Shown one piece after another: positions 1-64,000 of a stretch of 64,000 bases of DNA. Source of the stretch: a virus; the IMG/VR virus record IMGVR_UViG_3300020463_000008, positions 67,092 through 131,091 of that record. One strand, given 5' to 3'. Position numbers and translations under genes: made by a program. Each line of letters begins with the position of its first letter. Positions within the stretch are counted from its first letter, which is position 1. The notes beneath the pieces were generated by a model. The model had not been told where the DNA came from, made no database searches, and saw nothing but the letters and a program-made list of their open reading frames with translations.

Positions 1-139
1 TTGCACCTTGCAGTGCAGATACTAAGTTTCCATATGTAATATGTTTTGTAGTAGATTCAGAAGTGTCAACAACCAGTAATTTGTCTATAGACTCTGGAGT
101 CGCTAATACTGGTAATTCACTAATTTTTGCGTCAGCCAT
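1..139 (-). CDS. Partial ORF (runs off window start), N-terminus MADAKISELPVLATPESIDKLLVVD, virion/fibre-type N-terminal motif
   Basis: Manual translation from ATG at 139 with upstream AGGAG RBS; open to window edge. Confidence 0.7.
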   Translation of the reverse strand, partial: MADAKISELPVLATPESIDKLLVVDTSESTTKHITYGNLVSALQGA

Positions 140-148
140 TTAAACTCC

Positions 149-565
149 TTATTTTTTCTTGCCAATATTATATTTAGGCACTAATTCCCAAGAAGATTTA
201 TCTTTATGGGATAAAACTTTTATCTGAGACAAGGATGCTTTTGGCTCTGCTTGCTCAGATTTAACAATTTTTAAGAGCTCCCAATCCTGTAGTAATACAG
301 CTATCGTGTTTCTTCGCTCTATATCGTTATTAGCAATATTAGATTCTTTACCATCTAATGCGAATAGTTCTTTGAAGTGTACTATGAAATACTTGCCTTG
401 TTTATGAAGTATATGGCAAGACTGGAATAATTTATTTTCTGTTCGGGAAGATATCCCGATTCTTGTAAGGGTTTCTCTCACTTTCAGAAAGTTATCTGGT
501 TCTGGCAGAGTCACTTCTAACATAGACTCTGGAGACCAATCGTAATGTATCATCTCAACTGACAT
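149..565 (-). CDS. regA: RegA translational repressor
   Basis: PDNFLKVRETLTRIGI, QSCHILHKQGKYFIVHFKELFALDGK, WELVPKYNIG; follows gp62. Confidence 0.97.
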   Translation of the reverse strand: MSVEMIHYDWSPESMLEVTLPEPDNFLKVRETLTRIGISSRTENKLFQSCHILHKQGKYFIVHFKELFALDGKESNIANNDIERRNTIAVLLQDWELLKIVKSEQAEPKASLSQIKVLSHKDKSSWELVPKYNIGKKK

Positions 566-567
566 TT

Positions 568-951
568 TTATTTACCACCTTTATTTAATTTTTGTTCAAT
601 AATGCTCATCTGGTCAGTTGTTAATATATCCATCACCTGACGAGCCTTTTCTGGAGAATATCCATAATATTCCATAACCAGTTTTAAGGACTCGGTCTGT
701 TTATCTTGCTTATGCCACTTCGAAAACCTTTTGCCTTTTTCAATAGTATTTAGTAAAAAATAGTATTGCCAAGACCTTGGGATATCATGATAGCGATTCA
801 TCATGTTTGCCTGCATGATTGTATCAGGATAATATCCTAGTCCACGATTGACAATAAAGGGTGCATAATCCTTTTCGGCAAGTGGATTATCCTTAAATAA
901 ATCCTTCTTGTCGTTGGTGATATTGTTTATGTAGAGAAATGGATTTGCCAT
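568..951 (-). CDS. gp62: Clamp loader small subunit gp62
   Basis: YAPFIVNRGL, RFSKW, VMEYYGYSPEKA motifs; position between gp44 and regA. Confidence 0.93.
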   Translation of the reverse strand: MANPFLYINNITNDKKDLFKDNPLAEKDYAPFIVNRGLGYYPDTIMQANMMNRYHDIPRSWQYYFLLNTIEKGKRFSKWHKQDKQTESLKLVMEYYGYSPEKARQVMDILTTDQMSIIEQKLNKGGK

Positions 952-1889
952 TATTTAAACTTACAGGATGCCATTATCTCTGTAAGTGCTGCCATTTTAT
1001 TAAGTTCATGGTCAGCGACAAATGCTGCTTTGTATTGATAGTCAGCCAATATCAATACCAGCTGTGGTACTGAGTCTGGCTTTAATTTTGCATTAGCATT
1101 ATTAAATAAATCAGAAAATAATTGGGTTGTTTCAATATCACTATTTTTAGTGACCCACTTACGAACATCTTTGAAGTTTTTGTCTTTAAGTAATAGGAAT
1201 AGATTATTCCAAGACTCGTCACTTACATTAGTCATGACACCAGAATCTATAATACCAGATACTGAATATCTTTGTAGTTCGTTTAATACTCTACGAAAGT
1301 CAGGAAAATGTTTTTGTATAAGTTCAATAACAGCTTTCTGCTCAAACTTAATATCCTCTCCCTTTAGAATGCCCTCTACCCTGTTATAAAAGGAAGTAGC
1401 AACTGCTGGTTTATCCTTAGCAGTAGTTCTAAACTCTATAACAGCACATCTAGAATGAAGTGGCTCAATAATCCTGTTCTTAAAATTACATGTGAATATA
1501 AATCGACAGTTCCCTGAGAACTCCTCGATAAATGCTCTAAGTGCTGGCTGAGTACTGTTTGGATTCAGATAATCTGCTTCATCAAGAATAACAATTTTCT
1601 TTGAGTCTGTTAGGGAAACAGACGAAGCAAAGTTTTTGATTTTTGTTCGTATCACATCAATGCCAGATTCCTCTGAACCATTAATAAACAGATACTCAGC
1701 ACCGACTTCATTGCAGAGTGCTTTCGCCACTGTAGTCTTACCTACACCAGCAGTACCACAGAACAGAAAGTTCGGCAGTTGCCCACTTGCAATAAACTCT
1801 TTAAATGTATCCTTTAATGATTCGGTAAGGACGCATTCATCAATAGTTTGTGGTCGATATTTTTCAACCCACAGAAATTGGTTTTCCAT
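951..1889 (-). CDS. gp44: Clamp loader AAA+ subunit gp44
   Basis: LWVEKYRP, Walker A GTAGVGKTT, ILDEAD, SRC motif. Confidence 0.97.
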   Translation of the reverse strand: MENQFLWVEKYRPQTIDECVLTESLKDTFKEFIASGQLPNFLFCGTAGVGKTTVAKALCNEVGAEYLFINGSEESGIDVIRTKIKNFASSVSLTDSKKIVILDEADYLNPNSTQPALRAFIEEFSGNCRFIFTCNFKNRIIEPLHSRCAVIEFRTTAKDKPAVATSFYNRVEGILKGEDIKFEQKAVIELIQKHFPDFRRVLNELQRYSVSGIIDSGVMTNVSDESWNNLFLLLKDKNFKDVRKWVTKNSDIETTQLFSDLFNNANAKLKPDSVPQLVLILADYQYKAAFVADHELNKMAALTEIMASCKFK

Positions 1890-1909
1890 AATATAAATTC
1901 CATTAATAA

Positions 1910-2575
1910 TTAAAAGTCAAAAGTAGAATCAGCTTCAACTGCGATGAAATAAGTCAAGTCATTCATCTTAGAAGCAAACTTCGAGATTCTCTTTTTAGAT
2001 ATAGTGACTTCATAATCACCATCTAACATCTTAAAATTATCGATCCTGAAATTAACTTTAAAGTCTTTATCAGTATCACCTAGAATAGCATCCCAGGAAT
2101 TAGATGTAGCATTCTTCTTATCAGCTACGACAACAGATAGTTTACCATCTGAACCAATGATACTAATATCATTAGATCTTAAAACAGATGATGTCTTCAT
2201 AATCATATCGTACATGCTACGAGGAAGATCGAATTTAATATCTTCATCTACAGGCAAAGCATCTTTGGTAGGCGATGCCAACACAGATGGATCTGCAGCA
2301 TAATATTTTACTTTAGATTTACCATTTGCCACAGTGACAAACTTCTCATCAAAGTTAAGTTCGGGATCTGCGTCAAACAGACTGTACACACCCAAGAACT
2401 CATTTAAGTCATAGATTCCAAACTCTCTATCAAAACTTTCTTTGACAGAAGTGGAAGCCATAACATTTTTTTGTGCAGAGATAGTTGATAAACGATCTCC
2501 AGCTTTTATTAGAATATTGCCATTTATGGTAGCAAAGTTCTTAAGGACACTCAATGTTTCTTTCGAAATTTTCAT
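1910..2575 (-). CDS. gp45: Sliding clamp gp45
   Basis: MKISKETLSVLKNFATIN, FGIYDLNEFL, YFIAVEADS; synteny gp45-44-62. Confidence 0.96.
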   Translation of the reverse strand: MKISKETLSVLKNFATINGNILIKAGDRLSTISAQKNVMASTSVKESFDREFGIYDLNEFLGVYSLFDADPELNFDEKFVTVANGKSKVKYYAADPSVLASPTKDALPVDEDIKFDLPRSMYDMIMKTSSVLRSNDISIIGSDGKLSVVVADKKNATSNSWDAILGDTDKDFKVNFRIDNFKMLDGDYEVTISKKRISKFASKMNDLTYFIAVEADSTFDF

Positions 2576-2580
2576 AATAA

Positions 2581-2871
2581 TTATTTCTCCTTGTTAGTTT
2601 TATCATGTTGATGTAATGCCATCAATGCATAGTGAAGTATTTTAAATATGTCAGATCGATTAAATCCATCTTTCTTACCATACCTTTGGGCATACTTCAG
2701 TACATTGCCCATAAAGAATCCCATACCATGACCACAATCAATTATAAACTCACTTGCTTGAAAAGAGTTTTTTGAATAGTGACCACCATAGGTCTTATCA
2801 ATATATTTTTTAAATTCATTTATTAGTTCGTCTTCAGAAAATTTATAGGGGATCTCATCTTTTTTATTCAT
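2581..2871 (-). CDS. DUF3310-like protein (phage nucleotide-kinase-like family)
   Basis: HY...GFFMGNVLKYAQRYGKKDG...DIFKILHY motif. Confidence 0.75.
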   Translation of the reverse strand: MNKKDEIPYKFSEDELINEFKKYIDKTYGGHYSKNSFQASEFIIDCGHGMGFFMGNVLKYAQRYGKKDGFNRSDIFKILHYALMALHQHDKTNKEK

Positions 2872-2878
2872 ATTATCA

Positions 2879-2907
2879 ATCTTATATTAAAAAAACTTAA
2901 AAGTAAA
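2879..2907 (-). promoter_or_regulatory. Sigma70-type early/middle promoter (TTTACT-17-TAAGAT), probably leaderless transcript
   Basis: Matches promoter family repeated in the window; ATG only 7 nt after the -10, no SD. Confidence 0.7.
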
Positions 2908-2908
2908 G

Positions 2909-2984
2909 TGGCGAACTCAACAGGACTCGAACCTGTAATACAAGTTTAGAAGACTAGTGTGATATCCAGTTTCACCATGAGTCC
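2909..2984 (-). tRNA. tRNA-Arg (anticodon TCT)
   Basis: 76 nt cloverleaf: acceptor GGACTCA/TGAGTTC, anticodon loop CTTCTAA, T-loop GGTTCGAGTCC, encoded 3' CCA. Confidence 0.93.
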
Positions 2985-2999
2985 TACCACTCTAATAGC

Positions 3000-3030
3000 A
3001 AAAGGGAAGGAGATGGCAGTCCTTCCCTTT
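3000..3030 (-). terminator. Hairpin, probable intrinsic terminator or processing site upstream of the tRNA
   Basis: Perfect 11 bp stem AAAGGGAAGGA/TCCTTCCCTTT, 8 nt loop, short U tract. Confidence 0.6.
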
Positions 3031-3046
3031 CTATCATCAGCTATCG

Positions 3047-3487
3047 TCAGTCAATAACAGATGAATTCCTCAAGTCAGGAACTGAAGTGCCATCTTCTTT
3101 AGTAGTTTCGATATTAATACCGAAGTCCTTCAGTTCCTGGACAAAGTCCACATCTTCCTCGTCTTTTATGACAAACTTTGGTGCTGGTAAACGAGAAACT
3201 CTAATATCATCTGCTTCACGAATCGCCATTTCAGGATCCGCATTTGGAGCAGGAAAGAAATAGATGCCTTTGTCGATCTTGTTAATCTTATAATTCCAGT
3301 TAGGTGTGCCAATTTTAGGAAAGGATTTATCAGCTTCATGTTTTGCTTTCAGCTTAACAATTCCTTCAGTACATTGTTCCAATGTTATTGCACCACCAGA
3401 TGAGAGGTCTGGGTAGATCTCTATCATGTTATCTACCCACCTCTTTTGGAACTTTGTTAGTGAATAATATTCAACTAAGTCTGACAT
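3047..3487 (-). CDS. Hypothetical protein resembling the N-terminal domain of the adjacent AAA ATPase
   Basis: 146 aa ORF overlapping AAA stop by 1 nt; weak pattern similarity by eye. Confidence 0.7.
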   Translation of the reverse strand: MSDLVEYYSLTKFQKRWVDNMIEIYPDLSSGGAITLEQCTEGIVKLKAKHEADKSFPKIGTPNWNYKINKIDKGIYFFPAPNADPEMAIREADDIRVSRLPAPKFVIKDEEDVDFVQELKDFGINIETTKEDGTSVPDLRNSSVID

Positions 3488-4677
3488 TATATACCCTCCG
3501 ATTCAGATGTATATGGATTTCTATCTTCTTCAACCTCTGCTGCTTCAGGAAGTAAATCTTCCCCAGCAGAGATCTTAGAGTAAAGATCTAAGAAAGCCAT
3601 TTTAGTGACTTCATCAAATCTATTCAAGCACAGCTCAATCGCTTTAGCTTCTTTTTTGAAGATAGAGAATGCTCTCACAATGTGAGTCAATCTTCTAGTC
3701 GTAATGTTTTCATCACAACCACCATCATCAAAAGTCTTACGAACAACCTCTGCCCACTTAACTAAGTTAGAAGCAAAGTCACCAGAGTCTTTACACTCAT
3801 AATGGTTAAGAAGATTTTCAACAATCTTCAACTCTGTTTTTTGGTTAGGATAAGGTTGGTTGAAAGTGACAGCAAATCTTTCTAAGAATGCTTCATTAAG
3901 AACATTAGTCCCGATGTATCTACCATCATCAGATCCTTTACCTTTAGTGTTTGCAGTAGCAAAGATGTTAAATCCTTTAGCAGGAGTTATCATTTCATTT
4001 TTTAGTTTGAAATAAAATGGTTTTCCTTCAAGGATAGGTTGTAAACAAAGTAGAGTATTTGCTCCACCAGCATCAATCTCATCAAGAAGAAGTGGAATAC
4101 CAAATCTCATTGCGATAACAACTGGACCTTCAACAATCTCAACATTACCATCAACCAAAGTTTTAGAACCAATCAATTGGTCTTCATCAGTCATAGTATT
4201 AAGATTGACACGAATAAGAGGTTTTTTCTGCTTAGCACAGATTTGCTCAATAGTCGTAGATTTACCATTACCAGTTGGACCAGCAATGTAAGAAGGATAG
4301 AACATACCAGATCTAACAATATGATTTAGATCGGTGTAGTTTCCGAAAGCAACATAGTTAGGATCCACAGCTGGGATTAAACTATCTCTATCCACAGTAG
4401 AAGATAAAGCAGAAGATTTCAAAGGAACCACTTTTGGTGGCACTTCAGTTTCAGCTACAGTATTTGCTACTGGTTTTGTTATAGAACCTCCAGGAATTAC
4501 ATAGAGTGCTGGGGAAGCACCTGCAACTTTGTTTTCCCAGACTATGCCTGGAACTGGAGTACCTGACTTTCTAACAGCCAGAACCTGTGCTTGAGTCATT
4601 TCTTGACTCACTGCAACTTCAGGAAAGAGCTCGTATGCTTTTTCAATAAATGCAGTTTGTTTTGATAAGTTTGTCAT
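3487..4677 (-). CDS. cobS: MoxR/CbbQ-family AAA+ ATPase (phage CobS-like)
   Basis: Walker A GPTGNGKST, Walker B LLLDEID, ATANTKGKGSDDGRYIGTNVLNEAFLERF, ITTRRL. Confidence 0.9.
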   Translation of the reverse strand: MTNLSKQTAFIEKAYELFPEVAVSQEMTQAQVLAVRKSGTPVPGIVWENKVAGASPALYVIPGGSITKPVANTVAETEVPPKVVPLKSSALSSTVDRDSLIPAVDPNYVAFGNYTDLNHIVRSGMFYPSYIAGPTGNGKSTTIEQICAKQKKPLIRVNLNTMTDEDQLIGSKTLVDGNVEIVEGPVVIAMRFGIPLLLDEIDAGGANTLLCLQPILEGKPFYFKLKNEMITPAKGFNIFATANTKGKGSDDGRYIGTNVLNEAFLERFAVTFNQPYPNQKTELKIVENLLNHYECKDSGDFASNLVKWAEVVRKTFDDGGCDENITTRRLTHIVRAFSIFKKEAKAIELCLNRFDEVTKMAFLDLYSKISAGEDLLPEAAEVEEDRNPYTSESEGI

Positions 4678-4706
4678 AATATAATTTTACCTCGCTTTTT
4701 TAATTA

Positions 4707-4802
4707 TCAATACAAGTATTCTACTAAATTTTGACCCAAAAGTAAAGCATTATTTCACTTTTTTTTAGTTTATTTTGTTATTAAAAAACAATGACTTATA
4801 AC
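4707..4802 (-). repeat. ~96 bp promoter-containing direct repeat, copy 1
   Basis: Near-identical to 9708-9803; contains TTTACT-17-TAGAAT (4718-4746), A/T tract and IHF-like site. Confidence 0.92.
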
Positions 4803-4804
4803 CT

Positions 4805-5062
4805 TTATTTGCTTTCAGCCAAAAAATTATTGAAAGATATCTGTCCAGATGGCTCTTTCCAGGTCCCATCAGTGTTATAATGGACAGGCATTTCTTTAGT
4901 TTTATCATATTCTAAAATAGTCTTTTTAATATGATATCCTTCTTCATTCTTCATACTCATAAATTTATGAAGCACTTTATTATTTGGATCTACTCTCCAA
5001 AGTTCGATGGCAAGATAATCTATAACCTTTTCATCCATACTAGTTTTCAAATGTTTTCCCAT
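4805..5062 (-). CDS. Hypothetical protein
   Basis: 85 aa ORF with AGGAGA RBS. Confidence 0.8.
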   Translation of the reverse strand: MGKHLKTSMDEKVIDYLAIELWRVDPNNKVLHKFMSMKNEEGYHIKKTILEYDKTKEMPVHYNTDGTWKEPSGQISFNNFLAESK

Positions 5063-5079
5063 AATATATTTCTCCTTTG

Positions 5080-5157
5080 TTAATGGTAGTGTTTTATTAC
5101 ACCTGCTATAATAAAGAAGCAGGTAATAATCTCTAAATAAAATTTAAACTTTTTCAT
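5080..5157 (-). CDS. Small hydrophobic peptide MKKFKFYLEIITCFFIIAGVIKHYH (25 aa)
   Basis: Manual translation; fills the intergenic gap; single TM-like segment. Confidence 0.5.
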   Translation of the reverse strand: MKKFKFYLEIITCFFIIAGVIKHYH

Positions 5158-5166
5158 TGTCTCAAC

Positions 5167-5832
5167 TTAGTAGTTAAATAAATCAAAGTCTTCTTTATAA
5201 AGATCTTCAATTAAAGTTTTGCCAGCATCAATATATTCACTATCACTATGCTCTGGCATTCTAGTGGTAGTATTGAGATGAACATCATAGTTTTCATCTT
5301 CAATCTTTTTTGCGACTACATTAGATTTAATCCATAAGTTTTGTTGTAGCCATGGGCGATATACAAAATATTCATCCATCTCTTTATTTGCTTTTCCTAT
5401 AATCTCTAACCAACGACAATAGTTTTCTGTATTAGGATCTTTAGTAAGAATGTTTAATTTATTAAAAAGCATTTTATCAAACTTACTTGGATTCTTCATA
5501 AAGAGTTCTGTAGCATTTAATCCTATCGTTTGTTTATGTTCACTAATTTGAAATTCAATTCTATCAGGCGATATATATTTCTGTGGCATATATTGAAGTT
5601 CATAATAAAACAAATACATAGATAACATTCTATTATGTGGATTTCTTACATGCGTATAGATACAATCATAATCTTTATACATTTCATCATAAGGACTATG
5701 TTTTCCTGTTGGTACTTCTTGAAACTCATCGCCATACTTTTCAATCAAACTATATTTCTCAGTTGTCCCACCTGTCTTAGGAATGTGAATGTAATAAACT
5801 TTTTTTGGAACTATGTATGTCATTCTACCCAA
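5167..5832 (-). CDS. Sulfotransferase family 2-like protein
   Basis: YIHIPKTGGTT (5'-PSB), VRNPHNRMLSMY (3'-PB), C-terminal YKEDFDLFNY. Confidence 0.85.
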   Translation of the reverse strand: MGRMTYIVPKKVYYIHIPKTGGTTEKYSLIEKYGDEFQEVPTGKHSPYDEMYKDYDCIYTHVRNPHNRMLSMYLFYYELQYMPQKYISPDRIEFQISEHKQTIGLNATELFMKNPSKFDKMLFNKLNILTKDPNTENYCRWLEIIGKANKEMDEYFVYRPWLQQNLWIKSNVVAKKIEDENYDVHLNTTTRMPEHSDSEYIDAGKTLIEDLYKEDFDLFNY

Positions 5833-6656
5833 TCAACTTTAATTTTTTTTCTCGGTGCTTTTGGTGGAAGATAACTTTTAAAAGTTTCAATCCATTTTTC
5901 TTTTGGTCTTGTGAAAGAATACATATACAGTCCTCGTTCATTTGGCATATATCTATATAATTCATCATCATGAATATATTGTAGTTTTAATTCTTTTCGT
6001 TTATTCATCATATAGGCATCCATCATAAAGATAATATCTTCACCAACTTTAAGATCTTCTTTAAATTTTAATTTATGATACGATCCTTTATGAAAGCCAA
6101 TCAATCTATTTAATGTACCTTTCTCATTCTTAGGATGCTGATAAAATTTATTTACCATTTCTTCCATCTCAAGCATTGTAGCAATCCATGTATCAGGTCT
6201 TTTAAATTCTTCTTCTAGTTCTCCCATTATCTTTTGTGCTAGTACTGTACCATCTGCTTTTAAAGTTTCTCCTTGCCATTCCATTTTACCACCAGAAGTA
6301 AATAAGAAGTCACCTGTAAATTGTTTTTTAAATAGTTTGGGCATAGTATCACCCCAAACATCATCGCCATCTATCATAAAACAATAGTCAAAAAATCTTA
6401 AATTAGTATCCATACCAAAGTGTTGCATCATTCTATTTTTACCAAGTCCTGGCATACCATTAGATACACTAGAGGAAAAATAATGGCATTTATCTTTTAC
6501 TGCATTCTTCATCAGGTCAATATGAAAGTTATCATTAGAATTATCATGTACCCATATAGGATATCCTTGACATGACTCCATACATCGTAATACATCAAAT
6601 TTTGTTTGATGCGTACTTGTTAAAATTCCAATGACTGCTCTATGACCTGAATACAT
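5820..6656 (-). CDS. GT-A fold (family 2-like) glycosyltransferase
   Basis: GILTS..., SNGMPGLGKN, FMIDGDD (DxD), GED motif; start at 6656 gives TAATG coupling (track start 6707). Confidence 0.65.
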   Translation of the reverse strand: MYSGHRAVIGILTSTHQTKFDVLRCMESCQGYPIWVHDNSNDNFHIDLMKNAVKDKCHYFSSSVSNGMPGLGKNRMMQHFGMDTNLRFFDYCFMIDGDDVWGDTMPKLFKKQFTGDFLFTSGGKMEWQGETLKADGTVLAQKIMGELEEEFKRPDTWIATMLEMEEMVNKFYQHPKNEKGTLNRLIGFHKGSYHKLKFKEDLKVGEDIIFMMDAYMMNKRKELKLQYIHDDELYRYMPNERGLYMYSFTRPKEKWIETFKSYLPPKAPRKKIKVDWVE

Positions 6657-6883
6657 TAAGTTTTTCCTGAGCAAAGAAATAAAGGAATACCACCATTGTG
6701 TTGCCACTGTTGAGTACTGCCTTGAGTTTTCGCAATTGCATATGCTTCTTTTTTAGTATCGCAATATACAATAATTTTATTTTGTATGTCACCACCATTT
6801 TCAATTACTTGAAATTTTTTACCAAGTCTTTTTACATGGTATCTTAATTTTTTAGATGGTGGTGGGGTTTTCTCTTTTCTCAT
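6656..6883 (-). CDS. Hypothetical protein
   Basis: 75 aa ORF overlapping both neighbours. Confidence 0.75.
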   Translation of the reverse strand: MRKEKTPPPSKKLRYHVKRLGKKFQVIENGGDIQNKIIVYCDTKKEAYAIAKTQGSTQQWQHNGGIPLFLCSGKT

Positions 6884-7227
6884 AATGTTGTGCCATGTCC
6901 TTCCTTTTTAGCATTTATTAAGAGGTTTGCTCGGCTTTGAACCCACTCGTCTTTGAGAGGTAAATGATGACCAGTGGATCCATCCCACCGAGCAAATGCT
7001 TCGTCATAGAAATCTATGGTACAAAGCAGGGGATTATCGTTTTGCAACGATGTAAGTTCGTCAGCCCATTTCTGCCAAGTATGGTCATCGACTATACTTT
7101 CATCCATCTCATAATATATGCAGGAATGAACTAACATCTGACTTCTTCTTTGTTTAATCTTTTCTTTTAACTTTTGCGATTCTTCGTTAGTAGTGTCTAT
7201 CGGTAAAGCCATTGCATCATCTCCCAT
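6880..7227 (-). CDS. Stand-alone NAD-dependent DNA ligase domain Ia-like protein
   Basis: VHSCIYYEMDESIVDDHTWQKWADEL resembles LigA H-xx-YY-xxD-P-ISDxEYD; true start may be slightly downstream (MALPID). Confidence 0.65.
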   Translation of the reverse strand: MGDDAMALPIDTTNEESQKLKEKIKQRRSQMLVHSCIYYEMDESIVDDHTWQKWADELTSLQNDNPLLCTIDFYDEAFARWDGSTGHHLPLKDEWVQSRANLLINAKKEGHGTTL

Positions 7228-7328
7228 GGTTCATGTTGACTGCCATATGGACTTAACCATATAATCATACCCACCGCAAACATTGCGATCGCTAATCCTA
7301 AGATTAAAGGTTTTAAATCATTCATCAT
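7197..7328 (-). CDS. Small membrane protein (43 aa, MMNDLKPLILGLAIAMFAVGMIIWLSPYG...)
   Basis: Manual translation; start overlaps the VWA gene stop; one TM helix. Confidence 0.6.
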   Translation of the reverse strand: MMNDLKPLILGLAIAMFAVGMIIWLSPYGSQHEPWEMMQWLYR

Positions 7329-9685
7329 TATGCTACCCTTTCTACGAATGTACTCATTAATACTTTCGATTGTCTATTTTGTTTTAGACCTTTAGAGAAC
7401 TGCCTAGCAATCTGGGCAGCAGACTTTTGACCATCGATAGAAATCTCAGCATTTGCTGGATTAAGTTTTTTAATATCAAGAAAGAACATCTCGTCACGAC
7501 CAGTTCCTTCAGAGAAAGATGCCCAGCCATTATTTCTACGAATAAGAACTCTAGAAGCATCTCTATCAAATCTATCAGAGTCTTTGATATTATATCTAGC
7601 GAACTCACCAATTCCTTGTTGAGTATTTCTACCAAGGAAATAACCAATAGTAGAAGCACCATATCTTGTTTTAATCATATCAAGATATGCATAGTCATAA
7701 GGAGAGCCACCCATTTCATGTTTGTCAGAGACTTTATAATGTTTCTTAGTCACAGGATCTACAAGAGTATCAACTCGTTTCACACTCCATTTGGTTTCAA
7801 CACCCATGTTTCTTAGTTTCTCATGGTTGCATTGCATACCTCTAGACCATCCTGCTCCATCAGTCAAAGTTATAAAGTTCATTTTATCAATATTATGTTT
7901 TTTGACAAATCTACCAGTATAACCAACAGCAACTTCAAGTGCTTCACTCAAAGGAGTACCAGATAATGCTAACTCACGAGAGTAATGCCATACATGAGAG
8001 TGTAGCATATAACACATACAATCAAAATCTTTTTGGTTCATATCATTAGTAAGAAGCTGGTAATACCACATTTCTTGTCTTTGCATGTAAGCAGTATTTT
8101 CTTCTCTTAGTTTTTCAGCAAACTTTCTCATGATATCTTTTTTACCTTCAGTCAAAGGATCTTTTTCATTATAAGAATTATCATGATTAGAGAAAGCAAG
8201 AACTTCAAAAGGAATATTTACTTTACGACAGAAAGTAGATAATACAATTACTTGCCTGATAGTATCTCTCATAATAGAGTGCATAGAACCAGACCAGTCA
8301 ACCACCATAATGAAACCATGATTTTTATCATCAGAACATACTTGTATTCTTTTAAATAAATCTTCAGACAGTTTATAGTTATATAATTTGTTAGCATTTA
8401 ACTGACCAGACTTAGCAGTTTCAGTACGAGCATATCTTTGAGCAGATTTTTTCATCTCAAACTCTTTTACCATATAATCAATATCAGACTTAATATTGTT
8501 CATGAAGTTATCATAATCTTCTTTATAGTAAGCACCAGATGTAGCACCAAGATAAGGTCGGCACTCATCATATCTGTCAAACATATAGATATAATCGTAA
8601 TGACCTTTATCATTTATAACATGGTCATCACCATTGATTCTATCAAGAACAGATTGTTTAGTGACACACTCAGGATCGTTAGCATCAACTGGGTCACCCC
8701 ACTTATCAGTAGGCTGTCCTTCAGGAATCTTAGTAAGCATATCTAAGATTTGCTTGTAAGTAATAATAGGATCTGTACCATAAGGATATTCAGGAACATC
8801 AAGAGTTCTAAAAATTTTATTATCAAGTTGAGCATGGTCTTCCATACTTTTATCAAGAGCATCCTGAGTAGCTGATTCTAATTCTCTCTCATCAAAAGTT
8901 GGAGGAGTTTCTTCAGCTTGATGCTCACCAGCTCCAGATCTAGACTTAGTATCTTCTTCATCTTTAGCAACAGTCTCTTCTTCATCATCATTTTCTGGAG
9001 CATCGCCTTCTTCATATTCATCATCATCAAAATCATCAGACTCTTGCTCTTCCATTTCTTCTTCATTATCTAAATCATCAAGATCGTTTTGTGCTTCTTG
9101 ATATTGTTCAGCTTTTTTCTCTTCTTCTTTTTTCTTTTTATCACGAGCATACTCGGCTAACTCTTTAGCAAGTGCCACAACCTCATCAAAGTTTTTACAA
9201 GAATCAACTCTAGAAGCAATTGCAAATTCTTCTTTAGAAAATTTGATACCAGACTTAAGACCGATTTTAAAATAAAGATTAATTTTATCAATTAAGTTGA
9301 GAGAGTTTACATCTTTATCACCAATCTGAAAGAAGTCATTATCAGCAAGAAGTTTGTACCCAGCAATAAAGTCAGTACGCAATCCAGGATATTGTTTTTG
9401 AATTAGTTTTTCAATACGAACATCTTCAATAACATTAGCATAATTTTTTACTAGTTTATCATCAAATGCTTTATCATTCATAATTTTTTTAGCAGGAGTA
9501 TGTAGAGCATGACCGACCTCATGACCAATCATAAGATTTTCTACATTTTCATCTAAGTTTACGAATGTTGGTAGAGTCAATGTTCTACCCACTACATCGA
9601 ATGATGCAGTTGGAACTTTAGCACGAACGACATGGACATCCTCGGTGCTAAGTAATTTTGCTAATACATCTTTTGAATTATTCAC
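7328..9685 (-). CDS. CobT-like protein: N-terminal HExxH peptidase-like domain, acidic linker, C-terminal VWA (MIDAS) domain
   Basis: GHEVGHALHT, NVIEDVRIE, VDWSGSM MIDAS, SGTPL, LTDG; usual partner of phage CobS-like AAA. Confidence 0.85.
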   Translation of the reverse strand: MNNSKDVLAKLLSTEDVHVVRAKVPTASFDVVGRTLTLPTFVNLDENVENLMIGHEVGHALHTPAKKIMNDKAFDDKLVKNYANVIEDVRIEKLIQKQYPGLRTDFIAGYKLLADNDFFQIGDKDVNSLNLIDKINLYFKIGLKSGIKFSKEEFAIASRVDSCKNFDEVVALAKELAEYARDKKKKEEEKKAEQYQEAQNDLDDLDNEEEMEEQESDDFDDDEYEEGDAPENDDEEETVAKDEEDTKSRSGAGEHQAEETPPTFDERELESATQDALDKSMEDHAQLDNKIFRTLDVPEYPYGTDPIITYKQILDMLTKIPEGQPTDKWGDPVDANDPECVTKQSVLDRINGDDHVINDKGHYDYIYMFDRYDECRPYLGATSGAYYKEDYDNFMNNIKSDIDYMVKEFEMKKSAQRYARTETAKSGQLNANKLYNYKLSEDLFKRIQVCSDDKNHGFIMVVDWSGSMHSIMRDTIRQVIVLSTFCRKVNIPFEVLAFSNHDNSYNEKDPLTEGKKDIMRKFAEKLREENTAYMQRQEMWYYQLLTNDMNQKDFDCMCYMLHSHVWHYSRELALSGTPLSEALEVAVGYTGRFVKKHNIDKMNFITLTDGAGWSRGMQCNHEKLRNMGVETKWSVKRVDTLVDPVTKKHYKVSDKHEMGGSPYDYAYLDMIKTRYGASTIGYFLGRNTQQGIGEFARYNIKDSDRFDRDASRVLIRRNNGWASFSEGTGRDEMFFLDIKKLNPANAEISIDGQKSAAQIARQFSKGLKQNRQSKVLMSTFVERVA

Positions 9686-9707
9686 GATTTACCTCTCAAT
9701 TAATTAT

Positions 9708-9803
9708 TCAATACAAGTATTCTACTAAATTTTGATGCAAAAGTAAAGCATTATTTCACCTTTTTTTATACTTTTTTGTTATATAAAAACAAGGACTTAT
9801 AAC
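9708..9803 (-). repeat. ~96 bp promoter-containing direct repeat, copy 2
   Basis: Near-identical to 4707-4802; TTTACT-17-TAGAAT at 9719-9747. Confidence 0.92.
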
Positions 9804-10369
9804 TAGGGATTGAAATTTCCTCTAATTACTTGAGTTGTTCTTCCTCTTTTTGCGTCTTTTTTTAGTTTTTTAATTGCTCTTTTTAATTTCTCTCTCGAGA
9901 CTCGTTGAGTAAAGTCTATCCCAATCATGTGGTCATACTCATGTTGGAATACTCGTGAAACATACCCAGAAAGGGTCGTCTTGATTTCTTCACCTTTGAA
10001 TGTAAAATACTTGACTTTAATAACTCTTGGTCGTGAAACCATTAGCCATAAATTTGGTCGGGATAAGCATCCCTCTGTCATAGATGTTTTATCTTCTGAT
10101 GATTCTAATATTTCAGGATTAAAAATTGCCATGGCTGGCAAGTCCATTTGTTCTTCAGCAGTTAGTGCGAAAACTTTATATGGTAATCCTATTTGATTTG
10201 CTGATAGTCCAGCACCATTTAACTTTCTTGAAGTCTCGATTAATAAGAGTCCAAGTTTTGCTGCTTCTTCCATTGGGTACTCCTCAAACTTCCAGTCATC
10301 TTGTTCACTGGTAAGTAGAGGATCGTCCCATGGTATTAATTCACCTTTTACATTATCTAATATATTCAT
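9803..10369 (-). CDS. def: Peptide deformylase
   Basis: GLSANQIG, EGCLS, QHEYDH: the three PDF motifs. Confidence 0.95.
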   Translation of the reverse strand: MNILDNVKGELIPWDDPLLTSEQDDWKFEEYPMEEAAKLGLLLIETSRKLNGAGLSANQIGLPYKVFALTAEEQMDLPAMAIFNPEILESSEDKTSMTEGCLSRPNLWLMVSRPRVIKVKYFTFKGEEIKTTLSGYVSRVFQHEYDHMIGIDFTQRVSREKLKRAIKKLKKDAKRGRTTQVIRGNFNP

Positions 10370-10370
10370 T

Positions 10371-10550
10371 TTAGCTTATACCTAATTTCTCCGATACTAA
10401 TGTCAATTTATCTTTGACTGCTAGTTTCTTTAGTTTTAATTCTTTTAGTTGGGTTGTATCAAATTTATATTTCTCAACTTCTTTGTGTAGTTCCGAGTGT
10501 TCATAATTAAGTTTATTATATTGTTCCATTAGGTGTGCTTGTGCGTTCAT
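10371..10550 (-). CDS. DUF465/YdcH-like small coiled-coil protein (59 aa)
   Basis: Manual translation: ...EHSELHKEVEK...LKELKLKKLAVKDKL; GGAGGA RBS; not in ORF track. Confidence 0.7.
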   Translation of the reverse strand: MNAQAHLMEQYNKLNYEHSELHKEVEKYKFDTTQLKELKLKKLAVKDKLTLVSEKLGIS

Positions 10551-10553
10551 GAA

Positions 10554-12275
10554 TTATCCTCCGATTTGTATTGATGAAAAATCATTCTTCTTAACAAATT
10601 TAATAACCGATCTAAACTTGTCAAAAAGCTGATCCCCTTTGTGAGATATAACGAAAACATTTGTTCCTTCACCAACTTCATTTAATACTTGTAGGAACAA
10701 GTCAGTACCACTGTTATCCATACTGCTATCAAATATTTCATCTAATAAGAGCAGATTGGTATTTACTGAATTCTTCATCTTGGCTATTTGTCTCCAAGTA
10801 AATAGTATTGCAAGATCTATCCTCAACTTTTCTCCTTCTGAGAAGCTGTCATAAGTAAACTCATCTCTGTATCGTGAACGAATTGTTTCATTGAAATCTT
10901 CATCAAGTTCAAAGTGAACGAAGAAATCCATAGCTTGTAGATACTTATTAATGAGTTTGTTAATGATGGGCAAATACTGGCGAATAATTTCTGTCTTAAT
11001 TCCAGTATCTGCAAGAAGAGTTTTTGATACATCTTCGATTTGTTTTTGTTCTTCAATGTTAGTTTTTTCCTCTACAGCTTCAACTGCCGAAGTTGCTAAC
11101 TCCTTCAGTTTGGCTTTTTGATTTACAACATTATCATCATCTATATTTAGATTCGATTGTTCTTCTACCATTTCCTTATTGTTTTTACTTATAAGGCTGA
11201 GTGATTGGTTGAGAGCACTTACTTCTGAGTTCTTGCCCATTATAGTCTTGTTGATAGACGCAATCTCCTCGTATCTTTTATTTAGCTTTTCTAGAGCCTG
11301 AGAAAGTGATAATAAGTTTCCACTGGCTTTGCCTAGCTTAACATTCAATTGAGTAAGAATATTATTCTTATGGTCATGCTCTATACCTTGTTGGCATTGT
11401 GGGCACTCATCATTATTCTCAAAGAATGCAATATCATTAGTAATACCTGATTGTTTATTATCATATTGTGCCAATAGTTTTTTAGCTTCTTCTAAATCAG
11501 TATTGACCTGTTCAGTATCATTAATAGATATACTTAGTTTTTCCACTTCTTCTAAAATTACTTCAATGGCTTCGCTTATACCTTTAGACTCTTCTTCGTT
11601 AGCAAGTATCTTTTTATTTATCTTTTCAATAGCTTCTTCTTTAACATTACTTAATGCATCAAGTAATTCTTTTTGAGCATCTACACTTGCTCTACATACT
11701 TCTATTCTATTATGAGCAGTAGTCAATTGCTCTTTAGTTATTTTAATTCGTTCAGTAAGTAATTCATTCATCGTACTAAAAATACGAATATCTAATATGT
11801 CTTCAATAACTTGTCGTCTATTCCAGCCACCTATCTGCATAAATGGTTGATAACTAGCTGAACCCAGAATAACCATCTTGCTGAAAGTTCTCCAGGCAAA
11901 TCCTATAATTTGTGTTTGTAAATAAGTTTGAGTGTCAGCATTACTTGCAAAAGAATCTAACTTTAATCCATCAGCAAATATTTCTAGCTTATTGGGTTTT
12001 GCACCTCTTAATACTTTATAATGTTTTCCACCTACATTAAATTCTATTTCAACTTCTAAGTTTTTTCCATTAATACTATTAACAAGTTGGTCTTTCTTTA
12101 CTTTACGAAAAGGTCTTCCATATAATGAAAACATTAATGCATCAAGAATAGTTGATTTACCCTCGCCATTCTTTCCTACAATTAATGTGGTAGTAGAACG
12201 ATTAAGATCTACTTCCGTCCAAGCATTTCCTGTACTAAGTAGATTCCTCCACTTAATCTTCTCAAATGTAATCAT
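10554..12275 (-). CDS. gp46: Recombination nuclease ATPase subunit gp46 (Rad50/SbcC-like)
   Basis: GKNGEGKST, CPQCQQ zinc hook, FSEGEK signature, LLLLDEIFD. Confidence 0.97.
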   Translation of the reverse strand: MITFEKIKWRNLLSTGNAWTEVDLNRSTTTLIVGKNGEGKSTILDALMFSLYGRPFRKVKKDQLVNSINGKNLEVEIEFNVGGKHYKVLRGAKPNKLEIFADGLKLDSFASNADTQTYLQTQIIGFAWRTFSKMVILGSASYQPFMQIGGWNRRQVIEDILDIRIFSTMNELLTERIKITKEQLTTAHNRIEVCRASVDAQKELLDALSNVKEEAIEKINKKILANEEESKGISEAIEVILEEVEKLSISINDTEQVNTDLEEAKKLLAQYDNKQSGITNDIAFFENNDECPQCQQGIEHDHKNNILTQLNVKLGKASGNLLSLSQALEKLNKRYEEIASINKTIMGKNSEVSALNQSLSLISKNNKEMVEEQSNLNIDDDNVVNQKAKLKELATSAVEAVEEKTNIEEQKQIEDVSKTLLADTGIKTEIIRQYLPIINKLINKYLQAMDFFVHFELDEDFNETIRSRYRDEFTYDSFSEGEKLRIDLAILFTWRQIAKMKNSVNTNLLLLDEIFDSSMDNSGTDLFLQVLNEVGEGTNVFVISHKGDQLFDKFRSVIKFVKKNDFSSIQIGG

Positions 12276-13339
12276 TCAGCAGTTTCGCTCTCAAGGGTTT
12301 GTGCTTCAGCATACAGTCCTCTAAGGAATCCTTTTACCTTTTCTTTATCAACTGTCGTTTCAACACTTTCAACATAACTATTCAAAATATTCATAGTATC
12401 TTCTAGATTTAATTCTTCATCTATTTCGCCATCTTTAAACTCATTAAAATCTTCTATAATCCTTACATCGTGTGGACCTGCCTTATATATCTTCTTCATA
12501 AAAGAATCAAACTTATTAAAGTCTGTTTTATTAGCAACAATCACTTTAACATACTTGTCAGCCATAATAGTAGCATCATAATCATCATAGGAGTTATTTG
12601 CATCATCATATTCAACCCTTTCAAACATGGTGTAGGGGTTAGGTATGAATTCTAGATTCATGGTCTCAGTGTCCCATATATGGAATCCTCGAGGGTCTTT
12701 ATAGTCTGACCAAGTCAATTCATAAGGATTGCCGAGATAATATACATGACCATCGTTATTGCGATGATGATAATGCCCAGAATAAACTAGAGCGAATTTA
12801 TTAAATCTTTCTCTATTTAAACCACCATGTGACTTAACACCTCTATGCATAACGAAACCAGATATCTCTAAATGCCCCATACATATTTCAGCAGTAGAGT
12901 CCTGCATTCTTTTCATACTCTCTTCATAGTTATCAGTACATATCCATGGTAGCATAAAAATTTCACGACCATCAACTGTTATATCCATCGCTTCAGGTAT
13001 GGTAGTAATATTTTGATAATCATTTAATAGTAAGTCGATAGAATTAGTATCGTTGGTGTTCTTATAATAGGTATCGTGATTACCAGCTAACATCCACATG
13101 TTCATACCAGCATCTTTAATAGGGTCGAAAAAGAACTGTCTAGATCTTTTTAACGAATGATAATTAATGTATTTTCGGCGATCGAATGTATCGCCAAGAT
13201 TTAATATTGTCTTGATACCTCTTTCTTTCAATGTAGGAAAGAATGTATTTGTATAAAACTTATCCATGTAATCTACAAATGTAGTGGCATCACCTCTAGC
13301 ACCAAAGTGTAGATCTGTAATAATCGCAACTTTACTCAT
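12272..13339 (-). CDS. gp47: Recombination nuclease subunit gp47 (Mre11/SbcD-like)
   Basis: DLHFG, LGDTFD, GNHD, GHLE, SGHYH phosphoesterase motifs. Confidence 0.97.
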   Translation of the reverse strand: MSKVAIITDLHFGARGDATTFVDYMDKFYTNTFFPTLKERGIKTILNLGDTFDRRKYINYHSLKRSRQFFFDPIKDAGMNMWMLAGNHDTYYKNTNDTNSIDLLLNDYQNITTIPEAMDITVDGREIFMLPWICTDNYEESMKRMQDSTAEICMGHLEISGFVMHRGVKSHGGLNRERFNKFALVYSGHYHHRNNDGHVYYLGNPYELTWSDYKDPRGFHIWDTETMNLEFIPNPYTMFERVEYDDANNSYDDYDATIMADKYVKVIVANKTDFNKFDSFMKKIYKAGPHDVRIIEDFNEFKDGEIDEELNLEDTMNILNSYVESVETTVDKEKVKGFLRGLYAEAQTLESETAE

Positions 13340-13883
13340 TCACATCATCCAACGCATCAGAGATGGGTGTGGACTTTTTTTCTTTCTTCTTTTTTTCTTT
13401 TGCTTCAAAATATGGGTCTAGAGTTTGGTTCTTCTTCATATATTCAATATAAGCATTCGTTCCTTCAGCATCTTCCCCTGCTTCCATAAATGCGTCAACA
13501 TCCATTTCAGCAATTAGTTTTTGTTTTACATAGGTTTGTTTTTTCTCTTTCTTTATTCTTCGTAAGAAAGCATAAAATATAATCTGCGTAAAATATGAGA
13601 AAGGGTTTGCTGATTTATCAGGATCGAAGTTATGTATATATTGAATACAATTTTCAACACCATCTAAAATCATATCTTCCCGATAAGTATAGTTTATGAA
13701 GTTTGGTTTATATGAAAGGTGTGTACCAATCTTTAATAAACATTCTCCAATATACTCTGGGATTCTTGGTTTATCTTCTTTTGCTTTTTTTGCCTTTAAA
13801 CAGTCTTGCTTGTAATCTTTCAATGCTTGCAAGAACTTTTTATTATCAACATAATGTTGTGGCTTCTTCTTAGAAACTGCCAT
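13332..13883 (-). CDS. gp55: Late-transcription sigma factor gp55
   Basis: HYVDNKKF, YIGECLLKI, NFINYTYREDMI, NPFSYFTQI; start at 13883 has GGAGA RBS (track start 13895). Confidence 0.96.
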   Translation of the reverse strand: MAVSKKKPQHYVDNKKFLQALKDYKQDCLKAKKAKEDKPRIPEYIGECLLKIGTHLSYKPNFINYTYREDMILDGVENCIQYIHNFDPDKSANPFSYFTQIIFYAFLRRIKKEKKQTYVKQKLIAEMDVDAFMEAGEDAEGTNAYIEYMKKNQTLDPYFEAKEKKKKEKKSTPISDALDDVNE

Positions 13884-13907
13884 GTATTTCTCCATTCATA
13901 ATAAGTT

Positions 13908-13936
13908 ATTCTATATAAAGTTTTCTTAAAAGTAAA
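13908..13936 (-). promoter_or_regulatory. Promoter for gp55 (TTTACT-17-TAGAAT)
   Basis: Matches the repeated promoter consensus. Confidence 0.8.
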
Positions 13937-13960
13937 CTATTAAAAAAATTATTTAAAATT

Positions 13961-14006
13961 GCTTTACTTTTAAGTTTTTTAAAGTTAGAGTATGGGGTGT
14001 AGGGGG
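13961..14006 (+). promoter_or_regulatory. Antisense promoter (TTTACT-17-TAGAGT) followed by a G-tract; candidate replication origin
   Basis: Only plus-strand copy of the promoter motif seen; followed by GGGGTGTAGGGGG; no plus-strand gene downstream. Confidence 0.55.
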
Positions 14007-14031
14007 TTAAGTAATAGAGTAGAGTATTATA

Positions 14032-14337
14032 TTAGAAACCGACACTTTCACCACAACCACAACTTCCAGTAGCATTCGGATTTATAATCTCGATATGCGA
14101 TCCTGCGAAATCTTCCTTATAATCAATCTCAGATCCTAGTACATATAATTCAGCAGTCTTATCAACTATAATTATATCCTCGATTAGTGTACCATCCTCG
14201 ACTGTATTTGTTTCTTCCCACTTATAAGTAAACCCAGCACAACCTCCACCATCGAGGGCGAGTCGTGCATACTTCATGCCAGACTTCTCAAGTCTTGCTT
14301 GCATATATTGTTTTGCTGGAATTGTTATACTTATCAA
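14032..14337 (-). CDS. iscA: HesB/IscA/ErpA-family Fe-S cluster carrier
   Basis: GGGCAGF and NPNATGSCGCGES motifs. Confidence 0.92.
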   Translation of the reverse strand: MISITIPAKQYMQARLEKSGMKYARLALDGGGCAGFTYKWEETNTVEDGTLIEDIIIVDKTAELYVLGSEIDYKEDFAGSHIEIINPNATGSCGCGESVGF

Positions 14338-14813
14338 TGTATCGTATCCTTTTTAATACCTAATAATGCGTCTATTATTTCACTAGTATCTTCGTATCTG
14401 TCCTCTCCTAATATATCTTTGTTTCTTTCAATCATGTCGGAAGCAGTCTTCCTTAACATCTCTTGAGTTTCAAAGAGACTCTTCTTAGGTACTGGAACAT
14501 CTATTAGTTTTTCATATTCTTCAACTAGTTCGATATAAAATGGTATAGAATAGGTGTGTAGTTGTTTAGTAAACATAATATCTGATTTCTTAAAGGTAAA
14601 CTTTCTATCTTCTGCGAAACCACAGAATGGTGCAGCAGCAGTGACATCAACTATCTGGTCTTTTCTTTTATCTTGATGTATTCTTAATTCAAAGGGATAC
14701 TCAACCGAAAGTGTTTCTTCGGTGTGTTGTCTTAGAGTAGCGACAAGCATTTCGCCTGATGCTAACTTAACCAAAACAAACTGATCGTCTTCTTTAATTA
14801 AGTTCTTGTTCAT
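14334..14813 (-). CDS. Hypothetical protein downstream of uvsW
   Basis: VKLASGE N-terminal pattern typical at this position in T4-like phages. Confidence 0.75.
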   Translation of the reverse strand: MNKNLIKEDDQFVLVKLASGEMLVATLRQHTEETLSVEYPFELRIHQDKRKDQIVDVTAAAPFCGFAEDRKFTFKKSDIMFTKQLHTYSIPFYIELVEEYEKLIDVPVPKKSLFETQEMLRKTASDMIERNKDILGEDRYEDTSEIIDALLGIKKDTIH

Positions 14814-16318
14814 ATATTTACCTCTACAATCTTGTAGTTAAATTTTTCTTCGGAGTATATAGATAGTCGTTCAGAAAAGTGTCTTAATGTATGATTCTTC
14901 CAACTTTTCCAAGATAGGTCATCCGCAACATCATATAAGTTGCAACTATCCTTCCCCTCTTTCAATCTTAAACCTCGACCAATAGATTGTAAGTTTCTTA
15001 TCTTACTTTTACTTGGTGAAGCGAAAATAATGTTTTCGATAGATGGTATATTAATGCCAGTCGAGAATGTACCAAATGAAGCAACTATTATATTGTTGTC
15101 TGTATCGCCTGCTATTTCTCTGACCTTTTCCCTATCCTTTACGACAGTGTCGCCTGAAACAAACCAGATGTCCTTTGAACCATCTACCTTTTTATTTAGG
15201 TTTTCATATAGTGGAATTCCATGCTTCTGTACAAATTGGTACAGTACTAATGTATTTCCTTTTAAATCACTAGCCAAGTTGACTATGAATTTATTTCTAG
15301 CATCATTAGTGACTAGATAATCCATTTCATCAGCATACTTGTTATTCTTTCTACCCATTCTATCTGTTTCATCGTATTTTAATAATAAACAAGTAATATC
15401 TAATTCAGCAACCTTTTTATCTTCCATCAATTGCTTAGTAGTAGTGACAGCAAACACTGGTCCAAATACACCTTCTAAAACTAATTTATGAACTTTCTTT
15501 CCATCAATCGTACCAGTCGTGCCTATTCTATAATCGCAATTAATTAATTTATCCATACAGGTCGTAAGGGATCTTGCTTTAAATTGATGTGCTTCATCTC
15601 CGAAACATACATCAAACTGAGAGAACCATTGTCTTGGTTGTTTATAAACTGACTGCCATGTTGTAATTAATACATCACTCGTAATATCTTTTGTAAATCC
15701 TGAATATAGTTTTTGTACATGATGATTTACATCCCACCCATTGATGGATGAGTAGTCTTGGAAGTCTTTATAGAGTTGTTCTACTAATGAAGTCGTTGGT
15801 ACTATGATTATTGCTTTTTTACCCATATTGAGTAAGTATCGCAGAGTTGAATAGATAATTAATGATTTTCCACTCGCTGTAGGACTCACTAGGAGTGTTC
15901 TTTGGTCATTAATGGCTTTATGTATAGCTTCAGTCTGATACTCCCTCACGGAGAGTTTTGACCCCTTAGATGCTAAATCTAGTGAATCTACCCAGTTTTC
16001 TACCTCTTCAAAGGGTATTTTTCGGTCTATAACGATTAAATCCTTACATTCTATCTCATAACCTCGTTCAACTGCAAATCTTTCTACATATTTGTATAAT
16101 CCAAGATATAATGTGTGTCGTATTCTGTCATATTGTCGTATTTTTCCATCCCAGAGACGAGATCTGAACTGTGGAGTGAATTGTGCTCCTGGAACTGAAT
16201 ATGTGAAGTAGTCAGACAGCTCCTGTTCAGTGCCTGGATCGGAAAAGCAACGAATATGTATGTTGCTTGCTTTTTCTATTGTTATTTTAGGCACCAGATA
16301 TAAATTTTTTCCACTCAA
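14810..16318 (-). CDS. uvsW: UvsW SF2 helicase
   Basis: WDGKIR, SPTASGKS, DEAH, QSIGRGLR; true start possibly GTG at 16294. Confidence 0.97.
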   Translation of the reverse strand: MSGKNLYLVPKITIEKASNIHIRCFSDPGTEQELSDYFTYSVPGAQFTPQFRSRLWDGKIRQYDRIRHTLYLGLYKYVERFAVERGYEIECKDLIVIDRKIPFEEVENWVDSLDLASKGSKLSVREYQTEAIHKAINDQRTLLVSPTASGKSLIIYSTLRYLLNMGKKAIIIVPTTSLVEQLYKDFQDYSSINGWDVNHHVQKLYSGFTKDITSDVLITTWQSVYKQPRQWFSQFDVCFGDEAHQFKARSLTTCMDKLINCDYRIGTTGTIDGKKVHKLVLEGVFGPVFAVTTTKQLMEDKKVAELDITCLLLKYDETDRMGRKNNKYADEMDYLVTNDARNKFIVNLASDLKGNTLVLYQFVQKHGIPLYENLNKKVDGSKDIWFVSGDTVVKDREKVREIAGDTDNNIIVASFGTFSTGINIPSIENIIFASPSKSKIRNLQSIGRGLRLKEGKDSCNLYDVADDLSWKSWKNHTLRHFSERLSIYSEEKFNYKIVEVNI

Positions 16319-16724
16319 TGGAGTTTTTAATGTCCCAACCTCTACCTGAGATTGATTTCATGATACTTTCGCACGCATAAACCATGTCTTCTAGATAACT
16401 TATGCGTACAGTCATCTTAATTAGGTCGTCATCGCCATGTAATAGGTCGTCTTGTACTGATTTTATAGGTTTTATGCCTTGGTATTGGTCCCAGTCGTGT
16501 TCCTGCAACTCTTCCCTAGACAGTTCGCCATTATAATATCTTATTTTTAATCTTCGTAAGGCATGAAACTCTGCTCTATGCTTTGTAAGTTTTAATTTAT
16601 ACTCCATCAAAAATTTTAAATACTTCTGATGTAAGTTAGGAATGCGAACAGCTTCTTTATCTAGATGATCGTCATCTATAATAGAGTCAGCTTTCCATTC
16701 GTCTTGTAGTTCTGTCAAATTCAT
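16287..16724 (-). CDS. uvsY: UvsY recombination mediator
   Basis: IPNLHQKYL, YYNG, RGWDIKNSIEWKKF. Confidence 0.93.
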   Translation of the reverse strand: MNLTELQDEWKADSIIDDDHLDKEAVRIPNLHQKYLKFLMEYKLKLTKHRAEFHALRRLKIRYYNGELSREELQEHDWDQYQGIKPIKSVQDDLLHGDDDLIKMTVRISYLEDMVYACESIMKSISGRGWDIKNSIEWKKFISGA

Positions 16725-16749
16725 TGTAAATACTCCTTATACAAGGTCT

Positions 16750-16778
16750 ATTCTATTCTAAAATTAGTTAAAAGTAAA
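16750..16778 (-). promoter_or_regulatory. Promoter for uvsY-uvsW (TTTACT-17-TAGAAT)
   Basis: Matches the repeated promoter consensus. Confidence 0.8.
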
Positions 16779-16781
16779 GGA

Positions 16782-17312
16782 TTAAGAGATGTTATAATAT
16801 GTAAATTTAAAGGTTGCACGAGCTGAAACCATCATAACATCCTGCATTTTAGACTCGAACTGTATAGGGTCTAGAGCAGTAGGGAAACAGTCTACAAATG
16901 TAAAGGTTTTCACTGGTGTGTTTTGTCCAGATAGGACTTGAAGTGTTGCATCTGAATAGTTTTGAGATATTTCTGATATCTTAGCTTTCTCATCAGATGT
17001 TAAGTAAGAAAGATATTGTTCGTGCTTTTCGGGATATCCGAGTCCAATCATCCAGTCATGTATAGCTTTCCAATTTATCATTTGAGCATCAACTTGAAAC
17101 TCTACTGAAAGATCTTGGTAAGTAATTATTTCTCCAGGGATAGGACTAGCAACAAGAGGAGTAGCCTGCATAAATTCACCTAGATTTATTCCAGGCAAGT
17201 TTACAGATTGTACAAAGAAAGTTGTATCAGGTAATCTAGACACTTTGAATGTAAAGCCATTAGGATTTAATGGTGATAAGTCTGCTGGGAATGCATTTGA
17301 ATAAGCTGTCAT
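16782..17312 (-). CDS. gp3: Tail tube terminator/completion protein gp3
   Basis: PNGFTF, FFVQSVNLPGI, SDATLQVL, DCFPT; synteny gp23...gp3-uvsY. Confidence 0.9.
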   Translation of the reverse strand: MTAYSNAFPADLSPLNPNGFTFKVSRLPDTTFFVQSVNLPGINLGEFMQATPLVASPIPGEIITYQDLSVEFQVDAQMINWKAIHDWMIGLGYPEKHEQYLSYLTSDEKAKISEISQNYSDATLQVLSGQNTPVKTFTFVDCFPTALDPIQFESKMQDVMMVSARATFKFTYYNIS

Positions 17313-17452
17313 TAATTAACTCTCTTTTTTTGTAATTGTCTTAAATGGAATAAATGGGAAGACCACATTTGTTTGAACCCATGGTCTTGAGCAGCTTTTA
17401 TAACTTTCTCAAGTTTTGCGATTCTACGAGCTAGTAGTTCCTCTGGTGCCAT
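17312..17452 (-). CDS. Small protein (46 aa) MAPEELLARRIAKLEKVIKAAQDHGFKQMWSSHL...
   Basis: Manual translation; stop overlaps gp3 start (TAATG). Confidence 0.65.
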   Translation of the reverse strand: MAPEELLARRIAKLEKVIKAAQDHGFKQMWSSHLFHLRQLQKKRVN

Positions 17453-17579
17453 TTTCTCTCTGTTCGATTTTTTTCTTTAAATCTTTTTTGTTTTTCCACA
17501 TTTCTTTAATGCGTGGGTCAGAAGTTTTCTCTACCATCTTGTCAAAATTTTCCACATCTCTTAACAAACTTTTTGTCAT
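17424..17579 (-). CDS. Small protein (51 aa) MTKSLLRDVENFDKMVEKTSDPRIKEMWKNK...
   Basis: Manual translation; ATGA overlap with upstream ORF; resembles downstream neighbour. Confidence 0.6.
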   Translation of the reverse strand: MTKSLLRDVENFDKMVEKTSDPRIKEMWKNKKDLKKKIEQRENGTRGTTSS

Positions 17580-17716
17580 AACCATATTCCTTGTATAAAC
17601 AAACCAAGAGCCATCCCAAATAGGAAAGCCATTAATATTAATTTATAATAGTCTATTTCGAATGTGACTTGAAACCAGTCAATCATTCGTTCGTAATATT
17701 CAATCAATCTAGACAT
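17576..17716 (-). CDS. Small membrane protein (46 aa, MSRLIEYYERMIDWFQ...)
   Basis: GAGGA RBS and CTAAATA late promoter (17731-17737) upstream; C-terminal TM helix; track start 17803 probably too long. Confidence 0.7.
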   Translation of the reverse strand: MSRLIEYYERMIDWFQVTFEIDYYKLILMAFLFGMALGLFIQGIWL

Positions 17717-17754
17717 AATATCCTCACTACTATTTAGGTCTTTTGAAACCTCAA

Positions 17755-17862
17755 TTAGTGATAATATTGTAGATACCAGATGACTGAAACAGCTAGAGTA
17801 CAAGGAACGATGGCGAGACAGGATGGTAAGAACACCATATAAAATAGTGGTCTCTTCAACAT
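17755..17862 (-). CDS. Small hydrophobic protein MLKRPLFYMVFLPSCLAIVPCTLAVSVIWYLQYYH (may start at TTG 17907)
   Basis: Manual translation. Confidence 0.45.
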   Translation of the reverse strand: MLKRPLFYMVFLPSCLAIVPCTLAVSVIWYLQYYH

Positions 17863-17896
17863 GAAGTCGACATCGTCCTCGTGAGTTTTGGTTGGT

Positions 17897-18037
17897 TTAG
17901 AATCCAAGATAACTCAGTCGCATCGTCACGACTGTGGCAACTGGGAATCCTAAAGGAAGAGCAATGAATGCTAGAAATTTGGCGAGTGCTTTGGTTTTTC
18001 GCACCATGCTCTTCGTTAATTTAATAACTGTGGACAT
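17897..18037 (-). CDS. Small membrane protein (46 aa, MSTVIKLTKSMVRKTKALAKFLAFIALPLGFP...)
   Basis: Manual translation; AGGA RBS; CTAAATA at 18101-18107 upstream. Confidence 0.6.
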   Translation of the reverse strand: MSTVIKLTKSMVRKTKALAKFLAFIALPLGFPVATVVTMRLSYLGF

Positions 18038-18111
18038 GGTTTTTCCTGTTAAGGGTTAATAATTGGTTATAAAAAAATAATTTTTTATTACCACCAAAAA
18101 TATTTAGTACA

Positions 18112-18161
18112 AATAAAAAAGCTGGGAGGTTATAAGTTTATAAGTCTTACACCACCCAGCT
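18112..18161 (-). terminator. Probable intrinsic terminator after the DUF4278-like gene
   Basis: AGCTGGG/CCCAGCT stem followed by a U tract on the minus strand. Confidence 0.6.
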
Positions 18162-18173
18162 CCTCTAATAAGA

Positions 18174-18335
18174 TTAGTGCTTTATGCCACGATACGATAA
18201 ATCGCTTTTGACAGTTGCACTTTCCTTTTCGATAGTACCATGCTTGACACCTCTGTAAATACCAGCATTAGACTTCTTAGTCTCTTTGCTAACATTCTCG
18301 TCAGTGACTTTGATACCTCTGTAGAAAGTAGTCAT
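18174..18335 (-). CDS. DUF4278-like peptide (53 aa) with three YRG repeats
   Basis: MTTFYRGIK...GIYRGVKH...LSYRGIKH; GGAGG RBS; this family typically follows glutamine riboswitches. Confidence 0.85.
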   Translation of the reverse strand: MTTFYRGIKVTDENVSKETKKSNAGIYRGVKHGTIEKESATVKSDLSYRGIKH

Positions 18336-18390
18336 CGTTTCCTCCAGTTTTCATTGGTTAATATTAAGTCATATTAAAATGACAGCCAAT

Positions 18391-18525
18391 GCGTTCCTTC
18401 AGTTGGATTGTCGGTCTCGTTCCCTTTCGATCGTGTCTAATTGGTACTAGCTTGCCCCATTGCTGGGAGGTTTTCCTTTTCCTACTTACTTCCGTCCACT
18501 GCTACATTTAGAGTGAATGAACGAT
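18391..18525 (-). ncRNA. Glutamine riboswitch (glnA RNA motif-like) with enlarged P3
   Basis: AUCGUUCA...GACGGAAGUAAG...CUGAAGGAACGC core; P1 CGUUC/GAACG; upstream of the YRG peptide. Confidence 0.82.
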
Positions 18526-18545
18526 GTTAGTAAAACTAACACTAT

Positions 18546-18577
18546 TATTTAGCCTGAAAAAAACTTAAAAGTAAAGC
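18546..18577 (-). promoter_or_regulatory. Promoter for the riboswitch transcript: GCTTTACTTTTAAG -35 box plus CTAAATA late box
   Basis: Both motifs present directly downstream of the gp23 terminator. Confidence 0.65.
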
Positions 18578-18579
18578 AC

Positions 18580-18609
18580 AAAAAAAAGGGGAGCCGAAGC
18601 TCCCCTTTT
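18580..18609 (-). terminator. Rho-independent terminator of gp23
   Basis: GGGGAGC-TTCG-GCTCCCC followed by T8. Confidence 0.95.
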
Positions 18610-18635
18610 AAGGATTGTACCTTAGAGTTCTAAGA

Positions 18636-19901
18636 TTACATTAAGTTAGTGACTTTAACTCTTCTGTAGTAGTAGTTCTCGTCAGCAACTAGATCGCCTG
18701 AGCCATCCAACTGTATGAAAGGATTTGAAGTGAAACCATATCTGGTTTTAAATCCAATTTTTGGTTGGAAAGTTGAAGGATCTACTGCTCTAACTAATTG
18801 TAAAGGCACATATGGGCAGTAAAATAATCCTGCGTCAAATGCTGAAGCACCTTTATAACCAACGATAAAGTACTGACTAGCAGCACCATTCGCAGTATAA
18901 GGGTCTACATACACTTTGTAGCGTCCATTAAGAACACCAGCAAAAGTAGTAGAAGCTTCGTCTACATTTAGGTTAGTTGAAAGGGCAGGTGCGTAATCAA
19001 GAACACCAGCCATTGCTAGAGCACTTGCAACATCTGAAGAACAGATGATGAAGTTTGCTTTTCCTCTACGAGTTTGTTGAGCAACAGCATTAGCTTCTCT
19101 TTCGATTTGAAAAAGTAAACCTTTGAATTTCTCAACAGACCATCTACCAGATGCATCAACATCTAGATCGAAAGTTCCCGCAGTAGCAGTACCTGTTTGG
19201 GCACCAGCTTTAGCAGTTTTGTACACAGTTCTAATAACTTCTCTGTTAATCTCAGATAAGATTTCAGTAGAAAGAATATTAGATAGTTCTCCCTCAGCAT
19301 CTAAACCATGAACTGATTTAAGATCTTGAGCAAGTTCTATTGTGTATTCAGCTTTCAGAGCACGAGACTTAGCAGTCACTGAAGTTTTTTCGATTGAGAA
19401 AGCCATTTCGTTGAAAGTGCTTCCGTCACCTAGTACCTCAGCATCAGCAGTCGATTTTCCAGTACCAGTTGTATAAGTACCATCAACTGGATTAGATCCA
19501 GCATGAGTACCTGAACCAGAAAAGTCTGTGTCAGCTTCGTTAAATAATGCTTCAGTTCCACCTTGCGTCGAATATCTTGCTTTCATAGCAAAAATTAGAC
19601 CAGTAGGCTGAGTCATTGGTTGTACACCACAAATATCGTAAGCGATCATTTGCGGAGCAGATCTTCGTACTAAAGAAATTAGTACTGGATCAAATTTGGC
19701 AACACCACCTGTATCAGGAAGAGCAGCAGCATCGTTGACATGAACAGCTTCAAACATCGCTTGCTTTTCTTCTTTGATAGCAGTTTCCTGGTTCTCAAGA
19801 AGTACAGCAGTGACTTCTTTTCTGTAATTGTCAGCAATTGGAGCTACACCTTCGTGTTCCAGAATAGGTGACCATTTTTCCATTAATGATTTTCTATCCA
19901 T
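18636..19901 (-). CDS. gp23: Major capsid protein gp23
   Basis: LISLVRR, GVQPM..PTGLIFAM, SRALKAEY, YCPYVPLQ, FQPKIGFKTRYG. Confidence 0.99.
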   Translation of the reverse strand: MDRKSLMEKWSPILEHEGVAPIADNYRKEVTAVLLENQETAIKEEKQAMFEAVHVNDAAALPDTGGVAKFDPVLISLVRRSAPQMIAYDICGVQPMTQPTGLIFAMKARYSTQGGTEALFNEADTDFSGSGTHAGSNPVDGTYTTGTGKSTADAEVLGDGSTFNEMAFSIEKTSVTAKSRALKAEYTIELAQDLKSVHGLDAEGELSNILSTEILSEINREVIRTVYKTAKAGAQTGTATAGTFDLDVDASGRWSVEKFKGLLFQIEREANAVAQQTRRGKANFIICSSDVASALAMAGVLDYAPALSTNLNVDEASTTFAGVLNGRYKVYVDPYTANGAASQYFIVGYKGASAFDAGLFYCPYVPLQLVRAVDPSTFQPKIGFKTRYGFTSNPFIQLDGSGDLVADENYYYRRVKVTNLM

Positions 19902-19931
19902 TTTATTTCTCCTTAAAGTTGATAGATTAAT

Positions 19932-21104
19932 TTATTTACTCTTGCTTCTGTCAAGCATGTCAGCATAAGCAGAGATTTTAGGATCGTTAGATACCTTTTT
20001 ATTCTCTTCTTCTAACTGTACTGGCTCATCAGTCACAACAGTTTCTACATTTTTTTTGCTTGGCTTAGAAGCAAAGTAAGATTCTCTGATAGTAGAGACT
20101 TTCTTTTCAAAAGATTCTTTTCCTTCAAAACTGAGATCCTCAGTTAATCCAGCAAATTTTTCTTTATCAGTTTCAGTCATCTTATCGGATGCCTTAGAAA
20201 GAACTTCCGCTCTTTCCATTTCTTTAACACTCTTAGAAAGTTCGACATTAGCTTCAAGTTGCTCATTGAGCTTCTTCTCTAATTCTTCTACTTTTTCTTG
20301 AGCATCACCAAGTAAGTCAAATCTTTCCTCAGGAACATCAACATAATGTTCTGTGAATAGATCTTTCATACCTTTAATGAAGCCATCTAAGATCTCCGAC
20401 TTCATACCAGATTCGAGAGCGATTTCATTTTCACTTATCCACTGCTCAACTACATAGCTGAGATATCCATCAACTTTTTCAATTAAACTCTCTTTAGCTT
20501 CGTCTATTGCAACAGCATTAGACTCCTCTAATTCTTTTTTAAATTTAGCGACTTCAGATTTTACTCTTGAAACAACAACTGTTTCAAAGATAGTAGTAGC
20601 TTTTTCTTTAAACTCTTCAGATAGTTCTTCACCATTTAGTAATGCTTCAACATCTTCTGAAACATCAACAGTGAACTCTTCTTCAGACTCTTCTGCTACA
20701 ACTTCTTCTTCAGACTCAGACTCTTCTTTTTTCATCATCTTTTTCTTATCTTTAGATGATTTCATATAAGTTTCGTCTTTAGACTTTTCGTCTTTTTTGT
20801 CGTCATCTTTGTCATCGTCGTCATCGTCATCGTCATCGTCATCATCGTCGCCATCTTTTTTCTTTTTCTTTTCGATAGCTTTTTTCAAAGCTGGTGGTAA
20901 TTCACCTTCTTCGATTTTTTCTTCGGACTTCTCTTCCTCAGCAGGTGCTTCTTCTTCAGCTACTACTTCTTCAGCAGGTGCTTCAGCTTTAGCTTCCTCT
21001 TCTGATTTCTTCCATCCTTCAGATTCTTCTAGTGTTTCGATTTGCTCTTTGGCTTTATTCGATTCAGCTAGGAGATCCGCAATCTTTTGTTCTATACTTG
21101 ACAT
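19932..21104 (-). CDS. gp22: Prohead core scaffold protein gp22
   Basis: LSEEFKEKATTIFE, KVDGYLSYVVEQW, acidic coiled coil; between gp21 and gp23. Confidence 0.93.
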   Translation of the reverse strand: MSSIEQKIADLLAESNKAKEQIETLEESEGWKKSEEEAKAEAPAEEVVAEEEAPAEEEKSEEKIEEGELPPALKKAIEKKKKKDGDDDDDDDDDDDDDKDDDKKDEKSKDETYMKSSKDKKKMMKKEESESEEEVVAEESEEEFTVDVSEDVEALLNGEELSEEFKEKATTIFETVVVSRVKSEVAKFKKELEESNAVAIDEAKESLIEKVDGYLSYVVEQWISENEIALESGMKSEILDGFIKGMKDLFTEHYVDVPEERFDLLGDAQEKVEELEKKLNEQLEANVELSKSVKEMERAEVLSKASDKMTETDKEKFAGLTEDLSFEGKESFEKKVSTIRESYFASKPSKKNVETVVTDEPVQLEEENKKVSNDPKISAYADMLDRSKSK

Positions 21105-21125
21105 AATTGTCTCCTTAGTAATGGG

Positions 21126-21782
21126 TTATTTAATTTTGTTTAAAAACTTCGCAAATGCGAAAAGTTTTGCTTCTTCGAGTTGAGATCTTGTTGCTCCAGT
21201 TATTGAACTTTTAATAGCTTCAATATCTTGCTCGACAAACTTCCCATCAACGAACATCCATTCCTTGCCTTCCATAACACCTCGCACAAATGCGTCTGGT
21301 GCCGACGGATCTGCAACTATATCAGCAGCAGTGGCAAGCATAAAATCCTTTTGGACTTCCGATGTTCCGTCTTTGGTAGTTTTCAATGAACCCATCCCTC
21401 TAGAAGATACACCCAGACTTGCTCCTTCGTCAATTAACGATTTTACAATCTTACCATAAGGTGTATCCATTATCTTAGCTTTTCCGACAAAGTCATTGCC
21501 TTCGAGCTTCAAATCTTTTATCATGTGCGATACTCTATCTAAATTGATAGTTGGAGAATCAGGATGTCCTAACTCGCCATACGCACGATTCTTCTTGACA
21601 TTTTCTTTCATGTATCTTTTTACTTCTTTGTCAAGAATTTCTTTGGGGTAGCTTCTTCCATTTCTGTTTTTAATTTCAGCTTGGAGGAATACTCCCTCAA
21701 TGTTGTAATTCTTCTTACCAGTTTCTTTATCTTCTTCGATAAGGTAGTTTACAACTTCTGTATGTTCTTTAATTAATTTCAT
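21126..21782 (-). CDS. gp21: Prohead protease gp21
   Basis: NRNGRSY, GELGHP, GVSSRGMGS, DIVADPSAPDA. Confidence 0.98.
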   Translation of the reverse strand: MKLIKEHTEVVNYLIEEDKETGKKNYNIEGVFLQAEIKNRNGRSYPKEILDKEVKRYMKENVKKNRAYGELGHPDSPTINLDRVSHMIKDLKLEGNDFVGKAKIMDTPYGKIVKSLIDEGASLGVSSRGMGSLKTTKDGTSEVQKDFMLATAADIVADPSAPDAFVRGVMEGKEWMFVDGKFVEQDIEAIKSSITGATRSQLEEAKLFAFAKFLNKIK

Positions 21783-21783
21783 A

Positions 21784-22191
21784 TTAGCTTCCTACTGCGG
21801 TCTCATTATCGTAAGCACCGAATTGTGGAGTTTCTACTGGGTCATTAAAGCCACCCATTTTGCTTAGATGAAGTATAACCATTCCTTTGCCACTAAATGT
21901 GACAACAATATCTTGGTTGCCTTGATCTTGTAAAGAAGTTTCTACCTTTGTAGCTCCAGGTGCAACATGTGCAACTAAAACTGAATTTCGTACCACAGTA
22001 ATATCCTGTGCAGCTTGACAGCTGTGTTCTATTTTTGAAATGGCAACTTTCAATGCACTAGTAGTAATCGTTTCATTAGTTAATTTTAAGTCAGCATCAA
22101 TATCGATAGTACCATTACCAGCCGATGTTGCTGTGACTCTGACGATAGCTTTTCGATTATCTTTGGCTAGTACTGTTTTTACAATTGCCAT
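21784..22191 (-). CDS. Hypothetical head-region protein
   Basis: 135 aa beta-rich ORF with GGAG RBS between gp67 and gp21. Confidence 0.75.
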   Translation of the reverse strand: MAIVKTVLAKDNRKAIVRVTATSAGNGTIDIDADLKLTNETITTSALKVAISKIEHSCQAAQDITVVRNSVLVAHVAPGATKVETSLQDQGNQDIVVTFSGKGMVILHLSKMGGFNDPVETPQFGAYDNETAVGS

Positions 22192-22614
22192 TTAGTACAC
22201 TCCTTTTAAAACTTCTATAAAGTTATTTTTATTCTCAGACATATATGATACTATATCACTGTTGTCTTTCAATAAACTATTTAGTAAAATTTGGTTTTTC
22301 TCACTGATAGCAACCTTTGAGCCATCTTTTAATACATAATCTATCTTATCTCGTAAATTCCTAATGCTTCTAATCTTAATCTCAGTTAGTATTGGATCAA
22401 CATTAAAGTCAGTATTTGCAGCTTTATTCATATATTCTTCAACTAGTTTATCTGTTATTTCAACATCACTATGTTTAGCAATATACTCAGCCACTCTTTC
22501 TTCAGGTAAAGCAACATTAATATTATCTACTAATCGTTGCTCTCTTTCTTCAGCCAAAGTGTCGCTATCCTTTTTAAAAGGAGCGACAATATCTTTAAAC
22601 TTTTTCTGTGGCAT
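22192..22614 (-). CDS. Hypothetical head-region protein
   Basis: Likely start MPQKKFKD at 22614 (track start 22686 overlaps gp67 heavily). Confidence 0.7.
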   Translation of the reverse strand: MPQKKFKDIVAPFKKDSDTLAEEREQRLVDNINVALPEERVAEYIAKHSDVEITDKLVEEYMNKAANTDFNVDPILTEIKIRSIRNLRDKIDYVLKDGSKVAISEKNQILLNSLLKDNSDIVSYMSENKNNFIEVLKGVY

Positions 22615-22858
22615 CAGCTGGTTCCTCAACCTCTGGTTGTTCAGCTGGTACTTCGTTTTCTGCCTTTGCTTCGACTTCTGGCTCACCAGCTATCTCTTCT
22701 TGTTCTTCAGGAGACTTAAATACATTAGACGCAAGGTCTTTCTTCATCGCATCTAATTTATCTCCAACCTTTGTAGACATTACACCTTGGAAAGTGTTTT
22801 CTATTGCTTCAGCATTTCCATCAGCAATAGCATCTATTAATTCTTTAGTTCCACTCAT
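22595..22858 (-). CDS. gp67: Prohead core protein gp67-like
   Basis: Short acidic protein right after portal; ELIDAIADG...F...KV..KLD pattern. Confidence 0.7.
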   Translation of the reverse strand: MSGTKELIDAIADGNAEAIENTFQGVMSTKVGDKLDAMKKDLASNVFKSPEEQEEIAGEPEVEAKAENEVPAEQPEVEEPADATEKV

Positions 22859-24408
22859 TCTTCTTCTCCTTCATTATCTTGTGTATCGTTATCAGGCTCA
22901 TCTGTAGATTGCATACTGTCCATGTCAGGAACTTCTCCCTCACCACTATCAGCTTCAGCTTCAGCCTTTTCTGCATCCATCTGATCGTCGATTTCTTTAA
23001 TCTCTTCTTCAGATTGCATTAGTATATTTTTCCTTGCCCATTCAAGTGAATAGAATTTACCAAGATATGGTTCTACCTGTCCTAGCATTCCTACTCGTTG
23101 TTGTAGCAATTCATTATTCTTTAATTCAGTAAAGTGATTATCTTCTAAGAAGTCAACTCGGATATCAACTTTCATTTCATTGAAGTCTTCGTCCGACATT
23201 ATACCTTTACTAATTAATTGAACCCTAAGAATGTCAACCATAAATGAGCTGAACTTTCTTTGGACTCTTTGTATAAACTTGTTAAACTTTAATTCGTCTC
23301 TAGTAATTTCAGAAGCACGACCCAAAGTAAATCCAGTCTCGCCTTGTAATCTTGACATCGGCACATTTAGAGATTGGTAAAGTTTTCTTTGGAAGTATTG
23401 TATGTCAGCAATATCTCCTAAGTTCTGCCCTCCAGGAAGTGTAGTAATTTCAGTACCACGACCACCCTCTCTTCTAGGCATCCAAAAGTCTTCCATCATG
23501 CTAAGGTGTTTTCTATCATCTCTGACTTCACCTGTGGTAGCATCGTAAACAACTTTGTTTCGATACTTGTTCATGATGTCGTTGACATATTGTTCTGCTT
23601 TTATCTTAGGCAGGTTTCCTACATCAACATAAAAAATTCTTCGTTCAGGTGCTCTACTTAATCTGTAGATAACAACTGCGTCTTCAATCATCTTTAACTG
23701 GTTGACAGGCTTAACAGCTTTCTGTAAGTGTCCTAAGACTATCCCAGTATTTTGGTCTACATTGCCCGAAGGACAAAAGACCACAGAATCTCGACTTAAC
23801 TTAATTCCTTTTGTATTAGAGTCAGTAATACCTTTGTCATTGTATATAAAGTATTCTTCTTGACTCTCTACAACTTCAATGCCTTGAGCATTCTTTTTCT
23901 TCTTAACATTTTTAATCTTACGAATCTTTTGTGGGTCTACATATCTTAGTTCTTGTATTCCCTCTGTAGGATTCTTAGGATCCAATATTAAATGATAGTA
24001 CAATCTTCCATCGACATACCAAGTTTTAAAAATGTCATGTCCTTTATAATCAAACTCCAACATATCATAGATAGAAGAAAACTCTTCATGAATTTTCTCT
24101 TTAATACTATCTGATACAGGTAAGTCGTCAAGAACTAATCTGACACTGGGTGCGTCGTCTTGAATTGTGACTGCTTCATTAGTTATATCTTCTATCGCAC
24201 CATCACAATCAGGATATTGAGCAACTTCACGATATCTTTTAATTAAAGCATTTTCACTTTTTATTGAATTATCTAGGTCAAGAGTGACACCATAGTATGC
24301 ACTTACATCTGTAAGAACTGTAGACCCATCATCTCGTGATGGGGCGACAGGTGTTAGTGGTTCTCTATTCCTCTTTCGTGTAATTTCGAAACCGAAAAAT
24401 TCAGCCAT
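22855..24408 (-). CDS. gp20: Portal protein gp20
   Basis: WYVDGR, IYRLSRAPERRIFYVDVGNLPK, EDFWMPRREGGRGTEI. Confidence 0.99.
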   Translation of the reverse strand: MAEFFGFEITRKRNREPLTPVAPSRDDGSTVLTDVSAYYGVTLDLDNSIKSENALIKRYREVAQYPDCDGAIEDITNEAVTIQDDAPSVRLVLDDLPVSDSIKEKIHEEFSSIYDMLEFDYKGHDIFKTWYVDGRLYYHLILDPKNPTEGIQELRYVDPQKIRKIKNVKKKKNAQGIEVVESQEEYFIYNDKGITDSNTKGIKLSRDSVVFCPSGNVDQNTGIVLGHLQKAVKPVNQLKMIEDAVVIYRLSRAPERRIFYVDVGNLPKIKAEQYVNDIMNKYRNKVVYDATTGEVRDDRKHLSMMEDFWMPRREGGRGTEITTLPGGQNLGDIADIQYFQRKLYQSLNVPMSRLQGETGFTLGRASEITRDELKFNKFIQRVQRKFSSFMVDILRVQLISKGIMSDEDFNEMKVDIRVDFLEDNHFTELKNNELLQQRVGMLGQVEPYLGKFYSLEWARKNILMQSEEEIKEIDDQMDAEKAEAEADSGEGEVPDMDSMQSTDEPDNDTQDNEGEEE

Positions 24409-24431
24409 AATTTATTCACCTTTATTAATAA

Positions 24432-25025
24432 TTAAATGTTGATAGGGAATGAGCCAATCGGAGTATCGATTGAAATGTTCACTCCTAATCCACCACTTTC
24501 GCTGGTATTACTTGTAAAGAAGTTGTATTGGAATTCAACATCAAATGTCTCAATAGCATTTGTTGTATCGTAGTCCAACTGAACTATACCAATAGATAAT
24601 GGGAAAGAGTCAACAAATTTATATTGTTTTACTCCAGCACCATTTCTATCTAGTTGTGTTACAAGTAGGTCAGCTTGGTAATCATTCGGATTAGTACGAC
24701 CTGATGTAGTCGCATATTCCTGAATACCATTTTGCCATCTTTCGATTGCGTTTCTAATACCGAAGTCTGTGTCGTTATAAACAGTGACTGTCCATGGAGC
24801 AAATGTTCTCTCCGCAGCAAAGTTTACAGCACGACCTCTATATTGGATCGGCAAATTTTCTAGTGTACTAGCAGGTAATTGTGCAGCCTTACATAAGAAC
24901 TGTCCTTGTACAGCAGCAACTCTTCCACCAGTGACATAAGAAGGGAAAGCCAAATCGACACGAAACTGATTAGGACGAGCTCCGCCACCAGTCATATTCG
25001 CTTTAAAATCAGCAATATTAGCCAT
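24432..25025 (-). CDS. gp19: Tail tube protein gp19
   Basis: GGARPNQF, FLCKAAQLP, WTVTVYND. Confidence 0.96.
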   Translation of the reverse strand: MANIADFKANMTGGGARPNQFRVDLAFPSYVTGGRVAAVQGQFLCKAAQLPASTLENLPIQYRGRAVNFAAERTFAPWTVTVYNDTDFGIRNAIERWQNGIQEYATTSGRTNPNDYQADLLVTQLDRNGAGVKQYKFVDSFPLSIGIVQLDYDTTNAIETFDVEFQYNFFTSNTSESGGLGVNISIDTPIGSFPINI

Positions 25026-25050
25026 TAGTTATTCTCCTTGTTAGTTATAT

Positions 25051-26736
25051 TTAGCCACCTATTTCACTGAAGTCTACACTTGATTTACTTGCTACAAATG
25101 TAAGAGTAATGAAATTAATCGCTCTGTTTGGTTTAATGAAGATATCTGCACGGAATTCGTTTCTATCAATCACATCTCCTGTGTTGTTAGTAGTATCACA
25201 TACAACAGTAAAGTCTGTGATTCCTCGTCTTCCTTGTACATCTCTTAAGAAAGGATTTACTGCATTCTTAAAGTCATTTCTAGTGAACTCATCGTTGAAT
25301 TCAAATAGTTGTGCTTTTGCAGAAATCGCAATTGCTTTTTCTAGTACGATAAATAATCTTCGAACATTTATTCTATTAAATGCAGATTCGCTAGATAGTA
25401 GAGTTTTATCTCCAAATAATTGTGTACCTGCTCCTGGGAAGGTCACAACAGGGTTTATGCCAGATTGGTATAAAGTATCCCTTTGAGTTTTATTAGGAGA
25501 GAATGCTAATTTAACAACATTCTTAATTTGTCCTCTAGAAGCACCAGCAGGTGAGAACCAAGCATCTTGGTCATAGTCAGTTCTTGCAGCAAGACCAGCT
25601 ATGTCACCATTTAAAGGTACATATCTATATTTATCGTTGTATCTGTCGTAGCAGTATTTGGATCCAGTATCAAGTACACCATAAGATGAACTTGGTAGTG
25701 AGTTTCTATAAGTTGTAAGGTCACCAACTGGGTCAGCATCAGTTGCTAGGATAGTATTTCCTGAAGCATCTTCAGCAGAACAGAATACCATACAATCTTT
25801 TCTTACTTCAGCAATATTATTAATTGCAGCAGTAGAAGTTGCAGCATCAGCTTTACCCATCATTATGAGTGAAACATCATACAACTCGTCATTAGCAAAT
25901 ATTGCTAGAGCAGTTTGTAGGTTTCCTGCAGTTGGAGCAGTATCAACACCACCTGTTAGTGATGGAGCATAAGCACTTGCAAGATCTTTATATGCAGCTC
26001 CTGCAGTTGAGGGAGTACCCCATTCAGCAGTTGAGCCAGTAGTGGTAGGATGATCCATCCACCATACATATCTAGATTGTGAGTTTATAACATCTTTATA
26101 GAAGTTATTAGATCCGTCGAATTTTTTTGCGTCGGAAGCAACTGATAGATGTGAGAAAGATTCTAGTACTGTGCCAGCTTGACCAGTAAACAATCCATCC
26201 TCGTCTATTACTAGTACATGGATTTCGTCATCTGATGCACCATTAGCTGCAGCAGAAGCAGAAGTTCCAGGAATTCTATCGAAGTTCCCTTTATTACTCC
26301 AAGCAGCAAAAGTTGCTGAGTCAGCAATTTCTACTTTGAGTGAGTTTCCGATACTTCCTGCCCACTTAGCAGCAACTGTACCGACATTGTTTGAACCACC
26401 CACAAAAGTTGATGTGTAGTTGTCCAAGTTTTTAATCTTGACAGCTGTACCAGTAGCGACTGCATTTTTAGCAGCAGTTGTATCGGCACGAACCACAAGA
26501 AGATTATTTGAATATGACAGGAAGTTAGCTGCAGTGAAAAAACTTGCGAAAGTACCATCATTCGGTTTACCGAATCGGGACACCAAGTCATTTTCAGAAA
26601 CAATTTGTACAGGGTCTTCTATTGGACCCCACTGAAAGTTCCCAGCAAAAGCACCAGATGATGTTGCCACATTAGGTACGATTGAGGTAAAATCTTGTTC
26701 TTTGACAACTACTCCAGGACTGAGTTGAAAAGCCAT
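25051..26736 (-). CDS. gp18: Tail sheath protein gp18
   Basis: SPGVVVKE, WFSPAG, FGDKT, RINVRRLF, IKPNRAINFI. Confidence 0.98.
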   Translation of the reverse strand: MAFQLSPGVVVKEQDFTSIVPNVATSSGAFAGNFQWGPIEDPVQIVSENDLVSRFGKPNDGTFASFFTAANFLSYSNNLLVVRADTTAAKNAVATGTAVKIKNLDNYTSTFVGGSNNVGTVAAKWAGSIGNSLKVEIADSATFAAWSNKGNFDRIPGTSASAAANGASDDEIHVLVIDEDGLFTGQAGTVLESFSHLSVASDAKKFDGSNNFYKDVINSQSRYVWWMDHPTTTGSTAEWGTPSTAGAAYKDLASAYAPSLTGGVDTAPTAGNLQTALAIFANDELYDVSLIMMGKADAATSTAAINNIAEVRKDCMVFCSAEDASGNTILATDADPVGDLTTYRNSLPSSSYGVLDTGSKYCYDRYNDKYRYVPLNGDIAGLAARTDYDQDAWFSPAGASRGQIKNVVKLAFSPNKTQRDTLYQSGINPVVTFPGAGTQLFGDKTLLSSESAFNRINVRRLFIVLEKAIAISAKAQLFEFNDEFTRNDFKNAVNPFLRDVQGRRGITDFTVVCDTTNNTGDVIDRNEFRADIFIKPNRAINFITLTFVASKSSVDFSEIGG

Positions 26737-26828
26737 TTGTTTCTCCTTATTACATGAATTCGTTAATTCTAATTAGGAAGTAATCTTTCAATTCTTTCCC
26801 AATGTATTTATTTAGTTAATATACGATT

Positions 26829-28418
26829 TTAGAAGTTTATTAGTTCTTCTTCATCGTCATATTTTTGCCCATCTTGAATAAACCCAAAAGGAGTAAGTTC
26901 CTCTTCGATCTGCTTCATTTGGTTTTGATACATCTCTTCCCTTAAATTTACATCGTTCGATTCAGTAAAATATCGGTCTGAGGTAAGCCAACCAAACAAT
27001 ACAAGGCACATAACCAAGTCATCGTGATATCCGTCATCAGCTGCATAAGATCCTTTATGTTCAATAAAGGTACTAATTTCACCAATAATATCTCCATCAT
27101 ATACTTGTAATTTGTTTTCTTCGATAAGAGTCTTAAAATTCATACATCCCTGTCTTTTAATTTTCTTATCAGTTTGAACACCGAACTGGCTTTTACCAGA
27201 TCCAAAGCCACCAGTAATCTTTTGACCTTGTTGTGTTCTAGATACCATAATCATATTTTCGTATTCTAATTCATTATATAATATGTATGGTACTTGCTCA
27301 CTCGCATTTATTTCTACTAATACTTGAGCATTATAATATTCTTTTCCAATCTTATCAATTACATTTGGATATAGTAAAGGACTTATTTGATTGTTTCTAT
27401 ACTTTGCTACAACCTTATATGGTGTTTGAGTTGTATCAATTACTACAAAGGCACTAAAATCTCCACCCACACCTTTAGAAGTATCTGCTATTAAAGTATA
27501 TGAATGTCCAGGAATTGGTTCTTCCTGAATATCTAAACCATCTCTTTGTAGTATAAATGGCTTTGGCTTCATATCTCCTATGGCAGTAGCACTTATTAAT
27601 GTTGCACTAGATCCAAGGAACTCACATAATACTTCTTGATTAAATTTTAATTCGCCAAGTAATGCTCTTTGTTTGTCTGCCCAAGTTTTAGTTCTTCCTG
27701 GGATATCGCTGTATGGTATAAACAATGGAGCAAAATCATTTCGTCCTTCTTTTGCAGCTTCCCAATATCTCCAGAAATGATTATATCCTAGAGGTGTCGA
27801 GGACAGTAATACTTTGGTATCTTTACCAGCAGAGATCGTAGGATAAACTGAAGTAAAAAATTCTTCTGCGACAGTATTAGGTATAATTGCAGCTTCATCA
27901 ATGTATAGCCAGTTTACAGATTTACCACGAATCGCTGAACTAGAAGTTGCAGCAGTAAATATCTTTGAACCATTTTCTAATTCTATATCACCTTTGTTCC
28001 AAACAGCAACTCCTTGTTGCATCCAGTTTGGTAGATACTCATACATTAATTGATATCTAGATAAAACTTCTCTTGCAGCAGTAGCTTTGTTTGCCATTAT
28101 TGCAGCAGTTTTATTATCGTTAAATATAGTGAAGTGTAATATACATGCAGCACTTACGACTGTCTTACCTTGCTGTCTTCCTTCCATGAGAATCGTTTGC
28201 CGATTCTTCATTATATGTTTTACTTTTTTTCTTTGACAAGGATATAATTTAAAATCTACTACACCATCATCTAAAGAAACAATCTTACAGTAGTTTTCAA
28301 TAAAGTATATTGGATTCTTCTTACACTTTATGTACTCCTGTATTTGCTCCTCAGTAAATTCTACTGGGACTCCAACAGCTTTTAAATTTTGATTTGCATT
28401 ATAATAAGTCGTTGCCAT
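26829..28418 (-). CDS. gp17: Terminase large subunit gp17
   Basis: GRQQGKT, YIDEAA, SSTPLGYNHFW, DDLVM. Confidence 0.98.
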   Translation of the reverse strand: MATTYYNANQNLKAVGVPVEFTEEQIQEYIKCKKNPIYFIENYCKIVSLDDGVVDFKLYPCQRKKVKHIMKNRQTILMEGRQQGKTVVSAACILHFTIFNDNKTAAIMANKATAAREVLSRYQLMYEYLPNWMQQGVAVWNKGDIELENGSKIFTAATSSSAIRGKSVNWLYIDEAAIIPNTVAEEFFTSVYPTISAGKDTKVLLSSTPLGYNHFWRYWEAAKEGRNDFAPLFIPYSDIPGRTKTWADKQRALLGELKFNQEVLCEFLGSSATLISATAIGDMKPKPFILQRDGLDIQEEPIPGHSYTLIADTSKGVGGDFSAFVVIDTTQTPYKVVAKYRNNQISPLLYPNVIDKIGKEYYNAQVLVEINASEQVPYILYNELEYENMIMVSRTQQGQKITGGFGSGKSQFGVQTDKKIKRQGCMNFKTLIEENKLQVYDGDIIGEISTFIEHKGSYAADDGYHDDLVMCLVLFGWLTSDRYFTESNDVNLREEMYQNQMKQIEEELTPFGFIQDGQKYDDEEELINF

Positions 28419-28440
28419 GTATCCTCCTTGCGGAGATTAA

Positions 28441-29334
28441 TTATACAACAGTAATAGTACCAAGCATATTAGATGGGTGTGCTGTACATCTGTATTGGTA
28501 TGTATTTCCTGTAGACGCATTCATTGGTATAGTGAATGTAATAATGTCATTTGTTGTAGCAAGATTTCTAGTAGCATTAGTAGAACTGATGTAATCTGCA
28601 GCAGGTGCAGTACTAGTTCCGAAAGCCACTATCTCAAATGGGTGACCATTCGCAGCAATGGTATTCCTGAAACGATAAGTATGTCCTCTGTAGACATATA
28701 GTTGTGGGTCATTTTCACCAGCAGATAATAAACCTGAACCAGTGATTGTATAATTACTTCCATCTCCAGCAGTAATAGTGAATAGATTTAATGATACAGC
28801 AGTAATAGTTAATTGAGCAGCACTTGAATTAGAGAGCTCAATACCATTTCCCTGTGTTATAGTAATGTCATCATTTACTGAATTTGATCCAGCTAGTCGT
28901 AGTTCTTTTGAACCAGCTGTGACAGATTCGATTGAAGTAGAATAAGTTGTATTTGTGACTGTGTTATTAATAGTGATGTTATCAGCATCAGTTCTATCAA
29001 CATTAATACCTGTTCCTGAAACTATATTTACATTATCAGTAGAAGCATCAGAACCAGTCAATCTAATTGCTGCATCAGTACCAGAAGTTTCTGCTGATAC
29101 AGTATAAGTAGTGTTATCGTTCGCATCAGAAGATGGTTCGAATACACTTGTTCCTGAATTGTATTTTAATATTTGTCCTGAAGTTGGAGAACCAATTGCT
29201 ATCTTAACTGTATTTCCACCAAGAGCAGTATATAACTCATTAAAGTTATCTTGGATTTTATCGCCACCATCTCTTAGAGTATCACCTGTGCCATCATTAG
29301 CGATGGATCCAATATTTAAAGTTTGTTTAGCCAT
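28441..29334 (-). CDS. Virion protein with gp9/gp10-like N-terminus and cupredoxin-like C-terminus
   Basis: NDGTGDTLRDGGDKIQDNFNELY; C-terminal HPF...YRCTAHPSNM. Confidence 0.7.
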   Translation of the reverse strand: MAKQTLNIGSIANDGTGDTLRDGGDKIQDNFNELYTALGGNTVKIAIGSPTSGQILKYNSGTSVFEPSSDANDNTTYTVSAETSGTDAAIRLTGSDASTDNVNIVSGTGINVDRTDADNITINNTVTNTTYSTSIESVTAGSKELRLAGSNSVNDDITITQGNGIELSNSSAAQLTITAVSLNLFTITAGDGSNYTITGSGLLSAGENDPQLYVYRGHTYRFRNTIAANGHPFEIVAFGTSTAPAADYISSTNATRNLATTNDIITFTIPMNASTGNTYQYRCTAHPSNMLGTITVV

Positions 29335-29347
29335 TTATTGTATTCTC

Positions 29348-30100
29348 CTATAAATCTGTTTTCTGGGTTTCGTTCCACCCTAAATCAGTTATCTGTAAAG
29401 TATTTAGGTCACCTGTTGATCTATGTTGTTCATCAGGGTTTCCAAGGTCGACAAAGGTACTTGTAATCACCGACCCAGTTTGATCCACTCCACCAAATAA
29501 TAGTATTTTTAATGTGAAGTTTAAAGTCCATGTGACGAATCTTCTTATCTCAAAAGTTCCGTCGTAATCATCTATGAAGCTGGTACTATTTAGTATTATT
29601 GGAACATCTGTTTCAGTTTCTAATGTTGGATCAGTGTTCTTTATTTTCATAGTAAACTCTGGTGTGAAGAATGGTAGTATTTGCTCTATAATTTGTAAAC
29701 CATCCTCAGTCGTCTTTGTAAGGCAGTTTAAAGTCATGTCTAAGTTAAAAGGTACAGGTGCAAATATCTTATCCCTTTTACCACTTCCACCACTTAGTGA
29801 TGTTCTATTTACTTTAACAGTTCCCATTCTATTTGTTTTTCTTAATGGGTCGTAAGACATTGCAGCCATTTCAAACGACATACGAGGAAGAGTAGTATAT
29901 ACTTGATTCTCTAATTCAGGATCTTGTTCTAGTCTCTGCATCCATTTTTCTTTTGGACCATATGCGATTGGTACTAATATTTTTTGTTGAACTGTGCCAG
30001 CATTATCAAATCTTTCGAACTCTATATCTGAAAACATTTTCCCAAAACCGATAATACAGTTTCTAGTAGTCTGATGATAGAAAGGACTTTTGCCCAGCAT
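29348..30100 (-). CDS. gp15: Tail terminator / sheath stabiliser gp15
   Basis: VPIAYGPKEK, LPRMSFE, QIIEQILPFF. Confidence 0.95.
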   Translation of the reverse strand: MLGKSPFYHQTTRNCIIGFGKMFSDIEFERFDNAGTVQQKILVPIAYGPKEKWMQRLEQDPELENQVYTTLPRMSFEMAAMSYDPLRKTNRMGTVKVNRTSLSGGSGKRDKIFAPVPFNLDMTLNCLTKTTEDGLQIIEQILPFFTPEFTMKIKNTDPTLETETDVPIILNSTSFIDDYDGTFEIRRFVTWTLNFTLKILLFGGVDQTGSVITSTFVDLGNPDEQHRSTGDLNTLQITDLGWNETQKTDL

Positions 30101-31029
30101 TAGAATTCTCCAAATGGATTGTTTTCAGACCAAGCAACTTTTTCATTCGTACTTGGTTGTCTTTCAGTTTCTAGCTCTAAGTTGTCAGCATAGCCACCTT
30201 GTCTATCTACATTTAATTTAATGGTAGCAACTGCGACAGCTTGAGTTCCACCTGCTGGTGGAGCAGATACAGCAATTGTAGGAACAGCATTATAACCATT
30301 TCCTACATTAGTAATAGTGACACCATTTACTTTACCTGTAGATGCATCAACAGTACAAGTAGCAGTAGCAGTAGTGCTAGGTGTTCCACCACTGAATGTT
30401 AATGTAGGAGCAGAAGTATAACCAGCTCCAACATTGCTGAATGTTATAGAATCTACAAACATACCCTCTGTCCTTGCAGGGTCTTCCGAGAAAGTTTTAA
30501 GATCTTCAAATACATCAATATCAGCAACACCAGTGTCAATTCTTTCAGAAGCATATTGAAACAATTCTACTTCCATTTTGTAAGTATATAATTTTCCTAA
30601 TTGATAAAAAGGATCTTGATGTTGAACAAATTTAATTTCAAACAATCCTTTAGTCAATGGAAAATAAATTAAGTCTCCTTCGTTTGGTCTATTAGGAACA
30701 AATGTATTTCCATGCTGACCAACTAATTCTGTCCATCTAGATCTTGCTACAACTAGAGTAGCACTTAACTCATTAAACAAACCAAACTTCTGTATGAATG
30801 GACCTTGTCCTCCTAAGTTATCTACATTCTCAAAATACATTTCAATAGGAAATGCGTGTTCAAATTTTGAGAGGGGATCTTCGCCTAAGATTTCATCTTT
30901 AGCAACTTGAGTTCTTGGAATATAAAAAACATTTTGACCATAAATTGCTAGAGACTCAATAATTAAAGACTCTATTAAATTCTGTTCAGATGCTACTCCT
31001 TGAGATATGTAAGTATTTCTTCCAGCCAT
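30100..31029 (-). CDS. gp14: Neck protein gp14 with an inserted GxGYT module
   Basis: YIPR, RPNEGDLIYFP, PFYQLGK, terminal NPFGEF. Confidence 0.95.
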   Translation of the reverse strand: MAGRNTYISQGVASEQNLIESLIIESLAIYGQNVFYIPRTQVAKDEILGEDPLSKFEHAFPIEMYFENVDNLGGQGPFIQKFGLFNELSATLVVARSRWTELVGQHGNTFVPNRPNEGDLIYFPLTKGLFEIKFVQHQDPFYQLGKLYTYKMEVELFQYASERIDTGVADIDVFEDLKTFSEDPARTEGMFVDSITFSNVGAGYTSAPTLTFSGGTPSTTATATCTVDASTGKVNGVTITNVGNGYNAVPTIAVSAPPAGGTQAVAVATIKLNVDRQGGYADNLELETERQPSTNEKVAWSENNPFGEF

Positions 31030-31033
31030 TTAT

Positions 31034-32005
31034 TTACCCTGTGAAGAACTCTAGTGGTGCACCTTTTCCGATGAGTTCGTCTTCTAGTTGTTGTAGTTCG
31101 TTCATGGCTTCGTTATATATACCATCGCCATCCATTGAAACTCCTCCAGGCAAAACTAGTCCCGAAAACTTTTTAAGATTAAGTCCCCACTGTTTCTTGA
31201 ACAGAGCAGTAGTATATTTTTTTAACCATGGCTCTCCAAATACTTTTGTGTATGTGGTAGGATCTAATGCTTTATAAACATCAGCCATTATGAAATCGCC
31301 AATCTGTACATCTCCTCGCCAATCTAGGTCAAGGAATAATTTATTGTGCATTCTATTAAAACGATAAAGAGTTTTACCATTTAACATTAAATCAAGTAAA
31401 GATAGATGTCCCATAACAGTAGTATAATAAACTATACTTGTAGAGGTTAAATCATATAAGTCATTTAATCTTAATTGATATTGTAAGTCGAATATATTTC
31501 TAGAATCAGTAGTATTAGAAAAAACTGTAAAAACTTTATTTACTCCAAATATTTCATCACCAACAGGAACATATCCATTTTCTGTATCACCTTTTACAAC
31601 AGTATTAATTATACCAGTAGCACCAGAAGATTCTCCAGTAATAGTTTCTCCATTTGTAAATCCAGTTCTACTTGAAGTTAAGTTATTAATCTTTTGATAT
31701 ATAATACTTGAACCAGCAGAAGAAGTATGTACTGACGCACGACAACCTGATGTACCACCCTCGATAACTTCTCCAGCAGTAAAGTTTCCTGCAACTGCAG
31801 CAGTTAAATTAATTGATGTCCCTGTGACTACATGTTGAAAGTAAGCTCGTTCTGTACCATTCCAGTGATTAATATTAAAGTATTCAATCGCTTCATCTAA
31901 GCGATCTTCTAGCTGTTCGTCAGCTACATTTATTTCTATCACTGGCGATCCAAGCGATCGTAATGCGTAATCTTTAAGTTGTTCTCTTGTTGATGGATTT
32001 GCCAT
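31034..32005 (-). CDS. gp13: Neck protein gp13
   Basis: LRSLGSPVIEINV, KQWGLNLKKF, LPGGV. Confidence 0.95.
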   Translation of the reverse strand: MANPSTREQLKDYALRSLGSPVIEINVADEQLEDRLDEAIEYFNINHWNGTERAYFQHVVTGTSINLTAAVAGNFTAGEVIEGGTSGCRASVHTSSAGSSIIYQKINNLTSSRTGFTNGETITGESSGATGIINTVVKGDTENGYVPVGDEIFGVNKVFTVFSNTTDSRNIFDLQYQLRLNDLYDLTSTSIVYYTTVMGHLSLLDLMLNGKTLYRFNRMHNKLFLDLDWRGDVQIGDFIMADVYKALDPTTYTKVFGEPWLKKYTTALFKKQWGLNLKKFSGLVLPGGVSMDGDGIYNEAMNELQQLEDELIGKGAPLEFFTG

Positions 32006-32024
32006 ACTACTATTTAGTTCCTTT

Positions 32025-34040
32025 TTATGCTCCTAATGCGATACTCATTGCTATTGAAAATGGTTCCATAGCGAATTTTTTATCCATTGCAGCATTATAT
32101 TGTGCTAGAACTGGGGTAATTATTCCTGTTGTCCCACTTGCTAGTTTCGTTAAACTTGATGTTCCTCCCATACCTGAGTGTGTTTCACAGTATGGATATA
32201 ATGTTGTTGGTGTATTTGCGTCTGTCACTAATACCATTTTGGCACCACTAGTTCCTTGAGTACCAGTGTATGTGACACCTGTTGTATATTTTGTTCCCCC
32301 ACCATGCGTACCATCTTGAGTACCACTCAATGCAAATAAATGCCCAGAGTGTGTAGTAGAAGATAAATCAAAGGTATATGTTTGACCTTGTATAATATCT
32401 ATTTCTTGATTTATGCCACCTGATAATGTATAGTAATTATTTCCTGTACTGTAATCATTATATACAAGTATATTAAGTGTGACATCTTTTGCTGGACTTT
32501 CTACTGTCACTGTTGGCACAGTAGTATAACCTGAACCAGCTGCAGTTATAACTGCTTCTGTAATCTTACCAGTTGTGACATTAATAACAGTATAACCTGA
32601 TGCAACTGAACCACCATTTACAGAAGGATTAACAGTTGTTGTTGCGGTAGCTTGAATTGCACCTGCTCCAGCATTAGGAGTTGCAGCAATCGTGACATTT
32701 GGTGCAGTCGGATAACCTGATCCACCAGTATCTACAGTGATACTTGCTACTGCGAATGTATTATTTCCAGAGCCATCATCAACCATAGTAGCAGTTGCTG
32801 TTGCTTGTACAGCAGGATTAGCAGTTGGTGCATCAATCGTGACTACTGGTGCAGCAGTATATCCTCCACCTGCGTTTGTAATAACAAGAGTGTCAACACC
32901 AGTATTATCTGGATTAGGGAAAGTAATTGATGGTTGTTCTAAGTATCCTGCTCCATCATTTGTTATAGTAAGTGAAGCAAGTGAATTTGATACTCCTGGA
33001 TTCATCATTAATCCAGTTGATTTTTTCATAATCTTAGCATCATCTAAAAATATTGTATCTCCACCAACATATAAGTTTCTCCATTTTTTGCTAGCAGAAC
33101 CTAAATCATAAAGGTCATCAGTTGCTGGTAATACATGTTCACCTATCGCAGAAAATGATGCAGTAGCTGGAGCGAATGATAAGTTTCCTGCTCCATCAGA
33201 TTGTAATGCACCTGCAGCATCTGTGACATTTATTTCATTTACACCAACAACATTGTTAGCGATATTAGTAGCAAGGGCAACTGCACCTGAACCATCAAAT
33301 GAAACTGCTGAAGCAGTGACATCTCCAGTAAGACTAAAATTTTGAGCACTAGCCAAACTTGTAGCAGTACCTGCACTTGCAGCAACTACACTTAAATTAT
33401 CAACAAAAGTTTTTGTGACTCGTGCATCTATTGCACTATTTGCTAATGTATTGCTAAAATATTTGTTGGTAGATCCTTCTGATAAATTATCAGTATCAAA
33501 AGAGGATAAAGAAACTGCTGGAGTAAATGAGTTTGCGTTGTCGTCATATGTCCAAGTAAGACCTGTACCATTTTGAACTAGAGCTGATATTCTATCATCA
33601 ACTTTTTCATTAGTGTAGTAAAGGTTTGAACTTCCTTCACTAATATTATCTGTATCTAATGTTAAACTACCACCTAGAACTAATGATTGTGAATTTATTG
33701 TGACACTATTATTAGCAAGCATGTCATTTGTGACACCTGATGCTTTTACTTGTAATGTGTTGGAAGAAATTTGTATCGAAGAATCGTCGACATCGATTGC
33801 TAAGTTTGCTGAACCAGCAGTAGTACCACCTGTTAGACCTGAACCAGTCGGAGTTAATACTTCTGTAATATCTCCTGTAGCAGCACCGATGTTATTAGCA
33901 ACCTCAACTATACCACCAGAAGAACGAACATAAATCTTTTTGTCTGCAGTGTTTACTGCTATTTCGCCAACTGCTAAATCACTCGTGCTTGGAACACTAC
34001 TTGAGGTTTCTGATTTCTTTAGTTTTATTACAGTTGGCAT
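32025..34040 (-). CDS. Tail fibre-like virion protein (671 aa)
   Basis: IKLKKS...LAVGEIAVN N-terminus, DTDNISEG repeats, YDLGSASKKWR, GSGYT modules, YCETHSGM, C-terminal SIALGA. Confidence 0.75.
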   Translation of the reverse strand: MPTVIKLKKSETSSSVPSTSDLAVGEIAVNTADKKIYVRSSGGIVEVANNIGAATGDITEVLTPTGSGLTGGTTAGSANLAIDVDDSSIQISSNTLQVKASGVTNDMLANNSVTINSQSLVLGGSLTLDTDNISEGSSNLYYTNEKVDDRISALVQNGTGLTWTYDDNANSFTPAVSLSSFDTDNLSEGSTNKYFSNTLANSAIDARVTKTFVDNLSVVAASAGTATSLASAQNFSLTGDVTASAVSFDGSGAVALATNIANNVVGVNEINVTDAAGALQSDGAGNLSFAPATASFSAIGEHVLPATDDLYDLGSASKKWRNLYVGGDTIFLDDAKIMKKSTGLMMNPGVSNSLASLTITNDGAGYLEQPSITFPNPDNTGVDTLVITNAGGGYTAAPVVTIDAPTANPAVQATATATMVDDGSGNNTFAVASITVDTGGSGYPTAPNVTIAATPNAGAGAIQATATTTVNPSVNGGSVASGYTVINVTTGKITEAVITAAGSGYTTVPTVTVESPAKDVTLNILVYNDYSTGNNYYTLSGGINQEIDIIQGQTYTFDLSSTTHSGHLFALSGTQDGTHGGGTKYTTGVTYTGTQGTSGAKMVLVTDANTPTTLYPYCETHSGMGGTSSLTKLASGTTGIITPVLAQYNAAMDKKFAMEPFSIAMSIALGA

Positions 34041-34084
34041 GAACCATTCCTAAAATTTAAAATTAAAATACTAAGAATTAATCC

Positions 34085-35917
34085 TTAGTATGTTCCGCCA
34101 TCTACACCAGTTATTGCTACTGCTCCACTTGTGACTGTAAAGTTTGCTGAAGCGAAAGATGCTACACCTTTTACAGATGCTGTTGCGTCTAAACCAGCGA
34201 ACACACCAGTACTATTATTATAAGATAAACCAGTACTAGAAGTGACACTTAATGCAGTTCTAGCTCTAGTATTAGTGAAGTATTCATTAGTAGATCCTTC
34301 GCCAATATTATCTGTATCTAAAGTAAGAGTACCACCTAAAGATAGCGATTGTGAATTTAATGTGACACCTGAGTTTGCTAATTTTGCATTGGTAATACTT
34401 CCTGCTAACATAGCATTTGTAACACCAAGTGCTTTTACTCTAGCAGTATCTGCATTTATTTCTATAGACGAGTCGTCTACATTTAAAGATAATGCGTTTC
34501 CTACTTTTCCTAAACCATCCCCAGCACTAATCTGACCAGCTCCTGAGAATTGTTCAAAGTTAATAGCAGTCGTACCAAGTGTGACAGCTCCATCTGTTGC
34601 TAATACATAACCATTATCTGCGTTAGCTGTACCACTTTCCACGAAAGCGAAAGCACCAGCAACTAATTCTGATGCAGCATCTGCATCAGGTGTTCTTGTT
34701 AATACGAAAGCAGCAGATCCTGAACCAGTAGCTGTGACTTTATAGAAACCATTTTGAGCAGCAGTAGTTTGGTCTTTAACTAATATTCTGTCATTTACTG
34801 ACATTGTTACACCATCAACTGATAGTGCAAAGTTAGATCCTGCTGTTATAGTTCCTGCACCATTATTATAAGTTCCAGCAAGGTTTCCAGTAGTAGCAAC
34901 TTTTACAGGTGCTTTAACTGATAAACCTGAAGTGACAGAATCTACATATGATTTATTTACTAATGATTGACTTGAAAATCCTGCTCTAGCTTCGTATGAA
35001 GCTGGAACAACAACAGTACCAGTACCATTTGGTGATAGTTCTAAGTTTCCATTTGTGTCTGTTGTAGTAATAGCATTAGCATCTAATGTCATATTATCTA
35101 CATCTAAACTTGTTAATCCATTTATATCTGTTCTTGAACCACCTAATGCTACTGCGTCAGATCCTATTGTGACTGAATTATTGGCTAGTGATACAGCACC
35201 AGAAGAAACTGAAAAGTCTGCACCGAAAGATGCGACACCTTTATTAGAAGAGGTGGCATCTTCTGCTGAAATAGTTAGAGTATCAGTTGAACCAACTACT
35301 GCATCAATACCTTCTCCTGCTGTGACAGTTAGAGTATTACCACCTGCAATAGTTTCTGAGTTAGATCCATCAGTTAGTGTAAATGAAGTTGATATTGAGC
35401 CTACACTGGCAGCAGTGACACGACCTTTAGCATCAACAGTAAGAATTGGGATTTCAGTTGTACTACCATAAGATCCTGCGGAGACACCTGTAGAATCCAT
35501 AGTAGTAGAAATTGTGACATCACCTGAACCATCAATAGAGCCAGAACCATCTACATCGCCATCGATAGTTAATGTTCTAGCAGTAGTCCAAGCTGCAGCA
35601 GTAGTTGCTGTTGAAGCATTACCACTTAGTGCAGCAGTAATAGTACCTGCTGAGAAGTTTCCACTTCCATTTCGTTTTACAATCGTACTTGCTGTGTTAG
35701 CAGTTGTTGCTGCGTCTATTGTATCTGTAAAAAATTTTCCTCCAATTACGAAGTGATTTGCTGCATTCCCTGCAGTTTCTGTTCCGAAACCAACATACAA
35801 TCTATCACCACCATTGGAGCCATTATCAGTAAGACCTGAATATGCGAGTTCTCCTGCACCTAGTGTAGCTGGATTTCCCGAAGTCGCAGATCTTTTTATT
35901 CTAACAATTGCTGCCAT
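34085..35917 (-). CDS. Tail fibre-like virion protein (610 aa)
   Basis: RIKRS...GELAY N-terminus, NKSYVD...VKVATT...DRILVKDQ...NG domain, terminal DGGTY. Confidence 0.75.
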   Translation of the reverse strand: MAAIVRIKRSATSGNPATLGAGELAYSGLTDNGSNGGDRLYVGFGTETAGNAANHFVIGGKFFTDTIDAATTANTASTIVKRNGSGNFSAGTITAALSGNASTATTAAAWTTARTLTIDGDVDGSGSIDGSGDVTISTTMDSTGVSAGSYGSTTEIPILTVDAKGRVTAASVGSISTSFTLTDGSNSETIAGGNTLTVTAGEGIDAVVGSTDTLTISAEDATSSNKGVASFGADFSVSSGAVSLANNSVTIGSDAVALGGSRTDINGLTSLDVDNMTLDANAITTTDTNGNLELSPNGTGTVVVPASYEARAGFSSQSLVNKSYVDSVTSGLSVKAPVKVATTGNLAGTYNNGAGTITAGSNFALSVDGVTMSVNDRILVKDQTTAAQNGFYKVTATGSGSAAFVLTRTPDADAASELVAGAFAFVESGTANADNGYVLATDGAVTLGTTAINFEQFSGAGQISAGDGLGKVGNALSLNVDDSSIEINADTARVKALGVTNAMLAGSITNAKLANSGVTLNSQSLSLGGTLTLDTDNIGEGSTNEYFTNTRARTALSVTSSTGLSYNNSTGVFAGLDATASVKGVASFASANFTVTSGAVAITGVDGGTY

Positions 35918-35929
35918 CTTTGTCTCCTA

Positions 35930-36229
35930 TTAAAATTCTCCTGAATCGAGTTGTTGTCCCTCGTTCATTAATTTGGTTGTCTGCCACTTATTCGTAGCAG
36001 TTTTGTAAATGAGGATTGAACCATTAGCCAAGCCATCAGTCGTAGTATCTACATTCTGTGCTTGTTCTAAATTAACAGCAGTACCACTTTCTCCAGCAAC
36101 ACCTACAGTAGATACAGTTGCTTGATTTACAGTACCAGTTGTTACACTGCTACTTGTCTGAGTTCCAGTAGTTGGAACTGTAGGATTAGTTCCTTCTTGT
36201 GTTGCTATGGTACTTTTTACATCAGGCAT
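35930..36229 (-). CDS. Hypothetical virion protein
   Basis: 99 aa, NGSILIY...KW, terminal DSGEF. Confidence 0.7.
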   Translation of the reverse strand: MPDVKSTIATQEGTNPTVPTTGTQTSSSVTTGTVNQATVSTVGVAGESGTAVNLEQAQNVDTTTDGLANGSILIYKTATNKWQTTKLMNEGQQLDSGEF

Positions 36230-36230
36230 T

Positions 36231-36566
36231 TTATCTCGTGACCTCTGGTCTAATTGTCATTAATCCTTCTACTGCTCTTGTTGTAGTATTAGTTGAATCT
36301 AATACATTTACATCATAAACATATCTTCCAGCTTTTATTCCAGCAGTAGTTGCAGCTGACAAAGTTATAGTACATACACCACCAACTGCATTAGTTATAG
36401 CAGTAGTAAATGTAGCAGTAGCACTCGAACTAGTATGATCTTTTCTAGCTTGAGCAGTAATAGTTGCACCAGTTAAATTTTTTGCTGTTCCAGCAGTATC
36501 TACAACACTTAGTTGTAGAGTAAAATCTGTTCCTTGGTCAACAAATATATCTGTAATGGCAGCCAT
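36231..36566 (-). CDS. Small virion adaptor protein (Ig/BppU-N-like)
   Basis: DQGTDF, GRYVYDV, RAVEG...PEVTR; CTAAATA late box at 36585-36591. Confidence 0.75.
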   Translation of the reverse strand: MAAITDIFVDQGTDFTLQLSVVDTAGTAKNLTGATITAQARKDHTSSSATATFTTAITNAVGGVCTITLSAATTAGIKAGRYVYDVNVLDSTNTTTRAVEGLMTIRPEVTR

Positions 36567-36595
36567 TAAGTTCTCCTCACCGACTATTTAGTTAA

Positions 36596-37207
36596 TTAGA
36601 CAGTTCGCCAACCAGCTGTACCACCGATAAAAATGTATTCTTTTGAATCGTATTCAGATGATAAGGTTTGATTGGCAGTATTACTATTAATTTTTCCACC
36701 ATTGGGATTTACAATACAGTTGTTTGTATCCCAAGTACCATATGCATCAGATAGATAGATTGTATCCCCAAGACTTGGAGATGCAGGAAATGTGACAGTC
36801 ACACTGCCAAGAGTAGTATCTACAAAATAATGCTGAGTTGCTGCAAGAGTTTGTGCAGTAGTAATTACACTCGTGTTTGTTTTAACTGATTGTCGAATTG
36901 GAGTGGTAAGTTTTGCGTGAGTAATACTATTATCAGTGACATTTTGTATTGTCAATTCTTTTCCTAGATATACACAATACAAATCTACAGTGTTTGCTAA
37001 TGCACCACCTGCTATATTAATAGTAGTGCCACCATTAGATAAGGTATAACCAGTTCCAGGTTTTAGGACAACACCATCTTTAACAACTAATAATGCTTCT
37101 TCTCTTGGTGCTGGAAAGTTTAATCCGAAATTAACATCTGCTCCATTTGTAGCAAAGGTTTGTTTTTCGAAACTTCCAAATTGAATTTCTCTACCGAGAT
37201 ATGCCAT
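36596..37207 (-). CDS. Virion/fibre protein (MAYLG N-terminus)
   Basis: 203 aa; YFVDTT..TVTFPASPSLGD..GW C-terminal module. Confidence 0.7.
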   Translation of the reverse strand: MAYLGREIQFGSFEKQTFATNGADVNFGLNFPAPREEALLVVKDGVVLKPGTGYTLSNGGTTINIAGGALANTVDLYCVYLGKELTIQNVTDNSITHAKLTTPIRQSVKTNTSVITTAQTLAATQHYFVDTTLGSVTVTFPASPSLGDTIYLSDAYGTWDTNNCIVNPNGGKINSNTANQTLSSEYDSKEYIFIGGTAGWRTV

Positions 37208-37219
37208 ATTCGAGTCCTC

Positions 37220-40200
37220 TTATGTTTGTGACTCTTTCCATGATAATTTACCAGACACGATGAATGGCGATGCCGAACTAATATCCGATGTATCTTTCGC
37301 CTGTATCGCAAGAGTCATTAAGTCAGGTCCAGCTGGGAATACTGAGTCTCCACCCAGAATACTATTACCCATATCAATCAAGGCAGTTAAGTCAATGTTC
37401 AATGAACCAGCAGAAACTGATTGCGAGAACACCACAGTACCTTGTTGAACAATATCACCTGTATCATGTGAAATTAATTGTGAAAGGGCAGGAGTCTGAA
37501 CATTCGTGTAATCTAATTTAGATGGTAAACCATTCAAGATAAAGAATGCTGTTAAGTCTTTATTTGTTGTCACACCTGCGTTGTTAAGTGATAATATCAT
37601 TCTGTTGATAATTTCTTTCTGACCAATAGAACCTGTTAAACCTGAGTCAACTGATGGTGCTAATCTAATAGAGATTAGTGGATGCGGTCGAGTCATATCA
37701 ACTGCTCCTGCTCCATAAGCATTCTCACCAACTGTCATTGTAACACCAGATGTTATGTTTGGATAAGTAGCAGTTTCAGGTGCGTTAGAAGTAGCAGGAT
37801 AAGAAGTAAATACTTTTGAGTTTGCTCCATCTACAACCACCTGTGTTATATAAGATAGTGCACTAGTTGGTAATCTTCCTTCAGCATCTTTAATCAACTG
37901 ACCCACTGTCACTGATTGTGCTTCAGCTTGTGAACAAGGTACAGCATAAACATACACCCTCTTATTATCTAGAGTCACTAGATCGAAAGTTGATACTGCA
38001 TCAGAAGTAAAGGTAGTTGATGCACCAGCTTTAAATACCATTGGTTTACTATTAGCTGAGAACAAGTATGCCTTATCATCATCAAAGGTACCATCCATTA
38101 TGATAGAAGTACCGAAGTGGAACAAGGTAGGAGCTGAAGATGGTGCGTCACCATTCTCAATCTCATATCGTCCAGGCAAGTTTCCTGATCTAAAGTATGA
38201 TTCGTTTAATCTGTTGTTATGGATAAATTCATGGTTATAATGAACATGACCATCTCTATCTTTGAAACCAAATCTAATTTTACCAGCACCATACCAAGAG
38301 TAATCCGCATAACCCATTTGGATTTTGTGAACATTCAAGTTAAAACCAGTATCGCCTAATCCATCACATGGATCAACATTCCAGTCTTCTTGTGCTACTT
38401 TAACATCGATAGTTTTTGTAATTTTAACATTGGTAGCAGAAACACCTTTATAAGCAGGTTGTACAATCATCCTTTGGTCGGAGTCAACAGCAACAACCTG
38501 ATAAGATTGTCCCCTGATTGATACTTTATTTCCTGCAGCCAACTGAGTAGTGAACGAAGTAGTCGTACCTGTCACAACTTGAGAGTTAGCAGTAGTGTTA
38601 ATTTTACCAGAAATCTGTAGAGTAGAAGATCGTCTTACACAATATAGTTTCTGACCATCGTACTCATAGAAGAATCCATTTTGGTCATCAAACATACCAG
38701 CTCTAACAAACGAGTCATTCCAAGATTCTCTATAATATTCTGGGAATCCTGCAGCTTTAGTTTGCGTAATAGTACCAGCAGCAACATAAGTATAAGTTGT
38801 TGCGTTAGGAACACTTGCTACTTGGAATGTACCAAGATATAAGTTTTCTCCTAGTGTCACTTCAGCACCCTCGATTGTAATTCTATCTCCTACAACTAAG
38901 TTATGTGGCTCTTGTGTAATAGCTGTGACAGTATTACCAGTTGAAGCATAAGTTAGTGAAGATAAAACTTTAGCAGGTGAGAAGTTAATAGCGAATGAGT
39001 TTTGAATACCTTTACCAGACTGATATCTAAAGTATTTACGAGACTGTCTAACAATCTTACTGTTAGGTGAAGTTCCCGCAGTAATATCTACACCACCATC
39101 AAACGATTTGTGTAGTGCGAATCCATCAGGTCGTAGTGATAGCTGAGTAATTTTAAAGTATTCAACATCTGTACCAGCTCCTGGGAATGTTTCTTGAATT
39201 CTCATTTTCTCATCAGTCATAACTGCGTCAACAGTAAATGCTCTGATTAAATCATTTACAACAATATAGATATTATCAAATCTCTTATAATCTTTTAAGA
39301 ATGTTGTTGTTACACCTGTGACCATATTGCCACCATTGTCTATTGATACAGTACCATCTGCTTTTGTCATTTTAACTAATGAAGCAGTTGTAAATGTATG
39401 AGTACCACTCGTAGCAGTTAAGTTAAGTGCAGTTCCTGCAATCGCTGATGCGTAAGAGGAAGCCAACTGAATATCTTGTGAATTGTTTGCTATAACATAA
39501 AGTTGAGATACATCAGTAAATACTCCAATGTCAGCATTACCACCATTGTTATATGTTATTTGCTCTCCAGGATATAAGTTATGTGGAACATATGGAGTTG
39601 AAGTACCCAGTGTCACTTTATCTGTGGAACTATTTACTTTCGTACTTCCATTAAATGTTATTGTTCTACTTGGAATCTGGAACTCTGAACTTAGTGTAAA
39701 GGTCGTAGCAGTTGGAACTGAAGCAATACCATACACACCATCGTATGCACCTTCGTTTGCAGCCAATTCAAATAATTGTTCACCAGCACCAGCAGAAGAT
39801 AATATTACATCACCAGATGCAGCAGTCACTGAGAATCTTATTTCCCACCAGTTAGACATACCTTGTACAGAGAAGTTTACCTGAGAGGATGGACTTACTG
39901 TCACTGATATTGATTTTGGAGAACCAGTTAATAGGTTTGAAATATTTTTAGAACCAAACGAATCATCAATTAAGAATTGGTTTGTATCCTGACCACCAGT
40001 AGCACCAATTCTATATACATCTCCATCAGAGAATGTTAAGTCAACATACTCGTTGGTGTTTCTGAAGTCACCTCTATACTGTACCTGAGTAATAGTAGCA
40101 GTTGAAGGAGTAATTCCTAGAGGTGTTTGGATGTCCACAGTAAACGACTGGGACGCATTATTCGAAGTAGACCCAAAGGCACTAGTTGTAGCAGAACCAC

Positions 40201-42715
40201 TTCCAGAGGACAAGTTTGGATCTTTAATGATGAGTCTAGAATCGTTTAAGTATTGTAGAGTATAGTTAGAACCACCTGTTAAGCCACCGATAACTGTACC
40301 TGAAGTAGAGTAAGTGGATAAATTACCACCTGTTAATTTGTGGTTTGAAATATAAATCGAGTTATAAGTTGTATTTGGTGTTGCTGTAGCAACTGTAAAT
40401 GTCTCAGGGAATGCTGATATATCATCAGTATTCGGTGATTGAGAAATCTGTAATCTGAAATAGTCAGCTGATATAACTGTTATGTTTGCATTAAACTGCG
40501 AAGAAGTAATAGGAACATTGTTTCCTGAAGAATCAACAAACTCAAATCTGTTAGTAGAAGAATAAGAGTTTACAGTAATAACAGCAGAATTACCATCAAT
40601 AAAGTTATGCGATTGAGCATAGATAGTATTTCTATATGAAGTTAATTCGTTTGCAAAACCATAATAAACATGGGTACTATTAGAAGAATAGTTTTCTGCA
40701 TTAGAATCATTTTGGTTTACAGTAAGAATACCAGAAACAGCAGATGCAGTAGCTGCACCAGTTTGTCTTAGAATACCTGTACCGAATCTAGCTGGGTCAT
40801 TACTATTTGCATAGTTATCAGCAGAAGTACCTGAAGATCCTCCAGAAGTTCTACCAGTAAAGGCAAATAATTTAGAACCTTGTGAACCACCAAGACCGAA
40901 GTTATTATTACCAGCAGCAAAGTCAGCACCAGAGTGTGCAGTATTCATTGAAGTTGGTAGTTCGTCAGTAGTTGCGTAAAAAGTTAATTGATAATCTGTA
41001 GTCACAGTACCAGCTTTATCAGTTTCAATAACTGAAGAAGTTGGAGTATATGAAGTTGTTAAATAGAAGTTAGATCCTTGTTGGTAAATACAACGAGTCA
41101 CATCAGCATTTGGATAAATGTTTCCTGAAGAAGCACCCACACCACCAACAGTTATAGAATATGCATTAGCACCTAGTCCTAGATAGTTTCTAGCTTGAAT
41201 TGATACAGCAACTGTTTCATCAGAATCATTTAAATTACCATTATAATAGATTCTTGTTAATGTTGCTTTAATAGGTGTATAACCTGAAGTTGTAATACTG
41301 AAGTTAAATGATTGTGTATTAGTAGTATTCTGAGTTGGCTGTGCGTTTTGGAAAGCTCTATCAGTGACTAAGTTTCTTTTGTAGAAAGCAGTATATCTGG
41401 CATTACCATTGTTTCCTTCAATTTTATATACTAGTGTTAATCTTGGATGACCTCTAGTAAAATCAAAAGAAGTTAAATTCATTCTTGAACCAAGAGTACC
41501 ATAGTCAGAATATAATTCGATTGTATTTGCATCAACAACATTTACATAGTAAACTGTACCATCTACTAAGCCACCATTTGTTTGACCTCTAATTTGAGTT
41601 TGGAAAACCAAAGCAGCATTATCAGTAAAGCCATGACTTGTCCAAGTAATTCTATCAGAACCTGTATTAATCATTGAGGAAGCAAGATACTTATTATAAG
41701 TTCCTTCCCAGTCCCAAGTGACCACAGGGAATTCCTGAGCACCACCACCACCGATAGAGGTAGTAGCATCAACAGTTGTAGTAGTTGTAATTGTAGCACG
41801 AGTATCAACCCATGGGTTTCCATCAGGTGCGTTTCCACCATTAGCAGTAGGATCTGCAATTCTTAAGTTTTTCGGACCAACTGTTTGTCTTAAATAAACT
41901 CTCGTACCAGCTTTAAGTCCATGAGTTTGAGCAGTAGTCACTGTCATTGTAGATGGATTAGCACCATTCGTTTCAATAGCAGTACTTGTTAAATCTACAT
42001 TTAAGTTAGATCCCTCGAAAAATTTAGCAGGGATAACTGAAGTATATGAACCTGAAATAGTTGCACTAGATTCTGCAGCATTATCCATTTCATAAAAGAA
42101 TTCTAAACTGTTTGTTAAACCAGATACTAAGAAGAATCCATCTGCAGCATTCAGAGTCGTACCCTGTACTAGAATTGGATCTCCTAATGTTAGACCATGG
42201 TTAGCAGTAGTTGTCACTTTAACTTGCTTAGAGTTAAGTGTTGTCACAACAGCTGATAATTGTTCAATAGGAACATCACCTGATTGTGAATAAATTGTTG
42301 GAATATTTAAAACTGTTTGAAGTGTTTCCCACTTTGAAGATTGTAATCCATACTCAAAGTCAGTATCAATTAAGTTTTCAGGATTTGAAACTCTTAATTT
42401 ATTAACAGGGTCGAGCATCGCTTCTTCGAACCCTTGTCTAGCAAAATCTGTTTCGTAAAATATTTGTAATCCGTGTGCGTTCGTCACACCAGCTGAGGAT
42501 AAATCTAAAGTCGTAGTGAATGTAGTAGTATCTGCTGTGTAATTGAAAGAATAATTTGACAGTCCTGTAGCAGGATCTGCAAAGTTATATAAAATTGTGT
42601 TATTATTAATATCAGTAATTAATAGCAACCTTACTGGTTGAATAATTCCTGGCACAGTAATCTGATTCTGAGCAGCATTAATTGAATAACCAGTTGCGAT
42701 GAGTTTTTTTGCCAT
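37220..42715 (-). CDS. Large virion structural protein (1831 aa)
   Basis: LIDTDFEYGLQ, RQSRKYFRYQSGKG, YSWYGAG motifs and HG-type beta repeats as in marine T4-like virion proteins. Confidence 0.8.
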   Translation of the reverse strand: MAKKLIATGYSINAAQNQITVPGIIQPVRLLLITDINNNTILYNFADPATGLSNYSFNYTADTTTFTTTLDLSSAGVTNAHGLQIFYETDFARQGFEEAMLDPVNKLRVSNPENLIDTDFEYGLQSSKWETLQTVLNIPTIYSQSGDVPIEQLSAVVTTLNSKQVKVTTTANHGLTLGDPILVQGTTLNAADGFFLVSGLTNSLEFFYEMDNAAESSATISGSYTSVIPAKFFEGSNLNVDLTSTAIETNGANPSTMTVTTAQTHGLKAGTRVYLRQTVGPKNLRIADPTANGGNAPDGNPWVDTRATITTTTTVDATTSIGGGGAQEFPVVTWDWEGTYNKYLASSMINTGSDRITWTSHGFTDNAALVFQTQIRGQTNGGLVDGTVYYVNVVDANTIELYSDYGTLGSRMNLTSFDFTRGHPRLTLVYKIEGNNGNARYTAFYKRNLVTDRAFQNAQPTQNTTNTQSFNFSITTSGYTPIKATLTRIYYNGNLNDSDETVAVSIQARNYLGLGANAYSITVGGVGASSGNIYPNADVTRCIYQQGSNFYLTTSYTPTSSVIETDKAGTVTTDYQLTFYATTDELPTSMNTAHSGADFAAGNNNFGLGGSQGSKLFAFTGRTSGGSSGTSADNYANSNDPARFGTGILRQTGAATASAVSGILTVNQNDSNAENYSSNSTHVYYGFANELTSYRNTIYAQSHNFIDGNSAVITVNSYSSTNRFEFVDSSGNNVPITSSQFNANITVISADYFRLQISQSPNTDDISAFPETFTVATATPNTTYNSIYISNHKLTGGNLSTYSTSGTVIGGLTGGSNYTLQYLNDSRLIIKDPNLSSGSGSATTSAFGSTSNNASQSFTVDIQTPLGITPSTATITQVQYRGDFRNTNEYVDLTFSDGDVYRIGATGGQDTNQFLIDDSFGSKNISNLLTGSPKSISVTVSPSSQVNFSVQGMSNWWEIRFSVTAASGDVILSSAGAGEQLFELAANEGAYDGVYGIASVPTATTFTLSSEFQIPSRTITFNGSTKVNSSTDKVTLGTSTPYVPHNLYPGEQITYNNGGNADIGVFTDVSQLYVIANNSQDIQLASSYASAIAGTALNLTATSGTHTFTTASLVKMTKADGTVSIDNGGNMVTGVTTTFLKDYKRFDNIYIVVNDLIRAFTVDAVMTDEKMRIQETFPGAGTDVEYFKITQLSLRPDGFALHKSFDGGVDITAGTSPNSKIVRQSRKYFRYQSGKGIQNSFAINFSPAKVLSSLTYASTGNTVTAITQEPHNLVVGDRITIEGAEVTLGENLYLGTFQVASVPNATTYTYVAAGTITQTKAAGFPEYYRESWNDSFVRAGMFDDQNGFFYEYDGQKLYCVRRSSTLQISGKINTTANSQVVTGTTTSFTTQLAAGNKVSIRGQSYQVVAVDSDQRMIVQPAYKGVSATNVKITKTIDVKVAQEDWNVDPCDGLGDTGFNLNVHKIQMGYADYSWYGAGKIRFGFKDRDGHVHYNHEFIHNNRLNESYFRSGNLPGRYEIENGDAPSSAPTLFHFGTSIIMDGTFDDDKAYLFSANSKPMVFKAGASTTFTSDAVSTFDLVTLDNKRVYVYAVPCSQAEAQSVTVGQLIKDAEGRLPTSALSYITQVVVDGANSKVFTSYPATSNAPETATYPNITSGVTMTVGENAYGAGAVDMTRPHPLISIRLAPSVDSGLTGSIGQKEIINRMILSLNNAGVTTNKDLTAFFILNGLPSKLDYTNVQTPALSQLISHDTGDIVQQGTVVFSQSVSAGSLNIDLTALIDMGNSILGGDSVFPAGPDLMTLAIQAKDTSDISSASPFIVSGKLSWKESQT

Positions 42716-42731
42716 TTATTTTTCCTATAAA

Positions 42732-43436
42732 TTAAATTTGGTATCTTCTATTACCACTTGTTTCTTTATACATTCCCTCTTGAGTGAAGATGGAGAAGGC
42801 ATCGCCCTCATCACCTCTTATTCTCAATGGTTCGTCATATACATAAGAGTTTATCTTGTTATATTTAGGTACTTTTTTTCCATTAATCTCAAGATTGTCA
42901 CTGTAGCCGAAAAAGAATTTTCCCATTTCTGGCTCAACAACAAGCTCGGAACCAAGATCTAAATCGTAATCAGTATCAAATCCTGAAAAGTTCCCAAAAG
43001 CATAATTGTCACCTTCCCAAATAAACATGTCCTTTGGATCAGAACAACAATAAAATAAGCTCTCTTCACTAGCAGTTCGCAAAAGAACATGAGTATAACT
43101 AGCAACTCTTTCACAAACTTCTAAAGGAGGAATTGGTTTTCCTAAGTAATCAACTCTTCCTAACTCTGGCTTCATTGCCGAAATACCTTGTTGAAGTATT
43201 CCATAATGAAACTTTGCTCCTGGTCCCATAGTGCCTAAGACATTTTTTTCTTCGTCTAGGATTTCTATGAACCCAGTGTGTACGCAAGTTAGTGTACACT
43301 TTTCAATATTTGGTATTCCTATAACACCAGTCTGACCTTTTTTGCCAGTAGCTTTTGTCACCATGAAATTTTGTTTTGCTCTAGTAGCAATAATTTCCCA
43401 GTTCCACTGGTCGTCTTCCTGCACTCTTATGTGCAC
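42732..43436 (-). CDS. Hypothetical protein (234 aa)
   Basis: GGAGGA RBS; composition unlike the flanking fibre proteins. Confidence 0.75.
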   Translation of the reverse strand: MHIRVQEDDQWNWEIIATRAKQNFMVTKATGKKGQTGVIGIPNIEKCTLTCVHTGFIEILDEEKNVLGTMGPGAKFHYGILQQGISAMKPELGRVDYLGKPIPPLEVCERVASYTHVLLRTASEESLFYCCSDPKDMFIWEGDNYAFGNFSGFDTDYDLDLGSELVVEPEMGKFFFGYSDNLEINGKKVPKYNKINSYVYDEPLRIRGDEGDAFSIFTQEGMYKETSGNRRYQI

Positions 43437-43440
43437 GATG

Positions 43441-43671
43441 TTATCCTCCCAAGCCGATACTCAGTGCGACAGATATTGCTTGCGAATTATATACATCCCA
43501 ACTAGTACCATTATAAATTTCAGTTTTGTCAACATCAGCATTATATCTTAGATCTCCTTTTTTAGCAGGAGATGGTCTATTTGCTTGAGTACCGATAGGA
43601 AATCTAAAAGACTCCCCTTGTAGTGAAATATTCTTTTCTAAACTTTGACCTTTTACTCTTGATATTGGCAT
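43441..43671 (-). CDS. Small fibre-associated protein
   Basis: PIGTQANRP..GDLRYN..EIYNG.SW motif; C-terminal SIGLGG; late box at 43691-43697. Confidence 0.75.
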   Translation of the reverse strand: MPISRVKGQSLEKNISLQGESFRFPIGTQANRPSPAKKGDLRYNADVDKTEIYNGTSWDVYNSQAISVALSIGLGG

Positions 43672-43701
43672 TTTAATTCCTCTTATACCCTATTTAGTTT
43701 A

Positions 43702-45948
43702 TTAAGCACTTCTATAAGTACCTGATCCAATCAGGTGTGAAGCATCAGTAAAATCAGCATGGGTTGCTGTAGTGTATTCACCATCAGTATCTCTTTTAAA
43801 TAATTTTAAAGACTGGGAACCACCTTCTATTCTACCCATCATACTTGTTACACCAGAAGCCATTCCTTCAAACCAGATAGGAATGATAGCATCTCCTGAA
43901 GCATTAGCCACGATTGGTAATACTATTGCTGCATCTCCTGTAGAAGATCCTTTAGCAGTAATAGTCATTTCCATATTCAGCATAACTATATTTCCAACTT
44001 TAGTAAAGTATGTTGTATTTACAGCTGTCGCTCCAGCATTCATACCAACTTGAGCACCACCAAATCCCATGGAAGTTGCTAATGTACTTTCTCTGTAGTC
44101 ATCTAGAGTTTGTGCGTTAGCTGAAGCATTTTGTGATGGTGGAAATTTAATATTTCCTGAAGTAGCAGCAGACATATCTAACTCTGCACCTAATACTAAT
44201 TGAGCATTAATACTTTGAGAAGTACCTGCGTTAGATGCGACTGGAGTATATCCTAAAGAACTCGCCACAGCATCAGATGCCAGCTTCGTACCTGTAATTG
44301 TGTTATTGGCAATCTTAGTGCCTGTCATTGTTAAATCTCTAAATGCGGAGTCAGTTAATGTACCATCTACAAATGCGTTTCTAGATACAGTGCTGAATCC
44401 TAAATGCAATACTGTCACAGTCACACCAGCTGATAATGGTGTCACTAGTGTTAGTGTCGTACCACTTAAACTATAATGAACTGTATCTGTTTGCACCGAA
44501 CCATTAATGATAACTAATATCGAAGAAACACTTGCTGGTGTTTTCGATAATGTAAATACTGATTGTGAAGCTGTAGATGTAAATTTATCTACAGTAAATG
44601 TTTTTAAATTTGTTGCTAGTGTATCTTCAGTGACAGATCCAGCAGCAGGAATATTTTGGAAACTTGAACCACCTAAGTGATTGATGTATAAATTTTCTCC
44701 AGGTCTTGGAACACCATTAAAGAATAATCCTTGATTTGGTAAAGTTGTGACAGCATCTACAGTAAATGTTGCTTCATCTCCTACAAAGGTAAGATCTAAT
44801 TCTGCTTTTACTCCAAAAGTATATGCAGAACTATTAATAGCAGTAGTACCATTAGCAACTTTTAAAGTCAAAGATGTATCAGATTCTATACTTAAAACAA
44901 TACCAATAGGATTGGTTCCAATAAATAAACTATTCCCTGTTGCCAGTTGACTTGTGAATGTAGTATTAGTACCAGTCACAGTAGCAGAATTTGCTGCAAC
45001 AGCAACAGTACCTGCACCAGCTGTAGGTGCAACACCACCAGTAGTAATAAAGATTGATGGTTTTGATGTATAGCCAGAACCAGCTTCTGTTAATGTCACA
45101 CCTGTGACAGCACCACTTCCATCTACACTTGATATACTTGCTGCAGCTTGTAGACCACCTGAGGTGGCATTTTCAATTGCTATGCTAGTAGTCGTAGAGT
45201 CATAGTTAGCTCCACCAGAATCTACTGCGATAGAAGCCACACCTCCATCAGAATTTAATGTGGCAGTAGCAGTTGCGTTAGCACCACTTGCTGAAGAAGT
45301 AATTGTGACAGCAGGTGCAACTGTATAACCCTTACCAGCTTTGGTGACAGTAATTTCTTGAACAGCACCAGCTGATGAAATAGAAACAGTAGCAGTTGCT
45401 CTTTCGTTTCCTGCAATATTTGGAGCACCAATAAAAATTGTATCAGTGGTAGCATAACCTGAGCCACCACTTTGTAAAATAGAAATACCAGTAATTGTAC
45501 CAGTAGTATATGTTATTACATCGTCATTATGTTTTTCTTGTGTATCAATACCAGCACTTGGGTTTGGAATATTTAATGTAAATCCAGAAGCAGCAGTTGG
45601 TGCAGCTCCACCACTAGTAGCAGCAACAACATCTAATATTCCAGTTGATGCGTCTGTGACTAAGAATGTATTTGCACCTTGTGTGACTAAATCTCCACGA
45701 GCAGGTTGTGAAGCACCTGTCGCTAGTGCCAAACTTGAATAAGTTAATCTATAAACATCTTGTATAGTGTATGCATTTACTGGTTCTTGTATTACATTTC
45801 CAAGAACAACTTGAACATTAGATTCAAATGCTCCAGGAACAAGTTGACTTAATTTATATGCTCTAGTATTACCATCACACTCAAACTCATCTCTAGGACG
45901 AGTAAGTGTAGTGGTTGCATTAATTGTTTGTGAACCAATATATGACAT
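43702..45948 (-). CDS. Tail fibre-like protein (MSYIG N-terminus, 748 aa)
   Basis: GNVIQEP, GSGY modules, LDDYRE and YFTKVGNIV C-terminal domain. Confidence 0.75.
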   Translation of the reverse strand: MSYIGSQTINATTTLTRPRDEFECDGNTRAYKLSQLVPGAFESNVQVVLGNVIQEPVNAYTIQDVYRLTYSSLALATGASQPARGDLVTQGANTFLVTDASTGILDVVAATSGGAAPTAASGFTLNIPNPSAGIDTQEKHNDDVITYTTGTITGISILQSGGSGYATTDTIFIGAPNIAGNERATATVSISSAGAVQEITVTKAGKGYTVAPAVTITSSASGANATATATLNSDGGVASIAVDSGGANYDSTTTSIAIENATSGGLQAAASISSVDGSGAVTGVTLTEAGSGYTSKPSIFITTGGVAPTAGAGTVAVAANSATVTGTNTTFTSQLATGNSLFIGTNPIGIVLSIESDTSLTLKVANGTTAINSSAYTFGVKAELDLTFVGDEATFTVDAVTTLPNQGLFFNGVPRPGENLYINHLGGSSFQNIPAAGSVTEDTLATNLKTFTVDKFTSTASQSVFTLSKTPASVSSILVIINGSVQTDTVHYSLSGTTLTLVTPLSAGVTVTVLHLGFSTVSRNAFVDGTLTDSAFRDLTMTGTKIANNTITGTKLASDAVASSLGYTPVASNAGTSQSINAQLVLGAELDMSAATSGNIKFPPSQNASANAQTLDDYRESTLATSMGFGGAQVGMNAGATAVNTTYFTKVGNIVMLNMEMTITAKGSSTGDAAIVLPIVANASGDAIIPIWFEGMASGVTSMMGRIEGGSQSLKLFKRDTDGEYTTATHADFTDASHLIGSGTYRSA

Positions 45949-45961
45949 AGTTTATTTCCTA

Positions 45962-46285
45962 TTATACATCTTCAAGTACTGAAGCAATTACATCTATTGA
46001 TGCTGCTGCATTACTCTTAGCTTTTAAAACTTCGTTTGCTTCTAAAATTATTTTCTGGTTAGAAATTACCTGTAGAGTACCACCAGTTGGGACAGGTGCG
46101 TTCTTTACAATGTAATATTCTTGTCCGCCAGAATCTATAAAGACATCAGTAGTTATTGTAGCAGATGTAGTGTTGCACACATCGCATTCTATTACGATGC
46201 TTTGCTTTAAGCTGGGAGTCGTATATATAGTGACAGCAGAAGTCCCAACATCTTTTGCTAATCCATTTTTAAAATCATTTGCCAT
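45962..46285 (-). CDS. Small virion adaptor protein (MANxFK family)
   Basis: MANDFK...IYT...VCN...KIILE...SVLE pattern. Confidence 0.75.
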   Translation of the reverse strand: MANDFKNGLAKDVGTSAVTIYTTPSLKQSIVIECDVCNTTSATITTDVFIDSGGQEYYIVKNAPVPTGGTLQVISNQKIILEANEVLKAKSNAAASIDVIASVLEDV

Positions 46286-46307
46286 GAGTTTTCCCTTTTC
46301 TTAAAGA

Positions 46308-46517
46308 CTAACCAAGTGCAATACTAATTGCTATTGAATAATCTCTTGCGTTATTTACTGAAGAAACTAAATCAGCTTCCCCATTTTGTAATAGTGCTAA
46401 GTCACCAATCTTATTTTCTTGATTGTTGCCCTTAGTAATATTCAAATTTGTTTTGACTCGCCACTGGTCGAAAGTTTCGCTTTGACTTACTACCACGACT
46501 GCAGCTTCTAATGCCAT
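46308..46517 (-). CDS. Small virion protein
   Basis: TFDQWRVKTN motif; C-terminal SIAISIALG. Confidence 0.75.
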   Translation of the reverse strand: MALEAAVVVVSQSETFDQWRVKTNLNITKGNNQENKIGDLALLQNGEADLVSSVNNARDYSIAISIALG

Positions 46518-46750
46518 TATTTATCTCCTGTTAGTTTAATTAACATTTTTTTAATATCTGATATATCATCTTTTAAAGTATTTATTTCATTTTTCATAGC
46601 TTCTTTTTCAGCAAGTTCTGCTATTTTACTTTTTTGATGTTCTTTATATCTATTGTAAGCAGTAGTATTCGTATTAATTATTGCTTTACTATGCTCATCC
46701 TTTTTTAAATCTGGTTCGCCTTCAATTTTTGTTCCTACAAACATACTCAC
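46517..46750 (-). CDS. Small coiled-coil protein following VrlC
   Basis: KIEG..DL.KD..SKAIINT, EINTLKDDISDIK. Confidence 0.8.
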   Translation of the reverse strand: MSMFVGTKIEGEPDLKKDEHSKAIINTNTTAYNRYKEHQKSKIAELAEKEAMKNEINTLKDDISDIKKMLIKLTGDK

Positions 46751-46752
46751 CT

Positions 46753-49700
46753 CTAACTATGTGCGATTAATCTAAATGCCTGAACTTTCGGAACATAAGT
46801 TGTATCTGTAGATTTCATTACAATTTTAACAACCACTTTCGTAAAGTCAGGAATATCGTTTACTATAATATTTCTTTCTCTAAAATTCTCACCTGAATCT
46901 TTTGATGCTACATTAAATCCACTATCTATCCAATTAAGTGTATCTGGATTAGTATCTCCAGAGAATGCTTTATAGTAAACATCTATATCAGTGGACTTAG
47001 GAATATAAGCATCAAAGGTAATATTTAATGCATCAGCTGGATTAGCAAGCTCTAGTGTTCTAGTTATATAGTTTGCTAAATTAGTAGCACCAACTGGAGC
47101 AGTATCAGAAACAAACTCTTCCATAGTAGAGAAGTTCCAAGTAGAAGCAGAAATATCTTTTCTTATTACAATATTTTTTGCAGTAAGTGCAGTTGTTGCA
47201 TTAGCAGCCAATGCTATGTTTGTACCATTTACTGATGCGACTGTACCAAGAATAGTTTTATTAAATACTTGTACACCACCAACAGTAGCAAGCGAACCTG
47301 GACCATCAGCATCTTCTACAACTAGTATATCACCAGCTACAAGTTTTCCATCAACAGAACCAGATGCTGTCACATTAATTGAACTTGTTGCTGCTGTCAC
47401 AGTAAATCCTGCAACTTGCTCAGTAAAGTTTTGAGCAACATCAAGTTTAATATCATTCGCTTCACTGAAGCTGAAGTTTGAAGTTTTATTAATTGTGACT
47501 TTATCTAATTCTTCGTTTCCACCGAATGGTAGCGTGTCAGCAGTAGTGCTAACTGATTCTACATCAATAGCACCATTTAATTCTGAGTGAATATTTGTTA
47601 AGTATAATTGACTTCCAGCAATAACATTGTCAAGTAGATTATCAATCGCATCTATATTTGACTCAACACCTTTTGCTCCATGTTTGAATGTAATAACTGG
47701 ATCAGAAGTAATTTGGAAAGTAGAAGCAGTAGAAACTTGAGCAGTGTTAGCACAAAGTGTTATGCTCGTATTACTACTGATTGTTTTTACTCTACCTAAT
47801 GCACCAGCACTAGTTGTTAATGTATCGCCAACTGAAACTTGTGTTGTGAATGAAGTACCTGAACCAGTCACAGTAGGACTAGCAGAAGTTGTAGATACAG
47901 TTCCTGTTCCTGAACTTGTAGATAATGCTAATCCAATATCACCAGTATTAATTAATTTTTTCTGGTCAATAGATGGAACATTTATAGCAGTACTTGAACT
48001 GTCAACTAAATTAGAAATTGCATATCCCCCAAGTTTTTGTAAGTCAAGAATTGGTGAAACATTTTTATTACTTGTACTCATCGTAGCATTAAATGTTAAT
48101 GTCGGAGTTTTAATTAGTGGAGTTGATGATACAGTAGTTTGGTTCTCAAAACTTTTAACAACTTTTCTATTTTCAAAATTATAAGTTGCGTTTGGAACAA
48201 TAGGTTTATCTCCACTTGCAGTTCCTGCTAGACTTGTAGAATTTACAGTGTACGCAAGTTTACAATCATCGAAATCTAAATCTTCTGTTTTAAGATATAA
48301 AGCATCAGCAGTAAGTTGTCTAGATGCCATTACAACTGAACCACCATATCTACCAGTAATAAAGTCAGCAGTTGTTCCATCTAGTATATCATTATTTTGT
48401 GCGTCAACTGTTTCTAAGTCAATTACATAAGAATCTTTTTGTAGTCCATTTGTTTGTATAGTGTGAGCACCATTTAATAAATCTTGACTCGCACCTAGAG
48501 TAGTAGAGTTTGCTCCATATAATCCATTGGCAACTCCAGATATCATTACTATATCGTTTGCTGAGAAACCATGGTTTCTTTGATGTACTCTAACTAATTC
48601 TGAACCATTAGTAAATTGGAAAGGATCTTTATTAAGTAGTTTTGTTTCAGCAGGGTTTGCTTTTAATTGAACTACTCCATTTGTATCAGCAGTAAACGAT
48701 GCTTGGTTTAAATTAAATTTAAGATCTAGTAAAGGATTTATTTCAAACTCTCTAGAGTTTTGTGATAAGTAAAGCGAACCAGTTAGTGGCTGAATGCCTA
48801 CAATGTTTTCAGTAAGTAAATCAGTTCCACCTAATTCAGAAATATATGCTTCGCATCCTGGCTCATCAACTTTACATACTAGAGCATAACTTTCATTTTC
48901 TTGTAAATAAATTGGTGCTTTAAATTTAAAGTTGGTTGCCACAGATCCATTTGTACTAGTAGTTATATCTGCAGGTTGTAATATTACTTGAGAGAATGGA
49001 AGTATCTTAGTAGAAGGCACTTCATTATCAGTAGTTCTAATTTCTACATAGATTGGTCTTTCACCTGCTTGCTTAAAGTATAAGTCAACAGATGTAACAA
49101 ATGCACCACCATCAGATTGAACAACGAAAGTTTGAGCGAGAGGATCATGACCTTGACCACCTCCATTGCCACTACCTCCGCCACCTCCTCCTCCTCCGCC
49201 AGCAACACGGATTCGGTTAGAAGAAATTAATCTGTTTGAAACAGAAGATCTTCTAATAGGTTGAGATTGGAATAGTCTATCTTCAACGAAACTTAAATTT
49301 CTTGAAGAGACAACAGTTCTTTCTTTTGCTAACTGCATACCATTAGCAGTAAATAATGCTGAACCAAACGAATCAAAGTCTGCATCAGTATTAGAAATAT
49401 TATCAGAAAGTTTTATACTTCTTTCACCAGTTCTATATCTACCAGCAGGAATATAAAGAACAGCATTCAATGCTCCCTCTTTATCTGATACTATACTTCC
49501 ACCAGTAGCTTTCATTGTAGGAGCAGTAGTGCTTACTGTACTTCCATTAATAGATGTTAGTGTAAGAGTATTCTTAGCACCTAATCCAATGTCAGCAGTA
49601 CCTGTGACTTGTTCAGAAACAGCGAAACCATTTTTAACATTTGTGACATGTACATCTCGTACAGTAGCAGAATCTTTTACACCAGCATAAGATATAATTG

Positions 49701-52700
49701 CTGAAGCAGTTAGTCTTTGTAATTTACCACCATCAGTTCCAGTATAAGCAGAAGTTCTTGCATAAGAATCGAATGCTGAAACATTTGTACCATCTAGATT
49801 TGCTAGAGTAATAGTAGTTCCTGACACTGCAGTAATTTTAAAGTATTTTCTATTTAATTGTTTTGAGTGATTGCTTCCAAGAGTAGTAATAGTTGAAGAT
49901 ATATTTTGTTCTATATCTCTATTGTTAGTTGCGTTAGTTCCTCTTGTAGCATTTAAGTTATATAAGAAAACATGATGTCCTGGATTTAAACCAGTAGCAT
50001 CTTGAACTGTTAAGTTAAAACTTGGTGCACCATCAGCAGAAGTAATATGAGTAATCGTATCAATTCTTGCTGCAGTGTGAGTAGCATTTTTAATTACATC
50101 ACCAAAGTTAAATGCGTTTACAATTTTACCATCGTAAGCTCTAGCAGGATCGTCTGCTAATAATCCAGTTGATAATTTTTCTGGTTCAAGGATAGGTGTA
50201 GTTGTACTAGCAACCTGTGTGACTTTAAATATGTCAGATGGTTTTACATAATTGGTATCAACTCTTTCACCATCAATGAATACAAAATATTGAGAATTAG
50301 GTTTAGAGTTTCTAGCATCAATATTAATTACCTCATCTTTAATGTAAGGTATGTATGACATGTCAACAACTTTGTCACCATAGTTTTGTGAGTTAGTTGT
50401 TGTAGATATAGTAGTTCTTGTACCACCTCTTGTTCTGTTTCCTGTTTCAGTAGTAGTCACAGATTGGAAAGTATTGGTAGTTTGGAACTGACCAGATCTA
50501 GTGGTACTAGAGAATGCTCCTCCAGCTTGACTTGAAGAACCAGTCCAGTTATCTGCCCACTCATTCCAGTTAGTACCAGTGACTCCAGTTTGTTCAGCTA
50601 AGAATCTAATAGCATCTGAGTTATTATCATCTTGCACTGTAAGGTCTGGTCGTCTATCTACATCTTTCCAGATACTTGACTCTGGGAATAAGTTTACTTC
50701 AACTTTATAAGCACCGATCTTATATGGGTTTACATCAAGAGCTCTAGTAGCATTTGGATTGCTTACCATACTTGTCTCAGTATATGGAAGTGTTATTAGA
50801 TCTCCAGTTTTAGTATATCCTCTTGTTGCTCTTTGAGTAGTGTTTGAAATATTTTCTATAACTGTTAATACATCTGTAAAGTGAGCTGGTCTTAGTGTTC
50901 TGTTTTTCTTATCTATAGAAACATTATAATCTTCTGACTTAACATTACCTACACCATGACCAGTAAAGTCATCAACTACAAATCCATTTTTAAATCTATC
51001 TAATCCAGTAGCAGCATCTTTTATTGCTGTTGATTTTGTATCTTTTTCTAGTAGTGATAATGAAGTATAATATTCTAGATTTTTAATTCTACTTTCAAGA
51101 GCACCAATATCTCTCATAGTATATCTTCTATTATCTCTTTGATAAACTTTTACATCTCCAACTTTTTTAGTGTATGGTGGAATTTTCATAGTAGCAAGTA
51201 CCAATCCTTGTTTAGGATCTTCTGGTTCTTGCGGAGTTTCAGCAGGTTGTCCTGCTACTATTTGAATAGTGCCTTTACTTGATATTGAAACTTTATCCCA
51301 TCTACCAACATAGAATGCAACTGGTGTTGTTAAGTCTGTACCAATCTTAGGTATCTCAGGAGAAAATGTATTAGAGCCTGAAATAACTGGACGATAATCT
51401 ACAGTATCATGTAAATCAATAGTTGTAGTATTTCCTGATTCGTCTTGGTATTCGAAACTTGGAATATCTGCATAGTCAATTGCTGAGTAAGAATCAACTG
51501 AGAAGAAGTTTCCTGAACCAGTATAAGCAAAATATCTATAAGTGACTTTTATTGCTCCAGTAGGAACTGGTGCACCAGACTTTAATCTTAGTCTTGCTTT
51601 TTGATAGTGAGTTAATCTTTGTCCTGAATCTAATTCGTAGTTTGCTGTAATATCTACAGCTGTCACATCAGAGTGAGCAGTAAAGTTTCCTGGAACCATA
51701 GTCACTGATGTAATATCAATACCATCAGCATAAGATAATTCTATTTCAGGTTTTACAACATTTGTTTTTCCAGTAAATACTTCAGCAGATGTAGATCGTA
51801 CTTTTGTTTTTTCAGTTGCTGCAGCATTTACTTGAAGAACTGAAGTGTATAATGTACAGGATGTACCATTTGTTCCTGCAGCAATCGTCACTTCTTTTCT
51901 ATTAGCATCATCATCGAAAGTAATATCAGCAGCAGATATATTAATTACTGCTCCAGTATCATTTCTGATTAATGTATAGTTAGATAATTCTGTATCAGAT
52001 AAGAAAGTTTCATTAACATTACTTAATGTCATAACGAAATCTCCACTACCTGTGGTTGTATTAGTATTCACTCGTCTTACAGTATGAATAGTTTGTTCTA
52101 ATGTATCAGTAGCATTACTTGAGTCAAAACCTTTTAATGATTTTGTAAATTGGAATCCTGTTGGGTATAGTAGTGAATTATATTGTGGCTCTTTTAATTG
52201 AGCACGACCTAGAGATATTGATACTCCAGTTAATCCAGTATTATCTGAGTTAGATGGTCTTTGTACTGTAGCAGATATTTGACTTGCAATAGCTGTCACG
52301 AAACCAACAGTTTGTCCAGAGTGTACTATTGCGTCTCCAACTTTTAATTCGTTTTGAAATAATGTACCAACACCAGTCATAGTAGCAGCAGTTCCACCAC
52401 TTTGTGCTGGTAGTGATATAGATCCTGATAAATTAATTGGATCGCTATCTGCACTAGGATCTACTTCTGCGTAGAAATCTGCAGTACCTGTTATTGCTCC
52501 ATTACTTGAACTAGCAATCCAAGTGACATCACGAGCGAACGATTTTCCTTCGTTCATTGAAACATTAAATAAACTTGTTTTAAATGTTGGTGAAGAATAT
52601 GAACCATTATGTAATTGGAAACTTCTAATGAAAGCAGTACCAACTAATCCTGAATAAGATGAGAGTGCACTTGTTGGTGCACTATAAGCTGATACACCTG

Positions 52701-54096
52701 AACTTAACCATGCAGCTCCACTAGTATCAAATAAAAATACTTTTTCAAAACTATTTACAGCTGGTGCTTTACTAATATTTCTAGCAATAAAGTAATTACC
52801 TATTGAAGTTCCTACAGGCTGACTTGCTTCTCTTATAACTGAATTGTTTTCGCTTGTAGTTCCACCAACAGTAGTTGGTCTAGATTTATCAACAGCATAA
52901 TAAGTTGTTTGAGTTGCCTCAACTTCGAATCCTTCAACATATGCTTTTCCAGGATCTACTACAACAGCAAACTTATCTGTATCGCCATAAGTAGCAGTAG
53001 CATCATAAGATGATGATGTAGTTCCAGGAGATGCTTGATAAACACCTACCCCAGATCCATCATCTAAATGTTCTTTGATTGATAATTTGAATTTGTTTGT
53101 TTCGTAAGAACCTGACTCATCAAAAGTTCTTCGTGCTAAAGTTTTTTCTAACTCAGCATAACTTGCTCTTTCAACTTTTTGTTGAGTGATACCATCTTTA
53201 ACTCTAATCAACTCAACAAATTTAATTGAGTCAGTACCAGTTAGTGGAAGTCTTTTTAATCCTAATGATATTTTATATCTATGAGCTCCAGGTGCAGCAA
53301 AGTTATTTGTGCCTTGGGCATTATCGTTAAGAGTAGTATCTTCCTCTGGAGTCACTACATCTTCTGTGACTTCAAATCCTACTCTATTAGATGGGGTTGT
53401 ATCAAATCTTGATATGTATAAATGGATCTCAGCATTTTGTACAAAGAATCCATCTATGTAATAAATTCCTTCTCGTACTTCTACTCTATATGATTTACCA
53501 AGTACATCAGTTGATGCGTTCTCTGTATAAGTTGTACCAACATTACCATTGTCACCAAACGATTTGATTGTGACTTTAATGTCAGTTGCTTGGTTAGCAG
53601 TAAGTCTGAAGTTTGTAGTTGTACTATTATCAACAGCAGTTGCAACGATCTCTTCACCAGCAACAAACTTTTTAGTTGTTCCTGATGTACCTGAGTCCAT
53701 CATAGTAAAGTGTAGCGATGGTATCGTACTATCGCCAGCTACCATACAAGAACATTCTGAAGTATCTTCTACTAGAGCTTTCGCTCCAGAAGTTTGACCA
53801 GTAATTATTTTATCTTTAAATTGAGTTAGATAGGTTGTGACAGCATCTCCATCTTGTAAGTCATTCAACTTCATGAAGTTTACTTCACTGTTCACATTTA
53901 CAGATCCAGGAATAACCATACTTCCATTTTCGAAAATATGGTTTCCAAATCTTGAGACCTGTCGTTGTAAGATTGTTTGAAGAGTAGTTAGCTCTCTTGC
54001 TTGTACTGAATATCCAGGACGAAATAGTACACGCAAGAAATCTTTACTAGTATCATAATCATCGTAGTATGGACTTACATTGAAATTTATTGTCAT
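46753..54096 (-). CDS. VrlC/DUF4815-like large baseplate protein (2447 aa)
   Basis: NVSPYYDDY, FRPGYSVQARELT, APGAHR, LARRTFDESG, RRYTMRDIG, DPLAQTF. Confidence 0.9.
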   Translation of the reverse strand: MTINFNVSPYYDDYDTSKDFLRVLFRPGYSVQARELTTLQTILQRQVSRFGNHIFENGSMVIPGSVNVNSEVNFMKLNDLQDGDAVTTYLTQFKDKIITGQTSGAKALVEDTSECSCMVAGDSTIPSLHFTMMDSGTSGTTKKFVAGEEIVATAVDNSTTTNFRLTANQATDIKVTIKSFGDNGNVGTTYTENASTDVLGKSYRVEVREGIYYIDGFFVQNAEIHLYISRFDTTPSNRVGFEVTEDVVTPEEDTTLNDNAQGTNNFAAPGAHRYKISLGLKRLPLTGTDSIKFVELIRVKDGITQQKVERASYAELEKTLARRTFDESGSYETNKFKLSIKEHLDDGSGVGVYQASPGTTSSSYDATATYGDTDKFAVVVDPGKAYVEGFEVEATQTTYYAVDKSRPTTVGGTTSENNSVIREASQPVGTSIGNYFIARNISKAPAVNSFEKVFLFDTSGAAWLSSGVSAYSAPTSALSSYSGLVGTAFIRSFQLHNGSYSSPTFKTSLFNVSMNEGKSFARDVTWIASSSNGAITGTADFYAEVDPSADSDPINLSGSISLPAQSGGTAATMTGVGTLFQNELKVGDAIVHSGQTVGFVTAIASQISATVQRPSNSDNTGLTGVSISLGRAQLKEPQYNSLLYPTGFQFTKSLKGFDSSNATDTLEQTIHTVRRVNTNTTTGSGDFVMTLSNVNETFLSDTELSNYTLIRNDTGAVINISAADITFDDDANRKEVTIAAGTNGTSCTLYTSVLQVNAAATEKTKVRSTSAEVFTGKTNVVKPEIELSYADGIDITSVTMVPGNFTAHSDVTAVDITANYELDSGQRLTHYQKARLRLKSGAPVPTGAIKVTYRYFAYTGSGNFFSVDSYSAIDYADIPSFEYQDESGNTTTIDLHDTVDYRPVISGSNTFSPEIPKIGTDLTTPVAFYVGRWDKVSISSKGTIQIVAGQPAETPQEPEDPKQGLVLATMKIPPYTKKVGDVKVYQRDNRRYTMRDIGALESRIKNLEYYTSLSLLEKDTKSTAIKDAATGLDRFKNGFVVDDFTGHGVGNVKSEDYNVSIDKKNRTLRPAHFTDVLTVIENISNTTQRATRGYTKTGDLITLPYTETSMVSNPNATRALDVNPYKIGAYKVEVNLFPESSIWKDVDRRPDLTVQDDNNSDAIRFLAEQTGVTGTNWNEWADNWTGSSSQAGGAFSSTTRSGQFQTTNTFQSVTTTETGNRTRGGTRTTISTTTNSQNYGDKVVDMSYIPYIKDEVINIDARNSKPNSQYFVFIDGERVDTNYVKPSDIFKVTQVASTTTPILEPEKLSTGLLADDPARAYDGKIVNAFNFGDVIKNATHTAARIDTITHITSADGAPSFNLTVQDATGLNPGHHVFLYNLNATRGTNATNNRDIEQNISSTITTLGSNHSKQLNRKYFKITAVSGTTITLANLDGTNVSAFDSYARTSAYTGTDGGKLQRLTASAIISYAGVKDSATVRDVHVTNVKNGFAVSEQVTGTADIGLGAKNTLTLTSINGSTVSTTAPTMKATGGSIVSDKEGALNAVLYIPAGRYRTGERSIKLSDNISNTDADFDSFGSALFTANGMQLAKERTVVSSRNLSFVEDRLFQSQPIRRSSVSNRLISSNRIRVAGGGGGGGGGSGNGGGQGHDPLAQTFVVQSDGGAFVTSVDLYFKQAGERPIYVEIRTTDNEVPSTKILPFSQVILQPADITTSTNGSVATNFKFKAPIYLQENESYALVCKVDEPGCEAYISELGGTDLLTENIVGIQPLTGSLYLSQNSREFEINPLLDLKFNLNQASFTADTNGVVQLKANPAETKLLNKDPFQFTNGSELVRVHQRNHGFSANDIVMISGVANGLYGANSTTLGASQDLLNGAHTIQTNGLQKDSYVIDLETVDAQNNDILDGTTADFITGRYGGSVVMASRQLTADALYLKTEDLDFDDCKLAYTVNSTSLAGTASGDKPIVPNATYNFENRKVVKSFENQTTVSSTPLIKTPTLTFNATMSTSNKNVSPILDLQKLGGYAISNLVDSSSTAINVPSIDQKKLINTGDIGLALSTSSGTGTVSTTSASPTVTGSGTSFTTQVSVGDTLTTSAGALGRVKTISSNTSITLCANTAQVSTASTFQITSDPVITFKHGAKGVESNIDAIDNLLDNVIAGSQLYLTNIHSELNGAIDVESVSTTADTLPFGGNEELDKVTINKTSNFSFSEANDIKLDVAQNFTEQVAGFTVTAATSSINVTASGSVDGKLVAGDILVVEDADGPGSLATVGGVQVFNKTILGTVASVNGTNIALAANATTALTAKNIVIRKDISASTWNFSTMEEFVSDTAPVGATNLANYITRTLELANPADALNITFDAYIPKSTDIDVYYKAFSGDTNPDTLNWIDSGFNVASKDSGENFRERNIIVNDIPDFTKVVVKIVMKSTDTTYVPKVQAFRLIAHS

Positions 54097-54153
54097 CTAT
54101 CTTTTCTCTTTTTAGTTAGTGATTGAAGTTGTAGTCATATAGACTACTTATAA

Positions 54154-55557
54154 TTACATCTCAACGATGATTTTTATATCTTCTATCTGGTCGCTTGCTC
54201 TGTTAATCGGTCTACGATTTTCTACATATAACATATCTCCACTATCAGGTTGAACTTCTGGGTTGTTTAAAGTAGCACTTGTGAAAGTAATACCTGTTGC
54301 CGAACCAGCAGCATCATTCATTGTGACAGTTTCTGCAGACTGAAAGTTTACTCCAGTTGGATTATCAGTAGCAGTTTGGATATATCTAATTGTAGATGTA
54401 CCTGTGTCAATAGAAATAATTCTACCAACAGCATTAGAAGTACCACCAGCAAAAGTTCTATCAACAACTAACGATCCACCAGAGAGTGAAGTGAAAGTCA
54501 TAGATTTAGTTGAACTCAATGTAGTAGCAGTAGCAGTCACAGTTCCACCAAAGTTGTATGGATCTCTAACTAATGTAATTCTTCTGTAATCGTTATCAAC
54601 TGGAAAGTCTCCAGTACCATCTGCATATTCTAAACGAACATTCATCATGGCATAGAAAGCACCTAACTCTTCTTCAGCATTCGCACCATGTCCACCTTTT
54701 GGTGATATGATTGCAGATGCAGCAGCAGCAGATCCGCCACCACCTGAAAAAGAAACATTAGCAAAAGTATAACCAGAACCACCATTAGTCACAGTAATAC
54801 CTGTGACAGTATTTGTACCACTATCATAAACTGCATCAGCAGCAGCACTTGAACCATCACCAGTAATTGCGACAGTTGGTGCACTTGAATAAGATGTACC
54901 ATTGTTAGTCACAGTGATATGTTCAATCTTACCATCAACTGCAGCTTGCTCAACTAGATATTGATTGTAGTAAGGATCAGTAGATCCTGGATTGGTTATT
55001 ACTTTTTTTGCAGGTACAAAGTCTGTAGATACAAACTTTAATACATCAGCAGGTGATACAGTGTACATATATTTCCATCTGTACGAATCAGCTGTAGATA
55101 TAATAGTTGTACCAGTTCCTGTTGGTTTTGTGGTGCTTTGTCCACCATTGTTGTTGTCTATGCACTTATAAACATTATACTCGTCTGTCACAACAAAGAA
55201 GTTAGCACTGAAAAGAGAAGTTGGTGTAGTACCTGCTCCACTGTCAATGTTTACTCCAGCTGTCACACCATTGTAATTATCTTTATAGATGTCATAGTAT
55301 TTGCCCGAAGTCCAGTTTCGTCTAGGAATCGCTAGAGTGACATCAGATGATTGAACTCTTTTCAAAGCAATCATGTCATCCCAACGATAGTACTCGCCAG
55401 AGACTGTATCTTTCGGAGTATCAGGGGAGTTGTCATCAGTCCATGCCTGTGGACGACCTATCCCCAAGTAGATGTTCGTTGCAGCAGATTCGGAAAAACC
55501 TTCCTGAAACGATTGCGCATTGTGAATGCGAAATTTACTTGTTATAATTGCAGCCAT
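54154..55557 (-). CDS. gp8: Baseplate wedge gp8
   Basis: YNVYKCIDN, YRWKYMY, YVENRRPINRASDQIEDIKII. Confidence 0.93.
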   Translation of the reverse strand: MAAIITSKFRIHNAQSFQEGFSESAATNIYLGIGRPQAWTDDNSPDTPKDTVSGEYYRWDDMIALKRVQSSDVTLAIPRRNWTSGKYYDIYKDNYNGVTAGVNIDSGAGTTPTSLFSANFFVVTDEYNVYKCIDNNNGGQSTTKPTGTGTTIISTADSYRWKYMYTVSPADVLKFVSTDFVPAKKVITNPGSTDPYYNQYLVEQAAVDGKIEHITVTNNGTSYSSAPTVAITGDGSSAAADAVYDSGTNTVTGITVTNGGSGYTFANVSFSGGGGSAAAASAIISPKGGHGANAEEELGAFYAMMNVRLEYADGTGDFPVDNDYRRITLVRDPYNFGGTVTATATTLSSTKSMTFTSLSGGSLVVDRTFAGGTSNAVGRIISIDTGTSTIRYIQTATDNPTGVNFQSAETVTMNDAAGSATGITFTSATLNNPEVQPDSGDMLYVENRRPINRASDQIEDIKIIVEM

Positions 55558-55588
55558 AGCTGTATTCTCCTGGATTAGTTAATTAAAA

Positions 55589-58264
55589 TTATGTTAATAA
55601 ATCCCACTTCAAGGTCGACGAATCGAAATTGTAAAGGGTTGTATCAAATTCTACACTGTCCGCATCAAAAGTGAATGCGATATCATCAAAGGTAAATGCA
55701 GGATCCTGTGTAGAGAATCTCAAACCTGATGCTGGTTGTTTAAATATACCAATCTCAGATTCGATCGCATAAGAAACTTGTGTATATGGACTATTTATAA
55801 TACTTGCAACTGTGACTTCAGAAAAATCTTTAATTTGTGTATTTCCATACTGTGAATAGTATCCTGAGTTTGGTTCTGGGTAAGTCAAACGAGGATCATC
55901 TTCAAGTCCATTAGTAGTAAAGGCAGGTGTGCCAGTGCTATTAGAATATTTAGTACCTGCTAAAGAGGGTTTAAAAGTGAACTTGTATCTATCAAGGTCT
56001 ATTAAATTAAACCCAGCTCGTCTTACCGAGCCATCAAATGGTGATGAACTTCTAATTGGTAGCTGTACTATCGGAGCTCTAGCAGGTCTTTGCATATCAT
56101 AAGCAACTCTATTAGCAATTTCTAATCTCTCATCATGTTCAACAGCTAGAGGAGATAGTTCTAATAGGTTTACTTCTGCTGGTGTTAAGTTAGGGAACTC
56201 TATCTCACTAACAAAGTCAGAAGTTTGTATTCTTAAGTTGAGTACAGTATCAACTAGTGCTTCTAGATTAATTGTAAATATTTGTTTTGCTAAGTCAGGT
56301 CTATGTTCATTAGAAGTATCAGGTCTGTATGCACCAATGGCTTTTAACTTTCCATCAACAAGCATCTTAATTAGTAAGTCTACAACATACCTTTTCTTTT
56401 GTAGGTCATTAATATTACCCATGACTGCAGCAAGAATAGTTTGTATCTGTACTTCTCCAAATAATGCTAATCCTATTGGGTGTAATAATTTTTTAACAGC
56501 ATCTCTGTACTGGTCAATCGACTGACCAACCTGAACAACATATGAGAAGTCTTGATAGAATCTAGAGTCTTGAATTTTTTTAGATGACTCTGAAATAAAT
56601 CCATCGGCAGTTAAGTATCCACCCAAGCCAGTACCTGAAGCACCAACTGATGTTGTAATGTTAGGATAGTTAATATCAACAATCTCACCACTACCACCTG
56701 ACGATGAAGTCACAGTATTATTATCTGCGAAGAAACCTGAAGACTCTTGAACGAAAGTATCTCTAGTTTCAGTTATCATTCTTCCACTTCCATCTTCAAG
56801 TGCGTATGGTAAAAATACATTTGGGTTATCTACTTTTAATACTTGTTTATTCGTATCAAATATATTTACTGTTCCTGTACATATTTGTTGGTTCTCTACT
56901 AACATGTCATCACCTGTTTCTAATTTAATTCCACCTGAACCATCTTCTATTGAAAGTGATTGCGCACTTAGTGTGACTGTGTCTCCCTGATTAAATGAAC
57001 CTGTAATATTTTGTAGAACAGCAATAGCTGGAACCGAAGCGATTGGTGGAACTTTATAGTCAATACCAAATCTAGATAATTCTATCTTTCTTAATTTACC
57101 AATCGTTGTTGAAGTAGCAACAACTTTACCACCTGCTCTATTTCCAGTTGTAGGTAAACTTAGAGAAGGAAGTCTATCGTAAAAAGCTCCAGGAGTTAAA
57201 ACTGTAATTGATTTGATTGCTCCCTCATCAGATGCTTCTTGTAAATCTATATCAAAATTATTTTCTTGTAGTAGTGTTCCTCCACCACCTGCGTTTCCTG
57301 ACTCTAGTGATACTGAGTCTCTATCAATATTAGTAATAGAAGCACGAGCAGATAATTGTGCGTTAGATCCAGGTCCACCTGTTCCTGTATTGTTAAAAAT
57401 TATTTCGTCATTTATTTTATAACCAGATCCTGCAGTTTCAATAGTCACTCCAGTAATACCACCAGAGTCAATCTCAGTTATCTCACCTCTTGCTTCACTT
57501 CCTGTTGGTGATACAATTGTAATTAAATCTCCAATATCATAATACGATCCACCTTGCTGAACATTAAATCCTGTAATAATTGAAACAACAGTTGCAGTAA
57601 TTACATTTTGAGTTGATGGTGCAGTTGCTGTTATAGTTCTAACTATAACTTCATCCTCAGATAAAAATGTTCCAGTAAATGATTCGTCATCTATTGTTAA
57701 ATCTGTGACAGTCTTAGAACCTATTTGAGTTGATACTGCATTCTCAACGAAAGCTGTGACAGTTCTAAATGTACCATCACCCACTGGTTGTGTTTGAGAT
57801 ATAGTAGCACCAATTAATTCTAATGGCGAACCACCTGTTGCATCAGTGACACGAATAACTGTATCAGCTGACCAAGTTCCTGACGATGGTCTTAGTAGTG
57901 CTGTCTTTGGAAAAAATAATTCTGCGTCTTCATTAAATAGAATACGAAATAAAAATTTGTAAGATTGTTCTGTACCTTTAGATCTATAGATATCTTGAAT
58001 TCTTTTTGCTAGTAATCTTTTATCAGTAAGTACACCTTGTGGTATAGGTTGCATAATCTCACTTTTAAAATGGTCAATAAACATATCAACTGTTGTATCA
58101 ATGTCACGAATGTCTTCTAATTGAGATTGTGGCAAGTAAGTACCTTGCATCCATTCATAGTATGCTTCAAGGAATGCTTTAAAGTTTGTGCTGTCGTCCG
58201 TGATAAAATCAGGTATCTGATTTCCAACTACAGTTGAGACTTTTGCTTTAACAGAACTTGGCAT
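55589..58264 (-). CDS. gp7: Baseplate wedge gp7
   Basis: FLEAYYEW, YRSKGTEQS, KIQDSRFYQDFSY, LHPIG. Confidence 0.88.
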   Translation of the reverse strand: MPSSVKAKVSTVVGNQIPDFITDDSTNFKAFLEAYYEWMQGTYLPQSQLEDIRDIDTTVDMFIDHFKSEIMQPIPQGVLTDKRLLAKRIQDIYRSKGTEQSYKFLFRILFNEDAELFFPKTALLRPSSGTWSADTVIRVTDATGGSPLELIGATISQTQPVGDGTFRTVTAFVENAVSTQIGSKTVTDLTIDDESFTGTFLSEDEVIVRTITATAPSTQNVITATVVSIITGFNVQQGGSYYDIGDLITIVSPTGSEARGEITEIDSGGITGVTIETAGSGYKINDEIIFNNTGTGGPGSNAQLSARASITNIDRDSVSLESGNAGGGGTLLQENNFDIDLQEASDEGAIKSITVLTPGAFYDRLPSLSLPTTGNRAGGKVVATSTTIGKLRKIELSRFGIDYKVPPIASVPAIAVLQNITGSFNQGDTVTLSAQSLSIEDGSGGIKLETGDDMLVENQQICTGTVNIFDTNKQVLKVDNPNVFLPYALEDGSGRMITETRDTFVQESSGFFADNNTVTSSSGGSGEIVDINYPNITTSVGASGTGLGGYLTADGFISESSKKIQDSRFYQDFSYVVQVGQSIDQYRDAVKKLLHPIGLALFGEVQIQTILAAVMGNINDLQKKRYVVDLLIKMLVDGKLKAIGAYRPDTSNEHRPDLAKQIFTINLEALVDTVLNLRIQTSDFVSEIEFPNLTPAEVNLLELSPLAVEHDERLEIANRVAYDMQRPARAPIVQLPIRSSSPFDGSVRRAGFNLIDLDRYKFTFKPSLAGTKYSNSTGTPAFTTNGLEDDPRLTYPEPNSGYYSQYGNTQIKDFSEVTVASIINSPYTQVSYAIESEIGIFKQPASGLRFSTQDPAFTFDDIAFTFDADSVEFDTTLYNFDSSTLKWDLLT

Positions 58265-58272
58265 TTATTTTT

Positions 58273-60120
58273 TTACCTTACTTTTGTGTGTACATAATCA
58301 GCAGAAGAAGTTGATTCTCCTGATGCTACTTTATCAGCTATTGCTGAGACAACGATATCTTCATTAGCAATACTTGCTAATTGGTTTCGTACAGAAACTA
58401 CATCATAAGAAGATGGCTCAATACTAATATTGATTGTTCCATTTGATAATGTAGTTCCACTTATACTTAAATTGTTTAGTGTGATTAATCCAGTTTCATA
58501 GTTTACAGTTCCTACAGTTGAAGCACTATAAACTTTTTCATTTCCACCTGTTAAGTAGTAAGTGTAAATATTTCCAAGAGCATCATCCTCTAAGAAGTAA
58601 ACTAGATTTGAACCACTTAGTGTAAACCCAGTTGAAGATATTGCTACATATGCTCTCAATGACTTTGCGTCATTATAGATTGGGTTGTTAATTGGTAGTG
58701 TATAAGTTGTTGCTACATTTAATGTAGGAGTTAAAACTTTTTTAAGATTAATTTGTGTAGAGTTAGAAATTATTGATACATCACTTGCATCAATCTCTTT
58801 ACTTAATGCAGAGAATCTAAATACAGAATCAAACTTATTTAAGTTTGCTGTATTAAAGTTTTGTACAACAGCATTAGCTTGTGATGCAATAGTTTCTTTT
58901 GCTTTACTTGTCACATTTTGATTATAGTAAACTGTTGATTGAACAATTATTCCTAGTGTATCAGGATCTACTATTTCAGGAATAACTGATACAAGGTTTT
59001 TAGATTTAATAATGTTGTTCGTAATATTTAATTTTGTAGATTCAGTAAGAGTAGTTCCTGACTTTGGCTTAATAGAAATATATGCTTTTCCATAAACTGG
59101 TGGATCGTTTTCTTCACCACCCCAAACTGATATCGCATCTACATTATCATAGAGCTGTGGTAGTATGACTTTGTAATCATCTGCAGTCACTGCTCTATTC
59201 TGTGCTGCGAAACTTTTTGGTGCATTAAATTTAATTGAGTCAATACTTTCTTGGTCTGCTCCACCACTTGCAGCTGAAGTAGTTGTAATATTTACTGTAG
59301 AAGATCCTAGACCTCCACCAGTGTATGTAAATAACTTAGAACCATTTGCAGCAGTTAATGAAGATACACAATATGAAACTTTTACTGTAGCACCATTTGG
59401 TGGAGCAAAGCCAACAGCTCCATCACCAAACTCTATCTCATATAATTTATCTTCAACTTCTTTCGTAAAGAATACTCTAGAAGATGGTCCAGCATTTACA
59501 ATGTTATCAACTAAGGTATAACCCAAGTATGCTGCATTGTTTGGATCTTCTTGAACTGAAACTCCAAGTGAAGTCATATCTGCGTTTGCATTCGCAACAA
59601 GATATCTAGTATTACTTGCAGCAGTATAAGTATTCGTCACCATAGTTCCTTCAGTAATTACAACTGCTGGGAATGTATAAGTGTTAGTGTTAGATTTACT
59701 AGCAGTGTATGCACTAGTAGTTTGAAAAGTATAAGCTGTTCCATCTACTGTAGATGTAAAGGTAGAAGCAGTTGGTAAAGTAAGTGTGTCAGGATTTCCT
59801 GAAACATTTGATACGACAAGTTGTATTGTAGCTGTAGGACATATAGCAGACTTCGGAGTATAACCTAACATCTTTCCAATACTTACAACTGATTCTCTTT
59901 TTGCAGCAGAATCTAAAAACATTTCATTTACTGACATGTTATGATACAAAGCATTATAGTGTGTGTTGTATGCAAGTACATCTAACAGAACAGAAATCCC
60001 TGCTCCTTCAAAATCAAAATCAGAAAACTGTGATTGTCCTCTAAGGTAATTTTTTAGATTTGTTTTGATACCATCAAAGTCTAACTCAGCAACTTTAATT
60101 CTTCTGTTTTGATCTGCCAT
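58273..60120 (-). CDS. gp6: Baseplate wedge gp6
   Basis: LDFDGIK, LAYNTHY, FGDG, QNRAVTADDY, WGGEEN. Confidence 0.96.
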   Translation of the reverse strand: MADQNRRIKVAELDFDGIKTNLKNYLRGQSQFSDFDFEGAGISVLLDVLAYNTHYNALYHNMSVNEMFLDSAAKRESVVSIGKMLGYTPKSAICPTATIQLVVSNVSGNPDTLTLPTASTFTSTVDGTAYTFQTTSAYTASKSNTNTYTFPAVVITEGTMVTNTYTAASNTRYLVANANADMTSLGVSVQEDPNNAAYLGYTLVDNIVNAGPSSRVFFTKEVEDKLYEIEFGDGAVGFAPPNGATVKVSYCVSSLTAANGSKLFTYTGGGLGSSTVNITTTSAASGGADQESIDSIKFNAPKSFAAQNRAVTADDYKVILPQLYDNVDAISVWGGEENDPPVYGKAYISIKPKSGTTLTESTKLNITNNIIKSKNLVSVIPEIVDPDTLGIIVQSTVYYNQNVTSKAKETIASQANAVVQNFNTANLNKFDSVFRFSALSKEIDASDVSIISNSTQINLKKVLTPTLNVATTYTLPINNPIYNDAKSLRAYVAISSTGFTLSGSNLVYFLEDDALGNIYTYYLTGGNEKVYSASTVGTVNYETGLITLNNLSISGTTLSNGTINISIEPSSYDVVSVRNQLASIANEDIVVSAIADKVASGESTSSADYVHTKVR

Positions 60121-60129
60121 CTTTTTTTC

Positions 60130-60288
60130 CTATCTTCCTTGTCCCCTATATTTTTTATAGGAAGCTCGTTTACTTTTATTCATTGTCGACATGCCAATCT
60201 TGACTTTTCGACTTCTGCCACCAGTTCCTTGACTCGTGGACTTCTTTGTAGTTGTATGTGCTACAAAGCTCTTTGCCATTTTAGCCAT
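60130..60288 (-). CDS. Small basic protein (52 aa) ending KKYRGQGR
   Basis: Manual translation; GGAGA RBS; not in ORF track. Confidence 0.75.
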   Translation of the reverse strand: MAKMAKSFVAHTTTKKSTSQGTGGRSRKVKIGMSTMNKSKRASYKKYRGQGR

Positions 60289-60306
60289 TATATAATTCTC
60301 CTAAAA

Positions 60307-60699
60307 TTATCTAGTTCGCTCCAATATCAAACTCACATCAATTGGAGTAAATGTATTTCTTATTTTAAATTTTATCTTTACATCTACAGATACATTATCA
60401 AGTCTGTAGTTGATTAGAACATCCAGTAGTTCCACTCTTGGTTCAAAGTTCGTAATCGTATCAGTAATAGTCTTACGAAGTATCTCTTTTGTCATAGGAG
60501 TAGCTGGTTCAAACAATAGTGAACGAATCGTACTTCCTATTTCAGAATGAAAAGGTCTCTCAAAGTTTTGAGTAAGCACCAAGTTCTTTACTGATTGCTT
60601 CACAGCATTCTCGTCATACTTAAATCCTATATCTCCAGTCACTGGATGTGCAGTGAAGTTTAAATCTAAGTCAGAAAATTGTCTAGTATTACTTGGCAT
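60307..60699 (-). CDS. gp25: Baseplate wedge gp25
   Basis: DLDLNF..HP, ERPF, NFEPRV, LERTR. Confidence 0.95.
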   Translation of the reverse strand: MPSNTRQFSDLDLNFTAHPVTGDIGFKYDENAVKQSVKNLVLTQNFERPFHSEIGSTIRSLLFEPATPMTKEILRKTITDTITNFEPRVELLDVLINYRLDNVSVDVKIKFKIRNTFTPIDVSLILERTR

Positions 60700-60718
60700 A
60701 CAACTATTTAGTTCTCAT

Positions 60719-63061
60719 TTAATCAGAACTGGTCCCTGGAAGTGTAGATGCCCAAATATTTGTTCCCTGAGTATTACTTGCAAAGGTCGAAGTCCCTGGA
60801 GCGAACATCTTAAAGATTAATTCTATCTGATTATTAAACCTAATGTTGTTTGCATAACTCTCAGATCCATCGTTTGTTCTATATGCTGTGTAAGTAGTAT
60901 AGATCGGATCTCCGTCTCCACCAAACCAGCATAGAATTCCAAGTGGTCCACAGTCTGTTCCTGTTTGTACTCGATAACTGTATTGTTCATAGTAGTCACC
61001 ATCTTTTATCTTAGCACCACCTGCTCCTCCTGGGATTAGCTGACTTCTACTTGCTCCGCAGTCTATCTTAATATGTACATAGCCACCCAGTGTTTGAGAT
61101 ACTCCTGTTTCAAAAGTCACTCGGCTATCTGTTTGTAAATCTACTCCACCATTTCCTGAACCATCAGGCATTATATCTGTACTCTGCCAAAGCGATCCCC
61201 AGTTTACATCCTGATTAAAGAATGTATTATTGTTATTACCAGTAGCAATACTGAATGTTTTCGGATTTACTCCAAAGTATGTAAAGTCTTTTGTTTGAGC
61301 TGGGCGAGTATCAACTACACCATTGCGTTTAGTTCTAAAGAACCAGAGGTGCCATGTAGATCCACAGTTGGTAGTATAAGGTTGCCCATTCACATGTTGT
61401 TTATTTCCATAGGTAGAATAATTATCATCACCAGCAACAGCAGGAGTCTGAGTGTATGCTCCATATAAATGATAAGGTCCAGTTGCAGCTTGATATGAAT
61501 AGTCAGTAGCAGGTGTCGTAGAGTAATTATGTGGGAAAGCAACTTGTGATATACCTTTAGAGCCACCTTGGAATGCTGCAGTTGCTACACTGTTATAATT
61601 GTAAGTATCAAACTGGTGACCAGTACTTGCCATACTATTTGTCAAGTTAGGTTTATCTCCAGCTGGTTGGTTTCGTATCATCTGTCTTTCATGATTATAG
61701 TTTAAGTCCGAAGAGTTTACTGCACCAACTAAGCTATTAATATCTTCATGTATAAATCCCCATACATAACCCATGCCCTCGACATAAACTAGATTCATTC
61801 CATTTAAACCCCATGCTTGGTTCTGTCCTATCGTACCTGTGATTGTTCCACCCATAGGAGTATCGCCATAGGCACCAGCATAGGCATAAGGGTATGTGGC
61901 TAGATTGCCTGTCGTGTATCCTTGGGGTAATACTGGATCGTTGGCTCTTTGATTATTACTTAATGACACATCTTCAAATCCATAAACACCTGCTGCCTTT
62001 AAAGGTCTGGCATAAACGAAAGCACTCTCAGTTTTCACCGAGCTATCTGCGATCGTAAAGTTAAGAGTTGCGGATCCATTGTCAAGTGCTACATTCATAA
62101 CTTCACTTCCTTCAAGTCGAGTAAAGTCTTCAGCGATTTTAAAATCAAAAGCATCTCCTGCTACTCCACTTCCTAGATCTCTTAAAGTAAAGGTAGAAGA
62201 AAAAGGAATCTGATTAATTGTTGTCTGCGTGCCTTGATAGTTGGCTATGTATTCTATGTCTACTTCGTCAAAGTTGCCTTGACCTGCTGATATAGTAAAG
62301 GGATAAGTATCGCCAATAATACCAGAGCCGACAGTCAGCTTAAAGTTGCCCACAGTTCCTTCCTGTGGAGTAAGAGTAGTTGTACCAAATAAACTAAAGA
62401 CTGGGTTGTTAGAAGTATCAGCTACAGCAATCGCCAAACTCTCATTCCCAGTAAAGGGTGTTTGCGTTGTGACTGTAATCGTAAAGTTCTCAGTGCCCTC
62501 TGTGACTTGGTCGGCAGCAAATTCAAATGCTTTAGTTTCCTGAGAGCCAACTACAAAGTTTCCAGTAAGAGGAGAAGAGGTTGCTGCAACTATATCGCCA
62601 GCAGTAATACCTGTGACCACATAAGGTACATTCGTGCCAGCTGGTAAATTCTGAGTAAGTAAACTGATGGTAGCAATATCACCCTCGTTGCAAGTATTCC
62701 CCACGGATGAAGTTAATATGTAAACAAAGGTCACACCACCTACATCTATATTCGTATCTTCTCCAGCTGTCTCACCACCACCACTGCTGAATACATTCGG
62801 ACTGCCTTCTGCAACTTGCGTGCAAGTCGGATCGCCGACTCTACCGATTCTTTTATTATTCGCAAAGACAGTAAGGTCACCCTGACTGATAGGTTGAGCA
62901 TGTCCAGGACAAGGAGTCCCAGGAAGTAAATGCCCTGTGTTTAAATCACCCTCTCGTGATACACCTATGCCATTGGCTTTCACATCGTCACTACCCTGTG
63001 CTCGTGTCATTGCCGAGCAATGCGTGACATCTGCGTCGCCTATTCTCGTGACTGCTGGCAT
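60719..63061 (-). CDS. PAAR (gp5.4-like) spike-tip protein with long C-terminal extension
   Basis: First ~93 aa: RIGD..H C...REGD...H...RVGD..C..GSPNVF; then Calx-beta-like repeats and an unknown domain. Confidence 0.85.
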   Translation of the reverse strand: MPAVTRIGDADVTHCSAMTRAQGSDDVKANGIGVSREGDLNTGHLLPGTPCPGHAQPISQGDLTVFANNKRIGRVGDPTCTQVAEGSPNVFSSGGGETAGEDTNIDVGGVTFVYILTSSVGNTCNEGDIATISLLTQNLPAGTNVPYVVTGITAGDIVAATSSPLTGNFVVGSQETKAFEFAADQVTEGTENFTITVTTQTPFTGNESLAIAVADTSNNPVFSLFGTTTLTPQEGTVGNFKLTVGSGIIGDTYPFTISAGQGNFDEVDIEYIANYQGTQTTINQIPFSSTFTLRDLGSGVAGDAFDFKIAEDFTRLEGSEVMNVALDNGSATLNFTIADSSVKTESAFVYARPLKAAGVYGFEDVSLSNNQRANDPVLPQGYTTGNLATYPYAYAGAYGDTPMGGTITGTIGQNQAWGLNGMNLVYVEGMGYVWGFIHEDINSLVGAVNSSDLNYNHERQMIRNQPAGDKPNLTNSMASTGHQFDTYNYNSVATAAFQGGSKGISQVAFPHNYSTTPATDYSYQAATGPYHLYGAYTQTPAVAGDDNYSTYGNKQHVNGQPYTTNCGSTWHLWFFRTKRNGVVDTRPAQTKDFTYFGVNPKTFSIATGNNNNTFFNQDVNWGSLWQSTDIMPDGSGNGGVDLQTDSRVTFETGVSQTLGGYVHIKIDCGASRSQLIPGGAGGAKIKDGDYYEQYSYRVQTGTDCGPLGILCWFGGDGDPIYTTYTAYRTNDGSESYANNIRFNNQIELIFKMFAPGTSTFASNTQGTNIWASTLPGTSSD

Positions 63062-63252
63062 CGTAGTTTTAACTCCTCTAATTTAAATGGAAAGGTTGCG
63101 AGATACTCATGGTTATGATTGCCCTCGTCATCCAGCTCCGATGGTTTAAATAAAATAATCTCAATAATATTATCAGGTATCTTATCATAGTCCGCAAAGA
63201 TCTTAACCTCTTTCGGATTCTCTTTCGTAATTACTTCGAATCTACCCCTCAT
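63040..63252 (-). CDS. Hypothetical protein upstream of PAAR
   Basis: YDKIP..I.F.P...H pattern; GAGGAG RBS before ATG 63252 (track start 63276). Confidence 0.7.
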   Translation of the reverse strand: MRGRFEVITKENPKEVKIFADYDKIPDNIIEIILFKPSELDDEGNHNHEYLATFPFKLEELKLRCQQSRE

Positions 63253-63433
63253 CAATCTCTCCTCGAATAAACTCAATCATCTCATCGCTGATATCATATA
63301 CAGTCGGATCGTCCTTACTCTCAAGTGCAGCTAACAGCTTCTGCTTGTCCTCGAGCGAAGCAGACTTATCAATTACCTCTCTCTGCCACCAGCTCTTAAA
63401 ATGATTTAATGTTGCTTTCATATTGTTTTCCAT
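63242..63433 (-). CDS. Hypothetical protein
   Basis: 63 aa ORF overlapping both neighbours. Confidence 0.6.
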   Translation of the reverse strand: MENNMKATLNHFKSWWQREVIDKSASLEDKQKLLAALESKDDPTVYDISDEMIEFIRGEIDEG

Positions 63434-63777
63434 TGTTCTCTTATCTTGGTTGCACTAATTGCCTGCGTGGCTTCGTCCAACACTTCTTCCTCAATCGTAT
63501 AACCCACTCCACGACCATAAGTAATATGCGTGATGTTGGGTACACCCTGTATCTCGTATTCCCGACCATACTCAAACCCAGCCAAACTTAATGCTCCTCG
63601 GATTCTCGCAGTTCTATCTCGTATCGTTAAGGGATTCTCATCAGTCCCATCTTCTTCACGCAATAATATTATAACTTGACCAGTTTTGGAAAGTGCTCTC
63701 TTAAATAACTCTGTATGCCCATCATGCCAGGGTTGAAACCGACCAAGGAGCTGTGTAGTTGCTTTGCTTCTATCCAT
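63418..63777 (-). CDS. HxGH-class nucleotidyltransferase (cytidylyltransferase-like)
   Basis: GRFQPWHDGH, NPL, YGRGVGY, ISATKIR. Confidence 0.88.
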   Translation of the reverse strand: MDRSKATTQLLGRFQPWHDGHTELFKRALSKTGQVIILLREEDGTDENPLTIRDRTARIRGALSLAGFEYGREYEIQGVPNITHITYGRGVGYTIEEEVLDEATQAISATKIREQWKTI

Positions 63778-64000
63778 TGTAATACCTCTATATTACTTGT
63801 AGTGGGATCCTCCCACAGTTGATTAGTGTCCTCGTACTTCGAAGACTCTCTTGTGTTCATCCATATAGTATAAGATGCTTTGACCAAACCTCGTAAATCA
63901 TTTGTAGGACAAACAAAGTCAAGGATACCAAAGGGCATATTCCGCATACGATTTGCCTGAGTCACTCTGCCCTCATAACTAAAATCCCAATCGCCATAGT
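63669..64000 (-). CDS. Adenylyl-sulfate (APS) kinase-like protein, 5' end outside window
   Basis: Frame open to the edge: DWDFSYEGRVTQANRM...DFVCPT...IWMNT...YEDTN..WEDP. Confidence 0.75.
   Translation of the reverse strand, partial: YGDWDFSYEGRVTQANRMRNMPFGILDFVCPTNDLRGLVKASYTIWMNTRESSKYEDTNQLWEDPTTSNIEVLQWIEAKQLHSSLVGFNPGMMGIQSYLREHFPKLVKL

Follow-up and report, generated by a model that had tools for sequence, protein, structure and literature searches.

A marine T4-like phage has removed the pentanucleotide GTWAC from its genome almost completely, and every copy that it keeps reads TGTWACA. In the window (the whole 64,000-nt stretch that was analysed) an exact scan returned eight GTWAC, all T...A flanked, and the whole 131,091-bp record held the same eight and no others. 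The sequence-only reading had located these eight sites by eye and had seen none in the first 24 kb; the exact scan agrees on both, with zero GTWAC upstream of 24657. We see somewhat better than an even chance that the pattern reflects restriction-site avoidance combined with a thymine hypermodification limited to TpG and TpC, for which a cluster of dioxygenase, kinase and transferase genes would be responsible. The sites are given below with the start of the GTWAC 5-mer in brackets, followed by the coding-strand codons.

1-64000: the window, 3' half of a 131-kb T4-like phage record; GTWAC only as eight TGTWACA
24657-24663: TGTTACA (24658), tail-tube gene 24432-25025, minus strand; CTT GTA ACA, Leu-Val-Thr
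34418-34424: TGTAACA (34419), 610-aa structural gene 34085-35917, minus strand; GGT GTT ACA, Gly-Val-Thr
34805-34811: TGTTACA (34806), 610-aa structural gene 34085-35917; GGT GTA ACA, Gly-Val-Thr
36140-36146: TGTTACA (36141), 99-aa ORF; AGT GTA ACA, Ser-Val-Thr
37739-37745: TGTAACA (37740), 1831-aa structural gene 37220-42715, minus strand; GGT GTT ACA
39308-39314: TGTTACA (39309), 1831-aa structural gene 37220-42715; GGT GTA ACA
43846-43852: TGTTACA (43847), 748-aa baseplate/fibre-like gene 43702-45948, minus strand; GGT GTA ACA
49093-49099: TGTAACA (49094), 2447-aa gene 46753-54096, minus strand; TTT GTT ACA

We compared these counts with two nulls. A dinucleotide-preserving null predicted 112.65 GTWAC in the window (sd 11.28, 100 shuffles). 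When synonymous codons were permuted within each gene, leaving protein and codon usage unchanged, the expectation was 150.1 for the window (sd 7.5, minimum 129, 150 shuffles) and 222.5 for the whole record (sd 10.1, minimum 196, 200 shuffles, z = -21). Measured against this protein- and codon-preserving null, the eight sites in window and record show the under-representation expected of restriction-site avoidance. TGTWACA itself is tolerated, though incompletely (8 against 17.4 expected in the window and 8 against 25.2 in the record, z = -3.6, codon null), and the remaining 15 flank combinations of GTWAC were observed 0 times against 197.5 expected in the record. The rough figures of the sequence-only reading (over 100 GTWAC and about 14 TGTWACA) were thus near the computed ones, and the codon cost that it had seen at Val-Thr is real: GTT and GTA make up 2002 of the 2612 Val codons overall, yet only 8 of the 191 that precede Thr, and GTSAC is commoner than the null (239 against 117.6 in the record). 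The purge is strand-symmetric, GTWAC and the flank rule both being palindromic.

All eight TGTWACA lie in Val-Thr-rich structural genes, with a P of about 1e-3 for a region that was picked post hoc. A recent import was considered as the reason for this cluster of eight sites in 24.4 kb and mostly rejected, since 42.8% of the null TGTWACA fall in those genes. The Val-Thr frame accounts for 85% of the null TGTWACA sites.

The same purge was found in three lineages with mutual identity of 80-83% (G000; G001/G002; G003/4/5) and in more distant relatives (L001-L002, L081-L093, L161-L173), 34 sequences in total. Among them 39 independent GTWAC survive: 29 are flanked by T...A, one is mixed, nine have one such flank and none has neither. 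The null shares of the T...A, one-flank and no-flank classes are 0.109, 0.444 and 0.447 (P = 2.6e-20); when the null is restricted to the Val-Thr frame, its T...A share rises to 0.152 (P about 2e-17). The one-flank survivors in G001 and G003 comprise four with only the 5' T on the coding strand and four with only the 3' A. An orthologous copy of the 24657 site is retained across all three lineages, the 34418 site has orthologues in G001 and G003 that are T/A flanked on a single side, and the four surviving sites of L001 are in genes other than those of the window. As an observation apart, C is disfavoured just before TGTWACA (3 against 39.3).

The purge was present in all relatives with a portal identity of at least 85% or an SbcC identity of at least 73% (L173 being the lowest), as well as in L001 and L002. 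It was missing from relatives at 71% identity or below and from nine outgroup genomes (G006-G009, G011-G015). The trait therefore tracks lineage and host rather than general composition. A near-identical phage occurs in 20 sequencing runs from 11 studies, and 20 kb of the window, compared with GenBank phages by megablast, gave a single 90-nt match only.

GTWAC is one of at least 15 different words that the clade avoids. The window lacks ACGT, GGCC, CCGG, CGCG, TGATCA, GTATAC, GTTAAC and TAGCTA, and the record has just two GCGC against 49 expected. The other survivors in the window are as follows.

84-91: TCTATAGA, a CTATAG copy with T...A flanks, like the other three CTATAG of the window at 34461-34468, 50912-50919 and 57983-57990 (4/4)
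18952-18959: GAAGCTTC, in the major head gene, the record's sole AAGCTT; the final T of the site is followed by C on both strands
33089-33096: TGCTAGCA, the record's sole GCTAGC, T...A flanked
38086-38093: AGGTACCA, the window's sole GGTACC, with the T/A flank on a single side
55514-55519: TGCGCA, in AAT GCG CAA; recodable
56961-56966: TGCGCA, the second GCGC, in AGT GCG CAA

The flank rule holds for several of these words. The ten GCGC that survive in the clade include eight with T...A, one with a single flank and one with none (null T...A share 0.077, P = 5e-8), and the eight surviving CGCG include four with T...A, four with one flank and none without. For CTATAG, surviving against null counts were 13 vs 12.2 with both flanks, 5 vs 41 with one and 0 vs 33 with none. 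All surviving GCGC, CGCG and CTATAG sites in the clade are recodable. The AAGCTT copy GAAGCTTC has orthologues retained in G003 and G005. GGCC survivors within the clade were dropped as support for the rule, since the two frames checked were TGG-CCA (Trp-Pro), which is unrecodable.

Whether the flanks rescue an avoided site varies with its first base. With G000, G001 and G003 taken together, the T...A class had 29 survivors vs a null of 118 for sites that begin with G, 16 vs 37 for C, 0 vs 71 for A and 1 vs 20 for T. Rescue requires a T followed by G or C, and a T followed by A or T gives none. L001 supplies an internal control: it does not avoid ACGT, whose flanks match the null shares there (T...A 2/53). 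The duplex steps in 28 eliminated 5-mers are supportive only: CA/TG (0.28) and GA/TC (0.37) are the lowest, and low values (about 0.55) were found for AG/CT and AT too. The rule extends beyond the clade: in outgroup loci pooled irrespective of dioxygenase status the survivors by flank class were 58/34/16 for GGCC, 2/16/1 for GCGC and 10/30/6 for CGCG, and the flanks of CCGG and ACGT were null-like. The base ahead of the protective T of TGGCCA in outgroups shows no preference.

Some counts are inconsistent with a simple shield on such thymines. CACGTG (0 vs 18.7) and GACGTC (0 vs 20.6) are gone despite a TpG or TpC thymine inside ACGT, and so is TCCGGA (0 vs 13.5). TGGCCA is depleted in the clade (2 vs 21.5) and in G007 (0 vs 6.8), TCGCGA is lost in G008 (0 vs 15.5), the T...A classes of GTATAC and GTTAAC stand at 0 vs 11, and TGTWACA itself reaches about a third of its expected count. 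In the clade TGATC/GATCA is scarce (56 vs 573) despite its TpG and TpC steps, and the T flank is therefore harmful there.

A candidate modification pathway lies next to the replication genes. It comprises a 433-aa protein with a Tet_JBP domain (PF12851, 81.1 bits, cut-off 34.9; L241:5210-6511), an amino acid:DNA transferase (ADDT, PF18724, 72.8 bits, cut-off 26.2; L241:3298-4482) and a P-loop kinase of the 5-hmdU DNA kinase type (Ploopntkinase3, PF18751, 34.7 bits, cut-off 27; L241:926-1507), accompanied by inositol-synthesis genes and an FkbM methyltransferase. The dioxygenase (433-434 aa) is common to G001-G004. The sequence-only reading had proposed a search for methyltransferases, DpdA and base-modifying enzymes; matches to the last were present, and Pfam searches of the 131 kb, a record about 73% complete, had no match to a C5, N4/N6, D12, Dam or N6_Mtase methyltransferase or to TGT/DpdA. 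The missing match to the C5 cytosine methyltransferase family (PF00145) in these 131 kb, which at this completeness leaves its absence unproven, argues for thymine rather than 5mC as the substrate. The base modified is most likely the thymine of TpG, and of TpC, and not C or G. The earlier idea of a context-specific modification thus keeps its form, and its candidates, C in CpA or G in TpG, give way to the likelier thymine.

Full-length orthologues of the dioxygenase (49-58% identity) are present in the outgroup genomes G006, G009 and G015. In these three and in G008, which also carries an orthologous dioxygenase, the only GGCC to survive are those preceded by T: TGGCCA counts were 54 vs 39, 15 vs 22, 57 vs 44 and 11 vs 14.6, and the V...B contexts stood at 0 vs 109, 0 vs 40, 1 vs 161 and 0 vs 31 (G006, G009, G015 and G008). 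Forced Trp-Pro made up 19 of the first 126 TGGCCA sites checked in outgroups. Dioxygenase-free G011 and G012 deplete GGCC without the flank rule (T...A 1 vs 7.1, none 4 vs 20.1), and dioxygenase-free G013 has removed CGCG from every class (T...A 0 vs 12.3). This comparison consists of one independent GGCC-depleting lineage (G011 and G012 are mutually 84% identical) plus G013, and in it the presence of the dioxygenase cannot be separated from phylogeny and host. GTWAC is not avoided by the dioxygenase-positive outgroups, which makes the nuclease a factor of its own.

Modification of the DNA, its TpG/TpC context and selection by host restriction are our inferences. The phage DNA would be under strong selection by sequence-specific nucleases, in all likelihood restriction enzymes from the marine host range, and one of them would cut GTWAC, or GTNAC. 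Sites would be lost by synonymous recoding, mainly of Val-Thr from GTW-ACN to GTS-ACN. A fraction of the thymines would be modified after replication, by a route leading from the Tet/JBP-type thymine dioxygenase through the P-loop DNA kinase to the amino acid:DNA transferase-like enzyme. The pathway would target T before G and, probably more weakly, T before C. A bulky thymine 5' of the site on both strands, as in TGTWACA, would hinder the nuclease and let the site be tolerated; a single shielded flank would give partial tolerance, and no shielded flank would give none. Since such a patchy shield would cover only some sites, the genome would retain those and delete the rest. GTNAC had earlier been excluded as the target. 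That holds for an unshielded GTNAC only, and a shielded GTNAC still fits; the exclusion is insecure because every GTSAC duplex has a TpG thymine within the site, which may be shielded.

In phages ViI, M6, SP10 and PhiW-14, 5-hmdU is made as a nucleotide, before replication. Unlike them, the window phage would make 5-hmdU within DNA by its Tet/JBP dioxygenase. Post-replicative thymidine hypermodification of phages was reportedly described by Lee and colleagues in 2021 (PMC8989533). The same four phages have a DNA kinase and an amino acid:DNA transferase-type enzyme that act on 5-hmdU, with partial modification of T; as of 2018 their modification motifs were unknown, and the available parts of that account do not connect the modification with site avoidance (Lee et al. 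2018, PMC5889632). Hypermodified T blocks some Type II enzymes but not all, and HpyCH4IV (ACGT) cuts fully 5-hmdU DNA to completion (PMC5889632).

Closer to our proposal are the phage T-dioxygenases 5mYOX97 and 5mYOX176, which act post-replicatively and select by the 3' neighbour (O'Toole et al. 2026, PMC13229309). One prefers NTC, a ParB-dependent one prefers NTG and then NTA, 22-35% of T is oxidised, and such enzymes co-occur with kinases, amino-acid transferases and O-methyltransferases (PMC13229309). Compared by description, the Tet/JBP family and the oxidation of T in DNA would be common to these enzymes and the window phage. The NTG-preferring enzyme needs ParB, and we found no match to the ParB-like activator (ParB_N, PF02195) in the 131-kb record, which is outside the ParB-dependent NTG-preferring group on this count; our enzyme may work like that group in its putative TpG preference, and we do not claim membership. 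O'Toole et al. call the rationale of T modification a mystery and lean, in the parts available, to an epigenetic-like role (PMC13229309), whereas our data point to a restriction shield. A context-limited, post-replicative pyrimidine modification by a TET-family enzyme, as we propose it, has a precedent in the GpC-limited 5mC/TET hypermodification of phages; that system acts on 5-methylcytosine from a phage C5 methyltransferase, for which this record has no match (Burke et al. 2021, PMC8256090).

We know of no characterised GTWAC enzyme, and a literature search for one specific to GTWAC found none. GTWAC is methylated in marine metagenome-assembled genomes (MAGs), the main text not giving the organism (Hiraoka et al. 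2022, PMC8919816). Since a GTWAC methyltransferase exists in marine microbes or viruses, a cognate nuclease plausibly does too; the motif is described there as methylation only, with no nuclease and no tie to this phage in the parts available (PMC8919816). Like the window phage, non-temperate dsDNA phages in the survey of Rusinov et al. (2018, PMC6286503) have nearly lost short palindromes by silent change, several sites together. There, coliphages with a DNA hydroxymethylase avoid 2.4% of host sites vs 55.8% without one (PMC6286503), so that modification and avoidance appear as alternatives; the window phage apparently uses both, with survivors that follow a flank rule. Unlike the systems in that survey, this phage has purged at least 15 words, and for GTWAC no characterised enzyme was found. 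Our literature searches joining site avoidance with thymidine hypermodification found no such paper.

The sequence-only reading had offered two alternatives, and the form it gave to one of them, a GTWAC nuclease blocked by modification, is now favoured. The other, in which the nuclease's own extended specificity (VGTWACB, or GTWACB on either strand) makes TGTWACA a non-site and no modification is needed, we hold to be unlikely. It fits the GTWAC data, taken alone, just as well: weak cleavage at sites with one good half-site fits the 0 survivors with no flank, nine with one and 29 with both. Marine MAG methyltransferases with 'not-X' positions exist (BAAAA, GADTC), and GTWAC itself is methylated in such genomes with no REBASE match (PMC8919816). 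The T...A rule, however, applies also to GCGC, CGCG and CTATAG in the clade and to GGCC in four other genomes, so the extended specificity of one enzyme is insufficient. Multiple unrelated enzymes would each have to exclude T at -1, and rescue follows the first base of the site (G and C, not A or T). Sequence alone cannot say which base bears a mark, and we regard it as quite improbable that the modification sits on a different base of the TpG/CpA step (C in CpA, A in SpA, G in TpG) or that methyltransferases with T...A-type sites (TGGCCA, TGCGCA, TCGCGA, TGTWACA) are at work. TGGCCA methylation (m5C) occurs in marine MAGs (PMC8919816), and the record is only about 73% complete; against this, the 131 kb gave no methyltransferase or TGT/DpdA match, TCGCGA, TCTATAGA and GAAGCTTC have no CpA inside or at the edge of the site, and the methyltransferase variant would require at least four separate enzymes.

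More improbable still is a lone restriction-like nuclease, encoded by the phage, which degrades host DNA and spares a phage without sites, the shield being optional. Of the 64 clade-specific ORFs, which are matched in G001 (some in G003/G005) and absent from six non-avoiding genomes, about 15 have no family match and could hide such an enzyme. No nuclease or restriction family was found with Pfam (28 larger clade-specific ORFs and two cluster neighbours), PHROGs (10 that lacked a Pfam match) or PADLOC (10), and at least 15 avoided words are more easily explained by numerous host systems than by a single phage enzyme. We give almost no credence to a pattern that arose from codon usage, dinucleotide bias or amino-acid composition without any nuclease. 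Survivors do lie in Val-Thr-rich structural genes, in the frame that most null TGTWACA share. Composition and codon bias are nevertheless refuted as the cause by both nulls (8 observed against 222.5 under the codon null) and by the outgroups: GTWAC observed/expected was 0.80-1.06 in the nine genomes, and the GTW share of Val before Thr was 74-88% in four outgroups vs 4% in the window phage. The depletion thus stands in the codon-shuffled null and in the relatives, the two comparisons that the sequence-only reading had called for.

The record carries an AOX/PTOX gene and a plastocyanin-like domain, which hint at a cyanobacterial host, not a settled one; psbA was not found in it, and it has one tRNA (tRNA-Arg). 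For the family as a whole we put a wider form of the proposal a little short of an even chance. A widespread marine group of T4-like phages would carry a patchy Tet/JBP shield on T before G, weaker on T before C, and their genomes would be the complement of this shield, with every target that contains or adjoins such a T kept and the others deleted down to a Trp-Pro ban. The survivors would then report the modification context in vivo, and GTWAC, ACSGT and GCSGC would be the apparent specificities that the shield gives to ordinary GTNAC, ACNGT and GCNGC enzymes. If this is true, context-limited post-replicative thymine modification would have a function assigned to it, and modification and site avoidance would be two halves of one anti-restriction strategy and not alternatives. 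Surviving restriction sites would predict the context of an uncharacterised DNA modification computationally, an approach usable on thousands of uncultured phages. An abundant marine phage would also meet an unusually rich set of nucleases, including a GTWAC- or GTNAC-type activity still to be found.

An exact scan of the window found eight GTWAC sites (GTTAC/GTAAC), in 7-mers starting at 24657, 34418, 34805, 36140, 37739, 39308, 43846 and 49093, and every one of them reads TGTWACA, just as the sequence-only reading had claimed. The whole record holds the same eight and no others. Dinucleotide shuffles of the window gave an expectation of 112.65 (sd 11.28). We also used a codon null in which synonymous codons are shuffled within each gene, keeping every protein and the per-gene codon usage. 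It gave 150.1 for the window (sd 7.5, minimum 129, 150 shuffles) and 222.5 for the record (sd 10.1, minimum 196, 200 shuffles). In the record, no GTWAC occurred in any of the 15 flank contexts that are not T...A (197.5 expected), and TGTWACA itself was reduced to about a third of expectation (8 vs 24.8), while GTSAC was doubled (239 vs 117.6). The codon cost proposed earlier for Val-Thr was also confirmed: GTT and GTA make up 77% of valine codons overall, but only 8 of 191 before threonine, where four outgroup phages use them in 74-88% of cases. All eight survivors read NNT-GTW-ACA (X-Val-Thr), and recoding was possible for each. Their clustering in structural genes is mostly explained by the 43% of null TGTWACA sites that fall in those genes. 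The GTWAC depletion is restriction-site avoidance, far beyond chance. We looked for a characterised enzyme for GTWAC and found none.

The record is a 131,091-bp linear IMG/VR virus with 35% G+C and a CheckV completeness of about 73%, and the window covers its positions 67092-131091. PHROG scans detected portal, tail sheath, tail tube, gp23-type major head protein, scaffold, large terminase and an SbcC-like nuclease, which identifies the phage as a T4-like myovirus. By crude ORF calling, 150 of its 159 ORFs lie on the minus strand. The closest cultured phages by major head protein, at only 63-66% identity, are OM43 phage Melnitz, cyanophage P-TIM40 and Pelagibacter phage HTVC008M, and near-identical DNA is present in 20 marine metagenome runs from 11 studies. 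An AOX/PTOX (alternative oxidase) gene and a cytochrome c gene at record ~4348-6972 (our label L320), together with a gp9/10-like baseplate protein with a plastocyanin-like domain at window 28441-29334, hint at a photosynthetic, possibly cyanobacterial, host; psbA was not found in the 131-kb record (~73% complete). Clade-specific accessory genes at record ~8.7-36.5 kb (L320, L321), absent in six outgroup genomes, include FabF-/FabI-type fatty-acid enzymes, a CHASE2 adenylate/guanylate cyclase, FecR, the CsgG and CsgF curli secretion parts and an Asp/Asn beta-hydroxylase. The record has a single tRNA:

Window 2909-2984, minus strand: tRNA-Arg, anticodon TCT

The purge is a trait of the lineage. 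A search of IMG/VR with three query proteins (head, portal and SbcC) yielded 240 loci. GTWAC was missing in every relative with portal identity of at least 85% or SbcC identity of at least 73%; relatives L001 and L002 (head protein ~80% identity) also lacked it, and it was normal in relatives at 71% identity or less. Five large contigs fetched whole form, with the record, three lineages of 80-83% mutual identity (the record itself, G000; G001/G002; G003/G004/G005). After collapsing orthologous positions, 39 independent GTWAC survived in 34 sequences: 29 were TGTWACA (T 5' of the site on both strands), nine were flanked on one side, one was mixed among orthologues (TGTWACA or one-flanked) and none was unflanked. 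The null shares for T...A, one flank and neither are 0.109, 0.444 and 0.447 (P = 2.6e-20). Conditioning on the Val-Thr frame brings the null T...A share only to 0.152 (P ~2e-17, taking 37 of 39 as Val-Thr-frame, with frames checked in G000, G001, G003 and G005). L001 has its four sites in the terminase gene, the portal gene and two further genes, and none is common to the window's sites. One-flanked survivors occurred in both orientations, which is what reading of double-stranded DNA would produce. One site is kept across the clade, and has either been long tolerated or is useful:

Window 24657-24663: TGTAACA in the tail-tube gene (Leu-Val-Thr-Gln-Leu), position kept in all lineages (G001, G003, L081-L093), recodable

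Many other words are purged. In G000, G001 and G003 together, observed/expected counts were 0/557 for ACGT, 0/143 for CCGG, 2/142 for GGCC, 4/122 for GCGC and 4/74 for CGCG, and among longer palindromes 0/55 for GTATAC, 0/60 for GTTAAC, 2/93 for AAGCTT, 1/24 for GCTAGC, 4/33 for GGTACC and 0/75 for TGATCA. ACSGT was absent (0/267), whereas ACWGT stood at 1.16 of expectation; likewise GCSGC was 0/52, whereas GCWGC stood at 1.02. Many non-palindromic words were also near zero, such as GAGGC/GCCTC (2/180), ACGCC/GGCGT (0/103) and ACGGG/CCCGT (0/63). The outgroup genomes avoid only two to five words each, and none avoids GTWAC. Restriction avoidance extends to the protein sequence: the Trp-Pro dipeptide, whose codons TGG-CCN force a GGCC, is nearly banned in G000 (0/15.7), G001 (1/14.5), G003 (1/6.1) and the GGCC-avoiding outgroup G009 (4/22.2), against 24/31.9 and 18/23.5 in the GGCC-tolerant G013 and G014. 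Two framed GGCC survivors of the clade are TGG-CCA, encoding Trp-Pro and non-recodable, and GGCC survivors from within the clade were left out of the support for a flank rule.

Some observations concern single genomes or contexts. CpG in the three genomes is tolerated mainly as TCG. TAGCTA is 0/50 in G000 alone (15/33 in G001, 6/19 in G003), which looks like a recent strain-level avoidance. In the window, ACCWGG is removed unless A follows (ACCWGGT 0/15.9, ACCWGGC 0/4.9, ACCWGGG 0/4.4), with a strand asymmetry between ACCWGGA (3/16.8) and TCCWGGT (14/14.9).

The T...A rule holds beyond GTWAC. Among ten GCGC survivors of the clade, eight were TGCGCA, one was one-flanked and one unflanked (null 0.077, P = 5e-8); the eight CGCG survivors divided into four T...A, four one-flanked and none unflanked. 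CTATAG was kept at 13/12.2 as TCTATAGA and fell to 5/41 when one-flanked and 0/33 when unflanked. Of the 17 avoided-palindrome sites that survive in the window, 15 carried the T...A flank. When the T...A class of the three lineages was pooled by the first base of the avoided site, we counted 29/118 for G, 16/37 for C, 0/71 for A and 1/20 for T. A flanking T is therefore not enough by itself: rescue requires G or C as the next base. The sole AAGCTT of the record (GAAGCTTC) obeys the rule because its last T precedes C on both strands. As an internal control, ACGT in L001, where it is not avoided, had null flank shares (53 sites with L002 and L083, two of them T...A). This generality across words changes the interpretation of the GTWAC pattern.

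A putative base-modifying gene cluster lies directly upstream of the window, beside helicase, recombinase and polymerase genes:

Record ~52.9-58.5 kb: Tet_JBP dioxygenase (81 bits)
Record ~52.9-58.5 kb: FkbM-type methyltransferase
Record ~52.9-58.5 kb: amino acid:DNA transferase, ADDT (72.8 bits)
Record ~52.9-58.5 kb: myo-inositol-1-phosphate synthase
Record ~52.9-58.5 kb: P-loop nucleotide kinase, Ploopntkinase3 (34.7 bits)

The 433-434-aa dioxygenase is common to G001-G004. A phage modification, of C in CpA or G in TpG, had been suggested from the sequence. In the record (~73% complete) there was no Pfam match to C5, N4/N6, D12, Dam or N6 methyltransferases, to TGT/DpdA or to ParB.

Tet_JBP scored above cut-off in 6 of 20 large outgroup contigs and was not found in the complete or near-complete G010, G011, G012, G013 and G014. 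Full-length alignment to this phage's dioxygenase gave 49-58% identity for those of G006, G009 and G015. In four dioxygenase-positive genomes (these three and G008, at most 73% mutual identity) GGCC is removed unless T-flanked: V...B contexts, with no 5' T on either strand, gave 0/109, 0/40, 1/161 and 0/31, and TGGCCA gave 54/39, 15/22, 57/44 and 11/14.6. Of the first 126 TGGCCA sites in the dioxygenase-positive outgroups, just 19 are forced by Trp-Pro. CGCG in G009 followed the same order (T...A 7/15.2, one flank 7/54.5, neither 0/45.2). For strongly avoided 4-mers pooled over the dioxygenase-positive genomes, the T...A class was 131/134.9 for TpG, 8/56.4 for TpC and 0/46.4 for TpA. In the dioxygenase-free G011/G012, GGCC is depleted without a flank rule (T...A 1/7.1, one 9/21.9, neither 4/20.1), and in the dioxygenase-free G013 CGCG is lost in all flank classes and TCCGGA is, if anything, preferentially removed. 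The flank rule co-occurs with the dioxygenase, in a comparison where dioxygenase-free GGCC depletion is a single independent lineage (G011/G012) and presence of the enzyme is confounded with host and phylogeny.

Judging from these sequence patterns, we lean towards thymine hypermodification limited to TpG and TpC as the best explanation of the flank rule. Nucleases of the host range would select against their own target sites, and the dioxygenase-kinase-transferase pathway would add a bulky group to T before G and, more weakly, to T before C. A modified T within the site, or immediately 5' of it on each strand, would hinder the nuclease; a single shielded side would help slightly, and a site without a shield would be lethal and purged. 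GTNAC, ACNGT and GCNGC are ordinary restriction enzyme types, and enzymes of these types, not W/S-specific unknowns, may be the selecting ones, since the GTSAC, ACWGT and GCWGC duplexes would each offer an internal TpG thymine. The sequence-only reading had excluded GTNAC (MaeIII-type) as the target; the abundance of GTSAC on which it relied stands, but an internal TpG may shield GTSAC, so GTNAC is possible. That reading had also proposed a GTWACB-type nuclease. An enzyme that itself reads VGTWACB, for which TGTWACA is no target, fits the GTWAC data alone as well as a shield does, but the same T...A rule recurs at GCGC, CGCG and CTATAG, and we consider such an enzyme unlikely. It is more doubtful still that the phage itself encodes the selecting nuclease: about 15 scanned clade-specific ORFs lack any family match and could harbour one, but no nuclease was found among the clade-specific ORFs scanned.

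The proposed thymine modification does not account for every word, and the low TGTWACA count shows the same unevenness. CACGTG (0/18.7) and GACGTC (0/20.6) are absent despite an internal TpG or TpC, as are TCCGGA in the clade (0/13.5) and TCGCGA in G008 (0/15.5); TGGCCA is 2/21.5 in the clade and 0/6.8 in outgroup G007. TGATC/GATCA is depleted in the clade (56/573: G000 42/230, G001 7/227, G003 7/115) and not in the outgroups, with GATC overall at 0.74 of expectation. Here the flanking T is harmful, opposite to the GTWAC rule; candidate causes are a nuclease that reads TGATC asymmetrically or an enzyme that depends on modification.

O'Toole et al. 2026 (PMC13229309) show that Tet/JBP enzymes of phages act post-replicatively, oxidising T within DNA and reaching 22-35% of T; one favours NTC and another, ParB-dependent, favours NTG. 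These enzymes are found alongside kinases, amino-acid transferases and O-methyltransferases, and the authors call the rationale for context-limited T modification a "mystery". Lee et al. 2018 (PMC5889632) report that certain Type II enzymes are blocked by hypermodified T, that the modification motifs were then unknown and that HpyCH4IV (ACGT) digests fully 5-hmdU DNA to completion, which fits with the clade's purge of ACGT in every context. Rusinov et al. 2018 (PMC6286503) document site avoidance and report that fully modified coliphages show it at few sites; GTWAC appears among methylated motifs of marine MAGs, without a REBASE match (Hiraoka et al. 2022, PMC8919816). Our literature text searches found no paper joining site avoidance to thymidine hypermodification, and compared with known anti-restriction strategies, the variant in this clade would be new in coupling the two. 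The proposal that modified thymines shield the surviving sites lends itself to direct testing and to generalisation.

Follow-up and report, generated by a model that had tools for sequence, protein, structure and literature searches.

Why does a phage gene for the tip of the central spike continue for hundreds of codons beyond the point at which such genes normally stop, and what could a module of this size do there? Descriptions of phage PAAR tips usually present them as minimal, free-standing cones, and PAARs that bear cargo tend to be regarded as a T6SS speciality: passages of a jumbo-phage survey refer to PAARs "unfused to any effector domain" (PMC7824862), and passages of a second source state that T6SS PAARs "can bear effectors covalently attached" (PMC12407873). 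The 64,000-nucleotide stretch of viral DNA analysed here (the window) encodes a PAAR protein of 780 aa. A sequence-only reading of the window had described it as a PAAR tip fused to a large extension that would be a central receptor-binding or enzymatic module and a possible host-range determinant.

The PAAR-fusion gene is assigned to an uncultured marine T4-like myovirus from an abundant and widespread clade, and DNA near-identical to the gene was found in 14 runs from 8 studies (2014–2025). The 131-kb record to which the window belongs lacks psbA, which speaks weakly against cyanobacteria as hosts. The gene occupies the same slot as short PAAR genes, between gp5 and gp25–gp6 (Table 1), and the genes downstream of it (gp25, gp6, a gp7-like protein and gp8) constitute a T4-like virion module. 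The order 78-aa ORF, long PAAR, gp25, 52-aa ORF, gp6 is common to the window's own locus (L002) and to L004, L005, L008, L009 and L010. The 78-aa ORF, which is 80–94% identical and keeps its position in L002, L004, L005 and L008–L012, yielded no family match. Long forms of gp25 occur in relatives, and their N-terminal extension is unrelated to that of the PAAR. The T4-type late promoter (TATAAATA) has one match in the window, at 55792, away from the gene (chance expectation 8.1), and is thus uninformative. Several large fibre-like proteins are also encoded in the window.

Table 1. Features of the PAAR-fusion locus (window coordinates; residues are those of the 780-aa protein)
Feature	Position	Strand	Details
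Whole PAAR-fusion gene	60719..63061	-	780 aa, ATG start; stop codon 60719-60721; single intact ORF with 0 internal stops (ORF list)
Upstream 78-aa ORF	63040..63276	-	overlaps PAAR start by 22 nt; conserved clade partner
PAAR cone domain, residues 1-95	62777..63061	-	PHROG_281, NF033420, 4jiv_D, alignment with short PAARs
Gly-rich linker, residues 96-108	62738..62776	-	variable length; identity 0.13-0.52, lowest block of N-terminal half
Repeat 1, residues 109-222	62396..62737	-	Calx-beta-like beta-sandwich module; similarity to repeats elsewhere
Repeat 2, residues 223-345	62027..62395	-	divergent copy of repeat 1; hhalign and P0038
Orphan C-terminal domain, residues 346-780	60722..62026	-	435 aa, Gly/Thr/Asn/Tyr-rich, 4 Cys
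Hypervariable cassette, residues 692-727	60881..60988	-	between invariant 'KDGDYY' and 'YR.NDG.E'
gp25 baseplate wedge / sheath-initiator gene	60307..60699	-	directly downstream; Pfam GPW_gp25 E 8.6e-12; phrog_261 E 1.9e-43
gp6 baseplate wedge gene	58273..60120	-	phrog_219 E 1.4e-175; Pfam Gp6-like domains

In the clade member L008, a gp5 gene encoding Gp5_OB, Phage_lysozyme, Gp5_trimer_C and Gp5_C repeats is located ~1.2 kb upstream, so a spike exists to be capped and wall cutting is already supplied. In the window's record, gp5 was recovered neither with Pfam Gp5_OB and Gp5_C (the Gp5_OB control was also silent) nor by tblastn with Melnitz gp5 proteins; as this record (73% complete) breaks off ~0.9 kb upstream of the PAAR-fusion gene, the absence of gp5 there is uninformative.

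Judged by sequence, residues 1–95 are a complete and canonical cone of the PAAR spike-tip family. They matched PHROG_281 ('PAAR motif', E 5.1e-16, residues 13–96) and NCBIfam NF033420 (E 2.6e-8, residues 1–90 on profile positions 1–91 of 94), the latter a T6SS equivalog whose cut-off of 124 bits lies far above the score of the cone. Pfam PF05488 scored 24.7 bits by hmmscan, just below its 27-bit cut-off, and 36.9 bits in the genome search with neighbours in frame, where it was counted as above the cut-off, and a profile search matched the PDB PAAR chain 4jiv_D at E 0.007. The cone aligns end to end with phage PAARs of 93–99 aa (alignment A3) and in this respect is the same as the minimal tips of the T4 gp5.4 kind, with identities of 67–74% to 75 short metagenomic PAARs and 38–41% to the proteins of HTVC008M (99 aa) and Melnitz (98 aa); the short PAAR of P-HM1 has 112 aa. 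PAAR cones have a conserved His/Cys metal site near the apex and bind the blunt tip of a trimeric beta-helix, with one cone per trimer. H14 and C51 are invariant in nine long and short PAARs (A3), and H14, C15, H44, C51, H54 and C80 are invariant within the family (alignment A1).

Unlike the minimal tips, the window protein is eight times longer, with a module of ~685 aa past the normal stop that is found only in the window's clade. The frame passes 'GSPNVF' (codon 95, window 62777–62779) into 'SSGGGETAGED', whereas the short PAARs of relatives stop at the same point, with 'GSPNVFAG(G)' followed by a stop. The comparison of gp5.4 lengths suggested by the sequence-only reading gave a divided result: clade members keep the long form, but 75 of 80 related metagenome loci have a PAAR of 91–105 aa ending exactly where that of the window continues. 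The fusion is clade-specific. Within the family, 37 full-length or near full-length clusters keep the frame (602–803 aa, with 67–98% identity, and 67–97% over extension residues 100–780), a PAAR domain being precomputed in 33 of them, and the frame is retained in the four complete DNA copies available besides the window's own, on the independent contigs L004, L005, L008 and L010. The proposed covalent joining of tip and extension therefore holds, as one 780-aa frame conserved across the 37 clusters, and the arrangement that would have spoken against it, a stop after the PAAR with a separate gene downstream, is not that of the clade. Both cone and extension are under purifying selection, with dN/dS values of 0.13–0.29 for the cone, each of the two repeats and the C-terminal domain (three pairs, dS 0.5–1.1) and of 0.22–0.47 in the last 53 residues of the C-terminal domain (three pairs). 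A stop lost near 62780 had been raised as a concern; positions 62777–62779 are crossed, free of indels and stops, by contigs of three independent DNA studies and by one contig of an oligo-dT RNA library. The contigs of this RNA library (X15) account for 14 of 30 bins and extend over the junction, but such libraries can contain DNA. No stand-alone homologue of the extension was found among 1.84 billion representative proteins.

The extension begins with what had been read as a GGG linker and two Calx-beta/Ig-like repeats; the linker and the repeats stand, but the label corresponds to a remote, sub-threshold likeness. In the linker, P0002 has a 16-aa insertion (A1). Repeat 1, which has seven strands in a low-confidence AlphaFold2 model, is 35–46% identical to repeats in S8 peptidase, LamG, FG-GAP, cupredoxin, RTX or Gly_rich_2 proteins, hosts that suggest extracellular or fibre-type contexts for the module. 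A profile–profile comparison of residues 105–222 with residues 222–345 (hhalign) gave E 0.031, with 22% identity over 102 columns, and in alignments with P0038, a protein of many repeats, the two fall on consecutive units, indicating that they are real but very divergent. The Pfam search for Calx-beta (PF03160) in the query repeats gave no match at E ≤ 5. Sub-threshold Calx-beta matches (E 5.4e-6 to 7.4e-3, 16.7–26.9 bits versus a cut-off of 27) were obtained for six of the eight homologous repeat proteins scanned and fall on the 'D..TEG.E.F' half of the repeat; in P0060, the matching stretch falls within the second HSP of its alignment with the query repeat. P0040, which has the precomputed Pfam label GP38, matches the repeat module only (residues 109–217) and not the head, and gave no match in a fresh Pfam scan. 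Neither the repeat nor the head domain occurs in any other ORF of the 131-kb record.

The head corresponds to the ~440-aa Tyr/Gly/Asn-rich region with several Cys of the earlier description, which was accurate: the last 435 aa comprise 12.4% G, 10.3% T, 8.5% N and 7.1% Y, with the four Cys at positions 566, 668, 704 and 711. No relatives of this domain outside its own family were found among the 1.84 billion representative proteins, residues 341–780 matched no family in Pfam at E ≤ 5 or in NCBIfam and PHROGs at E ≤ 1, and a tblastn search with the whole 780-aa protein over 50,697 phage records gave matches to residues 1–96 only. Searches by tblastn, with PDB profiles and among the protein representatives revealed no sequence relative among known receptor-binding domains. 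The AlphaFold2 models of the full-length protein (35 sequences, mean pLDDT 32.3) and of residues 341–780 (43 sequences, mean pLDDT 31.2) are both unusable, making a fold search meaningless, and the best score with ESM Atlas features for residues 341–780 (0.80) was reached by shuffled proteins a third of the time. A likeness of residues 637–740 to acetylcholine-binding protein (PDB profile search, E 0.1–0.65) was not significant, and an internal duplication of the head, between residues 384–464 (TYPYAYAGAYGDTP) and 523–604 (GPYHLYGAYTQTP), had a suggestive look but was rejected (hhalign E 0.15). The extension as a whole is acidic and, according to a low-confidence model, beta-rich; conservation is strong over most of its length, with column identity averaging 81%.

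The hypervariable cassette has a mean pairwise identity of 0.15–0.22, versus 0.8–0.96 in its flanks. There are at least five mutually unrelated cassette types, which differ by indels and unrelated sequence. On the tree of the flanks, the six labelled types are polyphyletic, requiring 12 changes against a minimum of five, and the type found in the window requires at least four, forced by branches with SH-aLRT ≥ 95; this tree was inferred by a quick method with SH-aLRT as its only support measure, and recombination may have affected the flanks as well. Between the window protein and the 98%-identical P0001, 9 of 18 differences fall inside the 36-residue cassette (Fisher p 1.2e-8), whereas seven of eight other close pairs sharing a cassette type have zero differences in it, a pattern of discrete types and not of continuous diversification. 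The cassette is also the only segment with a pLDDT of 56–68, as a beta-hairpin, in both AlphaFold2 models. These patterns point to a mosaic segment, with cassettes swapped among lineages by recombination. An origin in a diversity-generating retroelement was rejected: blastn of 60850–61020 against the 131-kb record found no template repeat (self only, the next best match being 20 nt), no reverse transcriptase was found among the 44 window ORFs scanned, and the types differ by indels and unrelated sequence.

We consider the chances to be about even that the extension, tethered to the spike tip as a monomeric module, serves in receptor recognition and is a determinant of host range. By homology, a single copy of the cone would cap the blunt end of the trimeric gp5 beta-helix, and a flexible Gly-rich tether leaving its natural C-terminus would lead, through two Calx-beta-like beta-sandwich spacer domains, to the 435-residue head, predicted to be beta-rich. 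The monomeric module would hang below the centre of the baseplate as a surface-recognition device or central receptor-binding protein, and the beta-hairpin cassette, in its several recombining versions, would make the specific contact, placing or triggering the needle over the target and helping to set host range. We infer the presence of the protein in the virion, its position under the baseplate, its binding and its role in host range. The placement of the cassette between invariant flanks and its apparent exchange among lineages provide indirect support for the host-range-determinant idea, although hypervariability can alternatively result from host-defence pressure or from an unconstrained loop. 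T4-like phages normally recognise their hosts by long and short tail fibres and, with the large fibre-like proteins of the window, there is no need for a further receptor binder; in mechanical terms, a piercing tip also seems an awkward place for bulky cargo. A more specific proposal, which we advance tentatively and hold to be somewhat short of an even bet, is that the needle itself recognises the host: the PAAR cone would be a three-to-one adaptor for one receptor-binding protein of unseen fold, and a plug-in hairpin cassette, traded among co-occurring marine lineages, would pick the surface molecule.

Three known systems bear on the receptor-recognition reading. In T5, pb5 on pb4 is one monomeric receptor binder of ~650 aa ending a trimeric central spike or fibre, and the window protein would be like it in its working if that reading is right; unlike the window's phage, T5 has a non-contractile tail with no PAAR adaptor, and tblastn of the 780-aa protein gave no T5 match. 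The T-even adhesins gp37/gp38 have short hypervariable segments between conserved flanks that are shuffled by recombination, and the cassette is likewise hypervariable between conserved flanks, but theirs sit on long tail fibres. The third is orf205w of the T4-like phage RB43, a tip protein of ~690 residues on a gp5-like spike that, according to passages of PMC12407873, was seen as extra cryo-EM density. This density shows that a bulky spike tip is tolerated. The same passages describe RB43 as having no gene 5.4 orthologue and orf205w as largely alpha-helical (PMC12407873); the window protein, in contrast, keeps a true PAAR cone, and its extension is predicted to be beta-rich.

Alternatively, the extension may be delivered cargo, that is, an enzyme or anti-host payload that rides on the tip and is set free in the periplasm or cytoplasm on contraction, as for T6SS PAAR effectors. 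We regard this as unlikely. The window protein does resemble the specialised ('evolved') T6SS PAAR effectors in having a large domain covalently attached to the cone, and passages of PMC12407873 and PMC8651086 present C-terminal cargo on PAAR as the rule in T6SS; the P2 spike reaches the periplasm (passage in PMC12407873), and the orphan head leaves room for some novel activity. However, the gene belongs to a phage baseplate operon, scans of Pfam, PHROGs and NCBIfam brought up no catalytic or toxin family, and the 780-aa protein has neither a prePAAR motif nor a transmembrane segment (its highest Kyte-Doolittle score over 19 residues is 1.08). The lysozyme domain already present on the gp5 of a clade member and the acidic, probably beta-rich nature of the extension also argue against a payload, and the spacer repeats and hypervariable, recombining cassette, which set this cargo apart from that of the T6SS effectors, are more in keeping with surface recognition than with a conserved active site. 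The option of an enzymatic module, left open by the sequence-only reading, thus finds no backing in the family searches, and in L008 the gp5 protein has a lysozyme domain of its own.

We think it slightly less likely still that the extension has a non-specific structural or trigger role. It would then plug or space the region beneath the baseplate or sense contact there, either lending stability to the spike or linking membrane contact with contraction of the sheath, and the cassette would be an unconstrained or defence-evading loop. According to passages of PMC12407873, T4 gp5.4 is dispensable for particle assembly, affects infection efficiency and is required on deep-rough LPS mutants, suggesting that it is penetration and not recognition that tip proteins modulate, and the extension is mostly conserved, as a structural part should be. 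Nevertheless, an unconstrained loop would drift and not form discrete, internally conserved, swapped types, and the lack of the extension at 75 of the 80 related loci argues against a general mechanical need. Finally, the idea that a normal 95-aa PAAR gene runs into a downstream gene through a lost stop, a chimeric assembly or pseudogene decay accords with short PAARs being the norm among relatives, but it is already refuted, with hardly any probability left, by the frame kept in 37 clusters and four complete copies, by the low dN/dS on either side of the junction, by the DNA and oligo-dT RNA library contigs that cross it intact and by the lack of any stand-alone homologue of the extension.

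In a widespread marine phage clade, then, the piercing tip bears a large cargo that has evolved in the manner of a specificity determinant. Should the receptor-recognition reading be confirmed, a central monomeric recognition device would have been added to the T4-type baseplate, the cassette type would serve as a sequence marker for phage–host matching in ocean metagenomes, and there would be a new protein fold to solve. If true, this would be a myovirus counterpart of T5 pb5, built on the T6SS-style logic of cargo on PAAR.

The spike-tip gene of this virus encodes a PAAR cone covalently joined to a conserved, clade-restricted module that ends in an orphan head with a recombining hypervariable cassette. 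An uninterrupted 780-aa frame (ORF list; ATG start, no internal stop) confirms the sequence-only reading of a PAAR tip continuing in one frame into a long extension. To judge from profile matches, residues 1–95 make up a whole PAAR cone (PHROG_281, E 5.1e-16; NCBIfam NF033420, E 2.6e-8, profile positions 1–91 of 94; solved PAAR 4jiv_D, E 0.007); the Pfam PF05488 match was slightly below the cut-off in hmmscan and rose above it once neighbouring stretches were included. By sequence and genomic place, the protein belongs to the PAAR tip family; it would work like the specialised PAAR effectors of T6SS without being one of them. The match to the stand-alone short PAARs of relatives (alignment A3) spans Met1 to GSPNVF; the short PAARs stop after the AG(G) that follows, and the 780-aa protein reads on (SSGGGETAGED). 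This junction (codon 95, window 62777–62779) is the spot at which a lost stop, near 62780, had been suspected.

That suspicion is contradicted by the frame of the family, by independent contigs, by dN/dS and by DNA spanning the junction. A search with the extension against 5.8 billion proteins returned 37 clusters with the same architecture (602–803 aa, 67–97% identical), 33 of them with a precomputed PAAR domain. Four independent metagenome contigs carry the gene whole and with an unchanged gene order: L004 (797 aa), L005 (800 aa), L008 (797 aa) and, at 789 aa, L010. On L003, L006, L011 and L012 the copy is truncated where the contig stops. L009 probably duplicates contig L005, and L002 matches the window exactly. 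In comparisons with L004, L005 and L010 (dS 0.5–1.1), dN/dS was 0.13–0.18 for the PAAR domain, 0.16–0.27 for the repeats, 0.22–0.29 for the bulk of the head and 0.22–0.47 for its last 53 residues, so that purifying selection acts on every part in this frame. Near-identical DNA occurred in 14 runs from 8 studies; in 3 of these studies, contigs cross the junction with no indel, and the substitutions they contain alter three amino acids without creating a stop. The junction is likewise covered by a 243-nt contig of an oligo-dT RNA library; this is no proof of transcription. An artefactual origin of the fusion is, for practical purposes, excluded.

The fusion is clade-specific. A metagenome scan with two N-terminal PAAR peptides yielded 514 relatives; an ORF survey covered the best 80. 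The long form was present in five of these 80 loci, and gp25 and gp6 were 84–86% and 86–88% identical to those of the window in the three long-form contigs reaching these genes (L008–L010). The other 75 of the best 80 encode a PAAR of 91–105 aa, 67–74% identical to residues 1–94, followed, where the genes are present, by gp25 and then gp6 (28–51% and 35–68% identical to those of the window; 35–53% for gp6 once short contig-end pieces were set aside). No extension-like ORF was found in these 75 loci (blastp, 1e-5). The PAARs of phages HTVC008M and Melnitz have 99 and 98 aa, and tblastn matches in GenBank phages were confined to residues 1–96, none of the 75 GenBank records matched reaching further.

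Four relatives (L043:333-1529, L022:1269-2558, L071:364-1563 and L080:313-1515) have a gp25 of 398–429 aa next to a short PAAR, with an N-terminal extension of ~290 aa, unrelated to that of the window's PAAR and giving a He_PIG Ig-like match in L043 and L080. The region between PAAR and gp25 seems to be a slot that collects extra modules. In L013, L034, L035, L066 and L077, 0.6–1.6 kb of inserted sequence lies between gp25 and the gene for the short PAAR; in most other loci this distance is <0.4 kb, often within 50 nt.

The PAAR-fusion gene comes first in the baseplate block within a T4-like virion module; past gp8 lie giant structural proteins, then the neck, sheath, tube, portal and capsid genes. 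The window is the final 64 kb of a 131,091-bp IMG/VR virus record, estimated to be 73% complete, in which psbA was not found. Even the nearest cultured phages are only remotely related: gp6 shares 44.5% identity with that of Pelagibacter phage HTVC008M, 43% with that of Methylophilales phage Melnitz and 37–39% with those of cyanophages, and the capsid protein shares 66% with that of Melnitz and 63–64% with those of cyanophages and HTVC008M. The spike gene, gp5, was not found in this record, whose contig ends ~0.9 kb upstream of the PAAR-fusion gene. Clade member L008 encodes gp5 ~1.2 kb upstream; this protein is at least 917 aa long and has Gp5_OB, Phage_lysozyme, Gp5_trimer_C and Gp5_C repeats; the clade therefore has a canonical lysozyme-bearing beta-helical spike. 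Two overlapping ORFs between gp5 and the PAAR gene (L008:2859-3350 and 3242-3601 in that contig) could represent one gene that has been split or frameshifted.

Features of the PAAR-fusion protein and of its surroundings
Feature	Window position	Strand	Residues	Remark
PAAR-fusion gene	60719-63061	-	1-780	
Gly-rich linker			96-108	variable; follows PAAR cone
Repeat 1			109-222	~115-aa module
Repeat 2			223-345	~115-aa module
gp25	60307-60699	-		directly downstream of PAAR-fusion gene
52-aa, very basic ORF	60130-60288	-		between gp25 and gp6; phrog_17967, E 1.5e-9; 77-94% identical within clade; 49-50-aa homologue upstream of PAAR gene in other relatives
gp6	58273-60120	-		downstream, after 52-aa ORF
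gp7-like wedge protein, 891 aa		-		after gp6
gp8		-		after gp7-like wedge protein
Giant virion protein, 2447 aa	46753-54096	-		downstream of gp8; phrog_358, DUF4815
Giant virion protein, 1831 aa	37220-42715	-		downstream of gp8; phrog_5838
785-aa protein	7328-9685	-		phrog_459 'peptidase'; no Pfam or PDB sequence match; matches at ~30% identity in 464 phage records, chiefly of cyanophages
Overlapping ORFs upstream of PAAR gene	63418-63777; 63669-63998	-; 		match N- and C-terminal halves of phrog_10255 'kinase', cytidylyltransferase-like part included

The two repeats are hardly similar to each other (hhalign E 0.031, 102 columns) and align to consecutive repeats of the related protein P0038. 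Repeat 1 is 35–46% identical to repeats of proteins that also carry S8 peptidase, LamG, FG-GAP, cupredoxin, RTX or Gly_rich_2 domains. The repeats had been described as Calx-beta/Ig-like; both are present, and a remote likeness to Calx-beta shows in homologues, six of eight giving sub-threshold Calx-beta matches over the half containing D..TEG.E.F. The repeats of the protein itself had no Pfam match, and we therefore term them Calx-beta-like rather than members of Calx-beta.

G, T, N and Y are abundant in the last 435 residues, an acidic region with four cysteines, much as initially described. HMMER against 1.84 billion representative proteins revealed no relatives of this head beyond its own family (a single full-length representative plus five fragments), and no match was obtained in Pfam, PHROGs, NCBIfam or the ESM Atlas. 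Neither the repeat module nor the head occurs in another ORF of the 131-kb record. Two AlphaFold2 runs gave no usable fold (mean pLDDT 32.3 and 31.2). With the family profile, residues 637–740 (~60842–61153), which include the hypervariable hairpin, gave weak, non-significant matches (E 0.1–0.65) to 17 acetylcholine-binding protein sequences.

Mean identity in the family alignment is 81%, the exception being residues 692–727, where pairwise identity falls to 0.15–0.22 between the invariant KDGDYY and YR.NDG.E. At least five mutually unrelated versions of this cassette exist, 29–41 aa long, and that of the window has two cysteines (704 and 711). On a tree of the rest of the protein (quick method, SH-aLRT only), six labelled types require 12 changes versus a minimum of 5, and at least four changes of the window's type are forced by well-supported branches. 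Nine of the 18 differences from the 98%-identical P0001 fall within the 36 cassette residues (Fisher p 1.2e-8); seven of eight other close pairs sharing a type had no cassette differences. The pattern is one of discrete cassettes swapped through recombination, with a certain amount of change inside types. A DGR origin was rejected: the 131-kb record contained no template repeat, and indels set the types apart. The cassette hairpin was the sole segment of moderate confidence in both poor AlphaFold2 models (pLDDT 56–68). Lesser variable patches occur in the head at residues 400–413, 459–481, 497–522 and 603–612, with indels in some lineages.

Full-text searches of articles outside subscription journals, main texts only, brought up no paper on a phage PAAR fused to a module of receptor-binding type or to a hypervariable one. 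Jumbo-phage PAARs are described in PMC7824862 as stand-alone and unfused. According to PMC12407873, RB43 has a larger tip protein (~690 residues) that is non-PAAR, largely helical and visible by cryo-EM, and T4 gp5.4 is needed on deep-rough LPS mutants and dispensable for T4 particle assembly.

The module had been proposed to be a receptor-binding or enzymatic unit. The observation stands and the interpretation is partly supported, surface recognition being favoured by the evolutionary pattern of the cassette and by the extracellular or fibre-type company of the repeat elsewhere. Further support comes from the 780-aa protein, in which no enzyme signature, prePAAR motif or transmembrane segment was found, and from gp5 already supplying lysozyme. 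Against recognition stand the lack of a usable fold prediction, the lack of homology between the module and any receptor binder, and the complete complement of fibre-like genes that the window also encodes. The main rival is delivered cargo in the style of T6SS, which we consider unlikely. A non-specific structural or trigger role ranks after delivered cargo and seems slightly less likely still. We suggest, giving it an even chance, that the module acts in surface recognition: it would sit on the spike tip, under the centre of the baseplate, carried by a flexible tether with a pair of beta-sandwich spacers, and the cassette would make the specific contact.
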